A stretch of 64,000 nucleotides of DNA from Candidatus Omnitrophota bacterium (lineage in GTDB: Bacteria; Omnitrophota; Omnitrophia; Omnitrophales; Aquincolibacteriaceae): positions 92,150 through 156,149 of the forward strand of contig JAUYMS010000042.1 of the NCBI GenBank assembly GCA_030698625.1, read 5' to 3'. This document shows, piece after piece, positions 1-64,000 of this stretch (position 1 is the stretch's first letter; the number at the start of each line of letters is the position of its first letter). The notes below the pieces were generated by a model. It had not been told where the DNA came from. It searched no databases and saw only the letters and a program-made list of their open reading frames with translations. The translations under genes were made by a program, and so were the position numbers.

Positions 1-3000
1 CTTGCGCGCCGAGGTCTTGAGCATTTGCGCGGCGTTCCGGTCTCCCGATTCAAGTTCGAGAGTTTTCTTTTCTCCTTCGCCGTCCCTGTAGATGGCGCCC
101 TCCGGCTTCTGCAGGTAGTACCCGCCCATTAAGCGCACCTTACTCTGTCCCACGAAATAGCGCTTATCCGGTGTATCGTATTTCATTCTTAATTCGGAAC
201 GCGCTTGACGACTCGCGCCGTAGGCTTGCGGGTGCACGTCGGCAAAATCGGGGTATAGGTCGGTGCTTCGAGATACCAGAGTATGGTACCTCTCCATGGC
301 AAAAGCAAAATTACCCTCGCCGGAGCGCAGCAGATCGCCCGCACGAAATGGCGGCTCCCCCTCACTTTCGAGAAACTCTGCCGCATCCAGTATCAGCTCC
401 TCGAGCTCAAGCGTAAGCATTTCTACCTCAAGGTGAAATGCTTCACGCTCTCCTACGGGAAAATAAATGCCGGGAACCGGCGTGCGGTTGTACACCGCAA
501 CGACTCGATCTCTAAAATCGGCGTTTCGCTCGGAAAAATTCTCAACCTGCTGATGGGCACGGACGTTCAAGGCCGCGGTCGCATCGCCCGGCCGCGAAAC
601 AAGGCGGCTGTCGTAAAGGGCCATGATCTCTTCCCGCACGCGCTTGCGCTCCTTGTTCAGCTCGGCCATTCTGCGCCCCACGCGTCTTTGGAGGATGGTA
701 CCGGTCAAATACCACAAACCGGATAAACCGAGTCCTACAGCACTCATAACCACATCGATCCAAACCGGCCAGGCGATCATCTGCAAGGCCCTTCCCAATA
801 AGAAAATAGCGGGAAGCGATACCGCCGCAAGGAGGTGCCAAATACTCGGTTCCTCAAGACGCCGCACGCCAAATGAGGCCAACGTATAATGCTCGCGGGC
901 TTTGGCCATTTCCGCGGTCAGCCTTTGCGCCTTTTCGCGCAATGCACGGGCCGTCCCTTTCGCAGCGGCCTCGTCTACTCTAAGCTCCGAACGCTTCTTC
1001 TGATAAAAACGAAAGTCCATCTCGTGATAGGCGCGTGCCTCTGCGAGGAGTTCACGCACGAGAGCTTCCTGCTTTTGGCTCCAGCTAACGTTGCGATAAC
1101 TCTGAGCAGATCGATCAAGCGATGTCTCTCTGGCCGTCAAGGTCTGCAACATATCCGTCAGGGTCTTATAAGCAAATGCGGAGAATCGCCCGTAGCCCTG
1201 CCGCCGCCGTTGGTCTTCGTTGCGCAAGCGGTCAATGGCGGCCTGACGCAAAGCCGAAAAATTCAATCGGCTCAGCTCACGTATATACCGATTGGTTTGG
1301 CCGGCAACTTGATCAACGAAGGCATCCCTATCAAAATCGGGTTCGTTTCTGCGCCGGCGCTCCTCCACTTTTTCCAGCCGGCCGCCGACCACTTCCCTGG
1401 TCTTATCCTTTTCAAAATCAAAACGATCTCCGTAACCGGCCCGTAATTCTGACCGTGCGGGGAGGACTTCACTGACTCCGTCATCAATCTCTTGCTCGAT
1501 CCGCTGCAGATCATAACCGACAGCGCTCGCCGCATTGGCCCTTTTAAACATTTGTACAATGCCCCGGATGATGGAGACGCGCATAGTGCCGTAGACCACA
1601 TCATGGGCCGCTTCGATATTCTCGGGGATGATCCCCATGTGCGTCGGCTCCGGGGCCACAAGGGTTCCCATGTCCACGAGTTTCAGTTCCCCGGAAGGTG
1701 TGATACGAAAACTATCCGGCTTGAAATGCTTCACCCGCCGGCCGAATATACCCACCGTCAACTTCTGTCGGCCGAGTTCCAGCACAAACTCCGCGAATCG
1801 GCGCGAAAAGTTTTTCGCATCGAAGTCTGCCGGTTTCGCCAAAGCCTCTGAGACCGGCTGGCCGTCCACGTATTCCATGAGCATTGCCGCTGCCCGAACA
1901 CGTTCATTTCCAAACATTGCATTAAAACGGTAAAGCCGCTCGATCTTGGGCACATACCCCGTAGACTCCATGGCAGCTCCTAAGACCTGATCTTTTTCCA
2001 GTAAGTGCACAATATTTTCAGTCAAAATACGGTTGATCTCTTCCGCTTCACGGAAGCCGTAGCCGGTCCGAACCTTGTACCCGATGGGGACTTTCAAAGC
2101 CTTTTCCCCGCCCGCGGCATCTTTCACCAGATAGACCTCACCTCGCTCGCTTTCTCCCAACACACGCACAAACTCAAGCTCGGCATCAATCGCCTTAACA
2201 ATGGCTCCGGCATCAGCCGCTTCGATCGGCCATGCATAGTTAGACGCCACTTCACCGGCCCGTAGTTCGGAGCGGTGAGGAGCGTCAACGCTTGGCACGG
2301 GCACGGTCATGCGTTCGCGCGCACTTGTTTCGCCTAGTGCTTCCGGATACAAGACAACGTCGACAACGGTTTCGCCGGTCGCGGTTTGCCGCGGACGCAC
2401 GCGGTAGATCGGATCTCCGGCAGCGGTACTCGCATGGGCGCTCGCATTGAGCTGCGCAGCAAGACCCGGGCGGTCAGGCAGTAGGGGCGCGATCACTGAG
2501 AGAATCGTTCCGACTTCGGCCCCATAGAGCCAGCGAAGGTTGTCGAACAATTGCTTGCGCTGCGCCAGGCCGTGCGCCAAGGAAGCGGTTTCCATCGTGG
2601 ATCTTGTGAAGATATTAGACGCGTCCTGCAGAACGGCAGCGACATAGGCTTTCTGGCCGTCTTCGGCTTCGCCGAGCCCGATTTTCGGAGAAACCACTGC
2701 ATAGCTATAACCGCTGTCTTCGAAAAATTCACGGAAAGGCTCCTGGTGGAAACCTCCGGTGATGACGACCGCCTTTTCGAGTTCGAGTTCTTGCATGCGC
2801 CGGGCAATGTTCTCAGTCATCTCGGCATCACGCTTTTTCACCAGGCGATAAAACTCCATCGCTTTTTTGAAAAGCGCGTCGAGCCTGTCGAGGCTGTCAA
2901 AACGTGCTTCGCGAACACGCTTATCCGCGTTCAGCGAAAGAAAACGAGCGGCAACGGCTGAAGGCCGGATCGCGCTCCCCTCGCCGCCGTTCAGCATGAT

Positions 3001-4194
3001 CGCATCATATTCTGCCGGGGTAAGCTCCAGGCGAAACAGCTTCTGCAGCAACCTGTAATCTGTGAGCAGCCGGACTAAGGACTTTTCTTCAGGCGAGACG
3101 GCAAGGGTGTCGGATAGCCGGCCGATGAGCCGCTCGGTCTCTGCCATCAACCGGTCTGCCTTGAGTTCGCTTTGGAGCAGGAGATGCCCCACAAAGAATT
3201 TCACATTCGGATAGGCCTCATAATTAAAGTTGGGCGGAAGAAGCGCGACCAAACTCTCGATGAGATTGCCCGTCTGGGGCTCGGGCAAATGGTGCTGGGT
3301 CAACCCCATGCTCAGAAGGCTCTCGACTTCGTCAACAACAGGACGGCGGTCGGCACGAATCACAAGCCTCCTGACATCCGCCAAAAAGCGGTCCCGTTCT
3401 ACGGGGAACTCTGTCATGTCGATCTTGGATTCGAATTCCCGCAATTTAAAGATCCTCAAAAGCTGGGGCCAGTCGATCTGCAGTGCCGGGTCCGTTAAGT
3501 CTAGGCGAAGCTGCTCTTTCGCCTGCGCTCTCAGAAGCTCCAGCCAGTCGGGAAGGGACAGAAATCCCTCATCATGAGCTGCCAGCTGTTTGAGAAACTG
3601 GCGAAGTTGTACATTTAAAAAATGTCCCGACAGATACCGGATCTGACTGTCCATGCCCTGCACGAACTCCGAACTTTCCTCCCTTGCTTTAAGTACGGTT
3701 CGAAAGGCGTCACGGTTGGCAAGATAAGTCGAAAGGGTTTCAATGCCGTAACCTTCCGCTTGGGGTTCGTCGATAAGAAAGAGTTCCGGCGCCTTTATAA
3801 GCGCCTGTTTGGCTAAATGATCCGCAATAGACTTTGTCAGGGCCGAATCGTCGGGGAAGATTCTCAAGATCTCGGGCTCAAGCTTGAAGGCCGTTCCCTC
3901 CACAAAAACAGTATTGATGTCATAGGCCGTTTTGAGATGATGAAGAATCGTTTGGATATTCTTCTGCGCTTCGTAGTTACCGTGAGCCGTTTGAACGTGA
4001 ATCAGTGTGGGGCCGTTGCCGAGATGGAACCTGTCGACTGTTCCGAGCTCCGCGGGGATTTCGAGTTGAAAGTTCGGGGAAACACGGACTTCGGCTTGCG
4101 CGTAAACCATAGCGGCGGCATAACTTTGCGGCGCTGCAACAAAGTTACTAGCGAAGAAAATAATTGCCGTCAGCCATGTTGTGATTTTTAACAT
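1..4194 (-). CDS. Large secreted/membrane multidomain protein, 3' end beyond window start (>=1398 aa visible). It has an N-terminal signal peptide, a protein-kinase-like domain, two TM helices and four RSELR motifs.
   Basis: Manual translation of the minus strand from ATG at 4194 (RBS GAGGGG about 10 nt upstream) is stop-free down to nt 1. 4194 is divisible by 3, so the frame exactly fills the window edge. It is absent from the ORF track only because it has no in-window stop. The N-terminus MLKITTWLTAIIFFASNFVAAPQSYAAA looks like a signal peptide. Confidence 0.7.
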   Translation of the reverse strand, partial: MLKITTWLTAIIFFASNFVAAPQSYAAAMVYAQAEVRVSPNFQLEIPAELGTVDRFHLGNGPTLIHVQTAHGNYEAQKNIQTILHHLKTAYDINTVFVEGTAFKLEPEILRIFPDDSALTKSIADHLAKQALIKAPELFLIDEPQAEGYGIETLSTYLANRDAFRTVLKAREESSEFVQGMDSQIRYLSGHFLNVQLRQFLKQLAAHDEGFLSLPDWLELLRAQAKEQLRLDLTDPALQIDWPQLLRIFKLREFESKIDMTEFPVERDRFLADVRRLVIRADRRPVVDEVESLLSMGLTQHHLPEPQTGNLIESLVALLPPNFNYEAYPNVKFFVGHLLLQSELKADRLMAETERLIGRLSDTLAVSPEEKSLVRLLTDYRLLQKLFRLELTPAEYDAIMLNGGEGSAIRPSAVAARFLSLNADKRVREARFDSLDRLDALFKKAMEFYRLVKKRDAEMTENIARRMQELELEKAVVITGGFHQEPFREFFEDSGYSYAVVSPKIGLGEAEDGQKAYVAAVLQDASNIFTRSTMETASLAHGLAQRKQLFDNLRWLYGAEVGTILSVIAPLLPDRPGLAAQLNASAHASTAAGDPIYRVRPRQTATGETVVDVVLYPEALGETSARERMTVPVPSVDAPHRSELRAGEVASNYAWPIEAADAGAIVKAIDAELEFVRVLGESERGEVYLVKDAAGGEKALKVPIGYKVRTGYGFREAEEINRILTENIVHLLEKDQVLGAAMESTGYVPKIERLYRFNAMFGNERVRAAAMLMEYVDGQPVSEALAKPADFDAKNFSRRFAEFVLELGRQKLTVGIFGRRVKHFKPDSFRITPSGELKLVDMGTLVAPEPTHMGIIPENIEAAHDVVYGTMRVSIIRGIVQMFKRANAASAVGYDLQRIEQEIDDGVSEVLPARSELRAGYGDRFDFEKDKTREVVGGRLEKVEERRRRNEPDFDRDAFVDQVAGQTNRYIRELSRLNFSALRQAAIDRLRNEDQRRRQGYGRFSAFAYKTLTDMLQTLTARETSLDRSAQSYRNVSWSQKQEALVRELLAEARAYHEMDFRFYQKKRSELRVDEAAAKGTARALREKAQRLTAEMAKAREHYTLASFGVRRLEEPSIWHLLAAVSLPAIFLLGRALQMIAWPVWIDVVMSAVGLGLSGLWYLTGTILQRRVGRRMAELNKERKRVREEIMALYDSRLVSRPGDATAALNVRAHQQVENFSERNADFRDRVVAVYNRTPVPGIYFPVGEREAFHLEVEMLTLELEELILDAAEFLESEGEPPFRAGDLLRSGEGNFAFAMERYHTLVSRSTDLYPDFADVHPQAYGASRQARSELRMKYDTPDKRYFVGQSKVRLMGGYYLQKPEGAIYRDGEGEKKTLELESGDRNAAQMLKTSARK
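187..201 (-). other. RSELR motif codons (QARSELRMK) in the truncated large protein.
   Basis: Reverse complement cgt tcc gaa tta aga = R S E L R, in frame with the 4194 ORF. Confidence 0.8.
979..993 (-). other. RSELR motif codons (KKRSELRVD).
   Basis: Reverse complement cgt tcg gag ctt aga, in frame. Confidence 0.8.
1441..1455 (-). other. RSELR motif codons (PARSELRAG), C-terminal boundary of the kinase-like domain.
   Basis: Reverse complement cgg tca gaa tta cgg, in frame. Confidence 0.8.
1456..2259 (-). other. Eukaryotic-like protein-kinase-like domain (about 270 aa) bracketed exactly by two RSELR motifs.
   Basis: Gly-rich loop LGESERGEVYLV, putative VAIK-like lysine in EKALKV, HFKPDSF (degenerate HRDLKPxN) and LVDMG (DFG-like), seen in the translation. 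The catalytic motifs are degenerate, so it may be a pseudokinase. Confidence 0.45.
2260..2274 (-). other. RSELR motif codons (PHRSELRAG), N-terminal boundary of the kinase-like domain.
   Basis: Reverse complement cgc tcc gaa cta cgg, in frame. The plus-strand 17-mer ccgtagttcggagcggt is shared with giant-gene motif copy 8 at 37847. Confidence 0.8.
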
Positions 4195-4366
4195 CGTAGA
4201 AAATTCCCCTCTGTTCCGCCTGAACGGAACCCTGTGAAATTTGCCTAAATGGACGTAAATAAAGGAGTTGGTAAAGACTACCCGGTCGATCGGGCAGCTT
4301 CAAATCGGGGGAGTTTTTGATCTAGCATGGGCTAGCATTCAAAAACAATGAAGAGAGATGGCTGTC

Positions 4367-4524
4367 TACTTGTCCGCGTATAAATTGAGCATAAAGTCAC
4401 GGAACCACAGAGGCCGGCAAAAGAGGATATAGGCGGCAAAAATAGTGGCCATTGGAATGACAAAAAATACGATATCAAGAAGGAGAATTACCGCCGCGAT
4501 GAAGATTTTGTCCGTCGTCGTCAT
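4367..4524 (-). CDS. Small hydrophobic protein (51 aa), likely translationally coupled to the upstream amidotransferase gene.
   Basis: Its ATG overlaps the TGA of the 4521..5264 ORF (ATGA junction). Translation MTTTDKIFIAAVILLLDIVFFVIPMATIFAAYILFCRPLWF has one or two TM helices. It is below the ORF-track size cutoff. Confidence 0.3.
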
Positions 4525-5264
4525 GGGATCACCTTATCCAGAAAGTTTTCAAGCAGTCGTTTACCTGTTTTAGTGTAGATCTCTGAGAATGCGTCGAAAT
4601 CCGCCAGGAGCTTTTGTTTGTCTAGGACGCGGAGGTCCTTGTCCGTACTCGCCCACACTTCTAGCATTTCACGCGTCAGTTCAAAATGACATTGAATTCC
4701 ATAGGCATTCGTACCCACTCGGACCACTTGGTCACGACAATGCCTGCCGCCGGCCAACAGTGTCATGCTTTCGGTCAACCGCACCGTTTCACCGTGCAGC
4801 TGAAACACCTCAAAACCGTCAGAGAGGCCGTCAAATAAAGGGTCCGCTTTCCCCTCGCCGGTCAAGTCAACTTTAAAACGTTTGCCGTCAGGCTCGCGAA
4901 ATCCGACTTCTTTGAGCGGGCTCTTGACCACTCCGCCTCCTGCCGCTTTCACCAGGACCTGCAGTCCTAAGCAAATGCCCAGATAAGGAATTTCTTGATC
5001 AATGCACTCACGAGTCCGCATTAACTCGGTTGCCATCTTTTCCGTTCGATCATTAGCACTGTCGGGACCGCCCAGAACCACAAGACCTCGATAATTTGCA
5101 GGCGCCGGAAATTTCTCACCTCGCGCGAGGTCGACGACCTCGTGGGTCATAACGCGGTCTCTGAGAATTCCTTCTAATAAACCGGGCCCCTCGTGAGTGA
5201 CATTTTTGATCACAAGAAGCGGCTTCACTGCTGCGATGAACCGCCCTCTGACACCTTGACCCAA
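4521..5264 (-). CDS. Class I glutamine amidotransferase-like protein.
   Basis: 247 aa. GICLGLQVL nucleophile-elbow Cys motif and a downstream His/Glu, typical of the GATase1 fold. Confidence 0.7.
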   Translation of the reverse strand: MGQGVRGRFIAAVKPLLVIKNVTHEGPGLLEGILRDRVMTHEVVDLARGEKFPAPANYRGLVVLGGPDSANDRTEKMATELMRTRECIDQEIPYLGICLGLQVLVKAAGGGVVKSPLKEVGFREPDGKRFKVDLTGEGKADPLFDGLSDGFEVFQLHGETVRLTESMTLLAGGRHCRDQVVRVGTNAYGIQCHFELTREMLEVWASTDKDLRVLDKQKLLADFDAFSEIYTKTGKRLLENFLDKVIP

Positions 5265-8200
5265 CCGAGACGCACACGCAACCGCCCCAGTTGGTCGGTA
5301 ACGTCATCGGCGATGGAATACAGACAGGGCACCAACAGGAGTGTTAAAACCGTGGCAAACGCAATGCCATAACTGATGGCGAGCGCCATCGGTTTGATAA
5401 AGGGGTCACTGCCCCCGATCCCATACGCGACCGGCATCAAACCGAAAACGGTAGTCACGCTCGTAAGGATGACGGGACGCAAGCGTAGTTTTCCGGCCTC
5501 AATGATGGACTCCATGCGCCCCAACCCCTGTTCCTTGCGTTGGGCGTGGATGAAATCGACCAATACGATGGAGTCATTGACGACGACCCCGCTCAAACCG
5601 ATCGTGCCGAGAAGGGCCATAAAGCTTAAAGGCTGGCCGTGCAGAAAAAACGTGACAATAACCCCTACGATGCCAAAGGGAATGGCCGACATGACGATCA
5701 GCGGCCGCACGATGGAATTAAAATTGGCTGCCAGGATAATGAAGATAAAGAAAAGCGATAGAAAGAGCGCGCGGATAAAATCGTGGAGCGATTCCTTAGT
5801 CTCTTCCTGCTCTCCGCCGAAACTCATAGTAATGCTCGGATAACGTTTTTGTATTTCCGTTTTATAGTAGGCCCTCACCTTCCCCTCCACCTCGATCGGC
5901 GTAATCTGTTTCTCATCGAGATCCGCGGTCACATTGACCATGCGTTTACGGTCAAAGTGCTTGATGGCGTTGACGCCGACAGCCTCTTCAAGCGTCGCAA
6001 TCTTCATCAGGGGCACTAAGTTCCCCAGCCGATTCGGCACCAGGGCCCGGTCAAAAACCTCTTTCGAAGTCGTTTCATTGTCGGGGTATTTAACGATGAC
6101 TTCGATTTCCTCGTCCGTCTTGCGAATCTTCGTCGCCTCACCCCCTTCGATTCCGCGCCGGACAGCATTAGCCACGTCGCGCACCGTCAAATAGGCCTTG
6201 GTCGCCTTCTCTTCGTCGACAATAACCCGCAGCTCCGTTTTCCCGATATCGTAGTCGTCCCGAACATCCTTGAGGCCGGGGATCCCCGAAAGAAACCGTT
6301 TAAAGACTGAAGCGGCTTCATCTAAAAGGTCTAAGTCGTCCCCTCGGAGTCGTATGGCAACCGGCTTACCTACAGGCGGTCCCGCGCGCACCTTTTCGAA
6401 CGTAACCTCATCAAAGATATCTTCAAAGGCCTTCGACTTTTCACGCAGTTCGGCAATGATGTCGTCGGCCTTGCGCCTTCCTCGGGCCCTGCTTTCAGGA
6501 GTCAAGAACACATGCACCTGCCCGAGGTGAGATCCCCGGTCGGTATACGGATCGTCCGGGCCTTCCCGCATCATGCCGACTTGGGTTACGAAATTTTCGA
6601 GCTCCGTATCCGGCATTTTCTTGATGAGGTCTCCAAAATTCGCAAGCCTTTTATCCATTTCTTCCAGAGACGTTCCTATGGGGGCTTTCGCCCGAATAAA
6701 AAATTCCTCGATCATACCCTGTGGGAACAGAATAAACCGCATGCCCGCAAAAAACAGGAGCAAAGAACCGACAAACACACACACAAAGGCCATCACCGCC
6801 TTATAGCGGTGGCTGATCACCCATTTCAACATCGCCAGATAACGCTCACGCATCTTAATAAACCAAGGGCTCTCGGACTTTCCTTTCCCCCGCATACTCC
6901 CGCCAAAATCAGTCAAATGACTCGGGAGGATAACGAAACATTCAAACAGAGACGCCGACAGCGTGATGATCACGATCACGGGAATAACGGCAATGTACTT
7001 CCCGATAATGCCGCTCATGAATAAGATGGGGATGAAAGCGGCAATGGTGGTCAACACCGTCGTTATCACCGGTTTGGCGACCTGACTAGTACCCTGAATT
7101 GTCGCCTCGCGCGCTGAGAGCCCCATCTCGCGATGGCGGTACACATTCTCGGCAATAATAATGGCGTCGTCGACGACCATCCCCAAGACCATGATCAAGG
7201 CAAACATGGTAATCAGGTTGATAGTCAATCCGAACGCATACATGCCGAAAAAAGCGGTCATGACGGCTACCGGGATTCCGAGCGCAGTCATGACGGCTGT
7301 CCGGCGGGAAAGAAAGACCAGCAGACTGAAGACAACCAGGATAATTCCGATGGCGCCGTTATTCTTCAACACGTTCAGCCTGCGCTTGACATAAAAGGAG
7401 TAATCGTCAAAGTAGCTCACCTGCAGCTTCTCATGATCCTTCTTGAAGAGTTCCGCCGTTTCTTTGATCTGCTTGACGAGCCGGATAATATCGCCATTTT
7501 CTTTTTTGACCACTGTGAGCGTGATCGCCGGCTTGCCGAAGGTCTTCTCAATGACGTCATCGTCTTCGAATGTGTCCCGGACTTCGGCCACATCAGAGAC
7601 GCGAATCCAGTTTCCCAGATCATTGGCACGAATAATCACTTTGCGGATGTCGTCGGCAGTTTTGAATTCGCCGATGGTCCTGACTAAATAATCACCCTCC
7701 TTGGCGTGGAGAGTACCGCCGGGGACGTTCAGGTTCTGGTTGCGCAGGGCCAGGACAACGTCTTCCAGCGACAATTTGTAATCGTCGACGATCTTGGGGG
7801 TGACTTCCACCCAGATTTCTCGATCACGCCACCCGAGTCTTTCGATGCGCGCCACATCCCGCAAATCCAGAAAGCGCAATTCGAGCAGCCGCGCCAGCCT
7901 TTGCAGTTCCAGTTCGTCAAAGTCTCCCGACAAAGAGACATTGATCACCGGGATGTCCTTGGTCTGCAGCGCTTCAACTTCGGAGTCCTCGGCGTCTTCG
8001 GGAAGGTCATCGACGCGGTCCACGGCACGCTGGATATCGGTGACGATCTTGGTCTTGTCCTTTTCCGCCGGATCGATCTGCAGAACAATGATCGAGATGT
8101 TCTCCGTCGAAATAGAGGTCATCTCATCAATGCCGCTGACCTCCTTAAGTTCGTCTTCAAGCTCAATGGTAACAAGCTTCTCGACCTCTTCGGGCGGAGC

Positions 8201-8365
8201 CCCAGGGTAGTCCGTTCGCACGCTGACGACATCATAACTGATATTTGGAAAGGCTTCGCGCTGCATAGCGAGAAGAGAGATCACGCCTGCGATCACGAGG
8301 AAAAGGGACAGGAGATTGACAAAGAGAGAATTGTTTACCGAAAACTCAACGATCCGTCGCATCAT
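5225..8365 (-). CDS. RND family efflux transporter permease (AcrB/HAE1-like).
   Basis: 1046 aa, 12-TM architecture with two large periplasmic loops. The N-terminus MMRRIVEFSVNNSLFVNLLSLFLVIAG is typical of RND pumps. No membrane-fusion or outer-membrane partner gene is adjacent in the window. Confidence 0.85.
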   Translation of the reverse strand: MMRRIVEFSVNNSLFVNLLSLFLVIAGVISLLAMQREAFPNISYDVVSVRTDYPGAPPEEVEKLVTIELEDELKEVSGIDEMTSISTENISIIVLQIDPAEKDKTKIVTDIQRAVDRVDDLPEDAEDSEVEALQTKDIPVINVSLSGDFDELELQRLARLLELRFLDLRDVARIERLGWRDREIWVEVTPKIVDDYKLSLEDVVLALRNQNLNVPGGTLHAKEGDYLVRTIGEFKTADDIRKVIIRANDLGNWIRVSDVAEVRDTFEDDDVIEKTFGKPAITLTVVKKENGDIIRLVKQIKETAELFKKDHEKLQVSYFDDYSFYVKRRLNVLKNNGAIGIILVVFSLLVFLSRRTAVMTALGIPVAVMTAFFGMYAFGLTINLITMFALIMVLGMVVDDAIIIAENVYRHREMGLSAREATIQGTSQVAKPVITTVLTTIAAFIPILFMSGIIGKYIAVIPVIVIITLSASLFECFVILPSHLTDFGGSMRGKGKSESPWFIKMRERYLAMLKWVISHRYKAVMAFVCVFVGSLLLFFAGMRFILFPQGMIEEFFIRAKAPIGTSLEEMDKRLANFGDLIKKMPDTELENFVTQVGMMREGPDDPYTDRGSHLGQVHVFLTPESRARGRRKADDIIAELREKSKAFEDIFDEVTFEKVRAGPPVGKPVAIRLRGDDLDLLDEAASVFKRFLSGIPGLKDVRDDYDIGKTELRVIVDEEKATKAYLTVRDVANAVRRGIEGGEATKIRKTDEEIEVIVKYPDNETTSKEVFDRALVPNRLGNLVPLMKIATLEEAVGVNAIKHFDRKRMVNVTADLDEKQITPIEVEGKVRAYYKTEIQKRYPSITMSFGGEQEETKESLHDFIRALFLSLFFIFIILAANFNSIVRPLIVMSAIPFGIVGVIVTFFLHGQPLSFMALLGTIGLSGVVVNDSIVLVDFIHAQRKEQGLGRMESIIEAGKLRLRPVILTSVTTVFGLMPVAYGIGGSDPFIKPMALAISYGIAFATVLTLLLVPCLYSIADDVTDQLGRLRVRLGWVKVSEGGSSQQ

Positions 8366-8910
8366 GATGCTTGAACAGCCTCCGAGGACATTCCTGCCGC
8401 GAGAGAATTCCTAAAGTGATACGCCACAATACCAAACGCGACGGTAACGTTCAAAGAGTTCTTCAAACCCGCCATCGGAATTTCGACGGCACGGTCACAA
8501 AGCTCAAGGAGTTCCTCTGAAACCCCCGTAATTTCATTACCCAAAACAAGGCACACCGGACGCCGCGGGCGAAACTCATGATAAGGAATACTTTCGGCCA
8601 GCTGCTCAAGCAAAACGATTTCTGCCCCTTGCTCCTTTTCAAGACGCAACGCATCCATCGCATAGCGCTGATATTTCCACGCAACGGTGTTCTCCGCGCC
8701 GAGGGCCGTCTTCGAAATTTGAGTATCGGGCGGACACCCCGTAATCCCGCACAGCCAGATTTTAGCGATACCGATGCCGTCGGCTGTGCGAAAAATCGAG
8801 CCGACATTATAGAGACTTCGAATGTCGTTGAGCACAATCGAGAACGGTAGGGGGAAACGCTTCTGATCCGCCTGTCTTTGTAAAAGTTCGATATGGGACA
8901 ACTTGCGCAC
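8362..8910 (-). CDS. SpoU/TrmH family RNA 2'-O-methyltransferase.
   Basis: 182 aa. LVLGNEITGVS and GCPPDTQIS-type SPOUT motifs. Confidence 0.7.
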   Translation of the reverse strand: MRKLSHIELLQRQADQKRFPLPFSIVLNDIRSLYNVGSIFRTADGIGIAKIWLCGITGCPPDTQISKTALGAENTVAWKYQRYAMDALRLEKEQGAEIVLLEQLAESIPYHEFRPRRPVCLVLGNEITGVSEELLELCDRAVEIPMAGLKNSLNVTVAFGIVAYHFRNSLAAGMSSEAVQAS

Positions 8911-9039
8911 CGGACTTCACGCCTCCTGTCGGTAATGAAGTGAATGGTAAGCTTATAAACCAATGCCGACGGATTCAACCTTTATCTTAGGGAGGCGGTA
9001 CAGAGCCCTACTCGGAGGCCGTAAATAGAATGAGAACCA

Positions 9040-9080
9040 TACATTAAGATGTATCAGATGGTATTCTTTATGCTATAATC
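9040..9080 (+). promoter_or_regulatory. Candidate sigma70-type promoter for the CBS-kor operon.
   Basis: Perfect -10 hexamer TATAAT at 9074..9079 in atgcTATAATcg, with a 110-nt leader before the ATG at 9188. The -35 element is poor. Confidence 0.3.
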
Positions 9081-9187
9081 GAGCCAAATATAAAAGACAG
9101 TCTTCAGCTGGGGTGAGGACACTCCAACATCGCCCACTGTAACAAGTTAGACTACACCGTCTTCGACATCTGAGCGGGAGAAATGCT

Positions 9188-9664
9188 ATGACTACCAAAT
9201 CGGTTGATGCCCTACTCAAAGAGAAGAAGATTTTTCAGGTTGTCAATCCAAAGCTTGTCCAGGCCCGCCCCGAAATGCCTGTTCAGTCGGTTATTCAAAT
9301 CATGCAAGAAAAGCAGTCAGGCTATGCCGTCATCGCCGAGAGCAACAGAGTAGTCGGCATCTTTACCGAACGTGACGTCGTCATGAAAGTCTTAAATAAG
9401 GACGTAGACTTAAACTCGCCCGTAAGCGAGTTTATGACGCCCGATCCTTTCGTGCTCACGCCGCAAGATTCTGTAGGCGCGGCGATGGATCTCATGGGCG
9501 ACAAACGCTTTTACCATGTGCCTCTCGTCAATGACAATGGAGAGTTGGTAGGAATCCTTTCCGTAAGAACTTTGATTCGATTTCTCGCGGCTTTTTATCC
9601 GACAGAAGTCTATAACTTGCCTCCGGTCCCCGGCCAAATCATGGAGACTCCAGAAGGTGGATAA
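9188..9664 (+). CDS. CBS-domain pair protein.
   Basis: 158 aa, two CBS repeats (VGIFTERDVV..., HVPLVNDNGELVGILSVRTLI). Confidence 0.75.
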   Translation: MTTKSVDALLKEKKIFQVVNPKLVQARPEMPVQSVIQIMQEKQSGYAVIAESNRVVGIFTERDVVMKVLNKDVDLNSPVSEFMTPDPFVLTPQDSVGAAMDLMGDKRFYHVPLVNDNGELVGILSVRTLIRFLAAFYPTEVYNLPPVPGQIMETPEGG

Positions 9665-11510
9665 ACAAAAGCTCGCTGTGGGAAAAGAAGTTAAATCGGC
9701 AACAGCCATTACGGTCAGATTTGCGGGTGATTCCGGCGACGGAATGCAGCTGACCGGAGACCAATTCACCGACACCGCGGCTCTCATGGGCAATGACTTT
9801 GCCACATTGCCGGACTATCCCGCTGAGATCCGTGCTCCGGTCGGAACCCTGCCCGGCGTCAGCAGTTTTCAAATACAATTTTCGGATTCCATCATCTTTA
9901 CGCCCGGTGACTTAGCCGATGTGCTCGTGGCCATGAATCCGGCAGCCCTTCGGGTTAACCTCACGAACATCAAAAAGGACGGCATGATCATCGTCAATGA
10001 ATCGGTGTTCACGGAAGCCAGCCTGGTAAAGGCCGGGTGGAAGGCGAATCCGCTTGATGATGACACCCTAAAGGATTATCGGGTCTTGCGCGTTCCCCTT
10101 TCGGTGCTGACGAAAAATGCGCTGAAGGATCTTCCCCTTAAACTTACCGAGGTAGAGCGCTGCAAGAACTTCTTCGCCCTCGGTATTATGTTCTGGCTCT
10201 ATGACCGAGATAGGGATCACACCGTCGAGTGGGTGCGAAAAAAATTCGCAAAACGTCCTGAGATCGTAGAGGCAAACATCACCGCCTTGAAAGCCGGATA
10301 CACCTTCGCCGATGTCAGCGAAGCGATGCCGATTCAGTTTCATATCAAACGAGCCAAACTCGAAGCGGGCGTTTACCGCAAAATTACCGGCAATGAGGCT
10401 ACCGCGATCGGTCTTGTCGCAGCGTGTAATCTGGCAAACAAGACCCTCTTTTACGGTTCTTATCCCATTACTCCGGCAAGCAACATTTTGCATGAGCTTG
10501 CGCGCCATAAAAACTTCGGCGTAAAAACCTTTCAGGCCGAAGATGAGATCGCGGCCTGCGGCGCCGCAGTCGGGGCGTCTTTCGGCGGTGAGGTCGGTAT
10601 GACGGGTACGAGCGGTCCCGGATTGTGTCTTAAGTCGGAAATGATAAACCTGGCAATCATGGCAGAACTCCCGCTTGTGGTGGTTAACGTACAACGCGGG
10701 GGTCCGAGTACGGGCATGCCCACAAAAACGGAACAGGCGGATCTCCTGCAGGTTCTTTTTGGCCGTAACGGAGAGTCCCCCATTGCCGTGGTGGCGCCGA
10801 TAACACCGGCCGACTGTTTTCTGATGGCCATTGAAGCTGTCCGCATCGCCATAGAATACATGACCCCCGTGGTCCTGCTTTCGGATGGCAATATTGCCAA
10901 CGCCGCGGAACCTTGGCAATTACCCGAGATTGAAGCGCTTCCCAAGATCAAGGTCACTCATCCGACAAATTCCGACGGCCCTTTTATGCCGTACACGCGC
11001 GACCCTAAAACACTCGCCCGTCCGTGGGCAAAACCCGGAACACCCGGCCTAGAACATCGTATCGGAGGCCTGGCCAAAGCGGACATTACGGGGAATGTGA
11101 GTTACGATCCGGAGAATAATCAGAAGATGATCAATCTCCGCGCCAAGAAGATCCGGCGCATTGCTGACAGTATTCCTGAGTTAACCGTAGACGGCCCGGC
11201 AAAGGGAAAGCTGCTTGTCCTTGGCTGGGGAGGAACTTACGGGCCCCTCTACCAAGCACGTACGGAATTGGAAAGTCAGGGCATCAAAATTTCCCATGCG
11301 CAACTGAAGTACCTGAACCCTTTCCCGAAAAACCTCGGGAGCATTCTCGGGAATTTCGAAAAGGTCTTGATCCCAGAACTAAATATGGGACAATTATTGA
11401 TGTTGATACGCTACCATTTCCCCGGAGTTAATGCCGTCGGCATGCACAAGGTTCAGGGCCATCCGTTCAAAGTGACAGAAGTCGTGGAACATATCCGGAG
11501 CGTCTTATGA
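9657..11510 (+). CDS. korA: 2-oxoacid:ferredoxin oxidoreductase alpha subunit (fused gamma+alpha type).
   Basis: 617 aa. The N-terminal gamma-like region and pyruvate-flavodoxin/ferredoxin oxidoreductase core (GSYPITPASN, GPGLCLKSE) are followed by a beta-subunit gene with a 4-nt overlap. Confidence 0.8.
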   Translation: MDKQKLAVGKEVKSATAITVRFAGDSGDGMQLTGDQFTDTAALMGNDFATLPDYPAEIRAPVGTLPGVSSFQIQFSDSIIFTPGDLADVLVAMNPAALRVNLTNIKKDGMIIVNESVFTEASLVKAGWKANPLDDDTLKDYRVLRVPLSVLTKNALKDLPLKLTEVERCKNFFALGIMFWLYDRDRDHTVEWVRKKFAKRPEIVEANITALKAGYTFADVSEAMPIQFHIKRAKLEAGVYRKITGNEATAIGLVAACNLANKTLFYGSYPITPASNILHELARHKNFGVKTFQAEDEIAACGAAVGASFGGEVGMTGTSGPGLCLKSEMINLAIMAELPLVVVNVQRGGPSTGMPTKTEQADLLQVLFGRNGESPIAVVAPITPADCFLMAIEAVRIAIEYMTPVVLLSDGNIANAAEPWQLPEIEALPKIKVTHPTNSDGPFMPYTRDPKTLARPWAKPGTPGLEHRIGGLAKADITGNVSYDPENNQKMINLRAKKIRRIADSIPELTVDGPAKGKLLVLGWGGTYGPLYQARTELESQGIKISHAQLKYLNPFPKNLGSILGNFEKVLIPELNMGQLLMLIRYHFPGVNAVGMHKVQGHPFKVTEVVEHIRSVL

Positions 11511-12541
11511 GTTCGATAGACACAAAAAAAATTCCCTTCACAAAGAATGACTTCGTTTCCGGCCAAGAGATCCGCTGGTGTCCAGGATGCGGTGATTATG
11601 CCATTTTGGCCACGATGCAGCGCACCCTCGCGAAATTTGATATCAAGCGCGAAAATCACGTCTTTATCTCTGGCATCGGCTGCTCAAGCCGTTTTCCGTA
11701 TTACATGAACACCTACGGTTTCCATACCGTGCACGGCCGGGCTCCGACGATTGCGAGCGGTCTTCGTTGCGTCAACCCCGATCTTTCCATCTGGGTCATT
11801 ACCGGAGACGGTGACGGCCTGAGCATCGGCGGCAATCACTTACTGCATTGCATGCGCCGGAACATGAATCTTAATATCTTGCTCGTCAACAATAGGACGT
11901 ATGGACTTACCAAGGGGCAGTATTCCCCCACTTCGGAGATGGGTAAGGTGACGAAATCCAGCCCGATGGGATCCATCGACCACCCTATCAACGCTCTCTG
12001 CGTCGCGCTGGCCTCAGAAGCGACCTTTGTCGCACGGACTCTGGACAACGACCCTATTCATATGAGTGAGACTTTCAAACGAGCTATGGATCACAAAGGC
12101 ACCTCGTTTGTCGAGGTTTACCAGAACTGCAACATCTTTAATGACAAGGCATTCGTGCCGGTTACCGGCCGCGACAACCGAGACGACCGAATGATCTACC
12201 TTGAAGACGGGAAACCGCTCATCTACGGCAAAGAAAAAAACCGCGGCATTCGCTTGGTTGGCATGAAACCGGAGATCGTCGACATTGATAACCAGGAACT
12301 CGACCAGCTTCCGGTGATACTCATGAGCCACAATGAAAAAACAGCGGATCCAAGCTACGCCTATATGCTAACTCAGATGGATCACCCCGAAATGCCGGTG
12401 CCCTTCGGTGTTTTTCGGGCCCTTGAAAGACCGACTTACGATGATTTACTAAACGGTCAGGTCAAAACCGCCATAAAAAAACTAGGCCCCGGTGACCTAA
12501 AAAAACTCATTCACGGCGATAACACATGGACGGTGAATTGA
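11507..12541 (+). CDS. korB: 2-oxoacid:ferredoxin oxidoreductase beta subunit (TPP-binding).
   Basis: 344 aa. CPGCGDY Cys cluster and TPP-binding GDGDG motif (ITGDGDGLSIGGNH). Confidence 0.8.
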   Translation: MSSIDTKKIPFTKNDFVSGQEIRWCPGCGDYAILATMQRTLAKFDIKRENHVFISGIGCSSRFPYYMNTYGFHTVHGRAPTIASGLRCVNPDLSIWVITGDGDGLSIGGNHLLHCMRRNMNLNILLVNNRTYGLTKGQYSPTSEMGKVTKSSPMGSIDHPINALCVALASEATFVARTLDNDPIHMSETFKRAMDHKGTSFVEVYQNCNIFNDKAFVPVTGRDNRDDRMIYLEDGKPLIYGKEKNRGIRLVGMKPEIVDIDNQELDQLPVILMSHNEKTADPSYAYMLTQMDHPEMPVPFGVFRALERPTYDDLLNGQVKTAIKKLGPGDLKKLIHGDNTWTVN

Positions 12542-12542
12542 T

Positions 12543-13076
12543 ATGCAAACAGGCCTGAAATGCCCTTCCTGCGGCCACGCCAATCTGCTGGGCAATGATC
12601 GTTGCGAACAGTGCTTTGCTTCACTCATGACAAGCGACCTTCCGCGTCCCAAGAAAGGTGACAAGATTCAGAACGCCATGATGACGGATCCCGTCTCCGC
12701 TCTTTTAACCGGCGCGGATCTGCTCGTTGCAAGCACAACCGATTCGGTCGGAGATATCATTCGCGTCATGCAGGAAAAACAGAAGAGATGCATGGTTATC
12801 TATAAAGACAAAAAATTAGTGGGGATCGTCAGTGACAGAGACATCCTCTTCAAGGTTGCCAATCGCGACAAAGATCCGAAAAAGATGAAAGTCGAGAGCG
12901 TCATGACTCCCAATCCCGAATTCGTCACTGCCGACGATCCCATTGCCTTCGTAATTAACAAAATGGCCATGGGGGGATTCCGGCACGTTCCTGTTCTGGC
13001 AGCCGACGGTACGCCGTTGAGCATTGTTTCCATCAAAGACGTCCTTGCCTACCTAAAAAATCGCGGGAAAAACTGA
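12543..13076 (+). CDS. Zinc-ribbon plus CBS-pair protein.
   Basis: 177 aa. N-terminal CPSCGHAN...CEQC zinc ribbon, then two CBS repeats. Confidence 0.7.
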   Translation: MQTGLKCPSCGHANLLGNDRCEQCFASLMTSDLPRPKKGDKIQNAMMTDPVSALLTGADLLVASTTDSVGDIIRVMQEKQKRCMVIYKDKKLVGIVSDRDILFKVANRDKDPKKMKVESVMTPNPEFVTADDPIAFVINKMAMGGFRHVPVLAADGTPLSIVSIKDVLAYLKNRGKN

Positions 13077-13096
13077 TTCCGCGGCGGGAACAGCCG

Positions 13097-15085
13097 GTGA
13101 GTTGTCCTTCTAATTTTTCTCGATGGCAATGGGGCATCCTCTTGGCGGGATTTTTTCTATCGTTGCTGCTACCCGTTGTACAGATCTTTCACTCCTCCGA
13201 AATATCCGTCCTGACGCATCGTTCAGGTGCCGAGTGGATTCGCTACCCCGAAGCCCCGCACACCCTTCCGCGTCAGGTACTGACCCCAACCGTCTTTTCT
13301 AAATCAATCTCCGTGGAAGGCTTCGAAGACACGGCCGAACTCGAACTCAGGGCTCCGGGGCACGTAAAACTGACCGTTAACGGGAAGACTGTTTGGCAGC
13401 GTAAATGGCGCGAGGGCAATTGGAAGAAATCAGGCCCCATTGTCGTCGGCCGGCAACTTGTTCCGGGTCGAAATCTAATCGTTGTGGAAATCGATAATCC
13501 TCTCGGGCCCCACATGTTTCAATTGAGAAGCCGGGCCGTTACACCGCCGCTGCAAAGTGATGAAACCTGGGCCGTTACCCAGGGGAATCGTCCGCCGGCG
13601 CGTGCCGTAAAAGTTTCCGAGAAATCGCTGCCGGACGCCAAGACGGCTTATCCGACAGCGGCGGCCGCACTAGTCCGTCACGGCAAATTACTCGGCACCT
13701 TAATGGCAGTCTTTTCGCTTTTTTTCATTCTTGGGCCGCAATTACGCTTGAAGGAGCTGATACGCTGGGGGCCGGTCTGTCTGCTTGCGGGCGTTACGCT
13801 GATATGGGGCTGGCTTTATGTGCGAGTATGGACAGAGCTTCCTATGCGTATTGGTTTTGATTCCGGTGGTCATATCGGGTATGTCGATTTTATTCTTGAG
13901 AAGGGCAGACTGCCGCTGGCCCACGAGGGGTGGTCGACCTTCCACCCGCCCCTCTACTATTTACTTACGTCCCTTTGTCTCGGCGCCGTAAAAATCTTCT
14001 CCGGGACACCGGCAGTTATAAGCGCGGCTTACCGTTTTATACCCTTTGTTTGCGGTCTCGGGCATATTTTCCTGTGTTGGGCCCTTGCGCGGTGTATCTT
14101 CACCGATAACTCCGGAAAAATTCTTCTGACGGTGGCTGCGGCGGCGGCAACACCGATGAACGTGTATTTGTCAGCGTATCCCGGCAACGAACCGCTACAA
14201 TCTTTTCTGGTGGGGGCCGCAATCGTAGTCACGGCACATATGCTCATGCGCGAACGTGCCCTCCTCGGAGAAGCGCTATTTATCGGCGCCCTGCTCGGTC
14301 TGGCCGTGCTTACCAAGTTCACGTCTCTGGCAGCGATCCCGGTTATCGCCCTTTTCCTTGGAGTCAAGAAAACACTCATTGAAAAGTCTCCCGCCCGGGA
14401 CACCTTGAAATACTTGACGGCGCTCATCGTACCGATTGTCTGCATCACCGGATGGTATTTCGCCCGAAACATTGCTGAATACGGCAGGCCGGTTATTGTA
14501 AACTGGGGACTAAAGGATCAGTTGTGGTGGCAGGACCCCGGCTATCACATGCCGGCTTATTACCTTAATTTCGGCGCGGCCCTTGTCCGCCCCTATTTCT
14601 CGGCGTTCCTGTCCTTTTGGGACGGCATGTATTCCACGTTCTGGGGAGACGGCAATCTGGGCGGTCTCGCGCAGCTCGACGAAGCCCTGCAACTTGGGTG
14701 GTGGCGTTTTGATTTGATGACGGCAACTTACCCGCTCGCGGTGCCTGCGACACTCATGATCCTCCTGGGATTTACCGCCTGCCTGCGCCAAGGTCTCGGA
14801 GCCGGAGAAATCAGGCGGCGTTGGACGCTCACGTTTCTGGCGACTATTGCCTATACCTTTATCTGGTTCGTCGCGTATGCCACCATGCGCGTTCCGATTT
14901 TTTCCCAGACAAAAGCATTTTATTGCTTATCGGTCATGGGACCCATCTGCGTGTTTTTTACTTTGGGATTTACGGCGACAAGAGATTTTTTAGGTGCCAG
15001 GATGGGTGTCCTGGGAAAGGCCATCCTCTACGGGTGGCTGGGGACACTTCTGACCGTCGTCTACCGCACTTACGGACTCGGGTAA
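13097..15085 (+). CDS. Polytopic membrane protein, GT-C fold (GT39/ArnT/PMT-like) glycosyltransferase candidate.
   Basis: 662 aa with many predicted TM helices and a GTG start. It is a paralog in architecture of the 34023..35879 protein. Confidence 0.5.
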   Translation: MSCPSNFSRWQWGILLAGFFLSLLLPVVQIFHSSEISVLTHRSGAEWIRYPEAPHTLPRQVLTPTVFSKSISVEGFEDTAELELRAPGHVKLTVNGKTVWQRKWREGNWKKSGPIVVGRQLVPGRNLIVVEIDNPLGPHMFQLRSRAVTPPLQSDETWAVTQGNRPPARAVKVSEKSLPDAKTAYPTAAAALVRHGKLLGTLMAVFSLFFILGPQLRLKELIRWGPVCLLAGVTLIWGWLYVRVWTELPMRIGFDSGGHIGYVDFILEKGRLPLAHEGWSTFHPPLYYLLTSLCLGAVKIFSGTPAVISAAYRFIPFVCGLGHIFLCWALARCIFTDNSGKILLTVAAAAATPMNVYLSAYPGNEPLQSFLVGAAIVVTAHMLMRERALLGEALFIGALLGLAVLTKFTSLAAIPVIALFLGVKKTLIEKSPARDTLKYLTALIVPIVCITGWYFARNIAEYGRPVIVNWGLKDQLWWQDPGYHMPAYYLNFGAALVRPYFSAFLSFWDGMYSTFWGDGNLGGLAQLDEALQLGWWRFDLMTATYPLAVPATLMILLGFTACLRQGLGAGEIRRRWTLTFLATIAYTFIWFVAYATMRVPIFSQTKAFYCLSVMGPICVFFTLGFTATRDFLGARMGVLGKAILYGWLGTLLTVVYRTYGLG

Positions 15086-15088
15086 CCG

Positions 15089-16198
15089 CTACCCGTTACG
15101 CGAAGCAAACTCTTTCATAAAACCAATCAGCGCATTAACCCCTTCCAGCGTTTGGGCATTGTAGATGGAGGCGCGCAAACCTCCTATGGAACGATGCCCC
15201 TCCAAACCGCCCAATCCCGCCTTCAAGGCCTCGCCGACAAACTGCTTTTCTAAGTCTTCGCGATCACCGCGAATTCGAAAAACAACGTTCATCACAGACC
15301 GGTCGGCCTTCTCGATAGGGCTGTAATAGAAATCATTTACGTCGATAGCCTCATAGAGCCTCTTCGCTTTTTCCTCGTTCCGGATCTCAAGGGCGGCCAT
15401 CCCCCCTTGTGCCTCCGTCCACTCTGTCACAAGCGCCGCCACATAAATCGGAAAAACAGGGGGCGTGTTGTAAAGAGAGCGGTGCTTAATATGGGTCCGG
15501 TATTGCAGAGTGGTGCCAATCGTGTCTTTCGCCTTCTCCGCCAAATCCTTGCGTATAATAACGACCGTCACACCGGCCGGTCCTAAATTCTTCTGTGCGC
15601 TTGCGAAGACAAGACCAAACTTTGAGATATCAATACGTCGTGACAGAATATCAGACGTCATATCCGCAACCAACGGAACGGCTCCGGTGTCGGGAAACTC
15701 ATGCCACTGAGTTCCATATATGGTATTGTTGGAAGCTATATAGACATAGGAAGCATTGGGACTCAAATCGATTTCTTCGAGCCGGGGAAGGCGCTTGAAG
15801 TTTTCCTTCTCAAGCGACGCGGCCAACCGATATTCAGTTAACCGTTCCAACTCCATAATTGCCGCCTGAGTCCATATGCCCGTATTGATGACGTCAACCG
15901 GTTTTCCCTTCGCATAAAGGTTCATCGGAATCATCGAGAACTGCAGCCGCGCGCCCCCCGACAGAAACAAGACCGCGTAATCGTCACTAATTCCGAGAAG
16001 GCGGCGAAGGCCTCCCTCAGCACGGTCCAACACACCTTCAAAGTGCTTAGAGCGGTGGCTGATCTCCATAACGGACATTCCCGTATTCTGAAAGTTGAGT
16101 AATTCCTCCCGAACCTTCTCTAAAACCGAAAGAGGCAGAGCTGCGGGTCCCGAGCTGAAGTTATAGATTCGTTCTTCCAAGGTATCCCTCGTTTTCAT
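15089..16198 (-). CDS. serC: Phosphoserine aminotransferase.
   Basis: 369 aa. FSSGPAALP...MEISHRSKHF and the PLP-lysine region, typical of SerC. Confidence 0.85.
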   Translation of the reverse strand: MKTRDTLEERIYNFSSGPAALPLSVLEKVREELLNFQNTGMSVMEISHRSKHFEGVLDRAEGGLRRLLGISDDYAVLFLSGGARLQFSMIPMNLYAKGKPVDVINTGIWTQAAIMELERLTEYRLAASLEKENFKRLPRLEEIDLSPNASYVYIASNNTIYGTQWHEFPDTGAVPLVADMTSDILSRRIDISKFGLVFASAQKNLGPAGVTVVIIRKDLAEKAKDTIGTTLQYRTHIKHRSLYNTPPVFPIYVAALVTEWTEAQGGMAALEIRNEEKAKRLYEAIDVNDFYYSPIEKADRSVMNVVFRIRGDREDLEKQFVGEALKAGLGGLEGHRSIGGLRASIYNAQTLEGVNALIGFMKEFASRNG

Positions 16199-16671
16199 GC
16201 ATGTTCACTCCTTAGGAAATCTAAAATTTCGTCGCTATGCCCCTCGGGCTTTACTTTCGAATAGATCTTCTCGATCTTCCCTTTTTTACCGATCACAAAC
16301 GTCGAGCGCGCAACTCCCATATAGGACCTGCCGTACATACTCTTTTTTACCCAGACCCCGTAAGCGCGGCAAATTTTTTTATTTTCGTCACTTAACAGCA
16401 GAAAAGGAAGCTTGAATTTCTTAACAAACTTTTCATGGTCACTCAGTCCATCGGGGCTGACACCAAGGATGACCGCTCCCGCTTTTTCGATCTTGCTCCT
16501 GTCGTCCCTAAACTCGCAGGCCTCCACCGTACATCCTGGGGTGTTATCCTTGGGGTAAAAATAGAGAACCACCCTTTTCTTGCCCTTAAAATCCTTCAAA
16601 GCAACCTTTTCCCCGTTACTGGACTGAAGATTAAATTGCGGCGCCTTCACGCCCTCTTTGAGTTTTGCCAT
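16195..16671 (-). CDS. bcp: Thioredoxin-dependent peroxiredoxin (Bcp type).
   Basis: 158 aa. YFYPKDNTPGCT peroxidatic Cys motif. Confidence 0.85.
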   Translation of the reverse strand: MAKLKEGVKAPQFNLQSSNGEKVALKDFKGKKRVVLYFYPKDNTPGCTVEACEFRDDRSKIEKAGAVILGVSPDGLSDHEKFVKKFKLPFLLLSDENKKICRAYGVWVKKSMYGRSYMGVARSTFVIGKKGKIEKIYSKVKPEGHSDEILDFLRSEHA

Positions 16672-16690
16672 AGCTGTCTCCCATAATTGA

Positions 16691-17053
16691 TTATTGTGTC
16701 TGTTTGATTAAATCCAAGAAAAGCGTCGGCATCTGGGGGTGTGCGCCGATATGCGGCGGTACTTTAAACGCCACCTGCGGATATTTCTCTCGGGCCTCGC
16801 GAATCAGATGAGGAATATCATTCAAAATGTGCTTTCCGGAATTAAGGAAATTGAGCAGCACAACAATTTCCGCAGCTCCCTGATTGACACAGGAAGCGAC
16901 AGCCTCGGGAACACTCGGTGACTCGATGTCGAGGAAGGCATGCTCCAGAATCGGATAACCCGCTTCTTCGCGCAGCGACTTTACCAGGCGCAGAACCTCT
17001 TCTTGGGTTTCATGGGCCCGACTTCCGTGTGAGATAAGCAGAATTGCCTTCAA
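16691..17053 (-). CDS. cbiX: Small sirohydrochlorin cobaltochelatase CbiX.
   Basis: 120 aa. LLISHGSRAHET and HAFLDIESPS, typical of short CbiX. Confidence 0.7.
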   Translation of the reverse strand: MKAILLISHGSRAHETQEEVLRLVKSLREEAGYPILEHAFLDIESPSVPEAVASCVNQGAAEIVVLLNFLNSGKHILNDIPHLIREAREKYPQVAFKVPPHIGAHPQMPTLFLDLIKQTQ

Positions 17054-17067
17054 AGCAGCCGATGCCT

Positions 17068-18066
17068 CTATGCCGAAACCTTCAGGTACTCGTCAATCTC
17101 TTGAATCAACTTCTTGCTATCACTATATATCAGGACATTATTCCTACCCAGGGACTTTACGGCATCAATACCCAGATGCTCCGGACATATCGCACCAAAA
17201 AGGATCTTCTTAGTGGCTTCGTCGGCGTAAAGGTCTCGATACAGTCCCGCGATATCCAGCACGGTTGTATCTTCCCAAAACTGGCCTAAGATCAATTCGG
17301 GTTTCTTTTCCTTAGCCAGCTTCAATACCCCGCTCTCGTTGACACCGTTGATGACCGAGAAACCCAATGACTCCAGATGCTTTTTGGCACTTTCAAGTAT
17401 AAAATCTTCAGCGGCAACAACCACGGCTAACTTTCCCCGAGCGGCGGAGTTAGCTTCCTGCGCTCCGGACGGCTGCGCCGTTTCCTCAACGGGTAAAGGA
17501 GGGGCGTCATTACCGAGTGCCTCTGCCACTTTGGTTAAAAGGACGTTAGATGAAACCGCCTTATCCAGAAAGGCAAAGACGGCCCAATCCGGAAAATAAT
17601 CCTTAAAACTCTTTCGGGCTGACATGACAATGACGGGTATCTTATCCATCCCTTCGACCTCAACCTTGAGTTTTGCCAACAGCTCGTAGCCTGTCATTTC
17701 CGGCATAAGCACATCCATAAGGATGAGATCCGGCTTTTCCGCTTTGACCCTATCAAACCCTTCGCGACCGTTGTCGGCGCGCGTAACCTCATAGCCGTGT
17801 TTCCTGAGATCAAACTCCATCAAATGAGCATAACTAGCGTCGTCTTCGATGAGCAGGATTTTTTGATGGTTGCCTGCCGGCACAGACTCCGCTTGGCCGC
17901 CCTCGGATGCGACAGCCTTCTGTGCCCCTGTTGACGCGGCGTCCTTAGGTTCTTCTTCGCCGCCGGCCTGGGCGTTGCACCGCGAGCAGAACATCTCAGC
18001 GGGAGATCGCGGCTCAAACGACGAGCCGCACGTCATGCAATTCTTGGAAATTTTTTTGTTCGCCAC
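17068..18066 (-). CDS. Response regulator with N-terminal C4 zinc ribbon, REC domain and a second receiver-like domain.
   Basis: 332 aa. CMTCGS...CSRC, then KILLIEDD...LILMDVLMPEMTGY (phospho-acceptor Asp), then a second CheY-like domain. Confidence 0.8.
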   Translation of the reverse strand: MANKKISKNCMTCGSSFEPRSPAEMFCSRCNAQAGGEEEPKDAASTGAQKAVASEGGQAESVPAGNHQKILLIEDDASYAHLMEFDLRKHGYEVTRADNGREGFDRVKAEKPDLILMDVLMPEMTGYELLAKLKVEVEGMDKIPVIVMSARKSFKDYFPDWAVFAFLDKAVSSNVLLTKVAEALGNDAPPLPVEETAQPSGAQEANSAARGKLAVVVAAEDFILESAKKHLESLGFSVINGVNESGVLKLAKEKKPELILGQFWEDTTVLDIAGLYRDLYADEATKKILFGAICPEHLGIDAVKSLGRNNVLIYSDSKKLIQEIDEYLKVSA

Positions 18067-18069
18067 GGA

Positions 18070-19023
18070 TTAGGCCTTTCGCTGCATATGCTCGTCGATG
18101 AGCTTGACTAAATCATCGCTTTGTTGATAGATGAGCACCTTTGATGGGTTAACAACTTTGACCGCATCAAGCCCCAAGTGATCCGCGGCAAAGGTCGCGA
18201 AGCGTATGCTTTTCATCTCCGGATCCGTATTAAATGCCTGATAGATTTTACCGACATCCAGGGTAGTCGTATCTTCCCAATACTGTGCCAGAACCATGTC
18301 GGGTCTGATTTCCTTCGCCTTCTGAATAGTTCCTGCTTCGTTAACTCCGTTGAGAACCCTATACCCGTTCCCCTCAAGGTGCTGCTTCACTTTTTCGAGT
18401 AGGAACTCCTCTACGGCCGTGACGATAACCGTCTTTCCCGAACTGCGCTGGGTCGGTTGCGGGGCACTGGCAGCAGGCGCAGCGTCAGAAGTCCCGATGG
18501 CCTCTACAACCCTTTCCATCATGATTTCCGGCTCAAAGGGTTTCGCCAAAAACGTCAGGATCGCCCAACTGGGGAAAAATTCCTTCATGCTGTGCTTTGC
18601 CGACATTACAATCACCGGGATTTCGCCGATATCCGCATCATCCCTGAGATGCTCAACCAGCTGATACCCCGTCATCTCGGGCATTAAGACATCCGTTATA
18701 ATTAGGTTCGGTTTCTCCGTCCGAGCCACCGCTAGACCTTCCCGACCATTACTTGCCGTAACAACCGCATAGTTCATTTTTGAAAGACGCGACTTTAGAA
18801 GCAAAACAATGGCCGGTTCATCGTCAACAATGAGGATCTTCTTTGAGCCGACAATGGCGGGCTCTTCAACGGCTGCGGGCTTAGCAGGCTCAGGCTCTTT
18901 TTCCTCTTTGGCCTTATCGGGTTCTCCGCCGCAACGCTGGCAAAAAATCTCGTCGCCGGAGGGGGTAAATGACGTCCCGCATATCGTACACGACTTACTT
19001 CTGGGTGCGCGCTTTGTCATCAA
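18070..19023 (-). CDS. Response regulator, tandem paralog of 17068..18066 (zinc ribbon + REC + receiver-like).
   Basis: 317 aa with the same architecture and conserved DVLMPEMTGY. Confidence 0.8.
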   Translation of the reverse strand: MMTKRAPRSKSCTICGTSFTPSGDEIFCQRCGGEPDKAKEEKEPEPAKPAAVEEPAIVGSKKILIVDDEPAIVLLLKSRLSKMNYAVVTASNGREGLAVARTEKPNLIITDVLMPEMTGYQLVEHLRDDADIGEIPVIVMSAKHSMKEFFPSWAILTFLAKPFEPEIMMERVVEAIGTSDAAPAASAPQPTQRSSGKTVIVTAVEEFLLEKVKQHLEGNGYRVLNGVNEAGTIQKAKEIRPDMVLAQYWEDTTTLDVGKIYQAFNTDPEMKSIRFATFAADHLGLDAVKVVNPSKVLIYQQSDDLVKLIDEHMQRKA

Positions 19024-19104
19024 CTCCTCCAGCGGGGCTCAGGAATCCTCAAAACATGTGCTCTGGGCAGAGTTTACACATTCTCTGCTCAAAATGCAAT
19101 TTAC

Positions 19105-19612
19105 GAATTAGCGGTGGGTGAATTCCTGTAGCTGCGACCGTCGCAGCAAGAGGTATTCTCCGCCCGGAGAAATTCTTCGCAGAGGACTCCGAATACCTCA
19201 CGGCGCGAGGTGAAAGCGAGGTTGTCCGAAACGCTACGGATTTCTCGGCCTATCCTGCCCATCAAAGTCTTGCCGAGAACCGTTGACTTTGATACCCGCT
19301 GATACGGCCCGAGAAATCCTCCGCATGTTTCTGACAACCTCGCTTTCACCCAGCTTTGGCCTGCCTCAGCGACAGGGGTCCCTTTTGGGGGCCGTTGCGG
19401 TAAGAGGTATTCGGAGCCCAATAAGAGAAATTCTGAAGACTGAGGACGCAGCTAACTTACTAGGGGAGACCGTCGATAGGAGCTTTAGCTCCGTTATCGA
19501 CGGCGGGGTCCCCGTAAGTCAGTGGAGTCCTCCGCGAAGAATTTCTCCGGGCGGAGAATACCTCTTGCCGCTGCGGCCGCAACTACAGGGATGCACCCAT
19601 TAGCGGTCTCGA
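19105..19612. repeat. About 510-bp nested inverted-repeat (foldback/MITE-like) element in the 717-bp gap between two response-regulator genes.
   Basis: Outer arms 19125..19190 and 19524..19589 are about 90% reverse-complementary over 66 bp. Inner arms 19207..19250 and 19306..19350 and a local hairpin at 19458..19500 are also present. The mirrored 106-aa ORFs on both strands are an artefact of the symmetry. Confidence 0.75.
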
Positions 19613-19740
19613 ATCGCAAGCTCAAAAGCCTGGGGAAATCCCCCGTCGAAACCAGCGGGGGTTTGCTTCGGCGAGAGACGTTGAAGCTTTTCGAGTTGTG
19701 GGCAAATCGCAATGATCAGAAGGCGTACTAAACTAAGTCG

Positions 19741-20562
19741 TTAAAGAAACCGCTCCAAGAACACGGCTGACTTTTCGAACAACTCTTCCTCATTTTTGTA
19801 GGATAGGATCTGGGAAAGGGCAAGGTCCTGCGCCGCGCGCTCAAGATTCTTTTCCTCACAGAGAACATAAAAGGGTATCGGCTGAACGGTCGGCATGCCC
19901 ATGAGCCGGTTGCGCAGGTTTAATGCGGCGGCCCAGCCCTCGGATGCCGGATCACATTGAGCCAAAACACATGCCGGGTGCGTCCTGATAGCTTGGCCGA
20001 AGGCTTCCTTCTCGTCTAGGGTGAATAGCGGAATAAATTGATGCGCAATGCGGCTTGACTTCATCTTATCCCGGTGATCGTCGCTCCAGCCGAAAAAAAC
20101 AACGTGGTATCGCTGATTCTCGCTCGAACAAGCTTCTGCCGGCTTTGTCGCAGCTTCAGGGCCCGCAGAAACCGGTAACTTTTCCGCATCAATTTCACCC
20201 AGAAACTCACGCACTTTTAAGAGGATATCATCCAGAGAAAAGGGCTTTGGGATAAACGCATACTTCTTCCAGTCCGTAAAGAAATCTTTCATTTTGGGAC
20301 GGCCCGACATAATAATGATGGGAATGTTAAGGACATGGTCGCCCTGCCCCTTCAATTTTTCAAAGACCTGATAGCCCGTCATTTCCGGCATCAACACATC
20401 CATGATAACCAAGTCCGGAATCTCGCGGATGATCGTCTCATAGGCTTCCGCACCGTTGCTCGCCGTAAAGACTTCGTACTGATTTTGCGTCAACCAGTCC
20501 TCGAGAACTGTCTTGATATCCTGCTCGTCATCAACAATAAGTATTTTTTTGCTCATCCCCAT
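19741..20562 (-). CDS. Response regulator (REC domain plus C-terminal domain of unknown function).
   Basis: 273 aa. KILIVDDE...LVIMDVLMPEMTGY. Third paralog, lacking the zinc ribbon. Confidence 0.75.
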   Translation of the reverse strand: MGMSKKILIVDDEQDIKTVLEDWLTQNQYEVFTASNGAEAYETIIREIPDLVIMDVLMPEMTGYQVFEKLKGQGDHVLNIPIIIMSGRPKMKDFFTDWKKYAFIPKPFSLDDILLKVREFLGEIDAEKLPVSAGPEAATKPAEACSSENQRYHVVFFGWSDDHRDKMKSSRIAHQFIPLFTLDEKEAFGQAIRTHPACVLAQCDPASEGWAAALNLRNRLMGMPTVQPIPFYVLCEEKNLERAAQDLALSQILSYKNEEELFEKSAVFLERFL

Positions 20563-20588
20563 GTCCTATCACAAAAAAGCTTAGCATA

Positions 20589-20810
20589 CTACGCTGTGAC
20601 TTCGACCACTTTTTCTTTTGAGCGATGCCCCGATACGAGCGTCAGGCAGGACTTTGGAAGATCGAGATGTCCACTGAGGGCTTCAAGAACGGCCTTGTTA
20701 GCGCGGCCTTCGTTGGGGGATGCTTTCACCCACACTCGGAAGTGCGTCGGATCAACCTCAACAACTCGAACTTGCTTCGCGTTCGGTTTCGTCTGTACAA
20801 ATAATTTCAC
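20589..20810 (-). CDS. DUF167 (YggU-like) small protein.
   Basis: 73 aa. GRANKAVLEALSGHLDLPKSCLTLVSGHRSKEKVV matches the YggU family pattern. Its stop overlaps the HK start. Confidence 0.55.
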   Translation of the reverse strand: MKLFVQTKPNAKQVRVVEVDPTHFRVWVKASPNEGRANKAVLEALSGHLDLPKSCLTLVSGHRSKEKVVEVTA

Positions 20811-22252
20811 GCGACAAGAGTTTGAGTTAACTGGGGAATCACGAATCGAAAAGAACTGCCTTTACCCGGCTCACTTTCCACCCAGATACGGCCGCCGTGG
20901 CGTTCCACAATCTCTTTAGCGATCGCCAAGCCAAGCCCTGTCCCCTGTTGATTCTCAAGCGGGACACTGCTCCCCATGGCAAACTTTTCGAAGATCCGCT
21001 TCTGATCTTTTTCGGAAATGCCGGCGCCGTTGTCCATGACCGCAATCTGCACAAACTCCGTTCTCGTGCCTTGCGCGAGTGCCGGGTCCTTATAGAACAG
21101 TGTGCTTAGCGTCACCGCACCGCCCTTAGGCGTAAATTTAAAGGCGTTTCCGACCAGATTGACGAGCACTTGTTGGAGACGCTCGCGATCAGCTTCGACC
21201 ATGAGGGTTTCATCGTGAATATCCACACTCAAGCGAATCCCTTTGTCCTTTGCCCAGATTTTAAAGCTGGTGACAGTGTCATGGATAAGCTCCACTAACC
21301 GAAAGGGCTCTGTATGGAGCCGCACGGCCCCCGCCTCAAGCCTGGAAAAATCGAGGATGCTGTTGACTAGCTTTTCCAAGCGCACGGCATTACGCGTCGC
21401 GATTGAAAGACAACTACGTTGGTCCTCACTTAAAGCTGTGAGTTCGCCGTCCAAAGCTGCTAAGGACTTCTGAATGCAAATCAGCGGTGCCCGCAGTTCA
21501 TGCGTCACACTGGCAAGAAACTCGGTCTTATAGTCCTCAAGCTCCTTTTTCCCGGTAACTTCCGGGACAACCGAGAACATCCCCATGGTCTGGCCTGATT
21601 CAGTTTCAATGACGGCACTGCTCTCTCTGATGAGTTTTTCGGCCTTAGGATCATTGCTTAGGAGATCAATCGCGGCTGATTCCGATGCTTCCATCCGGTG
21701 CGCAAAGGATATGACCTGGCCCTCCTTCTGCGTAGCACCGATGGGCTTACCCAGCACCTCTTCCTTCTTAACCCCCAGCATTTTCTCGGCCGTTGCGTTC
21801 AGCATCAGGGTTTCCCCTTTCGCATTGACAACAATCACGCCCTCGGAAAGAGAGCGAACAACGGACTCCGTTTGCTTCTTTTCGCGGCCAAGAACCCGGA
21901 AATCCGCCGAGACCTCCTCAACTTTTTGCTCCAACGTCTTAAGGGTTTTATCTTTAGAGCTGATGACATCTTTGTAGGCACCGGCAAGTCTCTTTTCGAT
22001 CTGGTCCGTATTGCGGCTAATCTCGTTGCTCACAAAGCGCCCGACGGCTTCGCTTGCCTTGCCGAGGTTGATTCCGCTGATTTTCAGTTTACTGAGCTCG
22101 CTATGGACGGCCTTTAGGATCTTGGCAGTTTCAGGATCACTTGAGGTAGGGGTAAGCTTCCGGGGATCGGCAGTTCGCTGTGTCAGCAGAAACAGAATGA
22201 CCAAGCAAATCCCGATGACAGACGCCAATATAACGAGTGCCATAGTTCCCAT
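20807..22252 (-). CDS. Sensor histidine kinase (TM anchor, coiled coil, PAS, HisKA, HATPase).
   Basis: 481 aa. H-box SVTHELRAPL, N/G boxes NAFKFT and GTGLGLAIAKEIVERHGG. Confidence 0.85.
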   Translation of the reverse strand: MGTMALVILASVIGICLVILFLLTQRTADPRKLTPTSSDPETAKILKAVHSELSKLKISGINLGKASEAVGRFVSNEISRNTDQIEKRLAGAYKDVISSKDKTLKTLEQKVEEVSADFRVLGREKKQTESVVRSLSEGVIVVNAKGETLMLNATAEKMLGVKKEEVLGKPIGATQKEGQVISFAHRMEASESAAIDLLSNDPKAEKLIRESSAVIETESGQTMGMFSVVPEVTGKKELEDYKTEFLASVTHELRAPLICIQKSLAALDGELTALSEDQRSCLSIATRNAVRLEKLVNSILDFSRLEAGAVRLHTEPFRLVELIHDTVTSFKIWAKDKGIRLSVDIHDETLMVEADRERLQQVLVNLVGNAFKFTPKGGAVTLSTLFYKDPALAQGTRTEFVQIAVMDNGAGISEKDQKRIFEKFAMGSSVPLENQQGTGLGLAIAKEIVERHGGRIWVESEPGKGSSFRFVIPQLTQTLVA

Positions 22253-22289
22253 ATCGCCGCCTATTATAGCAAAAAAAGAGCGAGTCTTT

Positions 22290-22335
22290 GCTCAAATTCG
22301 TTGAAAAAAGGGCGTGTTTTGATAGTATCTCCCCC
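22290..22335 (+). promoter_or_regulatory. Candidate sigma70 promoter for pdxH.
   Basis: TTGAAA, a 16-17-nt spacer, then TAGTAT, upstream of the ATG at 22374. Weak, pattern-only. Confidence 0.2.
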
Positions 22336-22373
22336 TATCTATTTCATTTTGTAAGTTATGTTATGAGGTCCGT

Positions 22374-22994
22374 ATGAAAGCATTAAAAAAGTCGCCTCTT
22401 AGCGAAGCCGCTGCGGGACTGGATCCGGTAGTCCTTTTCGGAAAGTGGTTCCGGCGAGCGGAGCACAGCGGCATCTATAAAGCAAATGCAATGACTCTTG
22501 CGACTGTCGCGGCAGGCGGCAGGGCGGCGACGCGAACCGTTTTATTGAAAAGTCATGACTCCCGTGGGTTCATATTTTTCACCAATTATAGAAGCCAGAA
22601 AGCACGCGAGCTCAAGAGATCGGCAAATGCGAGCCTGCTGTTTCATTGGGCGATTTTGGGCAGACAAGTCCGTATTGACGGCCGCGTAAAAAAAGTCGCG
22701 CGCGCGGAGTCTGAGGCCTACTTTGCAACGCGGCCCCGGGACTATCAGTTGGGCGCATGGGCATCGGACCAAAGCAGCGTCGTTCGAAGCCGTAAAGCCA
22801 TGGACAAACGCATGGATGCGGTCAAGAAGAAATTTTTCGGACGCAGCGTACCCTGCCCCGCGCACTGGGGCGGCTACCGCTTAGCCCCGAAGCGGATGGA
22901 GTTCTGGCAGGAAAGACCGGGAAGATTCCACGACAGACTGCGTTATACGAAGATTAAGACAGACAGATGGCGCCGTGAACGGCTTGCGCCTTAG
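22374..22994 (+). CDS. pdxH: Pyridoxamine 5'-phosphate oxidase.
   Basis: 206 aa. FHWAILGRQVRIDGRV and the C-terminal RLEFWQ signature. Confidence 0.85.
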   Translation: MKALKKSPLSEAAAGLDPVVLFGKWFRRAEHSGIYKANAMTLATVAAGGRAATRTVLLKSHDSRGFIFFTNYRSQKARELKRSANASLLFHWAILGRQVRIDGRVKKVARAESEAYFATRPRDYQLGAWASDQSSVVRSRKAMDKRMDAVKKKFFGRSVPCPAHWGGYRLAPKRMEFWQERPGRFHDRLRYTKIKTDRWRRERLAP

Positions 22995-23527
22995 CCGGAG
23001 GCGTGCCGGAAAAACCAGAGTAGGGCCGTCAGAGACAGTCCGTCATTGATCTTATTTTCATCGATCAATTGCTTCACTTCACCCTGCAATAACCACTTCA
23101 CTTCAGCGACTTCAGCAACATCGTGTAACCCTACGCGCTTGCCGGCGCGGCACTTGATTATATGAAACATTTGATTGCTGATGCCGATCGACGGGTAGTA
23201 GGCAAACAGACTTTCCGCATCCTGAGTCTCATAGCCGGATTCTTCCAAGACCTCACGCCGACCCGTCTGGATCACCGACTCCCCCTTCTCCACACTGCCG
23301 GCAGGGATTTCCCACTCGATGCTATCGATAATATAACGATAGGACCGAATCATGAGTATGCGTTCCTCCTGATCAAGCACCAGTACGCCAACTCCTTCTT
23401 TGGGATAATCGACAACGTGGTGTTCATCGACAATTCGCCCGCCGGGCATTTCCACACGGTCGACATGGAGGTTGACCCATGAGCTCTTGTAGATTGTTTT
23501 TCTTTCGAGCTTTTTAGGAAATGTCAT
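22991..23527 (-). CDS. NUDIX hydrolase.
   Basis: 178 aa. NUDIX box GESVIQTGRREVLEESGYE. Confidence 0.8.
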   Translation of the reverse strand: MTFPKKLERKTIYKSSWVNLHVDRVEMPGGRIVDEHHVVDYPKEGVGVLVLDQEERILMIRSYRYIIDSIEWEIPAGSVEKGESVIQTGRREVLEESGYETQDAESLFAYYPSIGISNQMFHIIKCRAGKRVGLHDVAEVAEVKWLLQGEVKQLIDENKINDGLSLTALLWFFRHASG

Positions 23528-24450
23528 TTGGATGTGCCCGCATTCAAAATAGATTCCAGGGCCTCTCGAAGTTGCGGATGTTTAAAAGGGTAAGCGGCAC
23601 GTTTCAATTTCTCGGGCACCGCGCGCTGTCCCGTCAGGAGCATATCTGACATCTCTCCCAGCATGAGCTTAAGCATGAAGGCCGGCACAGGCGCCCAGGA
23701 TGGGCGATTCATCACCCGGCCCAGGGTGCCGCAAAAATCCTTCATGTTGACCATCTCCGGGGCCGTGACGTTTACGGGACCGGCCAGTTCGGGATGTTCG
23801 AGGGCAAACAAAACGGCGCCTACGACATCGTCGCGATGAACCCAAGGAAACCACTGCTTTCCCGATCCGAGCGGCCCCCCTAAGAAAAATCGGAAAGGCG
23901 GAACGATTTTCGCCATCGCACCTCCGCCCTGCTCAAGCACCACCCCCAACCGAAGCAGGACAACGCGAATCCCAAATTTAGCGACCCCGACGGTTTCGGC
24001 TTCCCATTGCTGACACGTATCTGCGAGAAAACCTTCGCCCTTGGGCCGTTCTTCACCGGCCGCTTCATGATCGACGTTACCGTAATACCCCACCGCAGAC
24101 GCATTGATAAAGACAGCGGGTTTACTGCGGGCTCGCTCTATGGCCTGCGCGAGTGCGGCGACACTCCCGACACGGCTCTGAACAATGCGCTCCTTTTGTG
24201 CACGCGACCATCGTTTGGCTGCAATGGACTCGCCGGTCAAGTTGATTACGGCTCCGGCACCATCCACTTCTTTTGCCCAAGCGCCTGCTCTTTTTGCATC
24301 CCAGGTCACGGTCGCAACCCGGTCGGGGTCAGAATTTTCCGGATGCCCCGGGGTGCGTGTAAGCAGAACGACCCGATGGTCTTCCCGGAGCAAAGCCTCA
24401 AGCAAACTTTTCCCGATAAAACCCGTACCGCCAGCCAAAATGATTTTCAT
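23524..24450 (-). CDS. TIGR01777/YfcH-like NAD-dependent epimerase family protein (DUF1731 C-terminus).
   Basis: MKIILAGGTGFIG Rossmann motif. The start is placed at the internal ATG at 24450 (RBS AAGAGGTGA), not the track's 24519, which would overlap the divergent gene at 24511. Confidence 0.7.
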   Translation of the reverse strand: MKIILAGGTGFIGKSLLEALLREDHRVVLLTRTPGHPENSDPDRVATVTWDAKRAGAWAKEVDGAGAVINLTGESIAAKRWSRAQKERIVQSRVGSVAALAQAIERARSKPAVFINASAVGYYGNVDHEAAGEERPKGEGFLADTCQQWEAETVGVAKFGIRVVLLRLGVVLEQGGGAMAKIVPPFRFFLGGPLGSGKQWFPWVHRDDVVGAVLFALEHPELAGPVNVTAPEMVNMKDFCGTLGRVMNRPSWAPVPAFMLKLMLGEMSDMLLTGQRAVPEKLKRAAYPFKHPQLREALESILNAGTSK

Positions 24451-24510
24451 GTCATCACCTCTTGTGTGTATTATAAGCCCTACCTCAGAGGATGGTAAGG
24501 GTTCTATTCT

Positions 24511-25356
24511 ATGTACCACATGCTAATTGTAGGCGCCGGCTATACCGGATGTGCAGTGACGGAACATTTCCGCCGCAAGAATCAGCGCGTGTGGGCGGTA
24601 GCCCGCAGCGCAAAATACAAAGAGAGAATCGAGTGTTCGGGGGCAGTGCCGGTTATCGCCGATCTAACAAAACCCGAAACCCTCGACGCGCTGCCGCAAG
24701 CGCACTTTATTATTATTTGTGCTGCACCTGACAACCGAGACGCAGAGAGCTACCGGAAAATTTACCTTGAGGGTATCGGCAATCTGCTCAAAGCCCGCCA
24801 AAAACAGCCTCCCCCTTTTCTGATTCTCTACTTATCCAGCACCGGTGTGTACGGTACCGCAATGGAAGGCTGGCTGGATGAGTCGAGCGCCCCTCAGCCT
24901 AATACGGAGCGGGCAAAAATCCTTCTGCAGGCCGAAGAGCTAGTCCTGCACTCCGGTTTCCCGTCCGCGGTATTCCGCCTATCGGGGATCTACGGCCCCG
25001 GCCGGAATCGTATCGTACCGCTTCGTGAAGGCCGGTGGCCGGAACCGGGTGATGATCGATATCTGAACATGATACACCTGGAGGATATTGTCCATGCCAT
25101 CCCGGTATTGCTTAACAAAGCCGAGACCGGACAGATCTATTTGGGAGTGGATGACGAGCCCGTGCTGCAGTCCGAATTGTGCAAGTGGCTGGCACCGCAT
25201 CTGGGCCTTCGCGATTTTGATAAGCACCTTCATTTAAAAACGTCTGCCCGACCCAAGCGTTACCGGAACAATAAATTAAAAAGCCTGGGTTATTCCTTCC
25301 GGTTTCCGACTTTTCGGGAAGGATACCAATCCTTTCTCACTGAAACTCATGGATAA
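24511..25356 (+). CDS. NAD(P)-binding Rossmann-fold protein (SDR/epimerase-like).
   Basis: 281 aa. LIVGAGYTGCAV GxGxxG motif. Confidence 0.6.
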   Translation: MYHMLIVGAGYTGCAVTEHFRRKNQRVWAVARSAKYKERIECSGAVPVIADLTKPETLDALPQAHFIIICAAPDNRDAESYRKIYLEGIGNLLKARQKQPPPFLILYLSSTGVYGTAMEGWLDESSAPQPNTERAKILLQAEELVLHSGFPSAVFRLSGIYGPGRNRIVPLREGRWPEPGDDRYLNMIHLEDIVHAIPVLLNKAETGQIYLGVDDEPVLQSELCKWLAPHLGLRDFDKHLHLKTSARPKRYRNNKLKSLGYSFRFPTFREGYQSFLTETHG

Positions 25357-26095
25357 GAATACGTCCCCTGAAACGGCGTTAAAGCATTTGATCGCTGCAA
25401 GCGATCAAATCGTAATTTTTACGGGGGCCGGGATGTCGACCGAAAGCGGGGTCTCCGATTACCGCTCACAAGGCGGCTTGTGGCAGCGCTATCAGCCCGT
25501 CACGATCCGGGAATTTTTGACGGACGAAGAGAAGCGTCGGGAATACTGGCTGAGAAAAAAGGAGATGTACACCGAGATGCGCCGAGCCAAGCCCAATATC
25601 GGGCACACGGCCATTGCGAAACTTGAGCAAAAAGGAAAACTCCTCGGTGTTATCACTCAGAATATCGACGGACTGCATCAAATGGCGGGAAACAAACATA
25701 TCCTTGAGATTCACGGCACAAACCGCGAGGCGATCTGCTTAGACTGCAACTGCGTCATTCCCTTTGATCCCGTCTTCGCGCGGCTCGCCGGCGGCGAGGA
25801 CATTCCGCTATGCAAAGATTGCGGCGGATTGCTTAAACCCAACACGATCTCTTTCGGTCAGGCCCTGGACCCGGATGTCATCGATAAGGCCTTCGACTGG
25901 GCAAGGCGCTCGGACCTTTTCCTCGCCGTGGGATCCACACTGATCGTTGAGCCGGCGGCTTCGATCCCGAGAGCTGCCAAATCGGCCGGAAAGCCGCTCG
26001 TGATCGTCAACCGCGATCCCACACCGCTGGACGGCATGGCTGATCTTGTAATCTCAGCGACCATCGGCCCCCTGCTCGACACCGTGGTGAAATAA
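25349..26095 (+). CDS. cobB: Sir2-family NAD-dependent protein deacylase.
   Basis: 248 aa. GAGMSTESGVSDYR, QNIDGLH and a CxxC...CxxC zinc module. Confidence 0.85.
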   Translation: MDKNTSPETALKHLIAASDQIVIFTGAGMSTESGVSDYRSQGGLWQRYQPVTIREFLTDEEKRREYWLRKKEMYTEMRRAKPNIGHTAIAKLEQKGKLLGVITQNIDGLHQMAGNKHILEIHGTNREAICLDCNCVIPFDPVFARLAGGEDIPLCKDCGGLLKPNTISFGQALDPDVIDKAFDWARRSDLFLAVGSTLIVEPAASIPRAAKSAGKPLVIVNRDPTPLDGMADLVISATIGPLLDTVVK

Positions 26096-26118
26096 GAAGA
26101 TTTTGATATAATAACCCC

Positions 26119-27135
26119 GTGGAAACAAAACCTTCATTCCGGATCAAAGAAGAAGACCTCCTGGAAAAGCGCATATCGGACCTTGGGCTTCAAATAAGCC
26201 AATCCGTCTTCAGCCCGCTCATTCAAAAGTTGTACCACGAATTGGACCAAAAGGGGCTCGTTTTCCGGCCGCCCTGTTTTCTTGCCGACGAATGGTTTGC
26301 GCCCGTCGGGGTTCCCGCGATCGGCATCCCTTTCTTTCTGGCCCATCCGCGACTTCGCAAACTTGAGCAGAAGATCATTTTGGAAGTCGAGGGAGGCACG
26401 CGCGCAACCTTCATGAAGCTCATCCGCCATGAAGCAGGACATGCCTATTCCTATGCCTACGGTCTTTACAAAAAAAAGCGCTGGCGCAGACTGTTCGGTC
26501 TCGCATCCAAGGAATATCCCGATACTTACAAACCGCGGCCTTACAGTCACTCCTACGTTCAACACCTGGAAAACTGGTATGCCCAAAGTCATCCCGACGA
26601 AGACTTTGCGGAGACATTCGCTGTCTGGCTGACCCCGGGGCTCAATTGGAAAAGGCGTTATCGCGGCTGGAAAGCATTCGGAAAGTTGGAGTATGTCGAC
26701 AAACTCATGAAATCTATCATGGGGAAAAGCCCGCGGGTTCGTCCGCATTTCAATCCGGACGAGTACTCGGGGCTCAGGATAAAGCTTAAAACCTATTACC
26801 GAAATAAGAAGAAACAATGCCAAGAATCTTATCCGGATTTTTACGATAACGATTTAAAAGCACTATTTACGGATGACCCGGATGAGCGTTCCGATACGAA
26901 GGCATACCGCTATTTGACACGATCGCATGAAAAAATATTGCGTTCCGTCGCCTTTTGGACTAAAGAAAAAAAATATACCATCGATCAATTAATGAGAGAC
27001 TTGATTTATCGGTGTCGCGGACTTAATCTATACATCCGAAAAGAAAATGGTCATTTGGATTTTGAAGTGAGCTCCTTTATTACGTCGCTCGTAACCACTT
27101 ACCTTCACACAGGGACGTTCAAACGGTCGAAATGA
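26119..27135 (+). CDS. Hypothetical protein with an HExxH zinc-metallopeptidase-like motif.
   Basis: 338 aa. MKLIRHEAGHAYSY (HEAGH). Its stop overlaps the start of the ATP-grasp gene. Confidence 0.45.
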   Translation: METKPSFRIKEEDLLEKRISDLGLQISQSVFSPLIQKLYHELDQKGLVFRPPCFLADEWFAPVGVPAIGIPFFLAHPRLRKLEQKIILEVEGGTRATFMKLIRHEAGHAYSYAYGLYKKKRWRRLFGLASKEYPDTYKPRPYSHSYVQHLENWYAQSHPDEDFAETFAVWLTPGLNWKRRYRGWKAFGKLEYVDKLMKSIMGKSPRVRPHFNPDEYSGLRIKLKTYYRNKKKQCQESYPDFYDNDLKALFTDDPDERSDTKAYRYLTRSHEKILRSVAFWTKEKKYTIDQLMRDLIYRCRGLNLYIRKENGHLDFEVSSFITSLVTTYLHTGTFKRSK

Positions 27136-28157
27136 AAAAGAGCGGAAAAGAAAGGGTCCTGGTCGTGTGCAATTCTACGGGGCCCACCAAAATTGACCAA
27201 GACTTCTCCAAGGAGCTCAGAACCGAGGACTGGGAAACCGAGAACGACGTCTTGAAGGCCCTAAGGACGCTCGGCCATGATTGCGATCTTCTCGGTGTCT
27301 TTGACAGCACCGACGTCATCACTGAAAAGATCCGCCGGTATTGCCCCAATATCATATTTAACCTGGTCGAGCGCTTCAAGGGAGAAGCCGCCTATGACAG
27401 GGACATCGCTTCTTTCTTCGAGCTTCTCGGAGTGCCGTTCACGGGCTCCGGAACCACCGGCCTGACTCTGAGCAAGAATAAGGGAATTTCCAAGAAGATT
27501 CTCAGCTATCATAAAATACGCGTCCCGGCTTTCGTCATACTTCACCACGGAAAACCGGTTCACAGGCCGAGCCGCCTGCACTTTCCCATCTTTATTAAAC
27601 CCTTGAGCGAAGAAGCCTCCCTCGGAATTTCGCAGGCATCGTTTGTAGAGAATGACGATCAGTTCATCGAGCGCGTAAGATTCATCCACGAAACCATGGG
27701 ACAGGACGCCATCGCAGAGGAGTACATTGACGGAAGAGAGCTCTACGTAAGCGTGCTCGGTAACAAACAGCTTCGCGTCTTCCCCATCCGTGAAATGAAA
27801 TTCTCACAGGTGCCCGAGGACGAACCGAAATTCGCAAGTTACAAGGCCAAATGGGATAAGGCTTACCGGAAACGCTGGGGCATCCGAAATCAGTTTGCCG
27901 GCGGCTTGACAGAGGGGACAGAGGAAAAAATCAAAAAGCTCTGCAGGAAGATCTATCGTTTACTTTGCATCCGCGGTTATGCGCGTTTTGATCTGCGCCT
28001 GACCAGCGAAGACGAGATTGTCTTCATTGAGGCCAACCCTAATCCTATTCTCTCCGAGTGTGAGGATTTTGCGGTGTCTGCCCGTAAGGGAGGCGTCCCC
28101 TACCCGCAAATGATACAGAAGATTCTCAACCTCAGCGTAGCAAGAAATGGGTATTAG
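27132..28157 (+). CDS. ATP-grasp fold ligase (D-Ala-D-Ala ligase/RimK-like).
   Basis: 341 aa. KPLSEEASLGIS, EEYIDGRELYVSVLGN, FDLRLTSEDEIVFIEANPNP, typical of ATP-grasp. Confidence 0.7.
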   Translation: MKKSGKERVLVVCNSTGPTKIDQDFSKELRTEDWETENDVLKALRTLGHDCDLLGVFDSTDVITEKIRRYCPNIIFNLVERFKGEAAYDRDIASFFELLGVPFTGSGTTGLTLSKNKGISKKILSYHKIRVPAFVILHHGKPVHRPSRLHFPIFIKPLSEEASLGISQASFVENDDQFIERVRFIHETMGQDAIAEEYIDGRELYVSVLGNKQLRVFPIREMKFSQVPEDEPKFASYKAKWDKAYRKRWGIRNQFAGGLTEGTEEKIKKLCRKIYRLLCIRGYARFDLRLTSEDEIVFIEANPNPILSECEDFAVSARKGGVPYPQMIQKILNLSVARNGY

Positions 28158-28708
28158 AAAGAAAGCGCGGACGACAGATCCTTTAGAGAGGGGTACTTCT
28201 GATCCTTCGGAGACAGAGTGTATTCGCCGTTGAGCTTGGGCCAGGGAATAGCCAACGCAGGATCATTCCACCGCACGCCCCGTTCGTGTTCCCGCGAATA
28301 GACATCCGTACACTTGTAAAAAACTTCGGTGTCGTCTTCAAGCGTACAAAATCCATGGGCAAACCCTTCCGGGACGTAGAGCATTTTCTTGTTATCTCCG
28401 CTTAGATTTTCGGTCACAAAATCACCATAAGTCTTAGAGCCCCGGCGGATATCCACTGCCACGTCAAAAATTTCTCCCCGAATAACACGAATCAGCTTTC
28501 CCTGCGCCTTGGGAGCCGTCTGGAAATGGAGGCCCCGCAAGACCCCGCGTGCAGAGCGACTCTGATTGTCCTGTATAAACCGCGCAAGGATTCCGTTCTT
28601 TTTGAATTCATCTTCACGATAGGCCTCATAAAAATAGCCGCGGGAATCGCCGTAGATTTTCGGCTCTATGAGAATGACATCGGGAATGGCTAGAGGAATA
28701 AAGTTCAT
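28154..28708 (-). CDS. rfbC: dTDP-4-dehydrorhamnose 3,5-epimerase.
   Basis: 184 aa. DSRGYFYE and QDNQSRSARGVLRGLHFQ cupin motifs. Confidence 0.85.
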   Translation of the reverse strand: MNFIPLAIPDVILIEPKIYGDSRGYFYEAYREDEFKKNGILARFIQDNQSRSARGVLRGLHFQTAPKAQGKLIRVIRGEIFDVAVDIRRGSKTYGDFVTENLSGDNKKMLYVPEGFAHGFCTLEDDTEVFYKCTDVYSREHERGVRWNDPALAIPWPKLNGEYTLSPKDQKYPSLKDLSSALSF

Positions 28709-28751
28709 GAACCGTATGATAAAGACCGTTTAGGAAAAACTCAAGGGGGGA

Positions 28752-30185
28752 TTAATTCTGACCTGCGATTTGTTGCGGGACGATAAAATGGAAACGGGCT
28801 CCTTCGCCTTCCCGGCTATCGGCCCACAGGCACCCGCCGTGGCGTTCTACAATCTCTTTGCAAATGGAGAGGCCGAGTCCGGTGCCCTTGTGATGCTCAA
28901 GAGGGGCTTGGCTGCCTACACGAAACTGCTGAAAAATGACGGGGAGATCCTTTTCCTTGATACCGATGCCCGAATCCTCAACGCTGATCTGGACAAAGCT
29001 GCCGTCGCTCGCCACGGCTCTGGGTTTCGACCGGCAAACCGTAGCCCGGAGATGAATCTTGCCTCCGTTGGGAGTGAATTTCAGCGCGTTCGACACCAGG
29101 TTCATCAGGACCTCATCCAACCGCTCACGGTCGCCCATAATCAGCGAAACACTCGGGTCCACCTCTCTGGCAACCGCTATCCCCTTGTCTTTTGCCCAAA
29201 CACCGAGCGATCCCATGACATCATCAAAGAGCATGTCCATGCTCACCGGTTCGCAATGAATCGCGACGTGATTCGACTTTAGCTTCGAGTAGTCCAGGAT
29301 CTGATTGATCATCATCTCTAAACGTTTAATATTCCGGTGCGCGATACCGATATATTTTTTTTGCTCATCGGAGGCGGACATCAACTCTTCGCAAATGACA
29401 TACAGCGACTTATAGACGCAGTAAAGCGGTGAGCGAAGCTCATGCGAAATGTTGGCCATGAATTTCATCTGGTAATGCTCTATTTCCTTCTGTGTCATGG
29501 TGTGCGGCAGCGCCGACAACATACCGCGCGTATCGCCCTTTTCTGTTTCGATAACGGCACTACGTTCTCGCACCATCCTTACGGCATCTTCATCCTGACT
29601 GGAGACCTCAGGGTTGTCGCCTGTCTGAGAGGCATCATCCACGAATGAAATAACGGCGTTCTCACTTTTGCTCTGCCTGATCGGTTTTCCGATAATCTCA
29701 CGCCGTTTTAATCCGAGTAGTTTTTCTGCGGCATCGTTAACGGCAACGGCTTCGCCTTTCTCGTTGACGACGATCCTTCCTTCAGACATGGAGCGCACTA
29801 CCTTTTCGGTTTTCTTCTTTTCTTTGCCAAGGTGAACATAGTCTTCTTGCACGGTCTCATACTTCTTCTCTAATTTCTTGATCGCCTGTTCGCTCTGAGT
29901 GATGAGACTGCGGTAGGTCTTGGCCATTTCCTGTTTGACGACGAAGGTCTGATTGCGGACCTCTTCCATGACAATCTTCGTAATCGTATTGTTCAATTGC
30001 TGGGATTTGGATGAAGGAATGGCGAGCTTCTTTAGCTCGGACTGGACGGAATTAAGATAGGCCCCCGAACCCTTTGCCTTTTGGGAGTCCTTCTGAACAC
30101 GAATACCACCGCGGGCTATCTGGACAACCATCACCAGACAGATGAGCGCGACAAACAAGAACAGTATTAAACCAAATCCTCCCAT
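28752..30185 (-). CDS. Sensor histidine kinase, paralog of 20807..22252 (TM, coiled coil, PAS, HisKA, HATPase).
   Basis: 477 aa. The PAS segment VVRSMSEGRIVVNEKGEAV is nearly identical in pattern to the other HK. H-box ISHELRSPL and G-box GTGLGLSICKEIVERHGG. Confidence 0.85.
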   Translation of the reverse strand: MGGFGLILFLFVALICLVMVVQIARGGIRVQKDSQKAKGSGAYLNSVQSELKKLAIPSSKSQQLNNTITKIVMEEVRNQTFVVKQEMAKTYRSLITQSEQAIKKLEKKYETVQEDYVHLGKEKKKTEKVVRSMSEGRIVVNEKGEAVAVNDAAEKLLGLKRREIIGKPIRQSKSENAVISFVDDASQTGDNPEVSSQDEDAVRMVRERSAVIETEKGDTRGMLSALPHTMTQKEIEHYQMKFMANISHELRSPLYCVYKSLYVICEELMSASDEQKKYIGIAHRNIKRLEMMINQILDYSKLKSNHVAIHCEPVSMDMLFDDVMGSLGVWAKDKGIAVAREVDPSVSLIMGDRERLDEVLMNLVSNALKFTPNGGKIHLRATVCRSKPRAVASDGSFVQISVEDSGIGIKEKDLPVIFQQFRVGSQAPLEHHKGTGLGLSICKEIVERHGGCLWADSREGEGARFHFIVPQQIAGQN

Positions 30186-30556
30186 TTAAAGTTGCCTGCC
30201 TTTGCAAAGGTTGCTCAAACTCCCCTTAAAAAAAAGTATACCCTATGAATTGAAGCTTGGTGATTAAAATTACAGAACTTAATCATATCTTTTAATAAGT
30301 TTTAACCTATTGCTGGTAAGTTACTATCACATCCCTTTATGCATGATTAAACTTGATTTAAATCCGCTAGAGAAGTGATAGGAATATTAGTTATATTAGA
30401 AGTCTAAGCCTCTTCCCTAAAATAGGGCGTATTCCAAATTAAGGAAGTGGCATCGCTTGACGAAAGAGTATATGGATCAAACGGCTTGCAGAAATCTTAC
30501 CCAAGCTCATTGGGCGGCAGCTGAACAGAACATTCAAAATAAGGGGGGTACTTTAA
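30186..30556. promoter_or_regulatory. AT-rich (about 30% GC) 370-bp divergent intergenic island between the HK (minus) and a small secreted protein gene (plus).
   Basis: A strong compositional contrast with the 55% GC surroundings. It contains several A/T tracts and a candidate RBS GGGGGG before the ATG at 30557. Confidence 0.45.
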
Positions 30557-30889
30557 ATGAAAAAATTTACACGGATGTTGGTCGTACTCGTGGCCATTGC
30601 GGTCCTACCAGCCGTAGCATTTGCCGGCAGCCCCTGGACCATGGAGTCCTCGTATGGCGATAAGGCTATGGGCAAACTCGAATTCGGCATCAAGAATGCG
30701 CTTGGTGGTTGGACCGAGATTCTCACTGAGCCGAAAGCGACCCTCGATGCAGATGAGAACGTTCTGGTGGGTATCGGACAAGGGATCTGGAACGCTGCCT
30801 TTTACACCGTTGGCGGTTTGCTCCACATCGTAACTTTCCCGATCACATCCCTCGACGTTCCGCTTCCTCAAAACGGCGTCGATTTCTAA
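30557..30889 (+). CDS. Small secreted protein (110 aa) resembling the exosortase-system-associated TIGR04073-like family.
   Basis: Signal peptide MKKFTRMLVVLVAIAVLPAVAFA. The internal pattern G..N.LGGWTEI..EP ... TFPI matches my recollection of that family. The family call is tentative. Confidence 0.55.
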   Translation: MKKFTRMLVVLVAIAVLPAVAFAGSPWTMESSYGDKAMGKLEFGIKNALGGWTEILTEPKATLDADENVLVGIGQGIWNAAFYTVGGLLHIVTFPITSLDVPLPQNGVDF

Positions 30890-30907
30890 CGAATTCGCTG
30901 CTCACAA

Positions 30908-30941
30908 AAACCCCGCACCCTCAAAAGGTGCGGGGTTTTTT
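30908..30941. terminator. Rho-independent terminator hairpin, possibly bidirectional.
   Basis: aaaaaCCCCGCACC ctcaaaag GTGCGGGG tttttt. The stem overlaps the last codons (KKPRTF*) of the convergent minus-strand reductase gene. Confidence 0.7.
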
Positions 30942-31967
30942 GTAGTAGGTCAGAGCGGCATCCTGCGCCGCAGTACGCTTCTCCAACTGCAACATTTCCT
31001 CACCGCTCAAGGGCTGAAACGCACTGGCCGCAGCCGCATTTCCCCTCACCTGCTCAATATTGTCACAGCCGATGATAACGTGAGATACGGGGAGGCTCAC
31101 GGCATACCGAAATGCCTCCTCCTGCGTCAACAAACCTTGGCCTAAAATCCTCCCGTGGCTATACACCTTCATACCGATAATGCCCAGCCCCCTGTCGACG
31201 GCTTTGGGCAGGAAATCCTGCATAAAAGATAGTGAGTGTTTGTCGGCGGCATTTAAAGCGACAAGCACCGTGTCAAACTCATACCTGTCGCTCACCGCAC
31301 TTAGAATCGCCGGGTCATGATGGCCGGTGAAACCTACAAATCGAATAAGATTCTTCTTCTTGGCTTCCTCGACGGCTCGAATCGCCCCGTCCTTGGAAAA
31401 AATCTGATCGATATCCGATTCTGTTCTCAGATCATGCAGTTGCCAGAGATCCAGGTGATCCGTATGCAAACGGCGAAGACTGTCTGTCAGAAGCTTCATG
31501 GAACCTTCGTAGCTGCGTTCATGCGTTTTCGAAGCCAGAAAAATTCCATCCCGCTTGGAAGGAGCATTCTTAAAGACCTGCCCGTAATAGTCTTGGCTAT
31601 TGGCATAGGCGGGCGCAGTGTCAAAATAGTTAACACCGCGCTCGATGGCCTCTTCGATAACCGGCACCGCTTCCCGAAAACGCCCATACGTGCGCAAAAT
31701 ACCTTCGCCGCCCAGCCCGAAGAGAGTTGCAGAGAATCCCGTTTTTCCTAATTTGCGAGTCGGAATCTGACCTGCCGCGACAGCGGGTGGCAGGCTCGGC
31801 AATGCCGCATTGGCGATCTGGGCCCAGGTCGGGGAGCTCTTGGCTACGAGAGAAAGCCAGGCACCGGCTGCGAATTGCAGTCCTCTTTTAATAAAATCGC
31901 GTCTGCGCATATTGTTAGCCCGCGAGTTCGGGATGCTTAGCACGATAATACTCACGTGTAAGGTCAT
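30921..31967 (-). CDS. Aldo/keto reductase with a twin-arginine (Tat) signal peptide.
   Basis: RRRDFIKRGLQFAAGAWLSLVA Tat motif and an AKR core (GTAPAYANSQDYYG, LWQLHD). The alternative start at 31910 (MRRRDF) would give a canonical Tat n-region. Confidence 0.75.
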   Translation of the reverse strand: MTLHVSIIVLSIPNSRANNMRRRDFIKRGLQFAAGAWLSLVAKSSPTWAQIANAALPSLPPAVAAGQIPTRKLGKTGFSATLFGLGGEGILRTYGRFREAVPVIEEAIERGVNYFDTAPAYANSQDYYGQVFKNAPSKRDGIFLASKTHERSYEGSMKLLTDSLRRLHTDHLDLWQLHDLRTESDIDQIFSKDGAIRAVEEAKKKNLIRFVGFTGHHDPAILSAVSDRYEFDTVLVALNAADKHSLSFMQDFLPKAVDRGLGIIGMKVYSHGRILGQGLLTQEEAFRYAVSLPVSHVIIGCDNIEQVRGNAAAASAFQPLSGEEMLQLEKRTAAQDAALTYYKKPRTF

Positions 31968-32072
31968 CCATTTTCTTCAGAAAAGCATGCGGATCTCCGC
32001 CCTTATCTTTAAATTCGCCCGCCAGCTTAGCCATTTTCTCTTGGATTTTTTTTGCTTGCTGCCTTTCTTTGC

Positions 32073-32552
32073 TCATCGCACTTCCTCCGGCTCAATCGCC
32101 CAGTCCAACGACCATGTATCGTCGGCCCCGCAACCCAAACACAGAGTGCCGGCCTCACCAAAGCGCACGCTGCCGCGCTGAGTCTCTGTGGATAGAAGAA
32201 TCTCTACAAGGTTAGGCAAAAAAGGCAAATGACTGACCAGCATGATGGAACCGTCGGGGTGGTGTATGGCGTATTCTTGCAGAAGATCGGCAACAGGGCC
32301 TGCTGGATCATTCGGCGCAAGCCCCTTCTTCTCTTGGCAGGATAATGGGAGCTCCATCACCCTAACTAACCCCTCGGCCGTTTCTTTGGCGCGCAACTCG
32401 GTACTATGCCATACCTCTTGGAGTTTGATCCCAGTCTGACGCAGGTACGCAGCGACGCTGGCCGTCTGGGCCCGGCCCCGCTCGCTAAGCGGCCGTTGGG
32501 GATCGACATGATCGCTAACGGCTTCCCCATGGCGCATGAGATACAACTTCAT
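32073..32552 (-). CDS. sixA: Phosphohistidine phosphatase SixA.
   Basis: MKLYLMRHGEA RHG catalytic motif. The start is placed at the internal ATG at 32552, whose A is shared with the TGA of the upstream small ORF. Confidence 0.7.
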   Translation of the reverse strand: MKLYLMRHGEAVSDHVDPQRPLSERGRAQTASVAAYLRQTGIKLQEVWHSTELRAKETAEGLVRVMELPLSCQEKKGLAPNDPAGPVADLLQEYAIHHPDGSIMLVSHLPFLPNLVEILLSTETQRGSVRFGEAGTLCLGCGADDTWSLDWAIEPEEVR

Positions 32553-32803
32553 CAGCCGCCCGCTAGTTGTTTCTTGTAATACTCCATGCACTTACCGCAG
32601 ACACCGTCAGAAGAGACCCAGTCGGGATGCTCCTGCTTGATGGCCTCAATAATATGCTGGTTCGCATGATTCAGAAACATGAGCAGGTCGCGTTTCATTT
32701 CTTTCCGGCATACAGGGCATTCGTAATAGCCGCTCTTATCCATAACATTTCCTCCGGGTACCGGACTCAATTTATCATAGCATTGCGCGTTCGGTCTACG
32801 CAT
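32552..32803 (-). CDS. Small zinc-ribbon protein (CPVC...CGKC), translationally coupled to sixA.
   Basis: 83-aa ORF, probably starting at the internal MDKSGYYECPVCRKEM (63 aa), with four Cys in a CxxC...CxxC arrangement. Confidence 0.45.
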   Translation of the reverse strand: MRRPNAQCYDKLSPVPGGNVMDKSGYYECPVCRKEMKRDLLMFLNHANQHIIEAIKQEHPDWVSSDGVCGKCMEYYKKQLAGG

Positions 32804-32859
32804 AAAAAGCCGTACAAAGGGCTTGCGGCTCGGGGAATCAAGATTAAAATGAGGCTATC

Positions 32860-33456
32860 TTGCAAAATAAAATTCTCGATATCAAATCGTATGACGACTT
32901 CAAGCACGCCCTGATCGATTCGGCGTGCCGCAAATGCGAGCTCGCTAATCATCGCACTCATATCGTCGTCGACCGTGGGAATCCGAATGCCGACGTTGTC
33001 ATGATCGGCGAAGGCCCCGGTGAAAACGAAGACCTGCAAGGAAAGGCCTTTGTGGGAAGGGCCGGAAAACTCCTCGACGGAATGCTCGGGGAGTTTGATT
33101 TCAATACCGACGAGCACAGCCTCATTATTAATGTCGTCAAATGCCGCCCTCCCGGAAACCGGGCCCCGAAGCAGGAAGAAGTCAACGCCTGCAGCCCTTA
33201 TCTGAAGACACAGTTGGCACTAGTCAAACCTCGCTTTTTATTACTGCTCGGGGCAACGGCCCTCAAACACCTTTTCCCTGAGAAAAAGAACGTTTCCATG
33301 AAAAGCCAGGCAGGCGTTTTTTTTGAGGCCCATCAATTTCCCGGAGCCCGAATCATGGTCCTTTACCACCCCGCCTATATTCTGCGGGATCCGAGAAAAA
33401 GACCCGAAATGATGACCCATCTCAGGGTCTTCGTGAGCGCGTGGAGAAAAGCTTGA
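32860..33456 (+). CDS. Uracil-DNA glycosylase, family 4.
   Basis: 198 aa. GEGPGENEDLQGKAFVGRAG family-4 motif and the C-terminal HPAYILR. Confidence 0.85.
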   Translation: MQNKILDIKSYDDFKHALIDSACRKCELANHRTHIVVDRGNPNADVVMIGEGPGENEDLQGKAFVGRAGKLLDGMLGEFDFNTDEHSLIINVVKCRPPGNRAPKQEEVNACSPYLKTQLALVKPRFLLLLGATALKHLFPEKKNVSMKSQAGVFFEAHQFPGARIMVLYHPAYILRDPRKRPEMMTHLRVFVSAWRKA

Positions 33457-33506
33457 ATTTACGCTTATGCTATACTTTTTACTGTAAATAACATCGAAGG
33501 AAATTC

Positions 33507-34022
33507 ATGTTTAGGAATACTTTTTTATTTATATCGGTAGTCACCCTAGCATGTCTCACCGGGTGGTCGATGGGATATCGATTACACCTCGAAGCCATCC
33601 CTGACTATTTGCAGAACTACACTCCCAAAGAAATGCGTAAAATCGATCTCATTAACGGGCAGAGTATCGTCGGCGAAATCGTGAACGAGACCGACGAATA
33701 TATCAAACTCCGCTTTGAGGGCGGTCATATCATTTTGCCCCGGGAAGAAATTGAGGCGAATACGCTGATCGACGAAAGCCGCCTAGGGTCTGACGAAATC
33801 AGCGAGCTCATGATCCGCGATGCGAAAAGGCCGTTTATCACGCATCACGAAGATCTCAGTCTCGTGACGACATGGAAGGAAACTCTCCGCGAGCTGCAGC
33901 AGGCGCCGAAACCTCAGACCGGCGGATTACAAAATTATATGGATCAGGCACAAAGGGCCGCCGGCGAACAGCAACAGAAGATCGCAGAACATCAGCAATT
34001 GATGGAGAAGTACTCGGGGTAA
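33507..34022 (+). CDS. Hypothetical secreted or lipoprotein.
   Basis: 171 aa with an N-terminal hydrophobic segment ending LACLTGWS (lipobox-like). The rest is Gln/Glu-rich. Confidence 0.5.
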   Translation: MFRNTFLFISVVTLACLTGWSMGYRLHLEAIPDYLQNYTPKEMRKIDLINGQSIVGEIVNETDEYIKLRFEGGHIILPREEIEANTLIDESRLGSDEISELMIRDAKRPFITHHEDLSLVTTWKETLRELQQAPKPQTGGLQNYMDQAQRAAGEQQQKIAEHQQLMEKYSG

Positions 34023-35879
34023 CTAAGTCAGAGTCGTAATCCCGCGCCCCGCCCGCTCATGCCCGGCGTCGATTGCCAGGGATTTCTCATAGGCATTCCG
34101 GGCCTGGTCCATTTTTCCTTCCTTAACGAGGATATCCCCCAGAACCGCCCAGGCATCCGGTTGCTCAGTGTGAATGCGAAGGATCTCTTCGGCTAATGAC
34201 TTCGCCTCGTCCATATCGCCTTTCTGAAAAGCGAACTCCATGAGGCGGGCTCGGGGTAAAGGGTTCTTATCAAAAGCCGCCGCGGCGTTGCGATAAAAGT
34301 TCAGAGCCTCATCCGTTCTGCCCTTTTCATGCATCAGGGCCCCCAAATTATAAAGTGCTGTACTGATCTCGGCCTTCTTGTAAAGGGGCATCGGAAAGGG
34401 CGAAAAAACACCTGCGGCAAAGACAGCCGCGACACAACCGAATACCAGCATGCCGCGCATATCCTGCCGGCGTATCATTTGAGCCGCACGTACGCTTGCA
34501 TGAGCCGCCAGAATGATGAGCGGCAATACAACGGGAAGCCGGTAGCGCGCCAGAACAAAAAAAGGCAGCGTAATGACCAGCACACCCAGCACCAACCAAT
34601 GCAGGAGTCTAGCGCGAGGATCTCTCCACGTCAGGACCAGGCCGACCAAACCGAGTACCGCAATCCACCCAAATCGCACGGGTAACCACTTCAGCACAGA
34701 CGAGAACCGCTGATAAAAATAATAACTCTCCGTATCCGGTACTTCGTAAGCATTCCAAAAGAGATGGAGTTTGCGCAGTTCCAGCCAAAAAAAGCGGCCC
34801 GGATTCTGTAAGACAAAGTCAATGGCTTTGCCCGCCCAGTACTGTGAAACCTCTGAAGGCTTGAGAGACCGGCCGACCGCCTGCTCGGCAAGTTGGCGAT
34901 TGTAGCGCGCTTCCGTTGTGAGATTGGCCTGTTTGTTATAGAGCGGCTTATAGGTGCCGTCGGCCTCGGGATTATTTCCTATATAGAGGTTCATGCCGCC
35001 CTGGGAGGAGACCATAACGACATCCCCACTCACCTGATAGTTACGAAGAGTTACCGGCACAAGTGCCGCTGCCGCACCCAACCCGAAAAACACAACGGCT
35101 ATCAATCGATTCCGGCGCTCCCGGGCAGGCCCCGTCCAAACCAGCCACAGCAATGCGAACGGCGCAAGCAGGATCAAGTTCGCGATAATCAGCGTCGCGA
35201 TCATCAGCAGCAGGCCCGCCAGAAAAGATGCCCACCAGCTGACTTTTTCCGACTGCCTCGCGATGAGCCACAGAAATACGGCCAAAAGAAAGATCTCTAA
35301 CGTCGGCTTAATTAAGAATCCCGCATAGCAAACGAGAATACCGTAGCCCGCAGCAAAAAGGCCCGTAACAATCGCCGTCGCTCTTCCGAATAAATGATAC
35401 GCCGTCATGTACAGGACAAGGCATGTCAATGCCCCAAGAACCTGCTGAGCCACTTGAGCCGCTTGAATGCTTACACCGAAAATTGAAAATAGCGCGCCTA
35501 AAAAGTAGGGGTACCCAGGGGCTTGAAAGAATGCCTCCGTGCCCAGCCAATTCCCCGATGCCAGGTCGGCCGCCCATTTGATGTAGCCCTGGGCATCGAC
35601 AGTGGGAATATTCAAATACGGGAAGGCATTAATCTGAAAGTGATACGCGAGACGAACGGTGAGCGCGATAAGAAACAGAACCGCTAGGTCGAAAAGGATC
35701 CACTTCAGCGGCGGTGCAGCGGGACGCCCCTTTTCCGGCGACGACTGAGGCCCTGTCTCCAAGTCCCGGATAGCAGCGGCGACCTTCTTTTTGCTTATCC
35801 CAAGGTTCTTGGCGATCGCTTTTGCCGATTCGGAACGGTACCGGCGGCCGATATAACGCAGTGCATCTTCGTTCAGCAT
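34023..35879 (-). CDS. Polytopic membrane GT-C-like (GT39/ArnT/PMT-like) protein with C-terminal TPR repeats.
   Basis: 618 aa with at least 10 TM helices, then TPR-like repeats (ALYNLGALMHEKGRTDEALNFYRNAAA...). It lies directly downstream of, and co-oriented with, the giant gene and the small TM protein. Confidence 0.6.
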   Translation of the reverse strand: MLNEDALRYIGRRYRSESAKAIAKNLGISKKKVAAAIRDLETGPQSSPEKGRPAAPPLKWILFDLAVLFLIALTVRLAYHFQINAFPYLNIPTVDAQGYIKWAADLASGNWLGTEAFFQAPGYPYFLGALFSIFGVSIQAAQVAQQVLGALTCLVLYMTAYHLFGRATAIVTGLFAAGYGILVCYAGFLIKPTLEIFLLAVFLWLIARQSEKVSWWASFLAGLLLMIATLIIANLILLAPFALLWLVWTGPARERRNRLIAVVFFGLGAAAALVPVTLRNYQVSGDVVMVSSQGGMNLYIGNNPEADGTYKPLYNKQANLTTEARYNRQLAEQAVGRSLKPSEVSQYWAGKAIDFVLQNPGRFFWLELRKLHLFWNAYEVPDTESYYFYQRFSSVLKWLPVRFGWIAVLGLVGLVLTWRDPRARLLHWLVLGVLVITLPFFVLARYRLPVVLPLIILAAHASVRAAQMIRRQDMRGMLVFGCVAAVFAAGVFSPFPMPLYKKAEISTALYNLGALMHEKGRTDEALNFYRNAAAAFDKNPLPRARLMEFAFQKGDMDEAKSLAEEILRIHTEQPDAWAVLGDILVKEGKMDQARNAYEKSLAIDAGHERAGRGITTLT

Positions 35880-35891
35880 ACGGAGACGTGG

Positions 35892-36080
35892 TTAATCTTT
35901 CCCGTAGAGCTTAATCGCACAGGCAGCAACCATCAGACCGAGACCCAGGACAAAGAAACTGATTGTCTCGTAGGTTCCTATATAGGCATACCCCATGAGC
36001 CGGATGACTCCGGAGACCAATGCGACGACCAACCCCGCATTCGCAATCAAAGGACCTATGGAATTGAGCGTTTTAAGCAT
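35892..36080 (-). CDS. Small two-TM membrane protein (62 aa) immediately downstream of the giant gene.
   Basis: MLKTLNSIGPLIANAGLVVALVSGVIRLMGYAYIGTYETISFFVLGLGLMVAACAIKLYGKD. It begins 60 nt after the giant-gene stop. Confidence 0.45.
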   Translation of the reverse strand: MLKTLNSIGPLIANAGLVVALVSGVIRLMGYAYIGTYETISFFVLGLGLMVAACAIKLYGKD

Positions 36081-36139
36081 ACCGTCCCCCCCTCTTGGGT
36101 TATTATACGGCCGCCAAGGTGTTATTCCATAGGTTTGTA

Positions 36140-39100
36140 TTACGCACTTATGTCGATGAGCTCTTCGCGGATTAGACTCTCCTCGATGTACTTGCCGAGG
36201 TCGACAAGGTACGCGTCACCCTTAGATCTGGCATTGGGGAAGATGTCTTCAATGTGCTGGTCCAGCAGAGCCGCTTGCTCAAGCGGGTCTTTAACGCCGC
36301 GAATAAGTTTGGCAGGTTCGAGAAGGGCTACCGCCAGAAAAGCCAAGCCCTCGAAGTCACCGCGATCGGCGGCCTGCGGATCCACAATAAAATTGGCGGC
36401 CGTCCCGATATTTTCAGGCAGCACATTTCTATCCGAAAGAAGCGTGGCCACACCCGCTTCGCTTTCGCCCACATAAGAAGCCACATGTTCAACCGCGACA
36501 ACATTGACGAGCGTATTCAACCGCGGTAGCGTGAAAAGATCGCCCGCATCCTGTTCCTCCTGCCAGTGAATCCCGTTATCACGCTTCAAAAATGCCCGTT
36601 TCAAGACGCGTTCCAGAATATCGTCGCTCCCCAGAATTCCCACCAGGGGTTTCGCCCCCGGATGCTGCTTCTCGAATTGATCCAAGGCCCGGAAAAGCAG
36701 GTACAGTGTTCGCGGACTCTTCTCAATAAGCCGTTCAATCCAAACCGAGTCGATAAGGACCTGGCCCATGTCGGCGACCTGCTGCTGCATTTTCTCGTTG
36801 AAGCGCGGCGTCATGACCACGCGGCCTTGACCCAGTTTTGTGAGGATCGTGCTTTCGGTCGTTTGCGGCATAATTCCGGCACGCTCCGAGTAAACAGCAC
36901 GATTCAGGAGCCCCGACAACAGGGTCACCAGAGCTTCGGTAGAATGCTCTTCCAGTCTTCTCGGCAGAATCTGCGCGCGCGGCCCATGAAAGATCCGTTC
37001 GCCTTGAGCCGTGAGAAGTTCGTCTGCAACTCTCAATTCCGAGCGCTCGGAACCGTCAGGGATCTCGCCTTGCCCTAAGAGCTGCTCTAGAACCGGTTCA
37101 TAATCCCGCCTGCCGACGTCAATGAAATCCCGCGCAATGGCTACTCCCACTTCAAAATCGAATTTTTCGAATACTCTGATACCTGCGTCCAGAACCCTGG
37201 ACCGCTTATTGAAATTTTCGCGCCAGATGCCTGATAAGCCCTTTCTCAGATCACGATCCAGCTTTTCCCAGAATTTTTCGATCACGTCGCCATCGATGTC
37301 CACAGCACGCGGGTTGATAGAGTTCATGACAACGCGTCCCGTGTAATCGATCAGGAAGTCACGCGAGGGCAGATAAAGTCCCGGCTGAACATCGGCTACA
37401 TCGTATTCGATCCCCGCCCTTAAATAAATGTCGTTAGCGTTCACCCAAAACTCGGTAGGGATATCCGACATAGAAACGGTTCCTGCTGACCGCACTTTTA
37501 GTGTTTTCTGCTCGGGCAGCCACCAGTCAATGCCCCCTTCAAAATCGTCCCGCAGCTTAAATTCAGGGCTTAAAACTACAACATCCACATCTTTGTGTCT
37601 GAGCAGGTCCTTCGCCTGGACCCGTTGATTCCATAAGTCGGGCGCTATGCTGCCGATCACGATGCCGACGGCCCCCCGCTCTTTAAGAATACGATCCGCC
37701 GTTTGCAGAGCCCGTAATCCTTTCGCGGCATTGGGAGGAACAGGATCTTCCTCTTCCATTTTCTGAATCTGCAGTTGGAGAGTTTTCATGAGCTGCTTCT
37801 GAGCATAAGTCGGCTTCTGTGCCTGAATCATCATCTGGCTCATTGACCGTAGTTCGGAGCGGTAAGGGTCGTCGTCGAAATCGAATTCCTCGGCAGCATG
37901 TTCGTCGGCCCGGCGCTGCAGATAAGGATGAGCGAACTGCTGACCCGAATGCTTAATGAAAATGGGCGGCACCAATTCTGAAAACTGTGCCGCGCCGACC
38001 GGCATACCTTCAGGGGCTCCGTTCATGACGGAATACGGGAGGCCCAAATCAATGGCCTCAAGCAACAGATACCTGGAAAGGTTCTCCCCCATATTGAAGC
38101 CGCGCATAAATCTCCATGAGAGCATTCCGCCGGGCGCAACAGTGCTCATCAGGCGGCGGACGCTTTCCGTCCTGAGATCGACCCCATCGGTAGCGTTAAG
38201 AAAGACAAGGTCGAACGGTTCCTCTCCGAGCTGACCGGTCTCAATGACCTCTTCGATCCTGCCCGGCACGGTCTCAATGCCGTAGGCATCCAGTTTAAGG
38301 CGGTTCTCAAAATCAAAGCCCGAATTATTCCCGACGAGCTCGAACTCAAAGGTTCCGTCGGCCTCCAGCAATGCCTTAAGCCTAATCAAGAACTCTCCCT
38401 TCCCCGTAGCCACATCCAATATGCGGAGTTTTTTCTTATCCGCAAATTCGCTTTTCAGGATGTCGATGAACGCGGGAACTTGTGTTTCCGCCTGGACGGG
38501 TTTGCGGTACTCTTCAGACAGGAGATGGGAAAATCTTGTGAGGCGCTGAACACTATCACGCAAAGCTTCCGCATCGAGATCGAATCCTTGATCGGCGACA
38601 TGGTCCAGCATGGCCTCAAACCCCCTGCCACCAAAGGACTGTAATGCCTCCATCACGGCGATATCGAGTTCGGCTTTGGCACGAAGCTCCGGATTCGTCC
38701 TCAGCGTAAAGATCGTATATGGGTTGCCGTTTCTAAAGCTGAGCTCCGGAGAGGAATTCGGCCCCCCCGAACTCGCTCGTACATAGGCGATTCTTTTTTC
38801 AAAATCATTCTCCGGATAAGATTCGACCAAATTAAATTCATCGATCGAGATCTTGCCGCCCAATCCGTAGATTTTGGCAAATTCTGTCAGCTGACTGCCG
38901 GTTCCGTCGCTTTCACCGACGGAACTAACCATGATCAGCCCCTTCCGGTTAAGCAGAGAGCGGAGCATGAGAATCGGCCACTCGTCCGGATCAAGAGGCA
39001 GGGGCTCATAACTGAATGTCCAGTCGACATCGCCCTTTGCAACGGGTTCCTTAAGAGGGTCCCCGACACGAAATCTCGCGGACAAATCTTCTCCCGCGGC

Positions 39101-42100
39101 AAAGTTAAAATTTCCCGCTCGATTGTCACGAACCCATTCAACGATCCCCGGATTGATATCCGTATAGACAACGTCGGCCCCGCGGCGGCTGAGCTCCGCG
39201 GCCCAGTCGCCGAGATAACCGGCGATTGTAAGAACCTTGTCCCCCTCCTTGATGCCCAACGTGTCGAGCAACGTCTCATCGTCCGGCACCGTCGATTGAT
39301 GCGGGTTGCTGCCGAGCAAGTGTTCATGGAAAGTCCCGATGTTACGTTCCGCGAGCATCTTCTTAATGTCAGGAACGACATAGTCTGATCGCAGCTCGGA
39401 CCGCTCGGAATCGTCAGGGGTCTCGCCGCTCGGTTCCTGCCTTTTCTTTACTTCGCTTTCAGGCACGAGCTCCTCTGTCGTATCGTCAAAAACCAGTTCC
39501 TCAAATTCTTCGACAACTTCGTGCTCTACCGCAGGTGCCGGTTCCCTTGAATCAGCCTTTTCAATTTCGGTTGTCGGTAAGAATGCCTTTGTGCTCTTCG
39601 CGGTCTTCTTCTTCTTTTTCTTGGACTTAGGCTTTGGCCGCTCCGTCTGCACATTACCCGTAAAACTTGTTCCACCCTTCCAGACAACGCCTTCAAATAG
39701 CGGCGGGTATTTCAGGACCTGCGCAATAATGCCCCATGTCTCAGGCGATGGGATGGCCCCTTTTTCCCATTGCGCCACGGTTGGCCCCATTTCCTTAATG
39801 CGTTCTTCATCTTGTATAGGAACACCATGTCTGTCGGTAAAGACAAAGCCGGCTTCTCGGAGCGTATAAACCATATCGAGCTGCGTCATTCCGAGGCGAA
39901 CTCTCAGATCATAGATCCTTTCCGATAACGGAAGGTCGCGGAGCGCTTCATCGAGGTCCTCGATTCCCGTAATAAACGCGATCGGGTCCACGAGCAGCGC
40001 CTCGCCCAGCTTTAAGACAGTGCCCGATTTTGTGGGCAAGGCGTCGCGACGCTCCACCGGAGAATAAGTGTTGCTCGGTATGCCAGCCGCACTCGCGGTT
40101 TCTCCCTTCTTCTTTCCCCGCGCCTCCCGAATCAGTTCTATTCTTTTGCCGATAATCATTCCCGGTTCCTGCATGGTTTCACTGAGGCCCTCCGGCAAGG
40201 GTTGCGGTTTATAAGGAAGCGGCATGACAATAAACCTCTCCCATAGCGCCCTCAGAATCTCTGCGGCAAGTTTTCCAACTCCGGTGTCGGTACGTGCATG
40301 TTGAGGAAGGTCCTCGGTGATAACGAATCTGACACGTGCGATATTGGCAAGCGTAGGTTCGAATTCAGAAAGTCCCGCGACAATGATCTTGAGCGTTGCA
40401 ATACGCTGAGCATCGAACGCTTTGGCGAGTGAGTCTAGGAGCCCTCTCGTCTCCGGCCAAAAGGCCTCTTCAATAAGCGCTTGTGCCGAATCCGGCAAGG
40501 CCTCTCTGAGGTTGGCAAGCAGTCCTGAAAACTCGTCGGGGTCATTAGCCGCTATGGCTCGTTTCAGGGCACCCGGCCAATCCTCGGCCCGAAGCTCAGA
40601 ACGCTCTCGAATGATTTTTTTTGCATAAATTTCGGCTGCGTCCACAAGTGCAGACAGAAAGAGTCCATCCGCGAGATCGAGCCCTCGCGCCACAAAGAAA
40701 TCCACAAAGACCTTAGGCACCCCCCTATCTATAAGGTCTTTTGGCTGCGGAGCAACAAGCTCACTTTCCGAACCGATAAATTCCGAGCCTCTATAGAAGC
40801 GCATCAGCCTGCCGATTAGCTTCTTGGAGAACCGCTTTTCATGCGTCAGGTAGTGCGCAAGGGCTTCAGCTTCGCGCAGGTTTGCGGCGTCGGAATACAT
40901 GAGCTTCGCCTGAGAAGTATCGGGAAGAAAACCAAAGCTATGAACGGACTTCTTTGCCCGTTCGATGCGTCGCGGCGCCTTGAGATCAATGCTTGAACCC
41001 TCTCTATGTAAGCGGCCGTAATAGGCTTCATCAAAATCGAGTAGTTGCTTCTTGGCCTTGGCTTCCCGAATGGATTCCTCAAAACGTTGAAAAAGGATTT
41101 CTTCCTCCAAATACTCCAACGTTTCTCCAAGATTGTCCTCATCCACGATGCGGAAGAGCTGCATATCTTTTGGCGCTATGAATTGCAATCCGTCTTCGCG
41201 GCGGAGCAGCCGTGTCTCAAACTCCTTAAGGTAAGGCTCCCAAAATGAACGCCCGACTAGGAGAATCGGCCGCTTGGTCACTTTAGCCGTCTGCATGAGT
41301 TGAACGATGTCGAAAAGCCGGTTGAAAGTCCCCACCGCACCCGGCAGAAAGACATACGCGTAAGCATTGTAGGTCATCAAAAGTTGATGGTTGGATTCGT
41401 CATCGACAATAATGTGCCGATCGCCGAAAAATTCTTTGTCCGCAGCTAAAAATTCTCTCAATTGGTGATTCTCGGAGGCATCGTGCAGGACAGCTTGAAA
41501 CTTGTCAGACCAGCCTTGTTGCTTGGAGCGGTCCCTCAGACGATTATAGAGACGGCCCGTACTGGCACCCCGTATGAATACTTCGTCGAGCTCGGAAACA
41601 TAACTAGCAATCTTTTCCGCGATATTCAGTTTTCCATTTTCCCGATGAGGCCGGCCCGCCATCATCACAACCCGCTTCTGCCGGCTTAAGGTTTGAAGAC
41701 CTTGCTTGATCTCTTCATTGATCTTTTCGACCTCGCGCTGCGTGGTCCGATGAGGCGGATTCGTTTTTGCTTCCGCCAAAATAAAATTAACCGCCTCTTC
41801 GGGGTCGTCCGTAATCAGCGGAGGATCGGACCGGTAACCCAGCTGCTCGGAGATACCTTCTCTTTCGATCGTCGCAAAGAATTCGTCCATGAGCGGCTGC
41901 CAAAAATCCTTCCCGAGAAGGGCCACGGGACGCCGGCGACGCCAAAATTCGAAGAGTTCATCATGGGTCCCAACTCCGCCGGGAAGAAAGATGGACCCCA
42001 GGATATTTTCATGCAGGGCGATCTTGCGAGTCACAAAGCGTTCATAGCTCTTTACGATTTGGGTGTAAGGATTCGTGGTCTGTTCCCAGGGCAGAAGAAT

Positions 42101-45100
42101 ACGAATCCCCTGTGTCGGCAAGGTCCTGTACTTGACGTAAAGAATAAGCGCCGGAATCAAGAGGACAAACAACGTTGCCGGAATAAGGCTTGGGACCATC
42201 CATCCGAAGACGGAAATAAAAGACGGGCTCAGAATAAATAGGACGATCCCGGTCATCACATTAAATAAGCTGGTAAAGAATAGAGTCATTTCATAAAGCT
42301 TCTTGGCTTGCAGATAGCCGAGCATCGGTGCTTCCATCTCGCCCGGCCCCGCGCCTGTGCGCGGCGGTATCCCTTTTTTGTAGAGCATCTTCCCCAGTTT
42401 TACCCCAAGCTTGTAGTACGGATGATCCGGCGGTACCCTCGCGCCTCCGAGCACCGCAATAGCCGGTGTCCACTTATTGACTACCTCGAGGATAGTCTCT
42501 CGCTCCGGGATAACATCTTCGATAAGTGCCCGCAGGGATCGAAGCCGGTAGACGGGCCCATCATAGCCATCACTAAGATCCGATAAATCGGGGCTCCGAA
42601 GCTCCGAGCGAACAAGGCTCGCAAACTCGATTAACTGCGAAACCCAGTCGGGTCCGAGCTCCGCCTCAAGCCACTCGGCGGTACGGGGCAGCGCCTGGGG
42701 TACGGTCTCTAAGCCTCGCATCAGCGTAAACGTTTCCGATGCGGCACCTGGTTTATAAACAAAGGCATCCAGAAAATTGCCGAAGTCCGCCATCCGGGCC
42801 ATCCGGTTCAAAGCCTTAAAATTCTTGGCAACATAAACCCATTTCATGGGGATTTCTATGCCCGAACTTTCGATATGGAAAATGATGGCGGATAAGCTCC
42901 CGCCGATATCCTTCCTGCGATAGCGGTTGATAATCTCGTGTTTCAGCGTCGCCGCCTTGGCCGGCTGCTCGCCGCCGAGGAGATGGGTAATCACCTGATT
43001 GTATGCCGCATCCGAATTCTCGAGAAGCGGGTTCAAAATGACCGAGCGGATAAGTTCGCGATCAATATCGTCAAGGACCTGCAGGTTTTTCCGATCGAGG
43101 TAGGCGATCCAATCCCCTTCCATCTGCAGGAACTGACCCGGGTGAATATCGGAGTGAACGATACCCGTTTCAAAAAGCTGGTAAAAGAAGTTTTGCACCA
43201 GCACGGATACAACCCCTTTGGCCGAGGCCTGGTCTGCGGCTGTCACAGTTGTCTCTCCTTTTGATACTTTGGTCAGGAACTCATTAAACGAGGTTCCGTG
43301 CACGAATTTTTCCCGCCGCAAAAGCGCGGTATGAGTTTCCTGCACTCCGGGGACGAACAGTTTCTGAGGCAGGCCGTTGGCCGGACGAAACTTATCTGCT
43401 CTCTGAGAATCATGGTGTGTCTGCGCCGAGAACTCTTTGTTCTTCGCATGATAATCAGGATCATCGATTTCAGACTCGACACGCGTTTTGGCCTTATCGA
43501 GAAGGATCTTCAGAAACTCATAGAACTTGACCTCCTCGGCGCCTCTCTTTTTGCCGCGTTTGATGAGCCCGTCCAGGAGTTGATGCCCGAACTGGTGGAG
43601 TTCACCGGCGCGATACGCGGCATTCGGGTTCGTAATCCCGTCCGCCCATTCGTTGCCGTCTTCATCGACATTTCGAAACACGGTCACGATGGAACCGCCG
43701 CCCACGTATTCTCCCCATTCCATAATCCCTTTGAATAGAGGCGCATACTTGGGGTTCTTCTTCGCTTCTTCTTCGAGTATCATGTAGGCCTGCAGTTTAT
43801 TCATACCGCGCACGGCATCGAAGACATCGGCGATCTTTTCTTGATCATCATTCGAAAGTTCGAAATACATCCCGGCAAGCTGCAAGAGCGTAACCGCAAG
43901 GGACCCGGCGTGTTTAGACACCTCGACGGCGAGTTCGATCGGACTCACTTTTTCGCTGAAAGACTTGCGTTCCGTGACGAGATTCATATCCGCCATCTTC
44001 TCCATGGCGGCGTCCTCAAAGTGCACATAGGGAACGTCCCGGGGGAAAAAGACATTGAGCCCGACACCGTCTTCGGTTCGTCTGAGCTGTCCGCGCACTC
44101 CCGTAATAAAGGTTCGAATGCGGGTACGGATAAGGCGGTGGGTTTCCGGAAATTGGGCTTCGTCGGCAATATGCTCAAACCCCTTGGTTTCCAGATGCTT
44201 GACATAATCCCGAAACAGCATGTCTTCGATTCCGTCATTGGGATAGCGGTCCTTCGGAACCTGCAGCGAGACCTGTGAGAGTGCCGGACCCAGGAAATAA
44301 AAGATGTCCTGTGCATCCATGTCCGTGGCGATGGTCTCGGTAATGTCGTTGGCCACCTGCCGGGCCTTCTTCGCTTTGCCGACCTCCACATACTGGTTGA
44401 TGAAGTGCTGCACTAGGGAGCGCTTTGCCTTCTTGGAATAAAGGAGTGCGTTTTCGCCGTCCAGCATAATGGAACGAATCATGAGGTAGATCACGACCGT
44501 GTCCAACCGGTAGAGCGCCGGGTAAAATTCATCGAAGAAGATCATGCTCAGGTAGCGAATGTCGCGGATCATGTCGGCCGCCTCGAAATTTGCGCTGTCC
44601 AAGCGTGACGCATTTTCTTCCGCCTCTTCTTGCTCTTTCGAATCGGCCCTGCCTAAGGTCGGTGTACGGGCTTTTAATTCCCCGTAGTAAGCGAGATGAG
44701 CAACGCTCTCGATATTGCTCAATTCCATGGTCTCACTGGTGAAGGCCCGCCACCATTTGCGGGCCATATATTTCTTAAAGCCTTCGTCACTCTGGCGCGT
44801 GGAGATGGCCTCTAAAAAGAAAGGAAGGCGATCTCCCGGTTTGATAAACCGCACGAGCGTGTGGGCAATTTCGAGAAGCATCACATCACTGCCGGTCTCC
44901 AAAAGACGGTCTACCTGTTCCCAAAACCATTTCTTCATGACTTCCATGTCTTCATGGGACTTGGTTTTCTCCTCGGATAAGACATAAAGCCCTTCACGCA
45001 AGATGGTGCGCGGCAGATAGCTGTACTTTTGCAGGTAGGCAGCGGCCTCGTCGAAGTCCTTGGAACGCTTGATCATCTCCCGGAAGGCAATCGTCGCCAG

Positions 45101-48100
45101 GCTCATCGCCGAAAAGCTCTCCTGAGAGAGCAACGACACGGCCAGGAGGCCCTCGAAGTCTTCCGGCGTCTGGGGATAGTCTTTTTTCTGCCGCAGTTGT
45201 GCCATAAGGCTCGTGGAAATCCGGCGCCAATCCTTTTCGTATTCCAGCCGGGGCATGTTGACAAAGGCAATGCCCCATTGGTTGACCACGCGGATGGCCT
45301 CGACAAGCATAGCCTCCGTTTCCCCCTGCTCCGACAGGTGAGCCATGCGGCTCAGCGTCTTCTGCTTAACGCCTTTCAAAACTGAGCTGAGCCGCGAGCG
45401 CTCTTCAAGACCGATTGTCCAAGATTCTCCGATTTGGGCCCGATTTCTTCTTGCGATGGCGTCCTCGAGCCAAGCCATCAACTCGTCGACTTGGTTTAAG
45501 ACCCCCGTTTTTTCGGTCGACAGCCTGCGATTCAGCGTCGATACAAACTCGCGGCGAAAGGGCTGCCTGAAGAGATCAAGCAAAATAACCTTCTTCATTT
45601 CCGGCATGTAAAACTGGCGCCATTTGTCGTTTTTCCTAGCGGAGAATCGAATGGACCAATGGTTTTTAGCCTCCAGATACCCATAAAGAAACTCTGAGAG
45701 TTCTCTCATTCTTTTTTCCCGGTCCGTCGTCGGATCTAAGCTCCCATACCAATCAAGCAACGCCTGCCGCAGATCATCGGCACTCATGGCGTTGACCTCT
45801 TCCATGATCTTCTCAAAGCGGCTGGAAAATTCGGTCGTTGCCTCTTGCGCAAACAGTCCCCAATCAAACGTCACACCGCCCTGACCGGGACGGCGCCTTG
45901 AGCGTTCACGGAGCTGCGCCATTCTTTCACCCGCATCACCGGCAAGCCGCGTCACATTAGCGCCCAGAGCAAGAATCATGTCCGCTCTCTCCATGACCGT
46001 AAGCTCTCTGCGGTCCAACTGCGAGACCATGTGCTGCGTCGTCGCATTCATGAGAATGCGCATATTGGAGCGAAGCTTTTGCACTTCCTTGTCGTCCACT
46101 TCGTAGTTGATTTGGGCCGACATAATTTTGCGGACATCAAGACTTATCAAAATGCGCTCCATGAATCGTTCGGCATCAATTAAGTTCACACTCATTTCGG
46201 TCATGAAAGTCTTAATCTCATTTGTATCTACGGCGTCAAACGGGATCTCGTCCTGGAACATAACCATCCGCTCAATCTTCGGGGTGTCCGACCACCGTGT
46301 CATGACTTCGACATCGCCGATTTGATAAGCGGCCTTCCCGTGAATCAGCTGCGTCCGCACATAAACACCCATCAGGCGGGTATCCCACGAAATAAGGAAC
46401 TCCCGGGCATCGCCGAAGCGCTGCTCATAGGCCTCCGCGGCCTTCTGGCGCAGCTTTGCGAGAGCCGGGAATGCCTCCTTGAACTCTTCGTATTTTTTTC
46501 CGTCCATGGCGGAACGCATCGCCTGCTCGCTTAAGCCAAGCAATTCCTCCGGAGCGAGCGGCAACCCTATGCGTTCAAAGATCCGGGCTTCCATCATCCT
46601 CGCAACGCGCTCCGGAGTAAAATATTCGACGAATTCTTCGCGGGTTACTTCGTAGACCTCGTCATCGCCGGGAAACAGGAACCCTTCCGAGCGATGCAGG
46701 ACAATGTCATGCAGCATCAACAGCAGCACGTTCTCACCCTCCTCATCAAATCCCAGGTTCTGGTTGCGCAGAAATGTCAGCACCGCCTCTGTCCATTGAT
46801 CACGGGACAAGTGCCGCACCAAATGTCCAAACTGGTTCCAGAACCGCGCCGGCTCAGCCTTCACAAGATCTTCCACAAATCCTTCGGGAATTTCGCTGGG
46901 GATCGTATCGTCGATCCGGAGGGCATCCCAATCAATGGGATGAACATCATGGCTCAATTTGTCTAGATGAATGAAGCGGACGAACTCGCGCAGGTTGGAG
47001 TAGCGCATCTCCATGGAACCGTGCACCGGATCAAGACCGACAGCTCCTGTCGGCATAGCCTCGTCACCTTTTGCTTGCTCTTCTGCACTTTTCTGTGCAA
47101 CGCGCGCACTCCATTTTCGTTTGAACGTAAGCGCCCCGATCGGATTCACTCCCCTCTGATTGAGCTCCCACAACATCGCCAAGTCGGCTTCAAATTCATT
47201 AAGCCTCCAGATACCGAAGCCATAAATGTCAAAGGGGTCGAGATCCCCGCGTTTAAACCTATGCGACCTCTCGATGTGCCTGAGTTCATGCATGAGAACA
47301 GCCAACACTTCCTCCTCGGTATCAAGAATCTTTAACATGCCCGTCGTGATATAGATCTGACCGGCAGCGGAGGCAAAGGCGTTCTCCTCTTTGTCATCGA
47401 TAACGGCAACACGTGCCTCGTGCGTACGGATAAGCCGCTGCAACAACCCGTTGAGGAATACGCTCGTTGGATGGTTTTCCATGAGAATATTCTTCTCAAA
47501 AAGGGTCCGTTGGACGGCGATCGACTGCGCCTCAAAAAAGCGGTCACGGAAAGTCACGGCACGAAGTTCCGAGCGCTGTCCGGTTTCGACGCGCCGTAGC
47601 TCTTCGAGTTGTTCGCGTAGCCCTTCCTCTAAGCGGCGGAAGCGGTGCGGCCCCCGTGCTCCGAGCAGTGCCAGCGCCCGGCGATTGTCGAAAACCGGCG
47701 GATTCATCACCTTTGAGGGCGGGTCTACTGATAGGCGGCTCGTTTCTTCTTCTGAGAGTACGCGCAACATCTTCACCGCCCGCAACACATCTGCCGGGGC
47801 ATAGTTGTAACCGCTGGCAATATTAATGATGTCGTGTTCGCCTCGAATAATTTTTGGGAGCTGAGAAATTTCTTCCAGAACCGCCACTGCATCCGACAAA
47901 TGCACGTAATCTCTTGTATACCCGGCAAAACGCCCTTGATACCCCTTAAAAATCGGGCGAATCGCTTCCGGAATAGGATGGTTCGAAGACGTATCTTTCT
48001 TGCCGAAGAAGCTGGTGGGTCTCACAATAACAACGTTGTCACGCTTTTCGAGCAGCCGCTCACCTATCATCTTTGCGAGTTTGTAAGGATAAACTTCAGC

Positions 48101-51100
48101 CGGAATGGGATGGCTGCGTATAAATTGTTCAAGCCACTTCACGAGGGTTTCATGCAAATCATCATCTGCGTCAAACTCTTCCTGCCGCGCTTCATATTCG
48201 GCGATGACTTGATTGATCCAGTCGTTGACCTCCTTAGGAGGAACGGGGATCATGCTTTCGTCGAGAACGGCTGTAATCTGCCCGCCCGTCCAATAGACCA
48301 CCTGACTTGAGATAAAGACAACGCGTGATTTTTCCGTTCTGCCTGCACGATCGCGCAAGCGCACCACACGATCCGCACTGAAGCCGTTAACCGCTATCAC
48401 AACGGCCTCGTCTTCGGCGCGTTGCGCGGTCTTTTCCGTCATGGCGCCCGCCAGATAGACGATGTCATTGTCCTCCGTCAGCCTTGACAGAGACGCATTG
48501 GATAAAAGATCGCCGTCGACGCGCTTCAGATTCTCATGCTCCGGCAGGTTCTCAGCCCGCGGGGAGTCCGTTCGGACCAGGACTTGCACGTCATGTCCTT
48601 CGGCCAAGAAATGTTTCACTAAGCCGTTCCCGAGAACGCCCGTACCCCCAGTGACCAACATTTTTCTGGGTATCTTCTCGGTAACTACCACTTGGATCTC
48701 CGCGCCAAGCTGGATGCGCGAACCCAAAAGCGCAGCTGCGGCCGCCCCATGCCATGAGTCGCTTATGTTACTCGATGGAATCTTTCCGGACAGATCCTCA
48801 ATGGCCACCTGCGGAGCCTCATTTGTAAGATAGTCCTGAATACCGGCGCTGACGGCGTCGTGTACAAGATCCCGGCTAATCCACCCGGCGCGGTGAACCG
48901 TTAATTTATCTTCGTCGTAAACACGTGCGATTTCCGCATATAAACTTCCGAGACCCCGCCCCATTTCGACAAAAATTTGCCTCGTATAATCACGAACCGC
49001 CTCGGAGGGATTCTCCAGCAACTCTTCAAGCTGACGGATGATTCGCGGCACATCCGCGGCAGTTTTCATCTCCTGAATGTTCTTGCGGATACGCTCCGGT
49101 AAGGGATTAGCGCCACTCTCGGCGGCCAGCCTTTTTTGCAGGGATTCGATCATCCCGATCGGCGATGAAACCGTATAAAGGTCACCCTGCAAACCGCAGC
49201 GGCAGAAGTCGGAATCGCCGGAAAAGTCATATTTCAAATGTGCTTCCAGCGGTGAGGCGATCAACTCCCCGTCGTTGAGAATGGACAACCCCAGCCCCGT
49301 ACGGAAGGTTGTCTGAACAAACAAACCATGCGCAATGTCGCGGCCCTGATAGAGCCCGGCTAGATTGGCGGAGTTTTCAAAAGTCAGGTGCGGATATTCG
49401 CTTTTCAATTCTTCGAGGGATTCCTGGGCATCCGGATGATCCCGCCCAAGTTGGGGAAGGTCTAAAATGATGCCTTCCGGATGAACCAGTCCCGGCACAC
49501 CTACCGTAATCGCCATCGACTGGAGTTCACGATCAGAAATTCCGATATGACGGGCTGTATCAAGAAGTACGGTGCGAACGCCTTCTCCGATTCGGCCTTC
49601 CAACCGTCTTACGGAAATTTCCTGAGTGTAGATCGGTTCTTCGCCGTCAAAAGCCAGCACGCGAATGCTATCGGCGCTAAGGTCGACACCGATCGCGATG
49701 CCATCCTTCGACCGTGACGGCTTTTTAGGTTTGTAATCATATCCCTCCGTTCCCTGTACGGCATCGGCCCCCCAAGCCACGGGCTGACTGAAATTGGCGT
49801 GATAGGCCGGCGTTTGGTAGACGCTTTCAAAATGCGTCCTGATGGCAGTCCTTAAACTATCTTCCGAAATATCGAGATCACCGCTCAATTCAACGTCCAC
49901 CGCACGCATGCCCCGCAATTCTGCCTGATACGCCAATAAACCGCCAAAATAATCCAGAAGCTCCTGATTAGCATCCGTGAAAAGACGCCGAGGAACCACG
50001 ACTTCCTCCTGCCCCAAGCTGCCCTGCGTATGGCGAATGGTCAGACGCACGGTGATGAGATCCTTACGGGCCATAGACAACCCGAGATGCGCAATTGCTT
50101 GATGTTTCTTGCCTATCGTCTTGGCCCCGCGAAATCGGCTTAGCGACTTTTCATACTCATGCACGAGAAAAATATCACGGCGCCGGACAAATTCGTCGGT
50201 TTGAAGATTGAGCCTACGCTTGACTTCGGCGAAAGGTAAATTTTCACTTTGAACCTCGTGAGTAAAGGAAGCGATACGAAGCTTCAAGAGCGGTGTCAGC
50301 GCCGGAGCGAGTCCCCGCCTCCTGTCCGGATGCGAGTCACGATAGGCTTCGAGAAACAGAAACACGACTTCTGCCCATTCCCGGGCTGAAAAACGCCCCG
50401 CGCTTTCAAAGGAAGACCCCTCCGCAGCCAGGGCAGAGAGTTTTTGGAAGGTTGCCGCCGGCACAAGGCCCTCGTAGGTCTCCCTTTCTTGGGGAAATTC
50501 GAAACGGAAATTCTCCAGGAAGCGTTCCGGCTCAATGTTGATAAATTCTTCGGTCCGGATCCCTTCGATGTCATGACGGACAACCTCCGTCAACTCGTCT
50601 TGATCGGCCAGCCACGGCTGACGCAGCGTAAAATCAAAGAAAGCTTGCACATAATTGGGGAAACGGTTGTACGGATGCGGCACCCAATCGTGCTCCTTGA
50701 CCTTGATGTTGATTCCCTGCATCTGCTTGCCGAGTTTCGTCGCTTTGGGAATAAAAAAGAACTCTGGAAAGGCATAACTCCAAATGGAGTAATCATCGAG
50801 CAGGGCATCGAGGAGCGCGCCTTGGCGTATTCCATACTCCCCTTCAGCTTCGAGCAGTCGCTTCCCGACCCAAGCACTAAAAAACGGCGTCACGAAATGG
50901 TCCTTCAAAGAGCGGTCGTCATCTTCGTACTTGCGCGCGCTGTAACTTGACACCGTGAGGTCCTTGTCTTGATAGAGCGGCTCCAGGAACGCAGGGATCC
51001 ACTCAGGGGTCGTATTGCGAATATCATCATCCAGAATCAGGAAAACGCCGGGCCGGTCGGCCTCTTTCGGAAACAGTATCCGTGCCATCAGTAGCCCCGC

Positions 51101-54100
51101 GCGCAAGGACCATCCTTTACCGCGAAACCGGTCAGGCTTAACGTGCCCGACCACGTGGACATCTTCGTTCTCAGGGACGCGCGACTGTGATTCTTCCAGC
51201 ATGTCGGCAAATTCCGTCGCCCTCTCGGATTCCCCGGTTAAAAGAATTGTGGCCTTGCGTCCCGGGTAATGTTTTTGAATGCCTTCGGCGATGTTACTCA
51301 CCACATTCTTTGTATTCGGCGAATAGCGATACGTCGGGACCATGATAAAAATCCCGGAAGCGCCGTTCTCAGTGAGGGTCCGGCCGGCAAGCTCGATAAC
51401 GCCGCGATCGAATGCCTGGATCTCCGGCAGCATTTTCTTCTCATCTTGACGCTCGCGTAATCGTTCACGTGGCATCATCGGATACCAATGGGATTCTCCG
51501 GTCGGCCTATTGCGGGATTCATTAGAAGAAACCACACTCTCGAGGGCCGCCGCGGCCATCGCAAATGGAAAACTCAAGATTTTTGTTAGGGTTAGCAGAT
51601 TAAAGCGAATAAAGTTTAAACTCGTCACCTTGCTGCGCAGCAAACGAGATTCCAGCGTGACGTGAATCCGCGACCCTATTTTTATTAGGAGAAACAGCCA
51701 GGACTCGCGGAAAGACAACGGTCCCTTCAATGCTAAATTAAAATCGGAGATAAGTCCGTCTTCTTCCGGAACCGCGATAAAACCGGGAGCTCTGCGCCAG
51801 CGGTCGATCCAGGACGCGACCGGAATCGGCCGCCCCAAATTCATGTAGTGCTGGGAAACCTTTTGATAAAGCCAGCGATTGAGCCGCGCTTCGGCAGAAA
51901 GGATGGCGAATCCGGTGATAATGACTCCGAGAGCCGTAAGGGGCAGCCACAGGCCCGCGATCTGGGCCGCAGTAAGTGCGGCAGCCGCCGCGGCAATCAC
52001 TGCCGAGGCAAATACCCATTGCCGCCCCGCCGCTCTGGTTCCATCGCGCGATACTCCCGGCTCCGGCACCTGATCGTCGTCTACGCGAAGTTCAGACCGC
52101 ATGGCAATAAAATACCGCCCCTGTGTTTGTTCCAGCGCGGCTGCGGTATAAGCGGCTCCGCGTGCGCCGAGTTCGCGTCCGTGATCCGACGCCTTGAGGG
52201 TGTACGAAGAATCCGAATCCTTTCGCCGAATCTGGCCACCGATCTTTTCGTGAAAGGTTGCGCCAAAATCTCCCTGCAGATTACCTCCGCCAAGGACCCA
52301 CATTGCAATTCCGTTGATTCGCGTCGATTCGATAATATGTTCAGCCATGGCCTCGGCCGCCTTATCCATGAGCCGGGCGGCAATGACTTCATCGTTTGTC
52401 AGCGGCGAACCCTTTTCCCTCTTTGCCCAACCGAGCACAGCGGCAGTCATCAGGGGCTCGATCGAGAGCCCTTCAAATTCGGCTTCAAAACCCAAAGCTT
52501 TGGCCCGCTGTTGAAGGATGGGAGTACCCGCAAAATACTGAATGTGTTCGGGACGTCCGGCCATTTTTCCGATTGGGCTGGTCTGCCCCGTGAGCGTCAT
52601 GCCGCGATAGACAGAATCAAGCACAACGGATCCGTTTCGGATAACGGCCCGGCCGACTCCCGTACCCCACCACAAAACATTTGCGGTCCCCGTTCCGGGC
52701 TCGAAGATTGTGGGATTTTCCTTAACAATACCGGCCGCGACACCCTGCACGTCATTAAAAAGATTTAGGGGGACATCTCCCAGAAATTCTTTGAGCTTAT
52801 CGTAAAGACCTCGGGCACGTTGACGATCGTCGTCTGTCCAAAAGCGGTCGAGAAAGCCAAAGTTACGATTTTCATACCCGTCATTCTGCCCTGGGAGCAA
52901 AACAACCACGCGCTTAGGCTCTTCCCCGAAGCTCTCAACAAACTTTTGAACCACATCGGCAACCTCCCCAACAAAGACCGCACCACCGATTATGCCTTTA
53001 TGACGTTGGACCTCTTCACGAACAATCCGGCCGTCCTTAAGAGCGGCTAGTTTAATGGAATAAGCACCAACATCGACGCCGATAAACAGGCCCTCAGGAT
53101 AGGGTTCTATCAATCCCGGAAGCTGCTGTTCCTGCTTCACCTTTCGCGGACCTTCATCCGCGTCGCTTGCCGCTTGAACATTAACCGGACTCACTTCAGG
53201 CATAGCAAAACTAAGACGGTCCGTATGGGTCCGGTGAAGATGCGCCTCAATGCCGGCCGTGATCTGCTTTTCTGTATCCCTACCATGAGTCACTTCAACC
53301 TGGAGAGACGTACTGTGATTATCGATAAGAAGATTAAAGGAGAAGTGGGCAAGCCGTTCAACAACGGCACTTCTCAGTCCCGGATGCTCCGACCAAGGCA
53401 CGGTGAGTTCGCGACGCGGGCCGTGAGGGGTTTTTAAAACAACATTGACGGACTCAATTCCGGCCAATTCACGAATTTCCCGGAATATCGCCTCTCGCTC
53501 TGTTAAGAACGCGGTGCGATTTAGTTTTGACAGCAACCTGTCCAGGTCGGATGTCGGTCCGCGCGCAGGTGCGGCCGGAAACGGATACAACTTCCGTCGG
53601 GTCATATGTTCGGCAACCGTGCGGGGAACAAAGATCTTCGCCTTGGGATTATCGCGCACCTCCGTCGAACTGATGCCGCCGGTTTCCCTGCCGACCACAT
53701 AGACGGGCAAATCATGCGAGATACCGGCAACCACACCTCGAGAGACTTCCCCTCTCCTCTGAGTAATTTCAAGCGTTGTCGCTGCCTCCGCCAAAGGAAA
53801 ATCACGCCGTTCGGTCGTTACCAGTGACACTTTTTGAAAGTTATCCCAGGACAAATTGATTTCCGTGAGCGCTCTTTGCACGTTCCGCGCACTGCTCTCG
53901 AGCGAATCGCTGGCAGCCAGCACGGAGAGTTCCAACGAAACACCGGGGTTGAGTTCAAAGAGGTTCAGTCCGAGGGTTGCCGATCCCCACTCAGGGTGAC
54001 TGACCCCCAGGGGCGAAGAGTGGAAAAGCGGACGGAAGAGATCCGCCGTTTGATGGGCCATAAAATAACGGTTTCCCGCGGGAGACTTCGCTTCTTTGTA

Positions 54101-57100
54101 TCCCTCAATGTCGCCCATGGGGAAAAAGACGATGCCGTCGAGGTTCAACTCATCCATGACACGAAGCGCAAAAGCAACGTGTCCCCAGTGCGTGGGGTCA
54201 AAGGTACCGCCAAAGACGCCCAGATGAACCTGCGATTGTGGCTTGGAAGCCGACATGGCCTGCCCCTCGTGAACGCGAAGAGTCGCATAGGGCTGAATCA
54301 CCCCGTCACGAATTTTTTGTTCGATTGATTTCAGATTCGCGATGATCTGCCGCTTTGTCGCCAGAAACCTTTCGGTAAGCGCCTCATCATCGACGGCATC
54401 AAGCTCCTCTTCAGTGGGAAAAGCCGCTTGAATCATACCGAGGGAAGGCATGCCCTCGAGCGGCAGTGTCTCATCCAAGGAAATTGTTTTCTCGATAATC
54501 GGATCCCCGATGGCCTCGAAGGCGCGGCGGGCTGCGTGCCGGATTCTGGCAACAGGATGATCGTAATACACGGTCAGCGTATAGAGTACATCGGGACTTA
54601 CCTCTAACATGCGTATCGGATCCGAATATTCAGCCAATGTCTCCATCGCCTCAACCACGAGAGCGATCTGATCGTCGCGCAAATCACGCTTCGAGAGGTG
54701 ATTTAGATACCGCGCCGCCGTACGGATGTGAAGGGTGTCTCTGTTTTCTACCGTATCCAACGGGGCGCTGAGACGATCGAAGGCCTTCTGCGCCGCCATG
54801 CGGACATCTACGGAGCGTTCGGTCTTCGAAACATAGTCCGCCCAACGGATCAAGACAACATAGATATCAGGATTGATTTCCAGGAGCGGCTCGGGACTTT
54901 CGAATTTCGCCAAAGCCTCCAGAATGCTGACAGCGAGATCCTCTTCCTTCGGCGTCAGCCTTTCACTCTGATAGGCCCTTAGAAAGTTTGTGATGACGTG
55001 AACGGACTCGACGATAGCATCATCCAGCTGTGTTTGAGCAAATCGCGCCGGATCTGCATTTAAATTGTGGACCGCCAAAACACCCGCTGCACGGAAATCT
55101 GCTTTTGATAATTCACCCAATGCATAATCGCGCATTACTTTATCGTCACCGAAAGTAACGCGCGTCAGGAATTCAACGGCTGCACCGCTTCGTTGCTCAC
55201 GCATAGCACGCAATGCCGCGTGTACCAGCCCGTCGTCTTCAGTGAAATCAATCGCTTTGACCAGAAAATCAAAAACCTGAGGCGTTCGCACTTCTCCCAA
55301 TTCCCGAAGAGCACGGATGAGAAGCCCACGGTTCACCGTAGGATCTTCCTGATAGAGAAGTCTTTCGATAATCGTAAAGTCATCCAAGCGTGCAAGTGCC
55401 TTGAGGATCGCATACTGCACGATAGGATCCGCCTCCGGTTCTTCATAGACCAGCTTCAGCTTGCTGATCATTCGGTTCCGGTTTTCCTCATCGAGGTCTG
55501 CCCCCAAATTCCCCAGGGCCTCCACGACGACCCTGCGCACGGGAATGCGGCCCCGCTCCACCAGGACACGCTCAAAGAGGCTGTTGACGAGCGCAATGCG
55601 TTCATCTCTTGTTAACCCCTTGAAGTGCCCGCTCAAGAGTACCGCCTCTCGCGCAAGCTCGGGGACTTCCATACGCAAACCGAGCATGGTGAGCATGTAC
55701 CTCAGGAACGGATGAATCGTAATCGCCGTATCCTCACCGCCGTATCCCTCTGAAGCCATACGCAGATGCTTGATAAAGCGCACGCGATTATGCACGTGCC
55801 TCGGATGCGTTGTGGCCTGTAGGCTTTCGGGCGGTAGATGCCCGTCGGGATATAGTTCCGGGTAAGCAGTGGCAATCTTCAGCATCTGACGGACAATAGG
55901 TTCGAGAACGCCTTCGTGCATCGAGTCGTCGTATTCGATGCCTGCGAGGCGACGAAAAATCATAAAAGCATATAAGCTCTGCTCTCCGTACAATTCCTTT
56001 GGCAACACATCCTCGTCGGAAAGGAGAACGTTGAGCTCTTCGATCATCTCCACGATTTCCCTCTTCTTACGAAGCTCTTCGGATTGCAGATTGGTTTCAG
56101 GGGAAATCGCCACCTCTGAGAGTTCGCGGCGGGTCGGCATTGCGATGCCGACAATCTCTCTGCCGTGCTGTTCTAAGAATGCCGACATCGTCCTGGCGCG
56201 GGGATCCACACTTAGCGCTAATTCCTTGCGGACAAGTTCAAAGGTCTGCTTTAAGTGAGTTGCATACTCCTCGCGACCGTAGCGCATGGCGCGGACGAGT
56301 TCTCCGAGCTGCTTGTCGAAGCGCGCAAAGGCCTTGCCGTCGAGCACGGAACGAAAATCACGCATCAATTCGCTGGAAAGGCCGCTTACCTTAAAAATAC
56401 GGCGCGTGAGTCCCTCGCGAAGATCAATGACGCGCTCCACGCGGGACGCCTCATCGCGTAAGCGCCAAAATGCGATACGAATGTCGTTGGCGACAGCATA
56501 AGGTGAGCGTGCCAATACGGAACCAAAACTCACGGAAATTTGCTTCGCACCTAGCTCCGCCGTCCGTTCGCGAACCGTCTCACGCCCGCGCTCGTCATAC
56601 TCACGCACCTTGTTCTCCGAGTGGATCGCGAGAAGCCTCTTTTCATCGTAAACTCGCACCTCATCCAGCACCGGAACGAAAAGGTAGTTTGGGATCACCG
56701 TTTTTGCCAGGAGATCGGGGAAGTCTTCGGTGGTCGTTTTCATCAGAAGCGCCGTCGGATGCTGGCCGGTCGGGCCCGACTCGCCGACACGTACGGGCCT
56801 CAAATTCGTCCACTTATCGCGGCCGAAATTCGGAAGGACAAAATTTAATCTCGCGTCGGGATAAATAATATGGCGCGCACTATCGCCCACCGTGCGCACA
56901 TTAATTTCCCTCGTCAACTGTGCGCGCAAGTAGGACAACCTGTTATCCGCGTTATCGTAGTAGTTCCTAAGCACATTTTTCATGAAGACCTTGCTCAAGG
57001 GTTGCTTTGTCAAGGTCTTCAGCGAAATCCGGCCCGTCGAAGGTATCGCAAGCGTTTCCGTCGCGCCGCCCTTGGACATAAGAATGACGTGGTCGCTGTT

Positions 57101-60100
57101 GTGGCGGTAGCCGATAAAGAGAACGTTTCGCAAATCAGGGCTGACCATGGTGCGTACGAAAAAGTCGCCGTCAGCGATGTGTTGGTTCAGGAATTGAACT
57201 TTTCCGGAAAGGTGAGCTCCAAAATTGAAGTAGATATTCGGGCCAACCTGCCGCCGGCCCAAATTAACCTGTATGACGCGCGCCTGAGACGGTGCCATAG
57301 GAGCGGTCAATCCCGCTAGGATCTCCTGCGATGTCCGGTACAGCAACCGGTGGTCCGCTAAAAGATCCCTCTGCCATTCGACTCTTAACTCAGAGCGCTG
57401 CGACCCATCAGAAATCTCAATCGGGGACGGCCCACGGGCCTGGAACAAAGATGTAGACGGCAGGATGACGGTTCGGGATGGTTCGAAAACGTCGGTCAGA
57501 CGTGACTGCGCGACGGGCAGATGCGGTGCGGGCGATGAACCGTATGGCACATAAGGCGCAAAATGCAGGACTTCTTCCTCGCCTTCGGCTGCGCTGCCTT
57601 TCAGAGTCCGGCCCGTGAAAATAAATAGTTGCGCGGCATCGCGGTCGGGGGCCCTGACATCTATGACAGTGCCCGGTTCGAGTCGGGCGAGCATGGCCTC
57701 AGCCGAGGTCGGGTGCGAATCGGGCCGCGGAGCGAAACGACTGTAGATGCGGAATGCCTGCCGGTCGAGTACTTCGTCCACAGTGAGAGCGCCGGCCCGG
57801 TCCATTTCACGGCGGGCTCTGCGCAAATACCTTAAATCACTGATGGTACGCGCCAAGTCATGCAGGTGTGCGGAAAGCGCTTCCGCGTATTCGGCGGGAG
57901 CAAAGGATTCCTCCGGTTTGAGATAGACGGCATCATCGCTAAGTTTCAAATCATAGGCCTCGAAGAGCCGGCGAAGGCGGTCGGTATGCTGTCCAAGATT
58001 TTCGGACAGAACACGAGGGGGAGCGATGCGGCTAAGAAAGGGCCAAGTCCGGGACCAAGCCCAGGAAGGTCCGGATTTAAGGAAGGCCCGTTCGTGAACC
58101 GCCACAAATGTTTCAGCACCTAGGAGCGCCTCAAATGCGGCAGTCCAATATTTCCGGCGCAGTGTCACAACACGCGGCTTGAAGAATCGCGACTCTGCTG
58201 ACAGCGTCCAGACTCTCGGCGGCTTTTTTCCGAATCGCCCGGCACCGGCCGGGACGTACACATAATATTTCGCCAGCCCTTCCTGCAGCGCGCGCCTTGC
58301 CCAGTCGACTTCCGTCCAGGTCGCAAGCGGTCCCCGCAGGGCCAAGTCAATGCCCCCCTGCGTACCGACTCCGACCAAGACTTCGACCGGCCTGCCTTTT
58401 TGGTCGCGTAGACGGCGAAGATGTTCTCTCAACTCGTTGTAGTCGGTGACCGCCACGGCCGCGGGTTCGGCGCTGCGTGGCTCAAACGTTATGCCGTTGA
58501 TAGTTGCGCCGGTCAGACCCTCGGCGATCTGTTCTACGGTTTCCTCAAACACCTCTTCGGCCTCCCTGCCCCGGGGATCAATCGGCCTTCCCAGATGAAT
58601 TCTCAGGGAAAGCGGCGAAAGTCTGGAAAAAAGTTGGCTGAAAAATTCACCGCGTTTTTCCCGCAACACTTTGCTGCGCTTGTCGAGTTCATGCCGGTCT
58701 TCACCGGCCGCCCTGCCTTTCTTCGCCTTTATCTTATACTTCCTCTTCGCGAGCACGTACCTTGCCCGAGCGGCACGCCACCTGGCAAAGAAAGTAACGA
58801 TACGAGTCTCGCCTGAAATTTGGGTCGGAATCACAAACCGTCCTTCGTTTACGGCAATGCGCGCGAATGTCCCGTGCCAGTCGCGCTTCCATTCGTCGAT
58901 CATGGCACCGGGTTGTATCTCGGCGCGACCCAAAGGAAAGAAGGCCAGACTTTCTCCCGCGCGAACCGCGGCTTGAACTTTGTCAAAGGTTCCGCTCGGC
59001 CCGGCAACTGCCTCCTGGAGCTGTTTGCCCGAGAGGCTTTCGGCCCTGAGCAACAAGAGGATGTCCCTCATCGCCCGTTCAGCCCCATTGCCCAGCAGCG
59101 TCATTGTCAGGGCATCGCCGGGCAGGATTCCGGCTTCTCGGATCATGTCGGGCTTACGCAAGTCGTACACCTGCGATCCCGCATGCAGGGACGCGATAAA
59201 GTGCGGTTTTTGGGGATAATCTTTGAGGATGGCTGCGACCTGATCTGCAGGAAACTCGAGGCCCGCCACCCCTTCCCACCGGACATTTTCGTCCACTTCA
59301 ATGGCCAGTCCTTTGCGGATCAAGACCTGCTGAAGTTTCCCTACTTCCGAGGGCCGGGCAACAAAAAGCGGCAGCCGCCCCGTGCGCAGGTAGAGTTCCG
59401 TGACCAGAACAAGGCCGTCCAGCGTGCTGATGTGGTTGGCGGCGATAATATAATTGTCGCCCTCAGGCAAATTTTCAATGCCTGTAAGCCGGACAAAGTA
59501 CCGGACAAAAATGCGGTAGAACCGCAGCCACCACTTGGCCGGAGCAGGATAGTCTTTAAAGGCCTTGATCGGTGCAACCCTTAGCGGTGGTTCCGCAACC
59601 GGTTTGTCGGGCAAGAGCTCGTCCTGCTGTTCGGTTCTTAACTCAGAGCGCTCGGGCATTGTTCCGGCGGTTTTGTGGTAAAGTTCCAGATTATTCCGAA
59701 GGGTGCGGTCTTTAGAGAAATTGGCGATTACATGGTTACGCATAATGCGCGAGTTGAATTGCCCGGCCTCAGCCCGAGACAACACATTTTTTATTCCCAT
59801 AGCAACATCAAAATCTCTGCGGTCGGCATTGACGAGCATGCCGAGATCAGAAATCGGAAAAGGCCGTTCGGCGTAGCGCGGATCAAACGAAGCACGAATA
59901 CCGGGAATGTCGGTCGCGATCACGGGCTTGCCCATCGCCCAGGCTTCAAGGATCACACGTGTCAGCACCTCGTCTTCCGACATATGGATGAGCGCGTCCG
60001 CGAAACCATAGAGCTGAGGCAATTTGGTCTGCGGTACAAACCCGAGGAAAATCACTTTGTCCCGGAGCGCTTCCGGCAGGCGCCGGATCCGGGCCCGGAC

Positions 60101-63100
60101 CTTACGTTGATATTTCCCGCCACCCGCCCCCGCCAGGACCAGGTAGGTATCCCGCCCCGCGGTCCGGGCATAGGTCTCAAACCCGTCGATTGTCTCGACA
60201 ACGCCCTTCCCCTCGACCATGCGGCCTACATAGAGCAGGACATCCGATTTCGGGCGATCGATTTCCAGGAGGGCTTTCGGCAGTTTTTGCGCCCCGGCGA
60301 GCTTGTCCGGGTCGAAGAATTCCGTGTCCACTCCGTGCGGAATGACAATAATTTTCTCATCGGGCAATCCGTATAAAGCCTTTGCCTTTTCGGCGTGATC
60401 CGGTGTAATCGCGACGAAGTAGTCGGCAAGTCCCACGGCTTTTCTGAAGACATGTTTAACGTGCTCGGGAAAATCTTCGTCAAAAATAATCTCCATGTTG
60501 TGACCGTGGATGCCAAAGAAGATCTTCTTTTCTTCCGACTTATTGTTGATCTCCTCTGCCACGGACGCAGCGGCCAAAGCAAGAACACCCCCGTGATGCG
60601 CATTTAAGACAATCTTCTTATCGGGCGAACGTTCGAGGATGGCGGCAACACGTTCTCTGACGACTTTAACAGCGGCCAAAGCGTAAGCCTCTAACTGTTC
60701 TTCACTCATATCTTTGAAGGCCACGGTCTTCGGCATCGTAGGGTGGGCGTCGAAAAGCGGCACCTCGTCGAGTTCGATCAGAGACACATCAAAGGGAAAC
60801 TCTTCCGGCTTCGTACCCTTGAGCGCTGTCGAAACAACCGCGCTTTCGATTCCGTTCTCGGCATACCACTCCGGCACCGTGGTGACATAGGTCATCGTGC
60901 CGGAACCGCCGGCACGGCTCGGCAGGTAAATAGAGATGTCTACAAGGGCGAGATCTTCACGGGCACTGTTAATCAGTTCACGCAGAGGTAACTCCGGTTC
61001 GTCGGCAGGCAGCGCCTCTACTACCGGTTTCGCAGCCGCTTTGACCTCAACCCGGTAAAGTGGTAGCTCCACCCACCTATCCGAAGAAGGCCTGATGTAA
61101 TCAATCGGTCCATACCAACCGCTCCCCGCTATCCAGACAAGGGTCCCGTTAGAAGACCCCCGTTGATGGGTCCCTATGTCGCCGATCAAGAGTTTGTGCC
61201 CGACAATTCTTACGGCCGCATGATCCCGCGAGACATCGCCTTGATACATGACGATATCGCGGTCCGTGTAGCGGCCCACAGTCACCCTGGCCGATTCCTG
61301 CTCTTCACGATAGCCAACATGCAGGGCCGGGTCGGCGGGAAATTTCCCAACATAATGGCGGGTCCCTTCATCTTCGACAATTTCAACCTCACCGCTTTCC
61401 AATTCCTGAACCGTTAGAGCAACACTTGAAAGCTTAAACCGCCCTTCGCGCACAACCGAACTGCGCTCCTGAATTCTGGGATTTGCAACACGACCCACCA
61501 GAATCTCCGCTTCCTGCAGGTCGTGCTGCTCACGCGCCTGTGCGAACCACCAAGGAACGGCATAACGGCGCTTATGCAACTCAAGACCGGTCGGTGTGAT
61601 GCCTGTGCCCCGGGCAGTATCGCGCAACCTCACGAATTCTCCGTTTGCATTCACGGCAAGATCGAGCTTAAAGACCCAATCTCTGACATCATCCCAACCC
61701 GATGCCGGAACCGTCGCTATGTCTCCGTTCGTAATACGCTTCTGGATTTGCCCCGCCAGCGTTGGATGAAGATCGTCACCGGCCTCGTTCAGAGTCTTGA
61801 CGATCCAGTAAGGATGTCCTCCTCCATCGACCATGAATCCTTCGAGACGCTTCCACTGGCCGGCTTGTCCCTCCTCCGCAATCTGAGAATGGGAAATGCT
61901 CTTATAGGTCATGTAAACTTTCCCTTTGTAACCGATCACCACAAAGTAGCGAACCGCGCGCTTTGCCCCCTGCAATTGCCTGCCGTGCGAATGTCTCTCA
62001 AAAGCCTGCTTAAACATAAGCACTTTATCTTCCTCACCGCGGCGGCCCACCTCGTCTGTGAACGCGTCTAAATCCTCAGCCTCCGAAACCTCCATATCCT
62101 CATCGGTAACCGTCAAGCGCGGCACCGGCAGCTTTTCCTTTTCGAACCGCTTCTCTCCTGTGTGAAGTACCCGGTAGCGACCGATGAAGATATTAAAAAA
62201 TTTAAGATACTCACGGAGTGAGCGGAAACCTTCAATGCGCTTCTGGACAGACTCGTCATTCTCAATCAGGTACAGGAGATTGAAATACCGGGCCATGACC
62301 AGACCGGGGGTTTGCCCATATTCATAAAAGTAGTGCGTGACTGCCAGTTTAAAGTCAGCCAGAAGATCATCATCGAGATACCGTAGGAATTTCCTCGCTC
62401 CGTTATCGAACAGATAGGTTCTCGCCTCCTCAGAAATCGTCTTCCGCGCGTCTTTGATGTCGCGGAGGATATCCCTAGGCTCGAAAAACTTGTCGTCACC
62501 TACCTGAAACCGCAGTTGGGACTTTTCGAACTCATAGAGAATATCCAAATCCCGTTCGCTGCCGAGCAGGCCCTGCAGATAAAAGCGAAAGGCCCGAAAT
62601 AAATTTCTCGAGGCGGCCTGATCGACGAGGCTGCCGTCCGACTCCTCATTGGGGATAATGTTGATACTCTGGCCGAGATCTTCATCCGGCTCCACCTCAA
62701 CCCGAAAGCTGCGGCGATTCTCAGCAATGGGGAAGGCCTTCGCATAGCGGTCGAGTGCCTGTTGAATCTTCACATTCACTTGATCCGGCTCGTCATAGTC
62801 GGAGGGCATCAACTGTGTCACGGTAATGGAGTCATAAACCGACTCGTCAGTCCTGAATACTTTTTCTGCTTCGTCAACTAACAGCTGTTCCCCTCGCGCC
62901 CGAATACGCGCCGCCTTTTCCAACTGTTCGATAAACTCCTCGTCTTCCTCACGCAACAACCGCTGCACCTCTTCCTCGGGCACAAGCTCGCCGTTTTCCT
63001 CATAGCGAATCTTACCCTCGACGTCAACCTCGTATTTGATGCCCTTGTAGAATATTTGCGTATCATCATCCGAGCGCAATTCCGACCGCACTTTGCTGTT

Positions 63101-64000
63101 GCGAACGACCGTGGCTAATCGATTTGAAAGGCGCGGGGCGTAGCGGTGGAACCGGATATTGACGGGCCGGCCGCCGGAATCATTAAAGGTCGCGGTACCA
63201 AACTCGCCCGCGAGCTCCACTACCGCCTGCTCGACGCCCATTGCGGCGAGTTGCGCATCGGAGGCATAGGTCAGCGGCAGGCGATTCCCTTCGACCGTTC
63301 CGAAAGAGCCGTCACCGAAATATTGCGGGGTTTCATATTTGCCTTCAAACCGGCGAATCCATTCCTGAGCCAGCGCTTTCCCGCTCTCGCCATAAATTTC
63401 CACGAGCGCATCTTCGATACCGCCGTAAACTTGTTGGCGATCATAAATGCGTATGTCGCGAAACCACAGCGGATCGATATCACGCTTGCGGCGCTTGCTA
63501 TAGACGTCCTCTTCGTGGCTCAAGAGCGAAAACACGAAGTCCGCGGTCTCCAGGGCCTTGAAGGTGCGCGCCGTAATCAAATGCAATGCGTCGTCGGTAT
63601 TGTTGGCAACCCAGTCCCCCGATTCGAGACTGGCACCATTCTCGAAACCGTCGATACCGCCCTTCACGTCCTCACTACCGATCGCTTTTTTACCGTTTAG
63701 CTCGTAATAGACCGTGAGAATCTTAATCATTTGCCGTTTCATGAGGCTTGATTGCTGTGTCGCCATCCAGGAAGTCTGGGCAGGGTAGGGATTCCGGAGA
63801 AGGCCGGTTTCGTCGGCACCGTTGATTTCGACAACGTCTTCGAGATACTCAAGCGAAAACATGTCAAGACCGCGCGCGCGGCCTAATTCATAAGGCTTCG
63901 CGACATAGTCCGCCCTGAGGCCGTGCAAGACCCGGAGATTATCGTAAATTTGAGCCACTGCCGGACTGTGCCCGAGGCTTTTCGGCACCACCAGGACAAA
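36140..64000 (-). CDS. Giant multi-enzyme protein, 5' partial (>=9283 aa in window; the frame is still open at nt 64000).
   Basis: A single stop-free minus-strand frame of 27,852 nt ends at TAA 36140..36142. Sense codons FVL precede the first in-window GTG at 63991, so the N-terminus lies beyond the window. The translation contains recognisable catalytic motifs of more than 12 enzyme families and nine RSELR motifs (see the other features listed here). Confidence 0.92.
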   Translation of the reverse strand, partial: FVLVVPKSLGHSPAVAQIYDNLRVLHGLRADYVAKPYELGRARGLDMFSLEYLEDVVEINGADETGLLRNPYPAQTSWMATQQSSLMKRQMIKILTVYYELNGKKAIGSEDVKGGIDGFENGASLESGDWVANNTDDALHLITARTFKALETADFVFSLLSHEEDVYSKRRKRDIDPLWFRDIRIYDRQQVYGGIEDALVEIYGESGKALAQEWIRRFEGKYETPQYFGDGSFGTVEGNRLPLTYASDAQLAAMGVEQAVVELAGEFGTATFNDSGGRPVNIRFHRYAPRLSNRLATVVRNSKVRSELRSDDDTQIFYKGIKYEVDVEGKIRYEENGELVPEEEVQRLLREEDEEFIEQLEKAARIRARGEQLLVDEAEKVFRTDESVYDSITVTQLMPSDYDEPDQVNVKIQQALDRYAKAFPIAENRRSFRVEVEPDEDLGQSINIIPNEESDGSLVDQAASRNLFRAFRFYLQGLLGSERDLDILYEFEKSQLRFQVGDDKFFEPRDILRDIKDARKTISEEARTYLFDNGARKFLRYLDDDLLADFKLAVTHYFYEYGQTPGLVMARYFNLLYLIENDESVQKRIEGFRSLREYLKFFNIFIGRYRVLHTGEKRFEKEKLPVPRLTVTDEDMEVSEAEDLDAFTDEVGRRGEEDKVLMFKQAFERHSHGRQLQGAKRAVRYFVVIGYKGKVYMTYKSISHSQIAEEGQAGQWKRLEGFMVDGGGHPYWIVKTLNEAGDDLHPTLAGQIQKRITNGDIATVPASGWDDVRDWVFKLDLAVNANGEFVRLRDTARGTGITPTGLELHKRRYAVPWWFAQAREQHDLQEAEILVGRVANPRIQERSSVVREGRFKLSSVALTVQELESGEVEIVEDEGTRHYVGKFPADPALHVGYREEQESARVTVGRYTDRDIVMYQGDVSRDHAAVRIVGHKLLIGDIGTHQRGSSNGTLVWIAGSGWYGPIDYIRPSSDRWVELPLYRVEVKAAAKPVVEALPADEPELPLRELINSAREDLALVDISIYLPSRAGGSGTMTYVTTVPEWYAENGIESAVVSTALKGTKPEEFPFDVSLIELDEVPLFDAHPTMPKTVAFKDMSEEQLEAYALAAVKVVRERVAAILERSPDKKIVLNAHHGGVLALAAASVAEEINNKSEEKKIFFGIHGHNMEIIFDEDFPEHVKHVFRKAVGLADYFVAITPDHAEKAKALYGLPDEKIIVIPHGVDTEFFDPDKLAGAQKLPKALLEIDRPKSDVLLYVGRMVEGKGVVETIDGFETYARTAGRDTYLVLAGAGGGKYQRKVRARIRRLPEALRDKVIFLGFVPQTKLPQLYGFADALIHMSEDEVLTRVILEAWAMGKPVIATDIPGIRASFDPRYAERPFPISDLGMLVNADRRDFDVAMGIKNVLSRAEAGQFNSRIMRNHVIANFSKDRTLRNNLELYHKTAGTMPERSELRTEQQDELLPDKPVAEPPLRVAPIKAFKDYPAPAKWWLRFYRIFVRYFVRLTGIENLPEGDNYIIAANHISTLDGLVLVTELYLRTGRLPLFVARPSEVGKLQQVLIRKGLAIEVDENVRWEGVAGLEFPADQVAAILKDYPQKPHFIASLHAGSQVYDLRKPDMIREAGILPGDALTMTLLGNGAERAMRDILLLLRAESLSGKQLQEAVAGPSGTFDKVQAAVRAGESLAFFPLGRAEIQPGAMIDEWKRDWHGTFARIAVNEGRFVIPTQISGETRIVTFFARWRAARARYVLAKRKYKIKAKKGRAAGEDRHELDKRSKVLREKRGEFFSQLFSRLSPLSLRIHLGRPIDPRGREAEEVFEETVEQIAEGLTGATINGITFEPRSAEPAAVAVTDYNELREHLRRLRDQKGRPVEVLVGVGTQGGIDLALRGPLATWTEVDWARRALQEGLAKYYVYVPAGAGRFGKKPPRVWTLSAESRFFKPRVVTLRRKYWTAAFEALLGAETFVAVHERAFLKSGPSWAWSRTWPFLSRIAPPRVLSENLGQHTDRLRRLFEAYDLKLSDDAVYLKPEESFAPAEYAEALSAHLHDLARTISDLRYLRRARREMDRAGALTVDEVLDRQAFRIYSRFAPRPDSHPTSAEAMLARLEPGTVIDVRAPDRDAAQLFIFTGRTLKGSAAEGEEEVLHFAPYVPYGSSPAPHLPVAQSRLTDVFEPSRTVILPSTSLFQARGPSPIEISDGSQRSELRVEWQRDLLADHRLLYRTSQEILAGLTAPMAPSQARVIQVNLGRRQVGPNIYFNFGAHLSGKVQFLNQHIADGDFFVRTMVSPDLRNVLFIGYRHNSDHVILMSKGGATETLAIPSTGRISLKTLTKQPLSKVFMKNVLRNYYDNADNRLSYLRAQLTREINVRTVGDSARHIIYPDARLNFVLPNFGRDKWTNLRPVRVGESGPTGQHPTALLMKTTTEDFPDLLAKTVIPNYLFVPVLDEVRVYDEKRLLAIHSENKVREYDERGRETVRERTAELGAKQISVSFGSVLARSPYAVANDIRIAFWRLRDEASRVERVIDLREGLTRRIFKVSGLSSELMRDFRSVLDGKAFARFDKQLGELVRAMRYGREEYATHLKQTFELVRKELALSVDPRARTMSAFLEQHGREIVGIAMPTRRELSEVAISPETNLQSEELRKKREIVEMIEELNVLLSDEDVLPKELYGEQSLYAFMIFRRLAGIEYDDSMHEGVLEPIVRQMLKIATAYPELYPDGHLPPESLQATTHPRHVHNRVRFIKHLRMASEGYGGEDTAITIHPFLRYMLTMLGLRMEVPELAREAVLLSGHFKGLTRDERIALVNSLFERVLVERGRIPVRRVVVEALGNLGADLDEENRNRMISKLKLVYEEPEADPIVQYAILKALARLDDFTIIERLLYQEDPTVNRGLLIRALRELGEVRTPQVFDFLVKAIDFTEDDGLVHAALRAMREQRSGAAVEFLTRVTFGDDKVMRDYALGELSKADFRAAGVLAVHNLNADPARFAQTQLDDAIVESVHVITNFLRAYQSERLTPKEEDLAVSILEALAKFESPEPLLEINPDIYVVLIRWADYVSKTERSVDVRMAAQKAFDRLSAPLDTVENRDTLHIRTAARYLNHLSKRDLRDDQIALVVEAMETLAEYSDPIRMLEVSPDVLYTLTVYYDHPVARIRHAARRAFEAIGDPIIEKTISLDETLPLEGMPSLGMIQAAFPTEEELDAVDDEALTERFLATKRQIIANLKSIEQKIRDGVIQPYATLRVHEGQAMSASKPQSQVHLGVFGGTFDPTHWGHVAFALRVMDELNLDGIVFFPMGDIEGYKEAKSPAGNRYFMAHQTADLFRPLFHSSPLGVSHPEWGSATLGLNLFELNPGVSLELSVLAASDSLESSARNVQRALTEINLSWDNFQKVSLVTTERRDFPLAEAATTLEITQRRGEVSRGVVAGISHDLPVYVVGRETGGISSTEVRDNPKAKIFVPRTVAEHMTRRKLYPFPAAPARGPTSDLDRLLSKLNRTAFLTEREAIFREIRELAGIESVNVVLKTPHGPRRELTVPWSEHPGLRSAVVERLAHFSFNLLIDNHSTSLQVEVTHGRDTEKQITAGIEAHLHRTHTDRLSFAMPEVSPVNVQAASDADEGPRKVKQEQQLPGLIEPYPEGLFIGVDVGAYSIKLAALKDGRIVREEVQRHKGIIGGAVFVGEVADVVQKFVESFGEEPKRVVVLLPGQNDGYENRNFGFLDRFWTDDDRQRARGLYDKLKEFLGDVPLNLFNDVQGVAAGIVKENPTIFEPGTGTANVLWWGTGVGRAVIRNGSVVLDSVYRGMTLTGQTSPIGKMAGRPEHIQYFAGTPILQQRAKALGFEAEFEGLSIEPLMTAAVLGWAKREKGSPLTNDEVIAARLMDKAAEAMAEHIIESTRINGIAMWVLGGGNLQGDFGATFHEKIGGQIRRKDSDSSYTLKASDHGRELGARGAAYTAAALEQTQGRYFIAMRSELRVDDDQVPEPGVSRDGTRAAGRQWVFASAVIAAAAAALTAAQIAGLWLPLTALGVIITGFAILSAEARLNRWLYQKVSQHYMNLGRPIPVASWIDRWRRAPGFIAVPEEDGLISDFNLALKGPLSFRESWLFLLIKIGSRIHVTLESRLLRSKVTSLNFIRFNLLTLTKILSFPFAMAAAALESVVSSNESRNRPTGESHWYPMMPRERLRERQDEKKMLPEIQAFDRGVIELAGRTLTENGASGIFIMVPTYRYSPNTKNVVSNIAEGIQKHYPGRKATILLTGESERATEFADMLEESQSRVPENEDVHVVGHVKPDRFRGKGWSLRAGLLMARILFPKEADRPGVFLILDDDIRNTTPEWIPAFLEPLYQDKDLTVSSYSARKYEDDDRSLKDHFVTPFFSAWVGKRLLEAEGEYGIRQGALLDALLDDYSIWSYAFPEFFFIPKATKLGKQMQGINIKVKEHDWVPHPYNRFPNYVQAFFDFTLRQPWLADQDELTEVVRHDIEGIRTEEFINIEPERFLENFRFEFPQERETYEGLVPAATFQKLSALAAEGSSFESAGRFSAREWAEVVFLFLEAYRDSHPDRRRGLAPALTPLLKLRIASFTHEVQSENLPFAEVKRRLNLQTDEFVRRRDIFLVHEYEKSLSRFRGAKTIGKKHQAIAHLGLSMARKDLITVRLTIRHTQGSLGQEEVVVPRRLFTDANQELLDYFGGLLAYQAELRGMRAVDVELSGDLDISEDSLRTAIRTHFESVYQTPAYHANFSQPVAWGADAVQGTEGYDYKPKKPSRSKDGIAIGVDLSADSIRVLAFDGEEPIYTQEISVRRLEGRIGEGVRTVLLDTARHIGISDRELQSMAITVGVPGLVHPEGIILDLPQLGRDHPDAQESLEELKSEYPHLTFENSANLAGLYQGRDIAHGLFVQTTFRTGLGLSILNDGELIASPLEAHLKYDFSGDSDFCRCGLQGDLYTVSSPIGMIESLQKRLAAESGANPLPERIRKNIQEMKTAADVPRIIRQLEELLENPSEAVRDYTRQIFVEMGRGLGSLYAEIARVYDEDKLTVHRAGWISRDLVHDAVSAGIQDYLTNEAPQVAIEDLSGKIPSSNISDSWHGAAAAALLGSRIQLGAEIQVVVTEKIPRKMLVTGGTGVLGNGLVKHFLAEGHDVQVLVRTDSPRAENLPEHENLKRVDGDLLSNASLSRLTEDNDIVYLAGAMTEKTAQRAEDEAVVIAVNGFSADRVVRLRDRAGRTEKSRVVFISSQVVYWTGGQITAVLDESMIPVPPKEVNDWINQVIAEYEARQEEFDADDDLHETLVKWLEQFIRSHPIPAEVYPYKLAKMIGERLLEKRDNVVIVRPTSFFGKKDTSSNHPIPEAIRPIFKGYQGRFAGYTRDYVHLSDAVAVLEEISQLPKIIRGEHDIINIASGYNYAPADVLRAVKMLRVLSEEETSRLSVDPPSKVMNPPVFDNRRALALLGARGPHRFRRLEEGLREQLEELRRVETGQRSELRAVTFRDRFFEAQSIAVQRTLFEKNILMENHPTSVFLNGLLQRLIRTHEARVAVIDDKEENAFASAAGQIYITTGMLKILDTEEEVLAVLMHELRHIERSHRFKRGDLDPFDIYGFGIWRLNEFEADLAMLWELNQRGVNPIGALTFKRKWSARVAQKSAEEQAKGDEAMPTGAVGLDPVHGSMEMRYSNLREFVRFIHLDKLSHDVHPIDWDALRIDDTIPSEIPEGFVEDLVKAEPARFWNQFGHLVRHLSRDQWTEAVLTFLRNQNLGFDEEGENVLLLMLHDIVLHRSEGFLFPGDDEVYEVTREEFVEYFTPERVARMMEARIFERIGLPLAPEELLGLSEQAMRSAMDGKKYEEFKEAFPALAKLRQKAAEAYEQRFGDAREFLISWDTRLMGVYVRTQLIHGKAAYQIGDVEVMTRWSDTPKIERMVMFQDEIPFDAVDTNEIKTFMTEMSVNLIDAERFMERILISLDVRKIMSAQINYEVDDKEVQKLRSNMRILMNATTQHMVSQLDRRELTVMERADMILALGANVTRLAGDAGERMAQLRERSRRRPGQGGVTFDWGLFAQEATTEFSSRFEKIMEEVNAMSADDLRQALLDWYGSLDPTTDREKRMRELSEFLYGYLEAKNHWSIRFSARKNDKWRQFYMPEMKKVILLDLFRQPFRREFVSTLNRRLSTEKTGVLNQVDELMAWLEDAIARRNRAQIGESWTIGLEERSRLSSVLKGVKQKTLSRMAHLSEQGETEAMLVEAIRVVNQWGIAFVNMPRLEYEKDWRRISTSLMAQLRQKKDYPQTPEDFEGLLAVSLLSQESFSAMSLATIAFREMIKRSKDFDEAAAYLQKYSYLPRTILREGLYVLSEEKTKSHEDMEVMKKWFWEQVDRLLETGSDVMLLEIAHTLVRFIKPGDRLPFFLEAISTRQSDEGFKKYMARKWWRAFTSETMELSNIESVAHLAYYGELKARTPTLGRADSKEQEEAEENASRLDSANFEAADMIRDIRYLSMIFFDEFYPALYRLDTVVIYLMIRSIMLDGENALLYSKKAKRSLVQHFINQYVEVGKAKKARQVANDITETIATDMDAQDIFYFLGPALSQVSLQVPKDRYPNDGIEDMLFRDYVKHLETKGFEHIADEAQFPETHRLIRTRIRTFITGVRGQLRRTEDGVGLNVFFPRDVPYVHFEDAAMEKMADMNLVTERKSFSEKVSPIELAVEVSKHAGSLAVTLLQLAGMYFELSNDDQEKIADVFDAVRGMNKLQAYMILEEEAKKNPKYAPLFKGIMEWGEYVGGGSIVTVFRNVDEDGNEWADGITNPNAAYRAGELHQFGHQLLDGLIKRGKKRGAEEVKFYEFLKILLDKAKTRVESEIDDPDYHAKNKEFSAQTHHDSQRADKFRPANGLPQKLFVPGVQETHTALLRREKFVHGTSFNEFLTKVSKGETTVTAADQASAKGVVSVLVQNFFYQLFETGIVHSDIHPGQFLQMEGDWIAYLDRKNLQVLDDIDRELIRSVILNPLLENSDAAYNQVITHLLGGEQPAKAATLKHEIINRYRRKDIGGSLSAIIFHIESSGIEIPMKWVYVAKNFKALNRMARMADFGNFLDAFVYKPGAASETFTLMRGLETVPQALPRTAEWLEAELGPDWVSQLIEFASLVRSELRSPDLSDLSDGYDGPVYRLRSLRALIEDVIPERETILEVVNKWTPAIAVLGGARVPPDHPYYKLGVKLGKMLYKKGIPPRTGAGPGEMEAPMLGYLQAKKLYEMTLFFTSLFNVMTGIVLFILSPSFISVFGWMVPSLIPATLFVLLIPALILYVKYRTLPTQGIRILLPWEQTTNPYTQIVKSYERFVTRKIALHENILGSIFLPGGVGTHDELFEFWRRRRPVALLGKDFWQPLMDEFFATIEREGISEQLGYRSDPPLITDDPEEAVNFILAEAKTNPPHRTTQREVEKINEEIKQGLQTLSRQKRVVMMAGRPHRENGKLNIAEKIASYVSELDEVFIRGASTGRLYNRLRDRSKQQGWSDKFQAVLHDASENHQLREFLAADKEFFGDRHIIVDDESNHQLLMTYNAYAYVFLPGAVGTFNRLFDIVQLMQTAKVTKRPILLVGRSFWEPYLKEFETRLLRREDGLQFIAPKDMQLFRIVDEDNLGETLEYLEEEILFQRFEESIREAKAKKQLLDFDEAYYGRLHREGSSIDLKAPRRIERAKKSVHSFGFLPDTSQAKLMYSDAANLREAEALAHYLTHEKRFSKKLIGRLMRFYRGSEFIGSESELVAPQPKDLIDRGVPKVFVDFFVARGLDLADGLFLSALVDAAEIYAKKIIRERSELRAEDWPGALKRAIAANDPDEFSGLLANLREALPDSAQALIEEAFWPETRGLLDSLAKAFDAQRIATLKIIVAGLSEFEPTLANIARVRFVITEDLPQHARTDTGVGKLAAEILRALWERFIVMPLPYKPQPLPEGLSETMQEPGMIIGKRIELIREARGKKKGETASAAGIPSNTYSPVERRDALPTKSGTVLKLGEALLVDPIAFITGIEDLDEALRDLPLSERIYDLRVRLGMTQLDMVYTLREAGFVFTDRHGVPIQDEERIKEMGPTVAQWEKGAIPSPETWGIIAQVLKYPPLFEGVVWKGGTSFTGNVQTERPKPKSKKKKKKTAKSTKAFLPTTEIEKADSREPAPAVEHEVVEEFEELVFDDTTEELVPESEVKKRQEPSGETPDDSERSELRSDYVVPDIKKMLAERNIGTFHEHLLGSNPHQSTVPDDETLLDTLGIKEGDKVLTIAGYLGDWAAELSRRGADVVYTDINPGIVEWVRDNRAGNFNFAAGEDLSARFRVGDPLKEPVAKGDVDWTFSYEPLPLDPDEWPILMLRSLLNRKGLIMVSSVGESDGTGSQLTEFAKIYGLGGKISIDEFNLVESYPENDFEKRIAYVRASSGGPNSSPELSFRNGNPYTIFTLRTNPELRAKAELDIAVMEALQSFGGRGFEAMLDHVADQGFDLDAEALRDSVQRLTRFSHLLSEEYRKPVQAETQVPAFIDILKSEFADKKKLRILDVATGKGEFLIRLKALLEADGTFEFELVGNNSGFDFENRLKLDAYGIETVPGRIEEVIETGQLGEEPFDLVFLNATDGVDLRTESVRRLMSTVAPGGMLSWRFMRGFNMGENLSRYLLLEAIDLGLPYSVMNGAPEGMPVGAAQFSELVPPIFIKHSGQQFAHPYLQRRADEHAAEEFDFDDDPYRSELRSMSQMMIQAQKPTYAQKQLMKTLQLQIQKMEEEDPVPPNAAKGLRALQTADRILKERGAVGIVIGSIAPDLWNQRVQAKDLLRHKDVDVVVLSPEFKLRDDFEGGIDWWLPEQKTLKVRSAGTVSMSDIPTEFWVNANDIYLRAGIEYDVADVQPGLYLPSRDFLIDYTGRVVMNSINPRAVDIDGDVIEKFWEKLDRDLRKGLSGIWRENFNKRSRVLDAGIRVFEKFDFEVGVAIARDFIDVGRRDYEPVLEQLLGQGEIPDGSERSELRVADELLTAQGERIFHGPRAQILPRRLEEHSTEALVTLLSGLLNRAVYSERAGIMPQTTESTILTKLGQGRVVMTPRFNEKMQQQVADMGQVLIDSVWIERLIEKSPRTLYLLFRALDQFEKQHPGAKPLVGILGSDDILERVLKRAFLKRDNGIHWQEEQDAGDLFTLPRLNTLVNVVAVEHVASYVGESEAGVATLLSDRNVLPENIGTAANFIVDPQAADRGDFEGLAFLAVALLEPAKLIRGVKDPLEQAALLDQHIEDIFPNARSKGDAYLVDLGKYIEESLIREELIDISA
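37031..37045 (-). other. Giant-protein RSELR copy 9 (aa 8983-8987, SERSELRVA), about 300 aa from the C-terminus.
   Basis: Reverse complement cgc tcg gaa ttg aga, in frame. Confidence 0.85.
37847..37861 (-). other. Giant-protein RSELR copy 8 (aa 8711-8715, PYRSELRSM), after methyltransferase 2.
   Basis: Reverse complement cgc tcc gaa cta cgg. The 17-mer is shared with the copy at 2260 in the other large gene. Confidence 0.85.
37900..38470 (-). other. Class I SAM-dependent methyltransferase domain 2.
   Basis: Motif I LRILDVATGKGEFLIRL, then FDLVFLN and GGML. Confidence 0.55.
38750..39330 (-). other. Class I SAM-dependent methyltransferase domain 1.
   Basis: Motif I VLTIAGYLGDWAAELSRRG and post-I acidic residue ADVVYTDINP. 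Confidence 0.55.
39389..39403 (-). other. Giant-protein RSELR copy 7 (aa 8197-8201, SERSELRSD), before methyltransferase 1.
   Basis: Reverse complement cgg tcc gag ctg cga, in frame. Confidence 0.85.
39600..39650 (-). other. Poly-lysine linker (KPKSKKKKKKTAKSTK) encoded by an (AAG/AAA)n tract.
   Basis: Plus strand cttcttcttctttttcttggacttaggctttgg, a low-complexity charged linker between the SLOG region and the methyltransferases. Confidence 0.7.
40589..40603 (-). other. Giant-protein RSELR copy 6 (aa 7797-7801, RERSELRAE), after the second SLOG domain.
   Basis: Reverse complement cgt tct gag ctt cgg, in frame. Confidence 0.85.
41200..41700 (-). other. Second, more divergent LOG/SLOG-like domain.
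   Basis: VFIRGASTGRL and YVFLPGAVGTFNRLFDIVQL (degenerate PGGxGTxxE). Confidence 0.4.
41830..42500 (-). other. LOG/SLOG (TIGR00730-like) Rossmann domain with an inserted double-TM segment.
   Basis: AIAVLGGAR, TGAGPGEMEA and FLPGGVGTHDELFEFW (PGGxGTxxE) motifs. A hydrophobic insertion LFFTSLFNVMTGIVLFILSPSFISVFGWMVPSLIPATLFVLLIPALIL lies between them. Confidence 0.55.
42596..42610 (-). other. Giant-protein RSELR copy 5 (aa 7128-7132, LVRSELRSP), between ABC1 and SLOG.
   Basis: Reverse complement cgc tcg gag ctt cgg, in frame. Confidence 0.85.
42700..43420 (-). other. UbiB/ABC1 (aarF) atypical-kinase-like domain.
   Basis: IVHSDIHPGQFLQ corresponds to the ABC1 catalytic-loop motif HADPHPGN, with an upstream Lys-containing block. 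Confidence 0.55.
47100..47560 (-). other. HExxH zinc-metallopeptidase (M48/M56-like) domain starting immediately after RSELR copy 4.
   Basis: LAVLMHELRHIERSH is an HEXXH motif flanked by hydrophobic residues as in M48 peptidases. A third ligand, NEFEADLAM, sits about 30 residues downstream. Confidence 0.5.
47561..47575 (-). other. Giant-protein RSELR copy 4 (aa 5473-5477, GQRSELRAV), between the epimerase and the HExxH peptidase.
   Basis: Reverse complement cgc tcg gaa ctt cgt, in frame. Confidence 0.85.
47800..48690 (-). other. NAD-dependent epimerase/dehydratase (extended SDR) domain.
   Basis: KMLVTGGTGVLGNGLVKHFLAEGHDVQVLVR Rossmann motif and the later NDIVYLAGA. Confidence 0.65.
49000..49730 (-). 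other. ROK-family sugar kinase domain.
   Basis: IAIGVDLSADSIRVLAF phosphate-1 motif and the ROK zinc signature C-x-C-G-x2-G-x in FCRCGLQGDLYTV. Confidence 0.65.
50800..51500 (-). other. GT-A-fold glycosyltransferase-like domain (GT2/GpgS-like).
   Basis: GIFIMVPTYRYS, GKGWSLRAG and the acidic DxD-type motif in VFLILDDDIRN. Confidence 0.45.
51880..52030 (-). other. Transmembrane segment pair within the giant protein.
   Basis: WVFASAVIAAAAAALTAAQIAGLWLPLTALGVIITGFAILSA is strongly hydrophobic. Confidence 0.6.
52100..53110 (-). other. ASKHA-superfamily (BadF/ROK/sugar-kinase-like) ATPase domain.
   Basis: Phosphate-1 motif LFIGVDVGAYSIKLAAL and later GGG-rich motifs (WVLGGGNLQGDFG). Confidence 0.5.
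53800..54260 (-). other. HxGH nucleotidyltransferase (cytidylyl/adenylyl-transferase, NadD/TagD-like) domain.
   Basis: VHLGVFGGTFDPTHWGHVAF is the G-x-F-D-x-x-H-x-G-H signature of class I nucleotidyltransferases. Confidence 0.7.
55100..55750 (-). other. HEAT/PBS-lyase-like alpha-helical repeat region.
   Basis: Repeated about 30-aa units (VRRVVVEALGNLGAD, DPIVQYAILKALARLDD, DPTVNRGLLIRALRELGE, DGLVHAALRAMRE). Confidence 0.5.
57383..57397 (-). other. Giant-protein RSELR copy 3 (aa 2199-2203, SQRSELRVE).
   Basis: Reverse complement cgc tct gag tta aga, in frame. Confidence 0.85.
58950..59560 (-). other. Lysophospholipid/glycerol-phosphate acyltransferase (PlsC-like) domain.
   Basis: HX4D motif in YIIAANHISTLDGLVL, plus the downstream FVARPSEVG and VIPTQISG blocks. 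Confidence 0.65.
59636..59650 (-). other. Giant-protein RSELR copy 2 (aa 1448-1452, PERSELRTE), between GT4 and the acyltransferase.
   Basis: Reverse complement cgc tct gag tta aga. The 17-nt tcttaactcagagcgct is identical to copy 3. Confidence 0.85.
59720..60650 (-). other. GT4-family (GT-B fold) glycosyltransferase domain.
   Basis: KKIVLNAHHGG N-lobe and the C-lobe LLYVGRMVEGKGV ... SEDEVLTRVILEAWAMGKPVIATD (E-x7-E motif). Confidence 0.7.
61130..61330 (-). other. FHA (phosphothreonine-binding) domain within the giant protein.
   Basis: GDVSRDHAAVRIVGHKLLIGDIGTHQRGSSNGTLVWIAG matches the FHA core pattern (SR.HA.I....D.GS.NGT.VNG). Confidence 0.65.
63074..63088 (-). other. Giant-protein RSELR copy 1 (aa 302-306, KVRSELRSD).
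   Basis: Reverse complement cgg tcg gaa ttg cgc, in frame. Confidence 0.85.

Follow-up and report, generated by a model that had tools for sequence, protein, structure and literature searches.

Viral polyproteins (viz. those of picornaviruses and potyviruses, and the nidovirus replicase) yield many mature proteins from one ORF by way of short conserved recognition sites, which co-evolve with the protease of the same chain. MARTX toxins contain RTX-type repeats and are exported by type I secretion; a cysteine protease domain within the toxin, activated by InsP6, cleaves the linkers after Leu and so releases the domains.

The described proteins that come closest to the locus considered here are the multi-enzyme giants of the Omnitrophota. 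The "Archaeovorin-type" giants combine glycosyltransferases, methyltransferases, peptidases, HEAT, Lysine_decarbox (LOG) and ROK domains (West-Roberts et al. 2023, bioRxiv 10.1101/2023.11.21.568195), and the "class 1 multi-enzyme metabolic clusters" reach up to 147,155 aa (Nielsen & Lui 2026, bioRxiv 10.64898/2026.06.07.730766). The length thresholds of these studies are >=30,000 aa (10.1101/2023.11.21.568195) and >=10,000 aa for a catalogue (10.64898/2026.06.07.730766); both suspect C39 or S8 domains of carrying out a cleavage for which, as they note, no site is known. The giants catalogued so far number 900 or more.

A giant multi-enzyme gene of Candidatus Omnitrophota

Our analyses have identified, on the minus strand of the window (the whole stretch of 64,000 nucleotides analysed), a 27.9-kb frame that is the 3' part of a genuine giant gene of Candidatus Omnitrophota, a phylum assignment for which 9 neighbouring proteins provide exact NCBI matches from a Candidatus Omnitrophota MAG, located on a 253-kb contig (the one with MDP3920996-MDP3921027). 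The stop-free frame extends over 36143..64000 and ends at a stop codon at 36140-36142, its 9286 codons bearing out the open-ended frame of at least 9283 codons given in the preliminary description, and it is ~6.5-fold longer than any other open frame of the window. Because this frame is still open at the right edge of the window and lies on the minus strand, the missing part is the N-terminus; a JGI metagenome scan for an upstream continuation found nothing. The GC contents at codon positions 1/2/3 (62/39/61%) are of the coding type throughout, Pfam domains from at least 14 distinct families occur all along the ORF in a single frame, and no tandem DNA repeats were found in the gene by TRF. Window positions 24023-45879, which take in the 3' 9.7 kb of the giant ORF, match an independent Logan assembly of SRR13727534 with 100% identity and no gaps. 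The earlier view of a single real, very long and non-repetitive ORF that joins many unrelated enzyme domains was right.

Homologues of the giant were retrieved by an exhaustive HMMER protein search, and the homologous giant ORFs sought in the genomes of relatives are indeed present, dozens of multi-thousand-residue ORFs being found in other MAGs and, according to the literature, in long-read genomes as well. The best identity in a scan of the GTDB representative genomes with a 3-sequence alignment as query was 52%, the MAG of the window not being one of these representatives. The C-terminal 1486 aa gave zero matches in a word-indexed set of 5.8 billion proteins, so this region is either very poorly conserved or such giants are under-represented in that set. 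The probability that the frame is an artefact, either an assembly chimera or a series of ordinary genes joined through sequencing errors, is in our estimation negligible: the sequence does come from a short-read MAG, but the identical independent assembly, the uninterrupted coding-type frame with its domains over the whole length, the homologous giants, and the in-frame presence at every module junction of the RSELR delimiter described below all argue against it.

The giant chain consists of at least 11 protein-sized modules of 272-1766 aa with 1-3 domains each (Table 1), and for at least one module homologues of free-standing size exist. All but one of the domain assignments made earlier from the translation were recovered by Pfam/NCBIfam, viz. 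FHA, GT4, PlsC, HEAT, a nucleotidyltransferase (cytidylyl/NadD-like), epimerase, HExxH peptidase and ABC1/UbiB, together with two ROK (one of them weak), two LOG and two SAM methyltransferase domains, to which two HTH domains can be added. The exception is the GT-A call at aa ~4200-4450, for which sequence searches of Pfam, NCBIfam and PDB gave no support. A second hydrophobic hairpin (aa 7239-7282) is inserted within the LOG region of module 6, and the C-terminal module 10 is homologous from end to end to the C-terminus of P0016, a 6894-aa Omnitrophota protein. Cysteine is nearly absent from the chain, the visible 9286 aa containing 2 Cys, both of them in the ROK kinase of module 4.

Table 1. 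Features of the giant ORF and of the second delimiter-bearing gene (ORF2); residues are numbered within the visible part of the giant or within ORF2.
Feature	Position in window	Strand	Residues (aa)	Basis or remark
Giant ORF, C-terminal 9286 codons + stop	36140..64000	-		ORF calling, Pfam, independent assembly
RSELR delimiter 1	63074..63088	-	305-309	
Module 1: FHA + GT4 glycosyltransferase	59888..61285	-	906-955; 1034-1371	Pfam/NCBIfam
RSELR delimiter 2	59636..59650	-	1451-1455	
Module 2: PlsC-type acyltransferase	59288..59494	-	1503-1571	Pfam; HX4D motif = HISTLD
RSELR delimiter 3	57383..57397	-	2202-2206	
Module 3: HEAT, NadD-like nucleotidyltransferase, weak ROK-like kinase	52142..55321	-	2894-2958; 3262-3449; ~3638-3953	
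RSELR delimiter 4	52085..52099	-	3968-3972	
Hydrophobic hairpin 1	51896..52015	-	3996-4035	Start of module 4
Module 4: ROK kinase + NAD-dependent epimerase	47927..49693	-	4770-5063; 5114-5358	
RSELR delimiter 5	47561..47575	-	5476-5480	
Module 5: M48 HExxH peptidase, long helical region, ABC1/UbiB kinase-like	43010..47416	-	5529-5582 (M48); 6821-6997 (ABC1/UbiB)	
RSELR delimiter 6	42596..42610	-	7131-7135	Start of LOG module
Module 6: two LOG/Lysine_decarbox domains	41138..42463	-	~7180-7621	
RSELR delimiter 7	40589..40603	-	7800-7804	
Module 7: two XRE-type HTH	39701..40150	-	7951-8006; 8074-8100	Pfam
RSELR delimiter 8	39389..39403	-	8200-8204	
Module 8: two SAM methyltransferase domains	38189..39232	-	8257-8341; 8522-8604	Pfam
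RSELR delimiter 9	37847..37861	-	8714-8718	
RSELR delimiter 10	37031..37045	-	8986-8990	
Module 10: C-terminal module	36143..37030	-		No assigned function
ORF2, second delimiter-bearing gene	1..4194	-		Start Met 4194-4192; runs off left window edge
ORF2 predicted N-terminal signal peptide/signal anchor, MLKITTWLTAIIFFASNFVAAPQSYAAA	4111..4194	-		Read from sequence
ORF2 leader, TIKI/TraB/EreA/ChaN-fold	2635..4062	-	~45-520	Invariant H71 E99 E152 R455 H483; Q68 invariant in the smaller alignments
ORF2 RSELR 1	2260..2274	-	641-645	Predicted disordered linker directly 3' of leader
ORF2 RSELR 2	1441..1455	-	914-918	
ORF2 RSELR 3	979..993	-	1068-1072	
ORF2 RSELR 4	187..201	-	1332-1336	

Judged by its domain content, the giant belongs to the already reported Archaeovorin-type, class 1 multi-enzyme kind, which means that the preliminary description was mistaken in regarding the architecture as not described, since Omnitrophota multi-enzyme giants are the subject of two preprints (2023, 2026). 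Many distinct enzyme Pfams tile one giant polypeptide with no dominating repeat, and the phylum, the non-repetitive and divergent chain of GT1/GT4, methyltransferase, ROK, peptidase, HEAT and LOG domains, the interspersed transmembrane segments (putative ones here, in the form of the two hydrophobic hairpins) and the poor sequence conservation are common to this giant and the Archaeovorin-type. The visible length of 9286 aa, with the end still open, lies below the 30,000-aa threshold of the 2023 study. The visible part of the giant, from which the N-terminus is missing, contains no SecA, C39 or S8 domain detectable by Pfam. A recurring delimiter, a TIKI-like leader and the exclusion of cysteine, all present here, are unmentioned in both preprints, and the RSELR delimiter, its genome-specific variants, the signal peptide with the TIKI-like leader and the cysteine exclusion appear to be undescribed. 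The delimiter, the second ORF that bears it and the cysteine exclusion were likewise absent from the preliminary description.

The RSELR delimiter and its variants in related genomes

Exact copies of the pentapeptide RSELR number 10 in the giant and 4 in ORF2 (1-4194), against ~0.03 expected, and they fall between the domain blocks, in flexible linkers. No one-mismatch variants of the motif were found, and none of 29 neighbouring genes contains it. This total lack of degenerate sites, which is stricter than for most protease sites, is an observation that speaks against cleavage. Literature searches for the strings RSELR, RAEVR and GARLA returned software names and surnames and nothing else.

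The delimiters are also found in Omnitrophota relatives, where homologous module boundaries bear forms of the motif that are particular to the genome (of the type R-[S/A]-E-x-R, or else GARLA) and different genes within one genome share the same form. Thus, the boundary of the LOG module marked by delimiter 6 of the giant bears, in relatives, the relatives' own motif, and delimiter 10 aligns by BLAST to approximately residue 2700 of P0070, which has RAEVR sites at 2701 and 2724. Tandem delimiter sites that flank 20-aa spacers also occur. Family-wide, the Arg-x-Glu-x-Arg core is invariant and ~30% of the sites have Ala or Pro at position 2, while the GARLA class lacks both flanking Arg residues and the Glu. 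RSELR is the form taken in this genome by a family-wide Omnitrophota delimiter (R-[S/A]-E-x-R, with GARLA in another lineage), and, as in polyproteins, short conserved sites bound independently folding units.

A TIKI-like leader domain

The family ORFs for which an N-terminus is available begin with a signal peptide followed by a conserved leader of ~500 aa from the TIKI/TraB/EreA/RRSP superfamily, which is characterised by a 2His/2Glu catalytic motif and a conserved basic residue (PMC6254334). The leader of ORF2 is of this kind, and we infer from P0016 that the giant itself also begins with such a leader. The leader adopts the alpha/beta fold of TIKI, built around a parallel beta-sheet, and 42 sequences show no variation at H71, E99, R455 and H483, the spacing of which is RRSP-like. 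It differs from the superfamily in a ~280-residue helical insertion (model residues ~195-470) and in having Gln68 where the 2His/2Glu motif has its first Glu; this Gln does not vary in alignments of 13 and 9 sequences and is present in >=90% of the 42-sequence alignment. Another difference is the lack of a significant sequence match in Pfam or PDB: no family of the Pfam TIKI clan scored above its gathering threshold (below threshold, PF04187 was found in 3/13 members with a best E of 0.0055, and PF18950 was also found), and a PDB profile search and a Foldseek search gave nothing significant. In the AF2 structure prediction, made from the 9-sequence alignment, the RSELR site lies in a disordered coil and is not docked into the leader pocket. 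In the papers examined, no domain of the TIKI superfamily is reported to head giant polyproteins as an N-terminal leader. Beside the candidate catalytic His, the sequences QTAH and QDAH track the RxExR and GARLA classes of delimiter in 5/5 and 4/4 cases, although both this co-variation and the concordance of delimiters within genomes are confounded by phylogeny and paralogy. Since the superfamily includes esterases (Ere), the non-catalytic ChaN and PMT C1, the leader may have another role than proteolysis.

Possible functions of the delimiter

RSELR looks like the missing cut-site signal of the Omnitrophota giant proteins, and we lean, at a little better than even, towards the giant being a polyprotein that is cut at its delimiters, a possible agent being the TIKI-like leader of the same chain. 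The gene would be translated as a single chain, in which the delimiters would serve as recognition sites of a dedicated sequence-specific endopeptidase, the prime candidate for which is the leader itself, that releases the modules or nicks them apart. The outcome would be a co-localised delivery, in fixed stoichiometry, of regulators and of enzymes that handle sugars, lipids and nucleotides.

The delimiter could instead be a docking motif in the linkers of a chain that stays intact as a membrane-tethered mega-scaffold, the partner being e.g. a chaperone/holdase, a factor for secretion or targeting, or an adaptor by which the modules are organised. The exposed position of the delimiters, the occurrence in the chain of HEAT repeats, as scaffolding elements, and of hydrophobic hairpins, and the genome-level concordance of the delimiters, which implies a trans-acting reader, are in keeping with such a scaffold. 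However, a hydrolase-type leader with intact catalytic-type residues heads every such ORF, for which processing is the more natural explanation, and the tandem sites around 20-aa spacers and the module homologues of free-standing size suit the release of separate products; we therefore regard an intact scaffold as rather unlikely. Still less probable, and indeed very unlikely in our view, is a post-translational modification (e.g. of arginine or serine) that regulates the linkers with no cutting. The invariant Arg-x-Glu-x-Arg core and the presence in the chain of kinase-like (ABC1), FHA and glycosyltransferase domains would suit a modification site, but the GARLA class dispenses with the core residues and no co-variation of the motif with a modifying enzyme was found. 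The frequency of Ala or Pro at position 2 indicates that a Ser acceptor is not required, and a Ser phosphorylation site is ruled out by these replacements, which occur in many lineages.

A signal at the level of DNA or RNA (a recombination or cassette junction, RNA processing or internal translation initiation), to which the peptide would be incidental, draws on the skewed codon usage at the sites, where the Ser codon is TCN in 95% (background 68%) and the first Arg codon is CGY in 74% (background 45%). The skew of the Ser codon is what one would expect if a site inherited from a common ancestor were under strict purifying selection. Against such a signal, the 10 copies in the giant differ freely in their third positions, in the family of codon used for Leu and in the codon of the final Arg, the flanking DNA is unrelated, Rfam and TRF searches found no Rfam family or repeat, and the variants across genomes preserve properties of the peptide and not nucleotides, and we consider it highly improbable. 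The codon variation and the empty Rfam and TRF results rule out a DNA repeat or an RNA element as such.

If cut at its delimiters, the giant would be a cellular counterpart, on a large scale, of the way in which viruses express their polyproteins, and the genome-specific delimiter variants parallel the pattern of site-protease co-evolution. It differs from the viral systems in being a cellular gene, located on a chromosome among ordinary bacterial genes and with no viral hallmark genes, and in the fold of its candidate protease. With MARTX toxins the giant shares the organisation of a single very large, in its own case presumably secreted, bacterial polypeptide in which unrelated effector or enzyme domains are split by linkers, and the MARTX effector RRSP has the TIKI fold of the ORF2 leader. 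What sets the giant apart from MARTX is the strict pentapeptide delimiter and an N-terminal TIKI-like domain as candidate protease; the MARTX hallmarks CPD, RTX and C39 were not found by Pfam in its visible 9286 aa or in ORF2, and no trace of type I secretion was found either.

A more far-reaching proposal, which we put forward tentatively and consider on balance quite unlikely, is that these giants are polyproteins exported by signal peptides, and hence cysteine-free, from which the TIKI-fold leader, by cutting at the delimiters specific to each genome, would release the enzymes at or inside an attached host cell. They would then amount to mega-effectors of a MARTX-like kind, with dozens of nucleotide-dependent enzymes and regulators and with a novel pair of protease and site, and the delimiter would provide a rule by which any such giant could be split in silico into its mature products. 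Confirmation of cleavage could also point to a new strategy of effector delivery in ultra-small host-dependent bacteria; without cleavage, the motif would still define the modular grammar of Omnitrophota giant genes. The combination of a strict, family-wide delimiter tuned to each genome with a candidate leader protease makes the question of a single or a cut chain directly testable, and a candidate substrate sequence for the ORF2 leader that includes the delimiter is ...DAPHRSELRAGEV...

Divergent enzyme domains in a giant open reading frame

The longest stop-free stretch in the window (9286 codons; Table) has a coding-like GC content of 62/39/61% at the three codon positions, and no tandem repeats were found in the gene. 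Because this minus-strand frame has no end yet at the window's right edge, the N-terminus of its product is missing from the window, and residues are numbered here from that edge; the long frame running off the window, noted in the preliminary description, is thus confirmed.

Pfam searches of ten overlapping pieces of the translation, repeated on segments cut at the RSELR motif described below, and NCBIfam searches of the same segments jointly support FHA, GT4, HEAT repeat and NAD-dependent epimerase domains. These runs also support a PlsC-type acyltransferase (motif HISTLD), a NadD-like nucleotidyltransferase, an M48 HExxH peptidase, an ABC1/UbiB kinase-like domain, two ROK kinases (the first one weak), and two copies each of LOG, XRE-type HTH and SAM methyltransferase domains. 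All of the domains read earlier from the translation were recovered in this way except GT-A, for which there was neither HMM support nor a PDB sequence match. Every NCBIfam score was far under the curated cut-off, indicating that the domains are divergent.

Nine ordinary proteins encoded near the giant are identical to proteins from a Candidatus Omnitrophota MAG (253-kb contig), and giant ORFs are already known as characteristic of Omnitrophota (PMC10066038). "Archaeovorin-type" giants with glycosyltransferases, methyltransferases, peptidases, NUDIX, HEAT_2 and Lysine_decarbox domains have been defined in this group (West-Roberts et al., 2023), as has a class termed "multi-enzyme metabolic clusters", which reach 147,155 aa and abound in GT1, ROK and methyltransferase domains (Nielsen & Lui, 2026); the initial claim of an undescribed architecture therefore fails. 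Neither preprint mentions motifs, delimiters, polyproteins, cysteine or TIKI-like domains, and a literature search found no paper joining "Omnitrophota" with "polyprotein" (Kizina et al., 2022, lay outside its scope and may hold a prior mention). According to the 2023 preprint and a 2024 survey (PMC11573180), the obstacle is that cleavage points or motifs are unknown. The gene type is thus known, and the delimiter grammar and leader described below, which appear to be new, turn the open question of cleavage points into a testable one.

Recurring pentapeptides at module boundaries

The pentapeptide RSELR, missed in the preliminary description, occurs 10 times in the giant ORF against 0.03 expected, and 4 further copies are present in ORF2, a second minus-strand ORF in the window. 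One-mismatch variants number 0 against 1.7 expected, and the motif is absent from 29 neighbouring genes (9574 aa). The sites, none of which falls inside a Pfam match, split the giant into segments of 272–1766 aa with complete domains in each.

Coordinates of the features and carriers of the delimiter motifs
Feature	Location or carrier	Remark
Giant ORF	64000 to 36143 (-)	stop codon 36140-36142
RSELR in giant ORF	aa 305, 1451, 2202, 3968, 5476, 7131, 7800, 8200, 8714, 8986	
ORF2	start 4194 (-)	runs off left edge
RSELR	P0011	14 copies
RAEVR and RAELR	P0098, P0070, P0016	
RSEAR	P0023	
GARLA, GARLS, GARMA	P0036, P0039, P0059, P0099	
GT39/PMT_2 gene	34023-35879 (-)	~260 nt downstream of giant stop
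Histidine kinases and receivers	17068-22252 and 28752-30185 (-)	
Peptidase_Mx-like/ATP-grasp pair	26119-28157 (+)	overlapping genes
662-aa ORF	13097-15085 (+)	no Pfam match
171-aa ORF	33507-34022 (+)	no Pfam match

With giant aa 7120–8215 as query, an exhaustive HMMER search retrieved 1640 relatives, many of them 2–8 kaa in length, and those named are Omnitrophota MAG proteins; a look for homologous giant ORFs had been proposed in the preliminary description. De novo k-mer counting revealed that long relatives (P handles in the Table) carry recurring pentapeptides of their own. Among 13 relatives having at least 5 sites, not one has a site within the stretch that is homologous to the LOG module (P about 5e-7), and for most of these proteins a copy of their own motif is found no further than about 25 residues from either end of the homology. 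P0010, which at first seemed to lack a motif, has RAEQR and RTEMR exactly at these boundaries, and the giant's RSELR at aa 8986 corresponds by BLAST alignment to about residue 2700 of P0070, which has RAEVR at 2701 and 2724. Hence, homologous boundaries bear different motifs in different proteins. The variants are shared by genes of one MAG (cosine similarity 0.69 within vs. 0.23 between MAGs; permutation P = 2e-4).

The GARLA/GARLS/GARMA class, which also includes P0017 and P0033, sits at the same module boundaries. P0098 contains P/S/T-rich spacers of 20–22 aa with a delimiter on each side (e.g., aa 900–926, 1766–1792 and 5897–5923; one example reads RAEVR-LTSVKSSTAQPSAVEGR-RAELR), and such spacers also occur in P0011 (aa 2347–2392); these resemble the spacer peptides excised from processed precursors.

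A conserved leader module

ORF2 exits the left edge of the window and the giant the right, so that the beginning of one putative polyprotein gene and the end of a second are seen here. ORF2 has a signal-peptide-like start; its first ~500 aa, which follow this start and precede the first RSELR, have homologues at the N-terminus of almost every long relative. A scan of the genome collection with this leader identified 74 loci, nearly all in Omnitrophota MAGs and often 2–3 per MAG; the first R-[SAPT]-E-x-R follows 518–749 aa after the leader start (median 587 aa) in 41/41 loci with enough sequence, and nearly all long leader-bearing ORFs have their delimiter motif ~5–15-fold above composition. 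ORFs that have both a leader and their own stop measure between a few hundred aa (421 aa at locus L043) and about 3300 aa, those that are open-ended are longer than 3800 aa, and 2–3 leader-bearing ORFs occur in several MAGs; given these graded sizes, the giant is the long end of a family and no separate class. It likely begins with a leader too, judging by the 6894-aa relative P0016 (452-kb contig), which has a leader near the N-terminus and a mid-chain LOG module, and whose C-terminal module aligns with the last one of the giant over the full length.

The leader is a candidate for the TIKI/TraB/EreA/ChaN fold. It gave sub-threshold Pfam matches only, to the ChaN "Tiki superfamily" family, and no significant Foldseek match. 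Active TIKI-superfamily enzymes share a 2His/2Glu motif and a conserved basic residue (PMC6254334), and the superfamily includes two sequence-specific endopeptidases (TIKI and RRSP) besides esterases and inactive members. The leader, whose invariant residues include H71, E99, E152, R455 and H483, has an RRSP-like spacing (Q68/H71 and E99, +28 residues; R455 and H483, +28 residues), but with Gln in place of the first Glu. Next to the candidate catalytic His, GARLA-class leaders have QDAH and RxExR-class leaders QTAH. The module after the first delimiter of ORF2 (aa ~700–900; window ~1494–2094) has a protein-kinase-fold-like reading (GEVYLVKD...ALKV) and no Pfam match.

Processing of the chain, alternative explanations and genomic setting

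The best-supported explanation, which we consider somewhat more probable than not, is that the giant gene would be translated as one chain, a polyprotein, which a sequence-specific endopeptidase would cut at the linker delimiters, and whose specificity would co-evolve with these sites in each genome. The obvious candidate for this protease is the TIKI-like leader, an assignment that we rate below cleavage itself and as less probable than not. In a second structure model, of the leader with the first delimiter, RSELR is in a coil (pLDDT 25–28) between two folded parts, which fits an exposed linker; no docking of RSELR was predicted, which is uninformative either way. It is rather doubtful that the chain stays uncut as a scaffold with the delimiter as docking motif, and the delimiter is improbable as a modification site. 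A signal at the nucleic-acid level is still less probable: the codons vary between copies (CGN TCN GAR YTN MGN) and the surrounding DNA is unrelated, so that the constraint acts on the peptide. Over 247 sites in the window and about 50 ORFs (loci L002–L075), Ser is TCN in 95% (68% background) and the first Arg CGY in 74% (45%), a skew that points to strictly selected sites of common descent or to a weak constraint on the nucleotides. An artefact is very improbable; a Logan contig assembled independently from run SRR13727534 matches window 24023–45879 ungapped at 100% identity.

Among the 10,684 residues of the giant and ORF2 there are 2 Cys, both in one CxC (giant aa 4933/4935), whereas Cys makes up 1.05% in neighbouring genes (P about 1e-45). 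Among 88 long relatives, counted irrespective of phylogeny, delimiter density is anticorrelated with Cys content (Spearman rho = -0.71; median Cys 0.05% in delimiter-rich and 0.53% in delimiter-poor proteins). Exported proteins are typically Cys-free in organisms without disulfide-forming machinery, so this exclusion agrees with the N-terminal signal peptide. However, the giant's domains that depend on ATP, NAD, SAM and NTP need cytoplasm and are at odds with export; one resolution would be delivery into a host cell.

The surrounding genes are those of a normal chromosome (viz. RND pump, 2-oxoacid:ferredoxin oxidoreductase, two-component systems, dTDP-sugar epimerase, Sir2 and others). Clustered between both putative polyprotein genes are three receiver-domain proteins and a pair of PAS-HisKA-HATPase histidine kinases that are paralogues (481 and 477 aa). 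A Sir2 deacylase gene adjoins the pair encoding a Peptidase_Mx-like zinc peptidase and a D-Ala-D-Ala-ligase-type ATP-grasp enzyme. The GT39/PMT_2 gene, for a membrane glycosyltransferase with C-terminal TPR repeats, is on the same strand as the giant and may be co-expressed with it.

Follow-up and report, generated by a model that had tools for sequence, protein, structure and literature searches.

Giant genes of Omnitrophota reach approximately 147,000 codons, and whether their products are single proteins or are cut up is a recognised puzzle (10.1101/2023.11.21.568195). West-Roberts et al. (2023) proposed that these giants are cleaved and suggested C39/S8 peptidases, while 'information about cleavage points' was lacking (10.1101/2023.11.21.568195). 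[quoted passage not shown] The giant ORF described here, found in a 64,000-nt stretch of DNA (the window), resembles these multi-enzyme giants in its phylum and in the many Pfam families that tile one long ORF (GT group 1, ROK, methyltransferase, HEAT, Lysine_decarbox and TM). Its visible part, at least 9.3 kaa with the frame open at the edge, lies just below the 10,000-aa threshold of the catalogue in 10.64898/2026.06.07.730766. The preliminary description of this DNA considered such a fusion as not seen described, yet Omnitrophota giants with GT1, ROK, methyltransferase and HEAT domains are reported in both 10.64898/2026.06.07.730766 and 10.1101/2023.11.21.568195. In contrast, a text search of these two preprints turned up neither a separator motif nor a TIKI-like head or a conserved tail. 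On balance, we favour the reading that the giant ORF encodes a head–cargo–tail polyprotein of an Omnitrophota-wide class, which would yield at least 11 proteins by cleavage at the pentapeptide RSELR, with a TIKI-like head domain as the possible protease.

Viral polyproteins (picorna-, poty-, corona- and alphavirus) share this layout, in that a single ORF comprises unrelated modules divided by a short, strict and lineage-specific separator peptide. In viruses, the protease that recognises the separator is itself part of this ORF, and in the present case the head is the candidate protease. However, the locus lies on a cellular chromosome, the candidate protease has another fold, and there are tens of modules, which differ from one paralogue to another. 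In Porphyromonas gingivalis, RgpA, Kgp and HagA are secreted polyproteins processed at Arg or Lys into catalytic and adhesin domains. These differ from the system described here by their few and related modules, the lack of a strict multi-residue separator and a different protease family. MARTX toxins are likewise huge bacterial proteins with variable, unrelated modules, in which an internal protease cuts the inter-module linkers and releases the effectors (in part PMC6254334); the MARTX effector RRSP shares the TIKI fold with the head model. Unlike the loose MARTX site (X-Leu ahead of a small residue across the cut), the separator here is a strict pentapeptide, and the cargo is metabolic and regulatory rather than obviously toxic. 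RTX or glycine-rich repeats and Peptidase_C80 were absent from the Pfam matches of the giant ORF, of a second long ORF in the window (ORF B) and of five relatives, and the neighbouring genes scanned included no evident type I secretion genes.

The giant multi-enzyme ORF exists as the preliminary description had it. The frame is uninterrupted over at least 9,286 codons, from the stop codon at 36140-36142 to the window edge beyond which its N-terminus lies, and an independent Logan assembly (SRR13727534) shows 100% identity over 21,857 nt, comprising the last 3,246 codons of the ORF and the downstream genes. The Omnitrophota origin of the genome is supported by neighbour proteins that match MDP3920996.1 to MDP3921027.1 exactly, entries from a 253-kb contig of a Candidatus Omnitrophota MAG. 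The ORF comprises at least 11 consecutive modules of 272-1,766 aa, which carry unrelated enzyme, regulatory and membrane domains. Approximately 14 different domain families are spread along it, none of them dominant (Pfam/NCBIfam), and about three quarters of its length is without a Pfam match. Domains of the PKS/NRPS type (PP-binding, condensation/KS, adenylation/AT) were not found among its Pfam matches. A TM cluster at 42134-42286 (aa 7236-7286) splits the first LOG domain of module 6, and a DDD motif is visible at aa ~4190-4620. The M48 protease within the giant ORF looks intact, and the cutting could also be done by unlinked proteases, two points against the head as the protease. Searches of genome contigs and metagenome contigs with the first 667 aa recovered nothing that extends the N-terminus, and an exact 60-mer search of JGI metagenomes gave no extension of the giant ORF or ORF B. 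For the latter, a Logan contig reached via the flanking gene stops just past that gene, near the ORF B start. Neither modules 7-9 nor the last 573 aa of the giant ORF had a match in word-indexed searches.

Table 1. Features of the window, in coordinates counted from its first nucleotide. Amino acid positions of the giant ORF junctions are numbered from the GTG at 63991.
Feature	Coordinates	Strand	Details
ORF B, second polyprotein gene (putative)	1..4194	(-)	ATG at 4194; runs off left edge; at least 1,398 aa; signal peptide, head, 4 RSELR
ORF B signal peptide and head domain	2623..4194	(-)	TIKI/Ere/ChaN-like predicted fold
ORF B RSELR junction, directly after head	2260..2274	(-)	
ORF B RSELR junction	1441..1455	(-)	
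ORF B RSELR junction	979..993	(-)	
ORF B RSELR junction	187..201	(-)	
GT-C (PMT_2, GT39) and TPR membrane glycosyltransferase, adjacent gene	34023..35879	(-)	Pfam
62-aa ORF, two hydrophobic helices	35892..36080	(-)	60 nt downstream of giant ORF
Giant ORF	36140..64000	(-)	stop codon 36140-36142; frame still open at 64000; at least 9,286 codons
FHA domain, module 1	61136..61285	(-)	PF00498, E 9e-5
GT4 glycosyltransferase, module 1	59888..60901	(-)	Glyco_transf_4 and Glycos_transf_1, E 1.7e-20
PlsC-type acyltransferase motif region, module 2	59288..59494	(-)	PF01553, E 2.9e-7
HEAT repeats, module 3	55127..55321	(-)	Pfam
HxGH nucleotidyltransferase, GGTFDPTHWGH, module 3	53654..54217	(-)	CTP_transf_like, E 5e-8; best matches NadD
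ROK/ASKHA kinase-like domain 1, module 3	52142..53089	(-)	Pfam/NCBIfam
2-3 hydrophobic TM segments, module 4 start	51542..52015	(-)	hydrophobic cluster aa 3993-4150
ROK domain 2, module 4	48812..49693	(-)	Pfam
NAD-dependent epimerase/dehydratase, module 4	47927..48661	(-)	E 1.7e-21
Peptidase_M48 with HELRH and EFEAD, module 5 start	47096..47416	(-)	Pfam/NCBIfam
ABC1/UbiB-type atypical kinase, module 5	43010..43540	(-)	Pfam/NCBIfam
Two LOG domains (Lysine_decarbox/TIGR00730), module 6	41141..42433	(-)	Pfam/NCBIfam
Two HTH_3/HTH_31 domains, module 7	39701..40150	(-)	Pfam
Two class-I SAM methyltransferase folds, module 8	38189..39265	(-)	weak, at or just below Pfam cut-offs
C-terminal tail, module 10	36143..37030	(-)	ends ...IDISA-COOH; homologous to relatives' extreme C-termini
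RSELR junction 1	63074..63088	(-)	aa 302-306
RSELR junction 2	59636..59650	(-)	aa 1448, just past GT4 enzyme
RSELR junction 3	57383..57397	(-)	aa 2199
RSELR junction 4	52085..52099	(-)	aa 3965, 13 aa past end of ROK-like domain 1
RSELR junction 5	47561..47575	(-)	aa 5473, between epimerase and M48 domain
RSELR junction 6	42596..42610	(-)	aa 7128
RSELR junction 7	40589..40603	(-)	aa 7797
RSELR junction 8	39389..39403	(-)	aa 8197
RSELR junction 9	37847..37861	(-)	aa 8711
RSELR junction 10	37031..37045	(-)	aa 8983, directly ahead of tail module

RSELR marks every module boundary of the giant ORF and lies within a short hydrophilic linker. The exact pentapeptide occurs 10 times compared with 0.03 occurrences expected from composition (Poisson P ~1.6e-22), and one-mismatch variants were not found in this ORF. 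Six-frame translation of the window yielded 14 copies, all in frame within the two long ORFs. None of the sites falls inside a Pfam domain envelope, and three follow 13-80 aa behind the aligned region of the GT4, ROK or epimerase enzyme domain. Among the 10 copies in the giant ORF, codon choice varies synonymously at all five positions (CGG/CGC/CGT, TCG/TCT/TCC, GAA/GAG, TTG/TTA/CTT/CTG/CTA and CGC/AGA/CGT/CGG/CGA), which argues that selection acts on the peptide and not on the DNA. A search of a paper collection for RSELR and for Omnitrophota polyproteins found nothing relevant.

The N-terminus of ORF B consists of a Sec-type signal peptide and a head domain of approximately 500 aa. In an alignment of seven heads, H71, E99, R455 and GGFH480-483 (including H483) are invariant, with [ED]75 also conserved. 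The AF2 model of the head (pLDDT 81.5, pTM 0.73) predicts a central parallel beta-sheet with helices on its flanks, which can be superposed on solved TIKI/Ere/ChaN members, the superfamily membership of these structures being taken from PMC6254334. Sequence similarity of the head to the TIKI / TraB-PrgY / erythromycin-esterase / ChaN superfamily was not detectable; a Foldseek search of the PDB and a profile search of PDB sequences gave no significant match, and the head profile retrieved only eight matches, mostly partial, in a word-indexed protein search. RRSP and Tiki are site-specific endopeptidases of the TIKI superfamily, whose chemistry relies on two His and two Glu (2His/2Glu), and the superfamily also includes non-proteases such as Ere esterases and the heme-binding ChaN (PMC6254334). 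The head differs from other members of these families by a helical insertion of approximately 320 residues and by its fusion to a signal peptide and multi-kaa cargo. We expect a signal peptide and a head domain at the giant ORF's own N-terminus as well, which stands as a prediction because this end falls outside the window. The Sec signal peptide would put the head outside the cytoplasm, whereas much of the cargo (kinases, SAM methyltransferases, the NadD-like domain, HTH) looks cytoplasmic, a point against the polyprotein reading.

At the opposite end, the tail of the giant ORF has homologues at the very C-terminus of six relatives (P0006, P0010, L008, L016, L018 and L054). The tail is approximately 260 aa long and ends in x-[SA]-A-COOH. 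Residues 9028-9283 of the giant ORF match the tail HMM with an E-value of 1.6e-101, the giant's own tail being among the model-building sequences; independent support comes from P0006 (E 2e-33) and L016 (E 3e-8). The structure prediction of the tail was poor (pLDDT 50, from a three-sequence alignment).

From the 14 junctions a 35-column profile was built, and its search of 1.84 billion proteins retrieved seven proteins of 2,511-5,132 aa with unrelated cargo (P0001 and P0005-P0010), each with 5-13 exact RSELR compared with approximately 0.01 expected. P0002-P0004 were discarded from this search as tandem-repeat false positives. A scan of genomes for the head, for which a three-sequence alignment was used (the seven-sequence alignment being too divergent), identified 115 relatives, of which 80 loci were kept, overwhelmingly from Candidatus Omnitrophota MAGs. 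The head ORFs in these loci bear repeated, genome-specific separators, and the first copy always stands right behind the head. The separator takes the general form R-[SA]-E-x-R, as in L032 (RSELR x10), L008 (RSEAR x8), L016 (RSESR x9) and JBMONI01 (RAE[LVA]R, 64/70), and in distant lineages the form [GA]A[RK]LA (L081, GAKLA-type x9) or [AG]xSLG (L055, xSLG x10). R[SA]ExR occurs 1.48 times per 1,000 aa in head ORFs and 0.21 times in the other ORFs of the same loci, where most of the background sits in additional long, motif-rich ORFs. Across 261 sites, the fraction of hydrophobic residues near the motif dips to 0.16-0.26 compared with a background of 0.33, and the median internal module measures 216 aa. 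Most of the family members found comprise 2.5-5 kaa. The parts conserved across the family are the head and, in a subset of members, the tail. The middle modules of the relatives vary (GNATs, HAD, histidine-kinase ATPase, protein kinase, methyltransferases and many without a match), and no cargo module of the giant ORF matched the relatives at a phmmer E-value of 1e-5 or below; the tail alone did. A viral or mobile origin was rejected, as no relatives were found on viral contigs.

From these sequence patterns, we infer that the giant translation product is split into separate proteins at the RSELR sites. The pentapeptide would be the recognition site of a site-specific endopeptidase, and the product would be processed into individual proteins like viral polyproteins and MARTX toxins, with the sugar and lipid enzymes as part of the variable cargo. 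The likeliest protease would be the TIKI-like head, either in cis or in trans, because it is the sole catalytic-type domain common to the whole class and because Tiki and RRSP of its superfamily are site-specific endopeptidases. The polyprotein reading predicts neo-termini at RxExR. The separator motif provides a testable parsing rule by which mega-ORFs can be broken down into proteins of ordinary size that are open to structure prediction and annotation, and the head provides a candidate processing enzyme with predicted catalytic residues. If confirmed, this would be a rare example of a cellular organism that uses polyprotein genes, and would give the TIKI/TraB/Ere superfamily a new role. More tentatively, and with some doubt, we hypothesise that Omnitrophota might express a sizeable share of their accessory proteome as Sec-targeted polyproteins, in which an N-terminal TIKI-family endopeptidase would cleave the chain, nascent or already exported, at a pentapeptide particular to each genome (RSELR here), thereby freeing tens of unrelated proteins (enzymes, regulators, membrane proteins) encoded by one ORF. 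If true, such a system would parallel, in cells, the polyprotein strategy of viruses and would supply the missing parsing rule for the 10-150 kaa giant genes of the phylum.

An alternative that we regard as rather unlikely is that the product remains an uncleaved, membrane-anchored giant multi-enzyme protein, in which RSELR serves as a hinge or as a linear motif bound by one partner, such as a chaperone, a translocon component or a scaffold. The 2026 preprint on Omnitrophota regards these products as single polypeptides that are anchored in the membrane and have many TM helices (10.64898/2026.06.07.730766), a motif in hydrophilic linkers would also suit docking, and genome-specific variants of the motif fit co-evolution with a binding partner equally well. 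However, the five residues are invariant at 14 of 14 sites without conserved flanks or near-variants, a pattern typical of polyprotein protease sites. Moreover, the motif divides head from cargo and cargo from tail in every family member, the module sizes resemble those of ordinary single proteins, and the only universal catalytic-type domain belongs to a superfamily with site-specific endopeptidases.

If the product is cleaved, the enzyme could be one other than the head, which we consider improbable. Candidates would be the M48 domain of module 5 or an unlinked Arg-specific, trypsin- or gingipain-like protease, and the head would then have, for example, an esterase or export role. With its HELRH and EFEAD motifs, the M48 domain can be aligned to a soluble M48 peptidase of known structure, but M48 was found in none of the five other family members scanned and is therefore not the general enzyme. 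Arg at both ends of the motif would suit an Arg-specific protease, whereas distant lineages retain the head although their motif has no Arg ([AG]xSLG) or one ([GA]A[RK]LA). That the motif variants are genome-specific and not gene-specific would suit a trans-acting enzyme, yet no linked candidate for a trans protease was present in the loci examined. The existence of non-proteases among TIKI-fold proteins (PMC6254334) is also consistent with a different function of the head.

The preliminary description interpreted the giant ORF as a fused, carrier-free assembly line for an acylated glycolipid or glycoconjugate that works with the downstream GT-C, which now appears very unlikely. Several of its elements are present: HMM searches recovered GT4, PlsC, two ROK/ASKHA domains, the HxGH nucleotidyltransferase, the NAD-epimerase, TM segments and two SAM methyltransferases, the latter as matched folds that each fall below the Pfam gathering score. 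The small TM gene (35892-36080) and the GT-C/TPR gene (34023-35879) follow in the same orientation, as had been reported, and envelope sugars or lipids may well be substrates of single modules. The claimed GT-A domain, in contrast, had no Pfam match at E<=1 and no PDB sequence match at aa ~4190-4620. The nucleotidyltransferase, presented as sugar-activating, best matches NadD; the top NCBIfam models for the HxGH domain are those of this nicotinate-nucleotide adenylyltransferase (E 2.9e-13), and no sugar nucleotidyltransferase models were among them. The FHA, HEAT, M48 and ABC1 kinase domains, the two LOG domains and the two HTH domains, which had been left out together with the RSELR periodicity, are foreign to such a pathway. 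A GT-C homologue was found in none of the 80 related loci, so a conserved linkage of the giant ORF to the GT-C gene was rejected. Since the cargo differs between relatives and head and tail alone are conserved, the domain order encodes no pathway, and the separators argue for autonomous modules. The complete activated-sugar-to-acylated-glycoconjugate logic is thus not supported, and the RSELR analysis corrects the 'assembly line' reading of such ORFs as tempting but wrong.

It is hardly conceivable that the repeats reflect a feature at the DNA or RNA level (a cassette recombination scar, an internal start or a recoding signal) or that the ORF is an assembly or annotation artefact: modules do look shuffled between relatives, which would need some recombination mechanism, but the 15-nt sites differ synonymously while the peptide is invariant, which effectively refutes a DNA-level repeat, internal translation starts were rejected as no Met or start context follows the RSELR sites, and domains match in frame along the whole 27.8 kb, with the independent assembly identical.

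The giant ORF on the minus strand of the window forms a single unbroken frame from its stop codon to the window edge at base 64000 and comprises 9,283 amino acids if counted from the GTG at 63991, as in the ORF listing. Because the frame contains no stop as far as base 64000, its 5' end is truncated and the product has at least 9,286 residues. The pentapeptide RSELR occurs in it ten times (aa 302, 1448, 2199, 3965, 5473, 7128, 7797, 8197, 8711 and 8983), compared with 0.03 copies expected from composition (Poisson P approximately 1.6e-22). R precedes every copy of SELR, and single-mismatch variants of RSELR are absent from the giant ORF. Each site falls in a gap between Pfam domain envelopes. 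Together the sites divide the protein into 11 pieces measuring 272-1,766 aa; piece one (306 aa) is shortened by the window edge. The flanks are not conserved; Pro/Ser-Ala tends to precede the peptide, and Ala/Ser and then acidic residues tend to come next. A six-frame scan revealed exactly four more copies in the window, all in one frame at its far left end and all within ORF B, a second minus-strand ORF that opens with ATG at 4194 and a typical Sec signal peptide, runs past the left window edge (at least 1,398 aa) and has no Pfam or NCBIfam match. The genome has at least two genes with the same separator, here lying approximately 32 kb apart with ordinary genes between them (RND pump, 2-oxoacid:ferredoxin oxidoreductase, histidine kinases and others). 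Exact matches of five neighbouring proteins assign the window to a 253-kb contig in an NCBI MAG of Candidatus Omnitrophota bacterium, which holds proteins MDP3920996.1 to MDP3921027.1.

A profile of 14 aligned junctions (35 columns, RSELR alone invariant) was searched against 1.84 billion representative proteins and retrieved ten at a cut-off of E ≤ 1e-3, seven genuine and three tandem-repeat false positives. The rejected P0004 (279 aa) consists of four 53-aa tandem repeats with PQRSELRSTGVG in each; it is probably a translated DNA repeat and appears unrelated to the Omnitrophota polyprotein class. The seven proteins are 2,511-5,132 aa long and carry 5-13 exact RSELR apiece versus about 0.01 expected, with occasional RSEAR, RSEMR and RAELR variants. 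Six of them start with a signal peptide and a domain of approximately 500 aa, the head, whose homology to the N-terminal part of ORF B is clear; the invariant head residues in ORF B and relatives are Q-x-A-H, [ED]-A-Q, E-G, F-Y...R-D and G-G-F-H. Scanning a genome collection with a three-sequence head alignment yielded 115 relatives, and 80 loci were kept (L numbers), overwhelmingly from Candidatus Omnitrophota MAGs and in a few cases labelled Planctomycetia, Elusimicrobia, Auribacterota or Eisenbacteria. A search of IMG/VR viral contigs turned up no relatives. In L021, L024, L037, L045, L070 and L079, some head ORFs are separated from the motif-rich sequence that continues them by masked-base runs (X) or apparent frameshifts, and lengths and 'complete-end' calls are unreliable there.

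Separators were read from the translated ORF starting with each head. Where the head shares approximately 36-52% identity with that of ORF B, R-[SA]-E-x-R recurs after it in an exact form that is genome-specific: RSELR (ten copies in the L032 head ORF), RSEAR (eight in L008), RSESR (nine in L016), RSEMR (six in L023) or RAE[LVA]R (64 of 70 sites in three loci of one MAG). After distant heads (24-30% identity), other pentapeptides are repeated, namely [GA][AG][RK]LA (nine in L081 and fourteen in one L079 ORF; also in L069, L072, L074 and L077) and [AG]xSLG (ten in L055 and eight in L050; also in L047). Position 4 is Leu or another aliphatic residue in all three types. The first copy always lies just C-terminal to the head. 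Head ORFs contain 1.48 R[SA]ExR per 1,000 aa, against 0.21 in all remaining six-frame ORFs from these loci, and more than half of this background falls in six further long ORFs, evidently extra genes of the class or frame-shifted head-ORF continuations, some in tandem with the head ORF. Across 30 proteins and 261 sites, the hydrophobic fraction falls from 0.33 to 0.16-0.26 within about 10 residues of the motif, and internal modules have a median length of 216 aa.

When the modules that RSELR bounds in the giant ORF and ORF B were searched one by one against all family proteins, only two proved conserved: the head (ORF B module 0, 86 matches) and the tail, with which the giant ORF ends. An iterated profile also placed the tail at the extreme C-terminus of P0006 and P0010 from the junction-profile search and of L008, L016, L018 and L054. 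The intermediate modules are variable cargo, comprising in other members GNATs, a HAD hydrolase, methyltransferases, a histidine-kinase ATPase, a protein-kinase fragment, a P-loop kinase and much unannotated sequence. The giant ORF thus carries the separators and tail of the class; its head, if present, lies outside the window. Nearly all complete family ORFs, those with other separator types included, end in x-[SA]-A-COOH, a C-terminus that may serve as a signal for recognition or export. Such endings (ISA, QAA, KSA, RSA, TAA etc.) were seen in the giant ORF, in P0001 and P0005-P0010, and in L008, L009, L016, L018, L022, L025, L030, L039, L047, L052, L054, L059, L072 and L075.

The AlphaFold2 model derived from seven heads was confident (pLDDT 81.5, pTM 0.73). 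In it, the N-terminal ~100 residues and the C-terminal ~50 together make up a small alpha/beta core, and a helical insertion of ~320 residues is present. Against the PDB, neither Foldseek nor a profile search of PDB sequences gave anything significant. The comparison table given with the model lists the Ere-like 'succinoglycan biosynthesis proteins' 2rad (10.3) and 2qgm (9.1), the TraB-family protein 8bqs_DQ (9.1), erythromycin esterase EreC (6xcq, 8.9), HopBA1 (5t09, 8.9), ChaN (2g5g, 8.8), PMT (2ebf, 7.5) and RRSP (5w6l, 7.0). The same proteins are listed as the TIKI superfamily in PMC6254334, which describes their common beta-sheet core and 2His/2Glu active site and shows site-specific endopeptidase activity for RRSP, as for Tiki. 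At sequence level, the invariant head residues H71, E99, R455 and H483 fit this pattern and would form a putative active site.

We propose that these genes encode polyproteins with cognate processing sites because (i) a short peptide is strictly invariant between unconserved flanks; (ii) it stands at every module boundary, head/cargo and cargo/tail included; (iii) it drifts between genomes and is uniform inside one genome; and (iv) the sole universal catalytic domain has a protease-type fold. The architecture and its distribution are observed directly, and from them we infer both cleavage at the separator and which protease performs it: processing at RSELR would release at least 11 proteins from the giant ORF product, and the most probable enzyme is a TIKI-like head, working in cis or in trans. 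The main outstanding difficulty for this model is topology, since the signal peptide would export the head while much of the cargo looks cytoplasmic. Alternatively, the protein may stay uncleaved, with the motif as a docking or hinge element, or a protease other than the head may cut it; the M48 domain of the giant ORF could do so in cis, but none of five other members scanned carries it.

The preliminary description read the giant ORF as a fused pathway for a glycolipid or glycoconjugate. Pfam and NCBIfam scans bear out most of its list of folds, which was nevertheless selective and mis-assigned the 'sugar activation' step, and confirm the downstream genes as a 62-aa two-helix ORF and a PMT_2/TPR (GT39) gene. 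The pathway itself is contradicted by the NadD-like nucleotidyltransferase, by the claimed GT-A domain, undetected in the giant ORF even at E ≤ 1, by the presence of foreign modules and by the non-conserved cargo. As all matches fall well under NCBIfam equivalog cut-offs, the domains are divergent family members; about three quarters of the giant ORF has no Pfam match, and its C-terminal ~570 residues matched nothing in either scan. A nucleic-acid-level repeat or an artefact is likewise contradicted, since the ten 15-nt sites differ in synonymous codons at all five positions, so that the peptide is conserved and not DNA or RNA, and an independent Logan short-read assembly (run SRR13727534) shows full identity with the window across 21,857 nt covering the last 3,246 codons and downstream genes.

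Table. Features of the giant ORF in N-to-C order, followed by other features of the window and related loci
Feature	Location	Strand	Source or remark
FHA	giant ORF	-	Pfam/NCBIfam
GT4 glycosyltransferase	giant ORF	-	Pfam/NCBIfam
PlsC-type acyltransferase	giant ORF	-	Pfam/NCBIfam
HEAT repeats	giant ORF	-	Pfam/NCBIfam
HxGH nucleotidyltransferase (GGTFDPTHWGH)	giant ORF	-	Pfam/NCBIfam; best matches NadD models
ROK-like domain	giant ORF	-	Pfam/NCBIfam
TM cluster	giant ORF	-	
Second ROK	giant ORF	-	Pfam/NCBIfam
NAD epimerase	giant ORF	-	Pfam/NCBIfam
Peptidase_M48 (HELRH, EFEAD)	47096-47416	-	Pfam/NCBIfam; aligns to solved M48 peptidase 3c37; intact-looking metalloprotease, start of module 5 right behind a junction
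ABC1/UbiB-type kinase	giant ORF	-	Pfam/NCBIfam
Two LOG (Lysine_decarbox) domains	41141-42433	-	Pfam/NCBIfam
Three hydrophobic helices splitting first LOG	42134-42286		insertion unusual for this soluble fold
Two HTH domains	giant ORF	-	Pfam/NCBIfam
Two SAM-methyltransferase folds	giant ORF	-	Pfam/NCBIfam; weak
x-[SA]-A-COOH ending	36143-36157		
Stop codon	36140-36142	-	
Paralogous PAS histidine kinases	20807-22252, 28752-30185		
Gene cluster with two NAD-epimerase genes	23524-28708		
Stand-alone heads	L063 1692-3344; L065 9914-11551; L068 9977-11515		513-551 aa, without cargo
Tandem polyprotein genes	L005 2-9694 and 9947-19906; L035 1-8817 and 9890-21647		

Giant 'multi-enzyme metabolic cluster' proteins of Omnitrophota have already been described, with cleavage speculated; West-Roberts et al. 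regarded the cleavage points as unknown and suggested C39/S8 peptidases. Taken alone, the giant ORF is an unexceptional example of this described class. Text searches of both preprints on Omnitrophota giants found no mention of the separator motif, the TIKI-like head or the conserved tail; as far as searched, the separator/head/tail rule is undescribed, and with it a long-standing question can be put to a direct test. The closest analogues in mechanism are MARTX toxins and viral polyproteins. Of the features that define MARTX toxins, RTX repeats and CPD were not detected among the hits for the giant ORF, ORF B and five relatives, and no T1SS genes are evident among the neighbours scanned.

Several MAGs hold at least three head copies. 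Each stand-alone head homologue directly follows an ORF ending in DVTFQ[IL]GG..[FW], which resembles the C-terminus of an outer-membrane beta-barrel. In the tandem genes, the upstream ORF ends tail-like (..AQAA, ..STAA) and the head-bearing ORF opens approximately 250-1,070 nt downstream. The gene cluster in the window comprises two NAD-epimerase genes, SIR2, Peptidase_Mx, a D-Ala-D-Ala-ligase-like ATP-grasp and a dTDP-sugar isomerase.

Follow-up and report, generated by a model that had tools for sequence, protein, structure and literature searches.

The DNA analysed here, called the window throughout, is a stretch of 64,000 nt from a Candidatus Omnitrophota bacterium. On its minus strand, a single frame stays open from position 63991 to a stop codon at 36140, and the ORF list of the window gives it 9,283 aa. 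Because this frame meets no stop before the right end of the window, the true start of the giant ORF lies outside. The product is a mosaic in which more than 12 Pfam families are represented; the domains found are FHA, GT4/GT1, acyltransferase, HEAT, NadD-like, ROK-like, epimerase, M48, ABC1, LOG (twice), HTH and methyltransferase. Two transmembrane hairpins are also present (aa 3993-4031 and 7236-7291), and about 80% of the protein is without annotation. An assembly artefact was considered and ruled out: a stop-free frame of 27.8 kb is not a product of chance, and the same genes are found again in a 253-kb MAG contig at NCBI as well as in contigs from Logan. The neighbouring genes in the window are identical to those of MDP3920996-MDP3921027, proteins of a Candidatus Omnitrophota MAG. 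In its Omnitrophota origin, its many unrelated enzyme domains and its transmembrane segments, this ORF matches the giant multi-enzyme ORFs described for these bacteria.

Ten copies of the pentapeptide RSELR are distributed along the giant ORF. Four more are found in a second, polyprotein-like ORF on the same strand, which runs off the left end of the window; its product has a signal-peptide-like N-terminus, no cysteine and a 640-aa “head” domain. The features of both ORFs are collected in the table. When the C-terminal 1,584 aa of the giant protein, which include four of the junctions, were used as query in a word-indexed homology search, no matches were returned.

Features of the two RSELR-bearing ORFs (giant and second), with positions counted from the first nucleotide of the window
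Feature	Position	Strand	Residues and remarks
Giant ORF	36140..63991	-	at least 9,283 aa, open at right window end; mosaic of enzyme cassettes
RSELR copy 1	63074..63088	-	giant ORF
RSELR copies 2-4	59636-59650, 57383-57397, 52085-52099	-	giant ORF
RSELR copy 5	47561..47575	-	aa 5473-5477; N-terminal border of M48-ABC1 cassette
M48-helical-ABC1 cassette	42611..47575	-	aa 5473-7127, 1,655 aa; between RSELR copies 5 and 6
M48 metallopeptidase domain	46967..47524	-	aa ~5490-5675; Pfam PF01435, AF2 model, Foldseek
HELRH (HExxH zinc-binding/catalytic motif)	47276..47290	-	aa 5568-5572
EFEAD (ExxAD motif)	47183..47197	-	aa 5599-5603, within RLNEFEAD (aa 5596-5603)
HGSMEMR (counterpart of C-terminal M48 “H-P-x4-R”)	47003..47023	-	aa 5657-5663
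ABC1/UbiB-like atypical kinase domain	43010..43531	-	aa 6821-6994; PF03109 E 7e-8, 32.4 bits vs cutoff 22.9
RSELR copy 6	42596..42610	-	C-terminal border of M48-ABC1 cassette
RSELR copies 7-10	40589-40603, 39389-39403, 37847-37861, 37031-37045	-	giant ORF
C-terminal “tail” module	36143..36970	-	aa 9008-9283; homologous to extreme C-termini of complete head-led ORFs at loci L014 and L015
Second polyprotein-like ORF	1..4194	-	starts at 4194, runs off left window end; >1,398 aa
“Head” domain of second ORF	2275..4194	-	640 aa
RSELR copies (four) in second ORF	2260-2274, 1441-1455, 979-993, 187-201	-	motif search

The original prediction placed an HExxH metallopeptidase segment inside the giant protein, directly after an RSELR site. 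That segment is indeed there: the range noted, 47100-47575, corresponds to aa 5473-5631 and includes HELRH, the sole HExxH in the giant protein, within LAVLMHELRHIERSH (window 47261-47305, minus strand, aa 5563-5577). The bare motif is not improbable, as 0.37 occurrences are expected in the giant protein by composition alone. A glutamate-containing block had been noted downstream, and this is RLNEFEAD. The conserved M48 core starts about 30-35 residues after the RSELR site, where 30 had been given, and the RSELR in question, numbered 4 in the prediction, is copy 5 of the window.

Several lines of evidence establish the family of this segment. In a Pfam scan, Peptidase_M48 (PF01435) matched aa 5526-5579 with 37.2 bits against a cutoff of 20.3 (E 3.5e-9). 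The match spans only profile positions 24-82 of 186; in the homologues P0003 and P0147, nearly the entire M48 profile is matched. Sequence comparison with the PDB retrieved 3c37 (“Peptidase, M48 family”), at E 1.3e-6 when the single sequence was the query and at 1.1e-9 when a profile was used, and also recovered BepA. Both histidines of HExxH are invariant in the aligned family, and its glutamate is present in 28 of the 29 members. In RLNEFEAD, the arginine, the first glutamate and the aspartate are invariant (29/29 aligned relatives); the first glutamate of EFEAD is presumably the third zinc ligand, by analogy with ZMPSTE24 and BepA. The histidine, glycine and arginine of HGSMEMR are likewise found in all 29, with Gly-Ser in place of the classical proline of HPxxxxR.

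The AF2 model of the domain (pLDDT 86.3, pTM 0.79) was compared with the PDB by Foldseek. The only matches at E < 0.1 were BepA (6ait, E 1e-6), 3c37 (E 4e-5) and ZMPSTE24 (E 0.03), with probabilities of 0.96-1.0. The fold is thus that of a peptidase, where a non-peptidase fold had been named as the outcome that would speak against the prediction. Of the two families originally proposed, M48 and M56, only the first holds. The Pfam scan that recovered M48 gave no match to the M56 profile (BlaR1/MecR1) at E <= 0.01, and membership of that family was rejected on this ground. The HExxH segment is a genuine zinc metallopeptidase domain of family M48: it has a peptidase fold, and none of its catalytic residues is lost. 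To judge by its conserved motifs, the domain is probably catalytically competent.

The M48 domain forms the N-terminal part of a larger cassette, in which it is followed by a helical region of about 1,100 aa and then by an ABC1/UbiB-like atypical kinase. The catalytic-loop block of the kinase, VHSDIHPGQF, is invariant in 5/5 close homologues. The ABC1-like domain scores under the UbiB equivalog cutoff, and therefore it is not UbiB itself. A word-indexed search with a 435-aa M48 segment gave one weak match only; the relatives came from an exhaustive HMMER search, which yielded 570. Among the best 150 of these, 92 have the size of a stand-alone protein of 1,300-1,800 aa. HExxH is intact in 90 of 91 stand-alone relatives, and the arrangement of an N-terminal M48 and a C-terminal ABC1 domain was confirmed in the relatives checked with Pfam. 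The homology extends over the full length of the cassette, both to the stand-alone proteins, about 1,500 aa long, of other uncultivated bacteria and to the cassettes of P0002-P0005.

The stand-alone family (for example P0018, P0026 and loci L004-L007) has the domain order and the catalytic motifs of the cassette described here. Its members are, however, encoded by separate genes and have an ordinary cysteine content (median 0.37%), whereas the cassette lies inside a giant ORF, is flanked by RSELR and is free of cysteine. The residue equivalent to the RSELR position is, at the median, residue 23 of the stand-alone proteins, and their C-termini map about 48 aa ahead of RSELR copy 6. In P0005 (6,511 aa), the cassette alone is homologous to the window protein, with RSEVR and RSELR on either side of it at matching positions. 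These comparisons indicate that the cassette is an evolutionary unit that mostly exists on its own, as a protein of about 1,500 aa with no signal peptide, and that has been fused into a giant multi-enzyme ORF in the present case. M48-ABC1 is a mobile cassette, and it constitutes an undescribed, widespread two-enzyme architecture.

The RSELR motif itself is far in excess of expectation, with 10 copies in the giant ORF against 0.03 expected. Synonymous codons vary between the copies, and the signal is therefore at the protein level; a DNA-level repeat as its source was rejected for the same reason. Across related giant ORFs totalling 107,644 aa, a broader form, R[SA]ExR, was counted 229 times; 6.2 are expected, which makes the enrichment about 37-fold. 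Its context resembles a linker, with Ser, Pro, Ala or Gly upstream and a small residue followed by acidic residues downstream. Stand-alone relatives of the cassette are almost devoid of the motif (2 in 138,993 aa). The genes adjoining the stand-alone M48-ABC1 genes are likewise nearly free of it, and no homology was found between these genes and the other cassettes of the giant protein. Our search of the literature for RSELR, its variants or bacterial polyproteins found nothing relevant. The evidence supports R[SA]ExR as a protein-level junction signal between modules.

What such a signal might do is suggested by its position. Junction sites fall where stand-alone homologues begin or end. Further, in loci L009 and L015 the variant RAEVR stands directly ahead of the native N-terminus (MLVLSR, beginning with Met-1) of an embedded CsrA, a protein whose N-terminal strand is part of the functional dimer. 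As the motif adjoins Met-1 of CsrA, a cut after the last arginine is favoured. Most probably, then, the R[SA]ExR junctions mark sites of proteolytic maturation, with the cut falling after the final arginine.

An alternative is that the giant protein is never processed. R[SA]ExR would then serve as a linker or a docking site, perhaps for a factor in assembly or export, with no part in proteolysis, and the product would be a membrane-tethered multi-enzyme chain with M48 as one of its active sites. The transmembrane hairpins would suit a tethered scaffold, and published preprints handle such an ORF as one giant protein, with no cleavage sites reported. Also, at the one junction that was modelled, AF2 places RSELR within a long helix (pLDDT 58-82) and not in an obvious loop. 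The coincidence of the motif with the termini of stand-alone homologues and its contact with the native start of CsrA argue against this alternative. So does the comparison of lineages: the junction motif takes the forms RSELR, RAEVR, LSDSR and GAR[LM], and arginine is the sole residue common to all of them, which fits the P1 position of a protease better than a docking surface. Phosphorylation of the serine was rejected as the general role of the motif, because alanine can replace it, as in the RAEVR lineages. On balance, we view an unprocessed chain as unlikely, though it deserves serious consideration.

If the junctions are indeed cleaved, an important question is whether M48 is the enzyme that cleaves them. 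The head domain of the second ORF was useful in this respect. It is found at the N-terminus of P0003, P0004, P0005 and P0147 and of ORFs in 42 metagenome loci. The window copy had no Pfam match. The head domain had no match by sequence in the PDB either, and its top Foldseek match was the erythromycin esterase EreC (E 0.16). In L014, PF04187 (ChaN, Tiki superfamily) was matched at E 0.006, with a score under the cutoff. These are weak signs that the head domain belongs to the Tiki/ChaN/erythromycin-esterase superfamily.

Seeding with the head domain gave a metagenome set of 40 translated ORFs (L008-L047), most of them motif-rich and most covered over roughly the first 3,900 aa. A six-frame search of all fetched loci found no M48 domain in any of these 40 ORFs or in their fetched flanks. 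Complete motif-rich ORFs without M48 measure 1,564-2,677 aa and carry 4-9 sites each; in four complete motif-bearing metagenome ORFs, there was no peptidase Pfam match. Of two traits expected of a self-processing polyprotein, the family of giant ORFs displays a recurrent site at module borders, but M48 as a protease in the chains that carry the sites is missing among the 40 head-led ORFs and flanks. This distribution across relatives suggests that M48 is cargo and not the junction-cutting enzyme, although an M48 cassette may lie beyond the stretches covered or at another place in those genomes.

The original prediction held that the built-in protease next to a putative cleavage motif would make this a self-processing polyprotein. 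In its fullest form, this idea makes M48 a zinc maturase that cuts the RSELR junctions of its own chain in cis and those of the second ORF in trans, thereby freeing the individual enzymes. Three observations favour it and also count against M48 as cargo: the catalytic set is intact, the domain immediately follows a junction, and it is the sole recognisable peptidase domain across the 9,283 aa of the giant ORF. In addition, four proteins (P0003, P0004, P0005 and P0147) combine the head domain with the M48-ABC1 cassette, and lineage-specific junction motifs are found in P0003, P0004, P0005 and P0141. These proteins, however, were retrieved with the M48 cassette as query and are therefore subject to ascertainment bias; the unbiased, head-seeded ORFs, complete motif-rich ones included, gave none in 40. 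The members of the M48 family are mostly stand-alone and motif-free, and when the sequences of the M48 cores are compared, they neither group by nor co-vary with the type of junction motif. Junctions enclose the cassette itself, as they would any other cargo. Finally, zincins mainly read the P1' residue, and a site with a conserved non-prime side, arginine at P1 and a variable P1' would be unusual for them. The part of the prediction that made RSELR a module-junction signal thus survives, given its enrichment, its presence at both borders in P0005 and its place before Met-1 of CsrA; the part that made M48 its protease does not fare as well, and we deem it improbable. M48 could nevertheless work in trans, with the genome's second polyprotein as its target.

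That M48 is a degenerate pseudo-peptidase, with a purely structural or regulatory part to play in the ABC1 kinase cassette, might be argued from the one family member in which HKLGH replaces HExxH and from the partial Pfam match in the giant protein, but it is very hard to credit when HExxH, ExxAD and HGSxxxR are invariant or nearly so (29/29 and 90/91 relatives, the window copy included) and the model shows the full M48 fold.

We therefore return to M48 as a cargo enzyme and propose the following. The M48-ABC1 cassette would have been fused with many other enzyme cassettes into the giant multi-enzyme ORF, with the short junction motif separating the cassettes and providing for a proteolytic cut after its final arginine. 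M48 would belong to the cargo that this system releases or displays, and would act on peptide substrates of its own together with its kinase partner. Another, Arg-directed protease would cut the junctions; candidates are the conserved head domain and an unlinked enzyme. We infer the cleavage of the junctions, its position and the innocence of M48 from the patterns described above. The involvement of some protease other than M48 in junction processing is slightly favoured in our estimation, and we give the proposal as a whole, with M48 as cargo in a fused cassette and another Arg-directed protease at the junctions, an even chance of being correct.

Giant multi-enzyme ORFs in Omnitrophota have been described by West-Roberts et al. 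2023 (bioRxiv 10.1101/2023.11.21.568195) and by Nielsen & Lui 2026 (bioRxiv 10.64898/2026.06.07.730766). Proteolytic processing is suspected there too, with C39 and S8 peptidase domains proposed as possible processors, and both preprints state that the cleavage points are unknown (10.1101/2023.11.21.568195; 10.64898/2026.06.07.730766). The text of neither preprint contains the junction motif, M48 or ABC1. Whether such genes encode single enormous proteins or many cut enzymes was left open by West-Roberts et al. (10.1101/2023.11.21.568195). To this question, the present locus brings a concrete predicted site, R[SA]ExR cut after the last arginine, and two candidate proteases: the M48 domain and a head domain with a weak resemblance to the Tiki/ChaN superfamily. 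For annotation, the M48 domain should be regarded as genuine, yet as part of an M48-ABC1 cassette; its probable status as cargo guards against the mistaken assignment of a maturase role. Were M48 to be the maturase after all, the giant ORFs would be true bacterial polyproteins matured at R[SA]ExR. In that role M48 would parallel, as a metalloprotease, the cysteine protease domain of MARTX toxins, and it would be the first of the M48 enzymes to act at specific sites in an Arg-directed manner.

Among known proteins, the nearest in structure are the soluble M48 peptidases BepA/YfgC of E. coli (PDB 6ait, 6sar) and Geobacter Q74D82 (PDB 3c37), which have the same fold by Foldseek and have in common with the domain described here HExxH, ExxAD, H-x5-R and a soluble, non-membrane core. 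The identity is only 15-18%. Unlike these enzymes, the present domain has neither a signal peptide nor a TPR domain; it is joined to a helical stretch of about 1,100 aa and to an ABC1-like kinase, all within a protein of at least 9,283 aa. At the level of the whole gene, the ORF resembles the Omnitrophota giant multi-enzyme ORFs in being tiled with unrelated Pfam domains (GT1, ROK kinase, methyltransferase, HEAT). The other relevant comparison is with MARTX toxins, which have an internal cysteine protease domain, and with viral polyproteins. Every MARTX toxin carries its protease, which cuts after leucine, whereas the candidate M48 is missing from most motif-bearing ORFs, the conserved residue is arginine and processing is putative. 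What is shared with MARTX and with viral polyproteins is the construction from unrelated modules joined by short linkers that bear a recurrent site, together with the notion that the chain brings its own protease.

The giant ORF is a single open frame with no stop between position 63991 and the window end, so its N-terminus must lie outside the window. Pfam and NCBIfam scans assign it GT4/GT1 domains, ROK-like kinases, methyltransferases, HEAT repeats and NadD-like, LOG and epimerase domains. Window positions 47100-47575 encode residues 5473-5631, for which the original prediction claimed an RSELR site, an HExxH motif and a downstream glutamate-containing block, as in M48 or M56 peptidases. 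All three elements are present (see table), the RSELR being the fifth in the window rather than the fourth as had been thought. A bare HExxH is unremarkable in this protein (0.37 expected by composition). The segment, however, matches the Pfam Peptidase_M48 profile at 37.2 bits (cutoff 20.3, E 3.5e-9). The same scan gave no M56 match in the giant ORF.

Coordinates of features in the giant ORF and the second ORF
Feature	Residues	Window position	Strand	Remarks
Giant ORF	9,283 aa within window	63991 to stop at 36140	minus	single open frame
RSELR in front of HExxH	5473	47561-47575	minus	fifth copy in window
LAVLMHELRHIERSH	5563-5577	47261-47305	minus	sole HExxH of giant protein
RLNEFEAD block		EFEAD at 47183-47197	minus	downstream of HExxH
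M48-ABC1 cassette	5473-7127 (1,655 aa)			between RSELR copies 5 and 6
Predicted TM hairpin 1	3993-4031	~51899-52015		giant ORF
Predicted TM hairpin 2	7236-7291	~42119-42286		inserted near first LOG (lysine-decarboxylase-like) domain
Tail module	9008-9283	36143-36970		last 276 aa of giant ORF, without Pfam match
Second polyprotein-like ORF		4194 to 1	minus	off left window end; four RSELR, kinase-like cassette
Head domain	first 640 aa of second ORF	2275-4194	minus	

Other comparisons agree with this assignment. Among PDB sequences it comes closest to Geobacter structure 3c37, annotated “Peptidase, M48 family” (E 1.3e-6; 1.1e-9 with a profile), followed by BepA and HtpX; NCBIfam matches to BepA, HtpX and LoiP are all sub-threshold. 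Across a 29-member alignment, HExxH keeps both histidines, R..ExxAD its Arg, Glu and Asp, and HGSxxxR (corresponding to “HPxxxxR” of classical M48 peptidases) its His-Gly...Arg without exception, and the catalytic Glu of HExxH is kept in 28 members. An AlphaFold model of residues 5433-5802 built from this alignment (pLDDT 86.3, pTM 0.79) has significant Foldseek matches in the PDB only to BepA (E 1e-6), 3c37 (E 4e-5; TM 0.5-0.55 on the target) and ZMPSTE24. Together, these results argue against the HExxH lying in a non-peptidase fold, a possibility that the original prediction had raised. By sequence and model, the segment is a genuine M48-family domain, a predicted zincin peptidase with a complete set of catalytic residues. 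One stand-alone family member, P0007, has HKLGH in place of HExxH and is probably an inactive paralogue.

This M48 core is part of an undescribed M48-ABC1 cassette, here housed inside an Omnitrophota giant ORF. An exhaustive HMMER search with residues 5473-6672 returned 570 relatives. Among the 150 best representatives, 92 are 1,300-1,800 aa long, and in those of this length checked against Pfam an N-terminal M48 domain is paired with a C-terminal ABC1/UbiB-like atypical kinase. The MAGs that carry such proteins are labelled Omnitrophota, Daviesbacteria (CPR), Gammaproteobacteria and “uncultured bacterium”. HExxH is intact in 90 of 91 stand-alone M48-ABC1 relatives, and no signal peptide was found in the stand-alone proteins. 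In these, the RSELR position corresponds to residue 23 (median; interquartile range 12-36), and their C-termini align near giant-protein residue 7080, leaving 48 aa before the next RSELR.

The second ORF has a signal-peptide-like start (MLKITTWLTAIIFFASNFVAAP...), and its head domain is homologous to the N-termini of four multi-module proteins (P0003, P0004, P0005 and P0147) and also matches Omnitrophica and Elusimicrobia proteins. Close homologues have RSEVR directly behind the domain, and stand-alone heads terminate at that point. A metagenome scan seeded with the head yielded an independent sample of 42 loci (L008-L049, JGI metagenome contigs). The tail of the giant ORF has homologues at the very C-terminal ends of complete ORFs in two of these, L014 and L015, so at least some such proteins share head and tail; further, its LOG cassette matches a motif-bounded cassette in L041.

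RSELR occurs 10 times in the giant ORF against 0.03 expected, each copy with different synonymous codons, which indicates selection at the protein level. The two ORFs are separated by ~36 kb of ordinary genes, in which RSELR is absent from every frame. (Precomputed annotation of this locus, L001, places an epimerase, SIR2, Peptidase_Mx (PF15887) and D-Ala-D-Ala-ligase-like ATP-grasp cluster at 24511-28157, adjoining a dTDP-sugar isomerase gene.) P0005, a 6,511-aa protein from an NCBI MAG (L002) with about 15 R/K-S-E-x-R sites, has only the M48-ABC1 cassette in common with the giant protein, and there the cassette is flanked by RSEVR and RSELR at the same two borders. In P0003, P0004 and P0141, GAR[LM] stands at these borders. 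Most head-seeded ORFs are still open where the fetched DNA stops, over 3,800 aa in, and are dense in the motif, as RSE[LVA]R, as RAEVR (as many as 16 copies within 3,892 aa) or, in L029, as LSDSR (11 copies). Pooled, R[SA]ExR occurs at 229 sites in 107,644 aa (6.2 expected); S/P/A/G are over-represented immediately before it, and behind it come a small residue and then acidic ones. Most tellingly, in L009 (residues 712-769) and L015 (from residue 731), a complete CsrA domain starts directly after the motif (...RRAEVR|MLVLSR...), covering in L009 Pfam profile positions 1-52 of 53. MLVLSR corresponds to how native free CsrA begins (MLILTRR in E. coli), and its placement suggests cleavage behind the final Arg of RAEVR; such a cut would free CsrA with its natural N-terminus. 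Arg alone is common to RSELR, RAEVR, LSDSR and GAR[LM]. From the conserved cassette borders, the enrichment, the CsrA case and this shared Arg, we infer with moderate confidence that the junction motif is an Arg-directed maturation site.

Which enzyme might act there? One possible candidate, as an alternative to M48, is the head, which could be a hydrolase or protease at the front of each chain. It has a conserved pattern of (I/V)QDAH, VEG, FY...RD and (I/V)TGG(F/Y)H. Foldseek with its AlphaFold model (pLDDT 75) places erythromycin esterase EreC first, weakly (E 0.16), and also lists 2rad; the L014 head (ORF residues 371-479) has a sub-threshold Pfam match to PF04187, “Haem-binding uptake, Tiki superfamily, ChaN” (E 0.006).

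The original prediction had instead suggested, as speculation, that this domain is the built-in protease of a self-processing polyprotein. Modules parted by a recognition motif are indeed present, and far more generally than proposed, but the distribution data make M48 an improbable protease for them. No other peptidase can be recognised in the giant protein's 9,283 aa, and the domain has intact catalytic residues and sits right behind a junction; yet its cassette has junctions at both ends, as does every other cargo module. Multi-module proteins with M48 tell us little here because they were recovered by an M48 search. In the head-seeded loci, six-frame HMM searches found no M48 domain (most ORFs being covered to ~3,900 aa), and in complete motif-bearing ORFs of 1,564, 2,325, 2,558 and 2,677 aa Pfam detects CsrA, dockerin and NUDIX, but no peptidase. 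Stand-alone M48-ABC1 genes are almost motif-free (2 sites in 138,993 aa), with none in adjacent ORFs. Nor do the M48 cores, 55-67% identical across all pairs, group by junction type: the giant protein is 58.9% identical to P0005 (both RSExR) and 61.1% to P0004 (GARM type). Sites read on the non-prime side, in which P1 is Arg and P1' varies, are what serine and cysteine proteases typically cut, unlike zincins, and the junction motif appears to be such a site. M48 may still act on junctions in trans, as loci rather than whole genomes were compared. Phosphorylation as the general role of the motif is ruled out, its Ser being replaceable by Ala.

These chains are also strikingly poor in cysteine. 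The 9,283 aa of the giant ORF contain two, which lie together in a CRCG remnant (residues 4930/4932), the second ORF none in 1,398 aa, and head-led ORFs 0.06% in 78,821 aa, against 0.95% in 16 ordinary window genes and a median of 0.37% in stand-alone M48-ABC1 proteins, which are not depleted. This scarcity, the signal-peptide or lipobox-like N-termini of several heads and the TM hairpins suggest export or surface display, a puzzling location for cofactor-dependent enzymes.

Genes neighbouring the giant ORF encode proteins identical to MDP3920996-MDP3921027 of a Candidatus Omnitrophota MAG. Full-text literature searches with the motif strings returned nothing relevant. West-Roberts et al. 2023 (10.1101/2023.11.21.568195) suspected proteolytic processing of giant proteins via C39 or S8 domains and stated that the cleavage points were unknown. 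The junction motif, M48 and ABC1 are all absent from that paper and from a 2026 preprint (10.64898/2026.06.07.730766). The latter describes a “multi-enzyme metabolic cluster” class of Omnitrophota giant proteins, and the domain content of the giant ORF matches this class.
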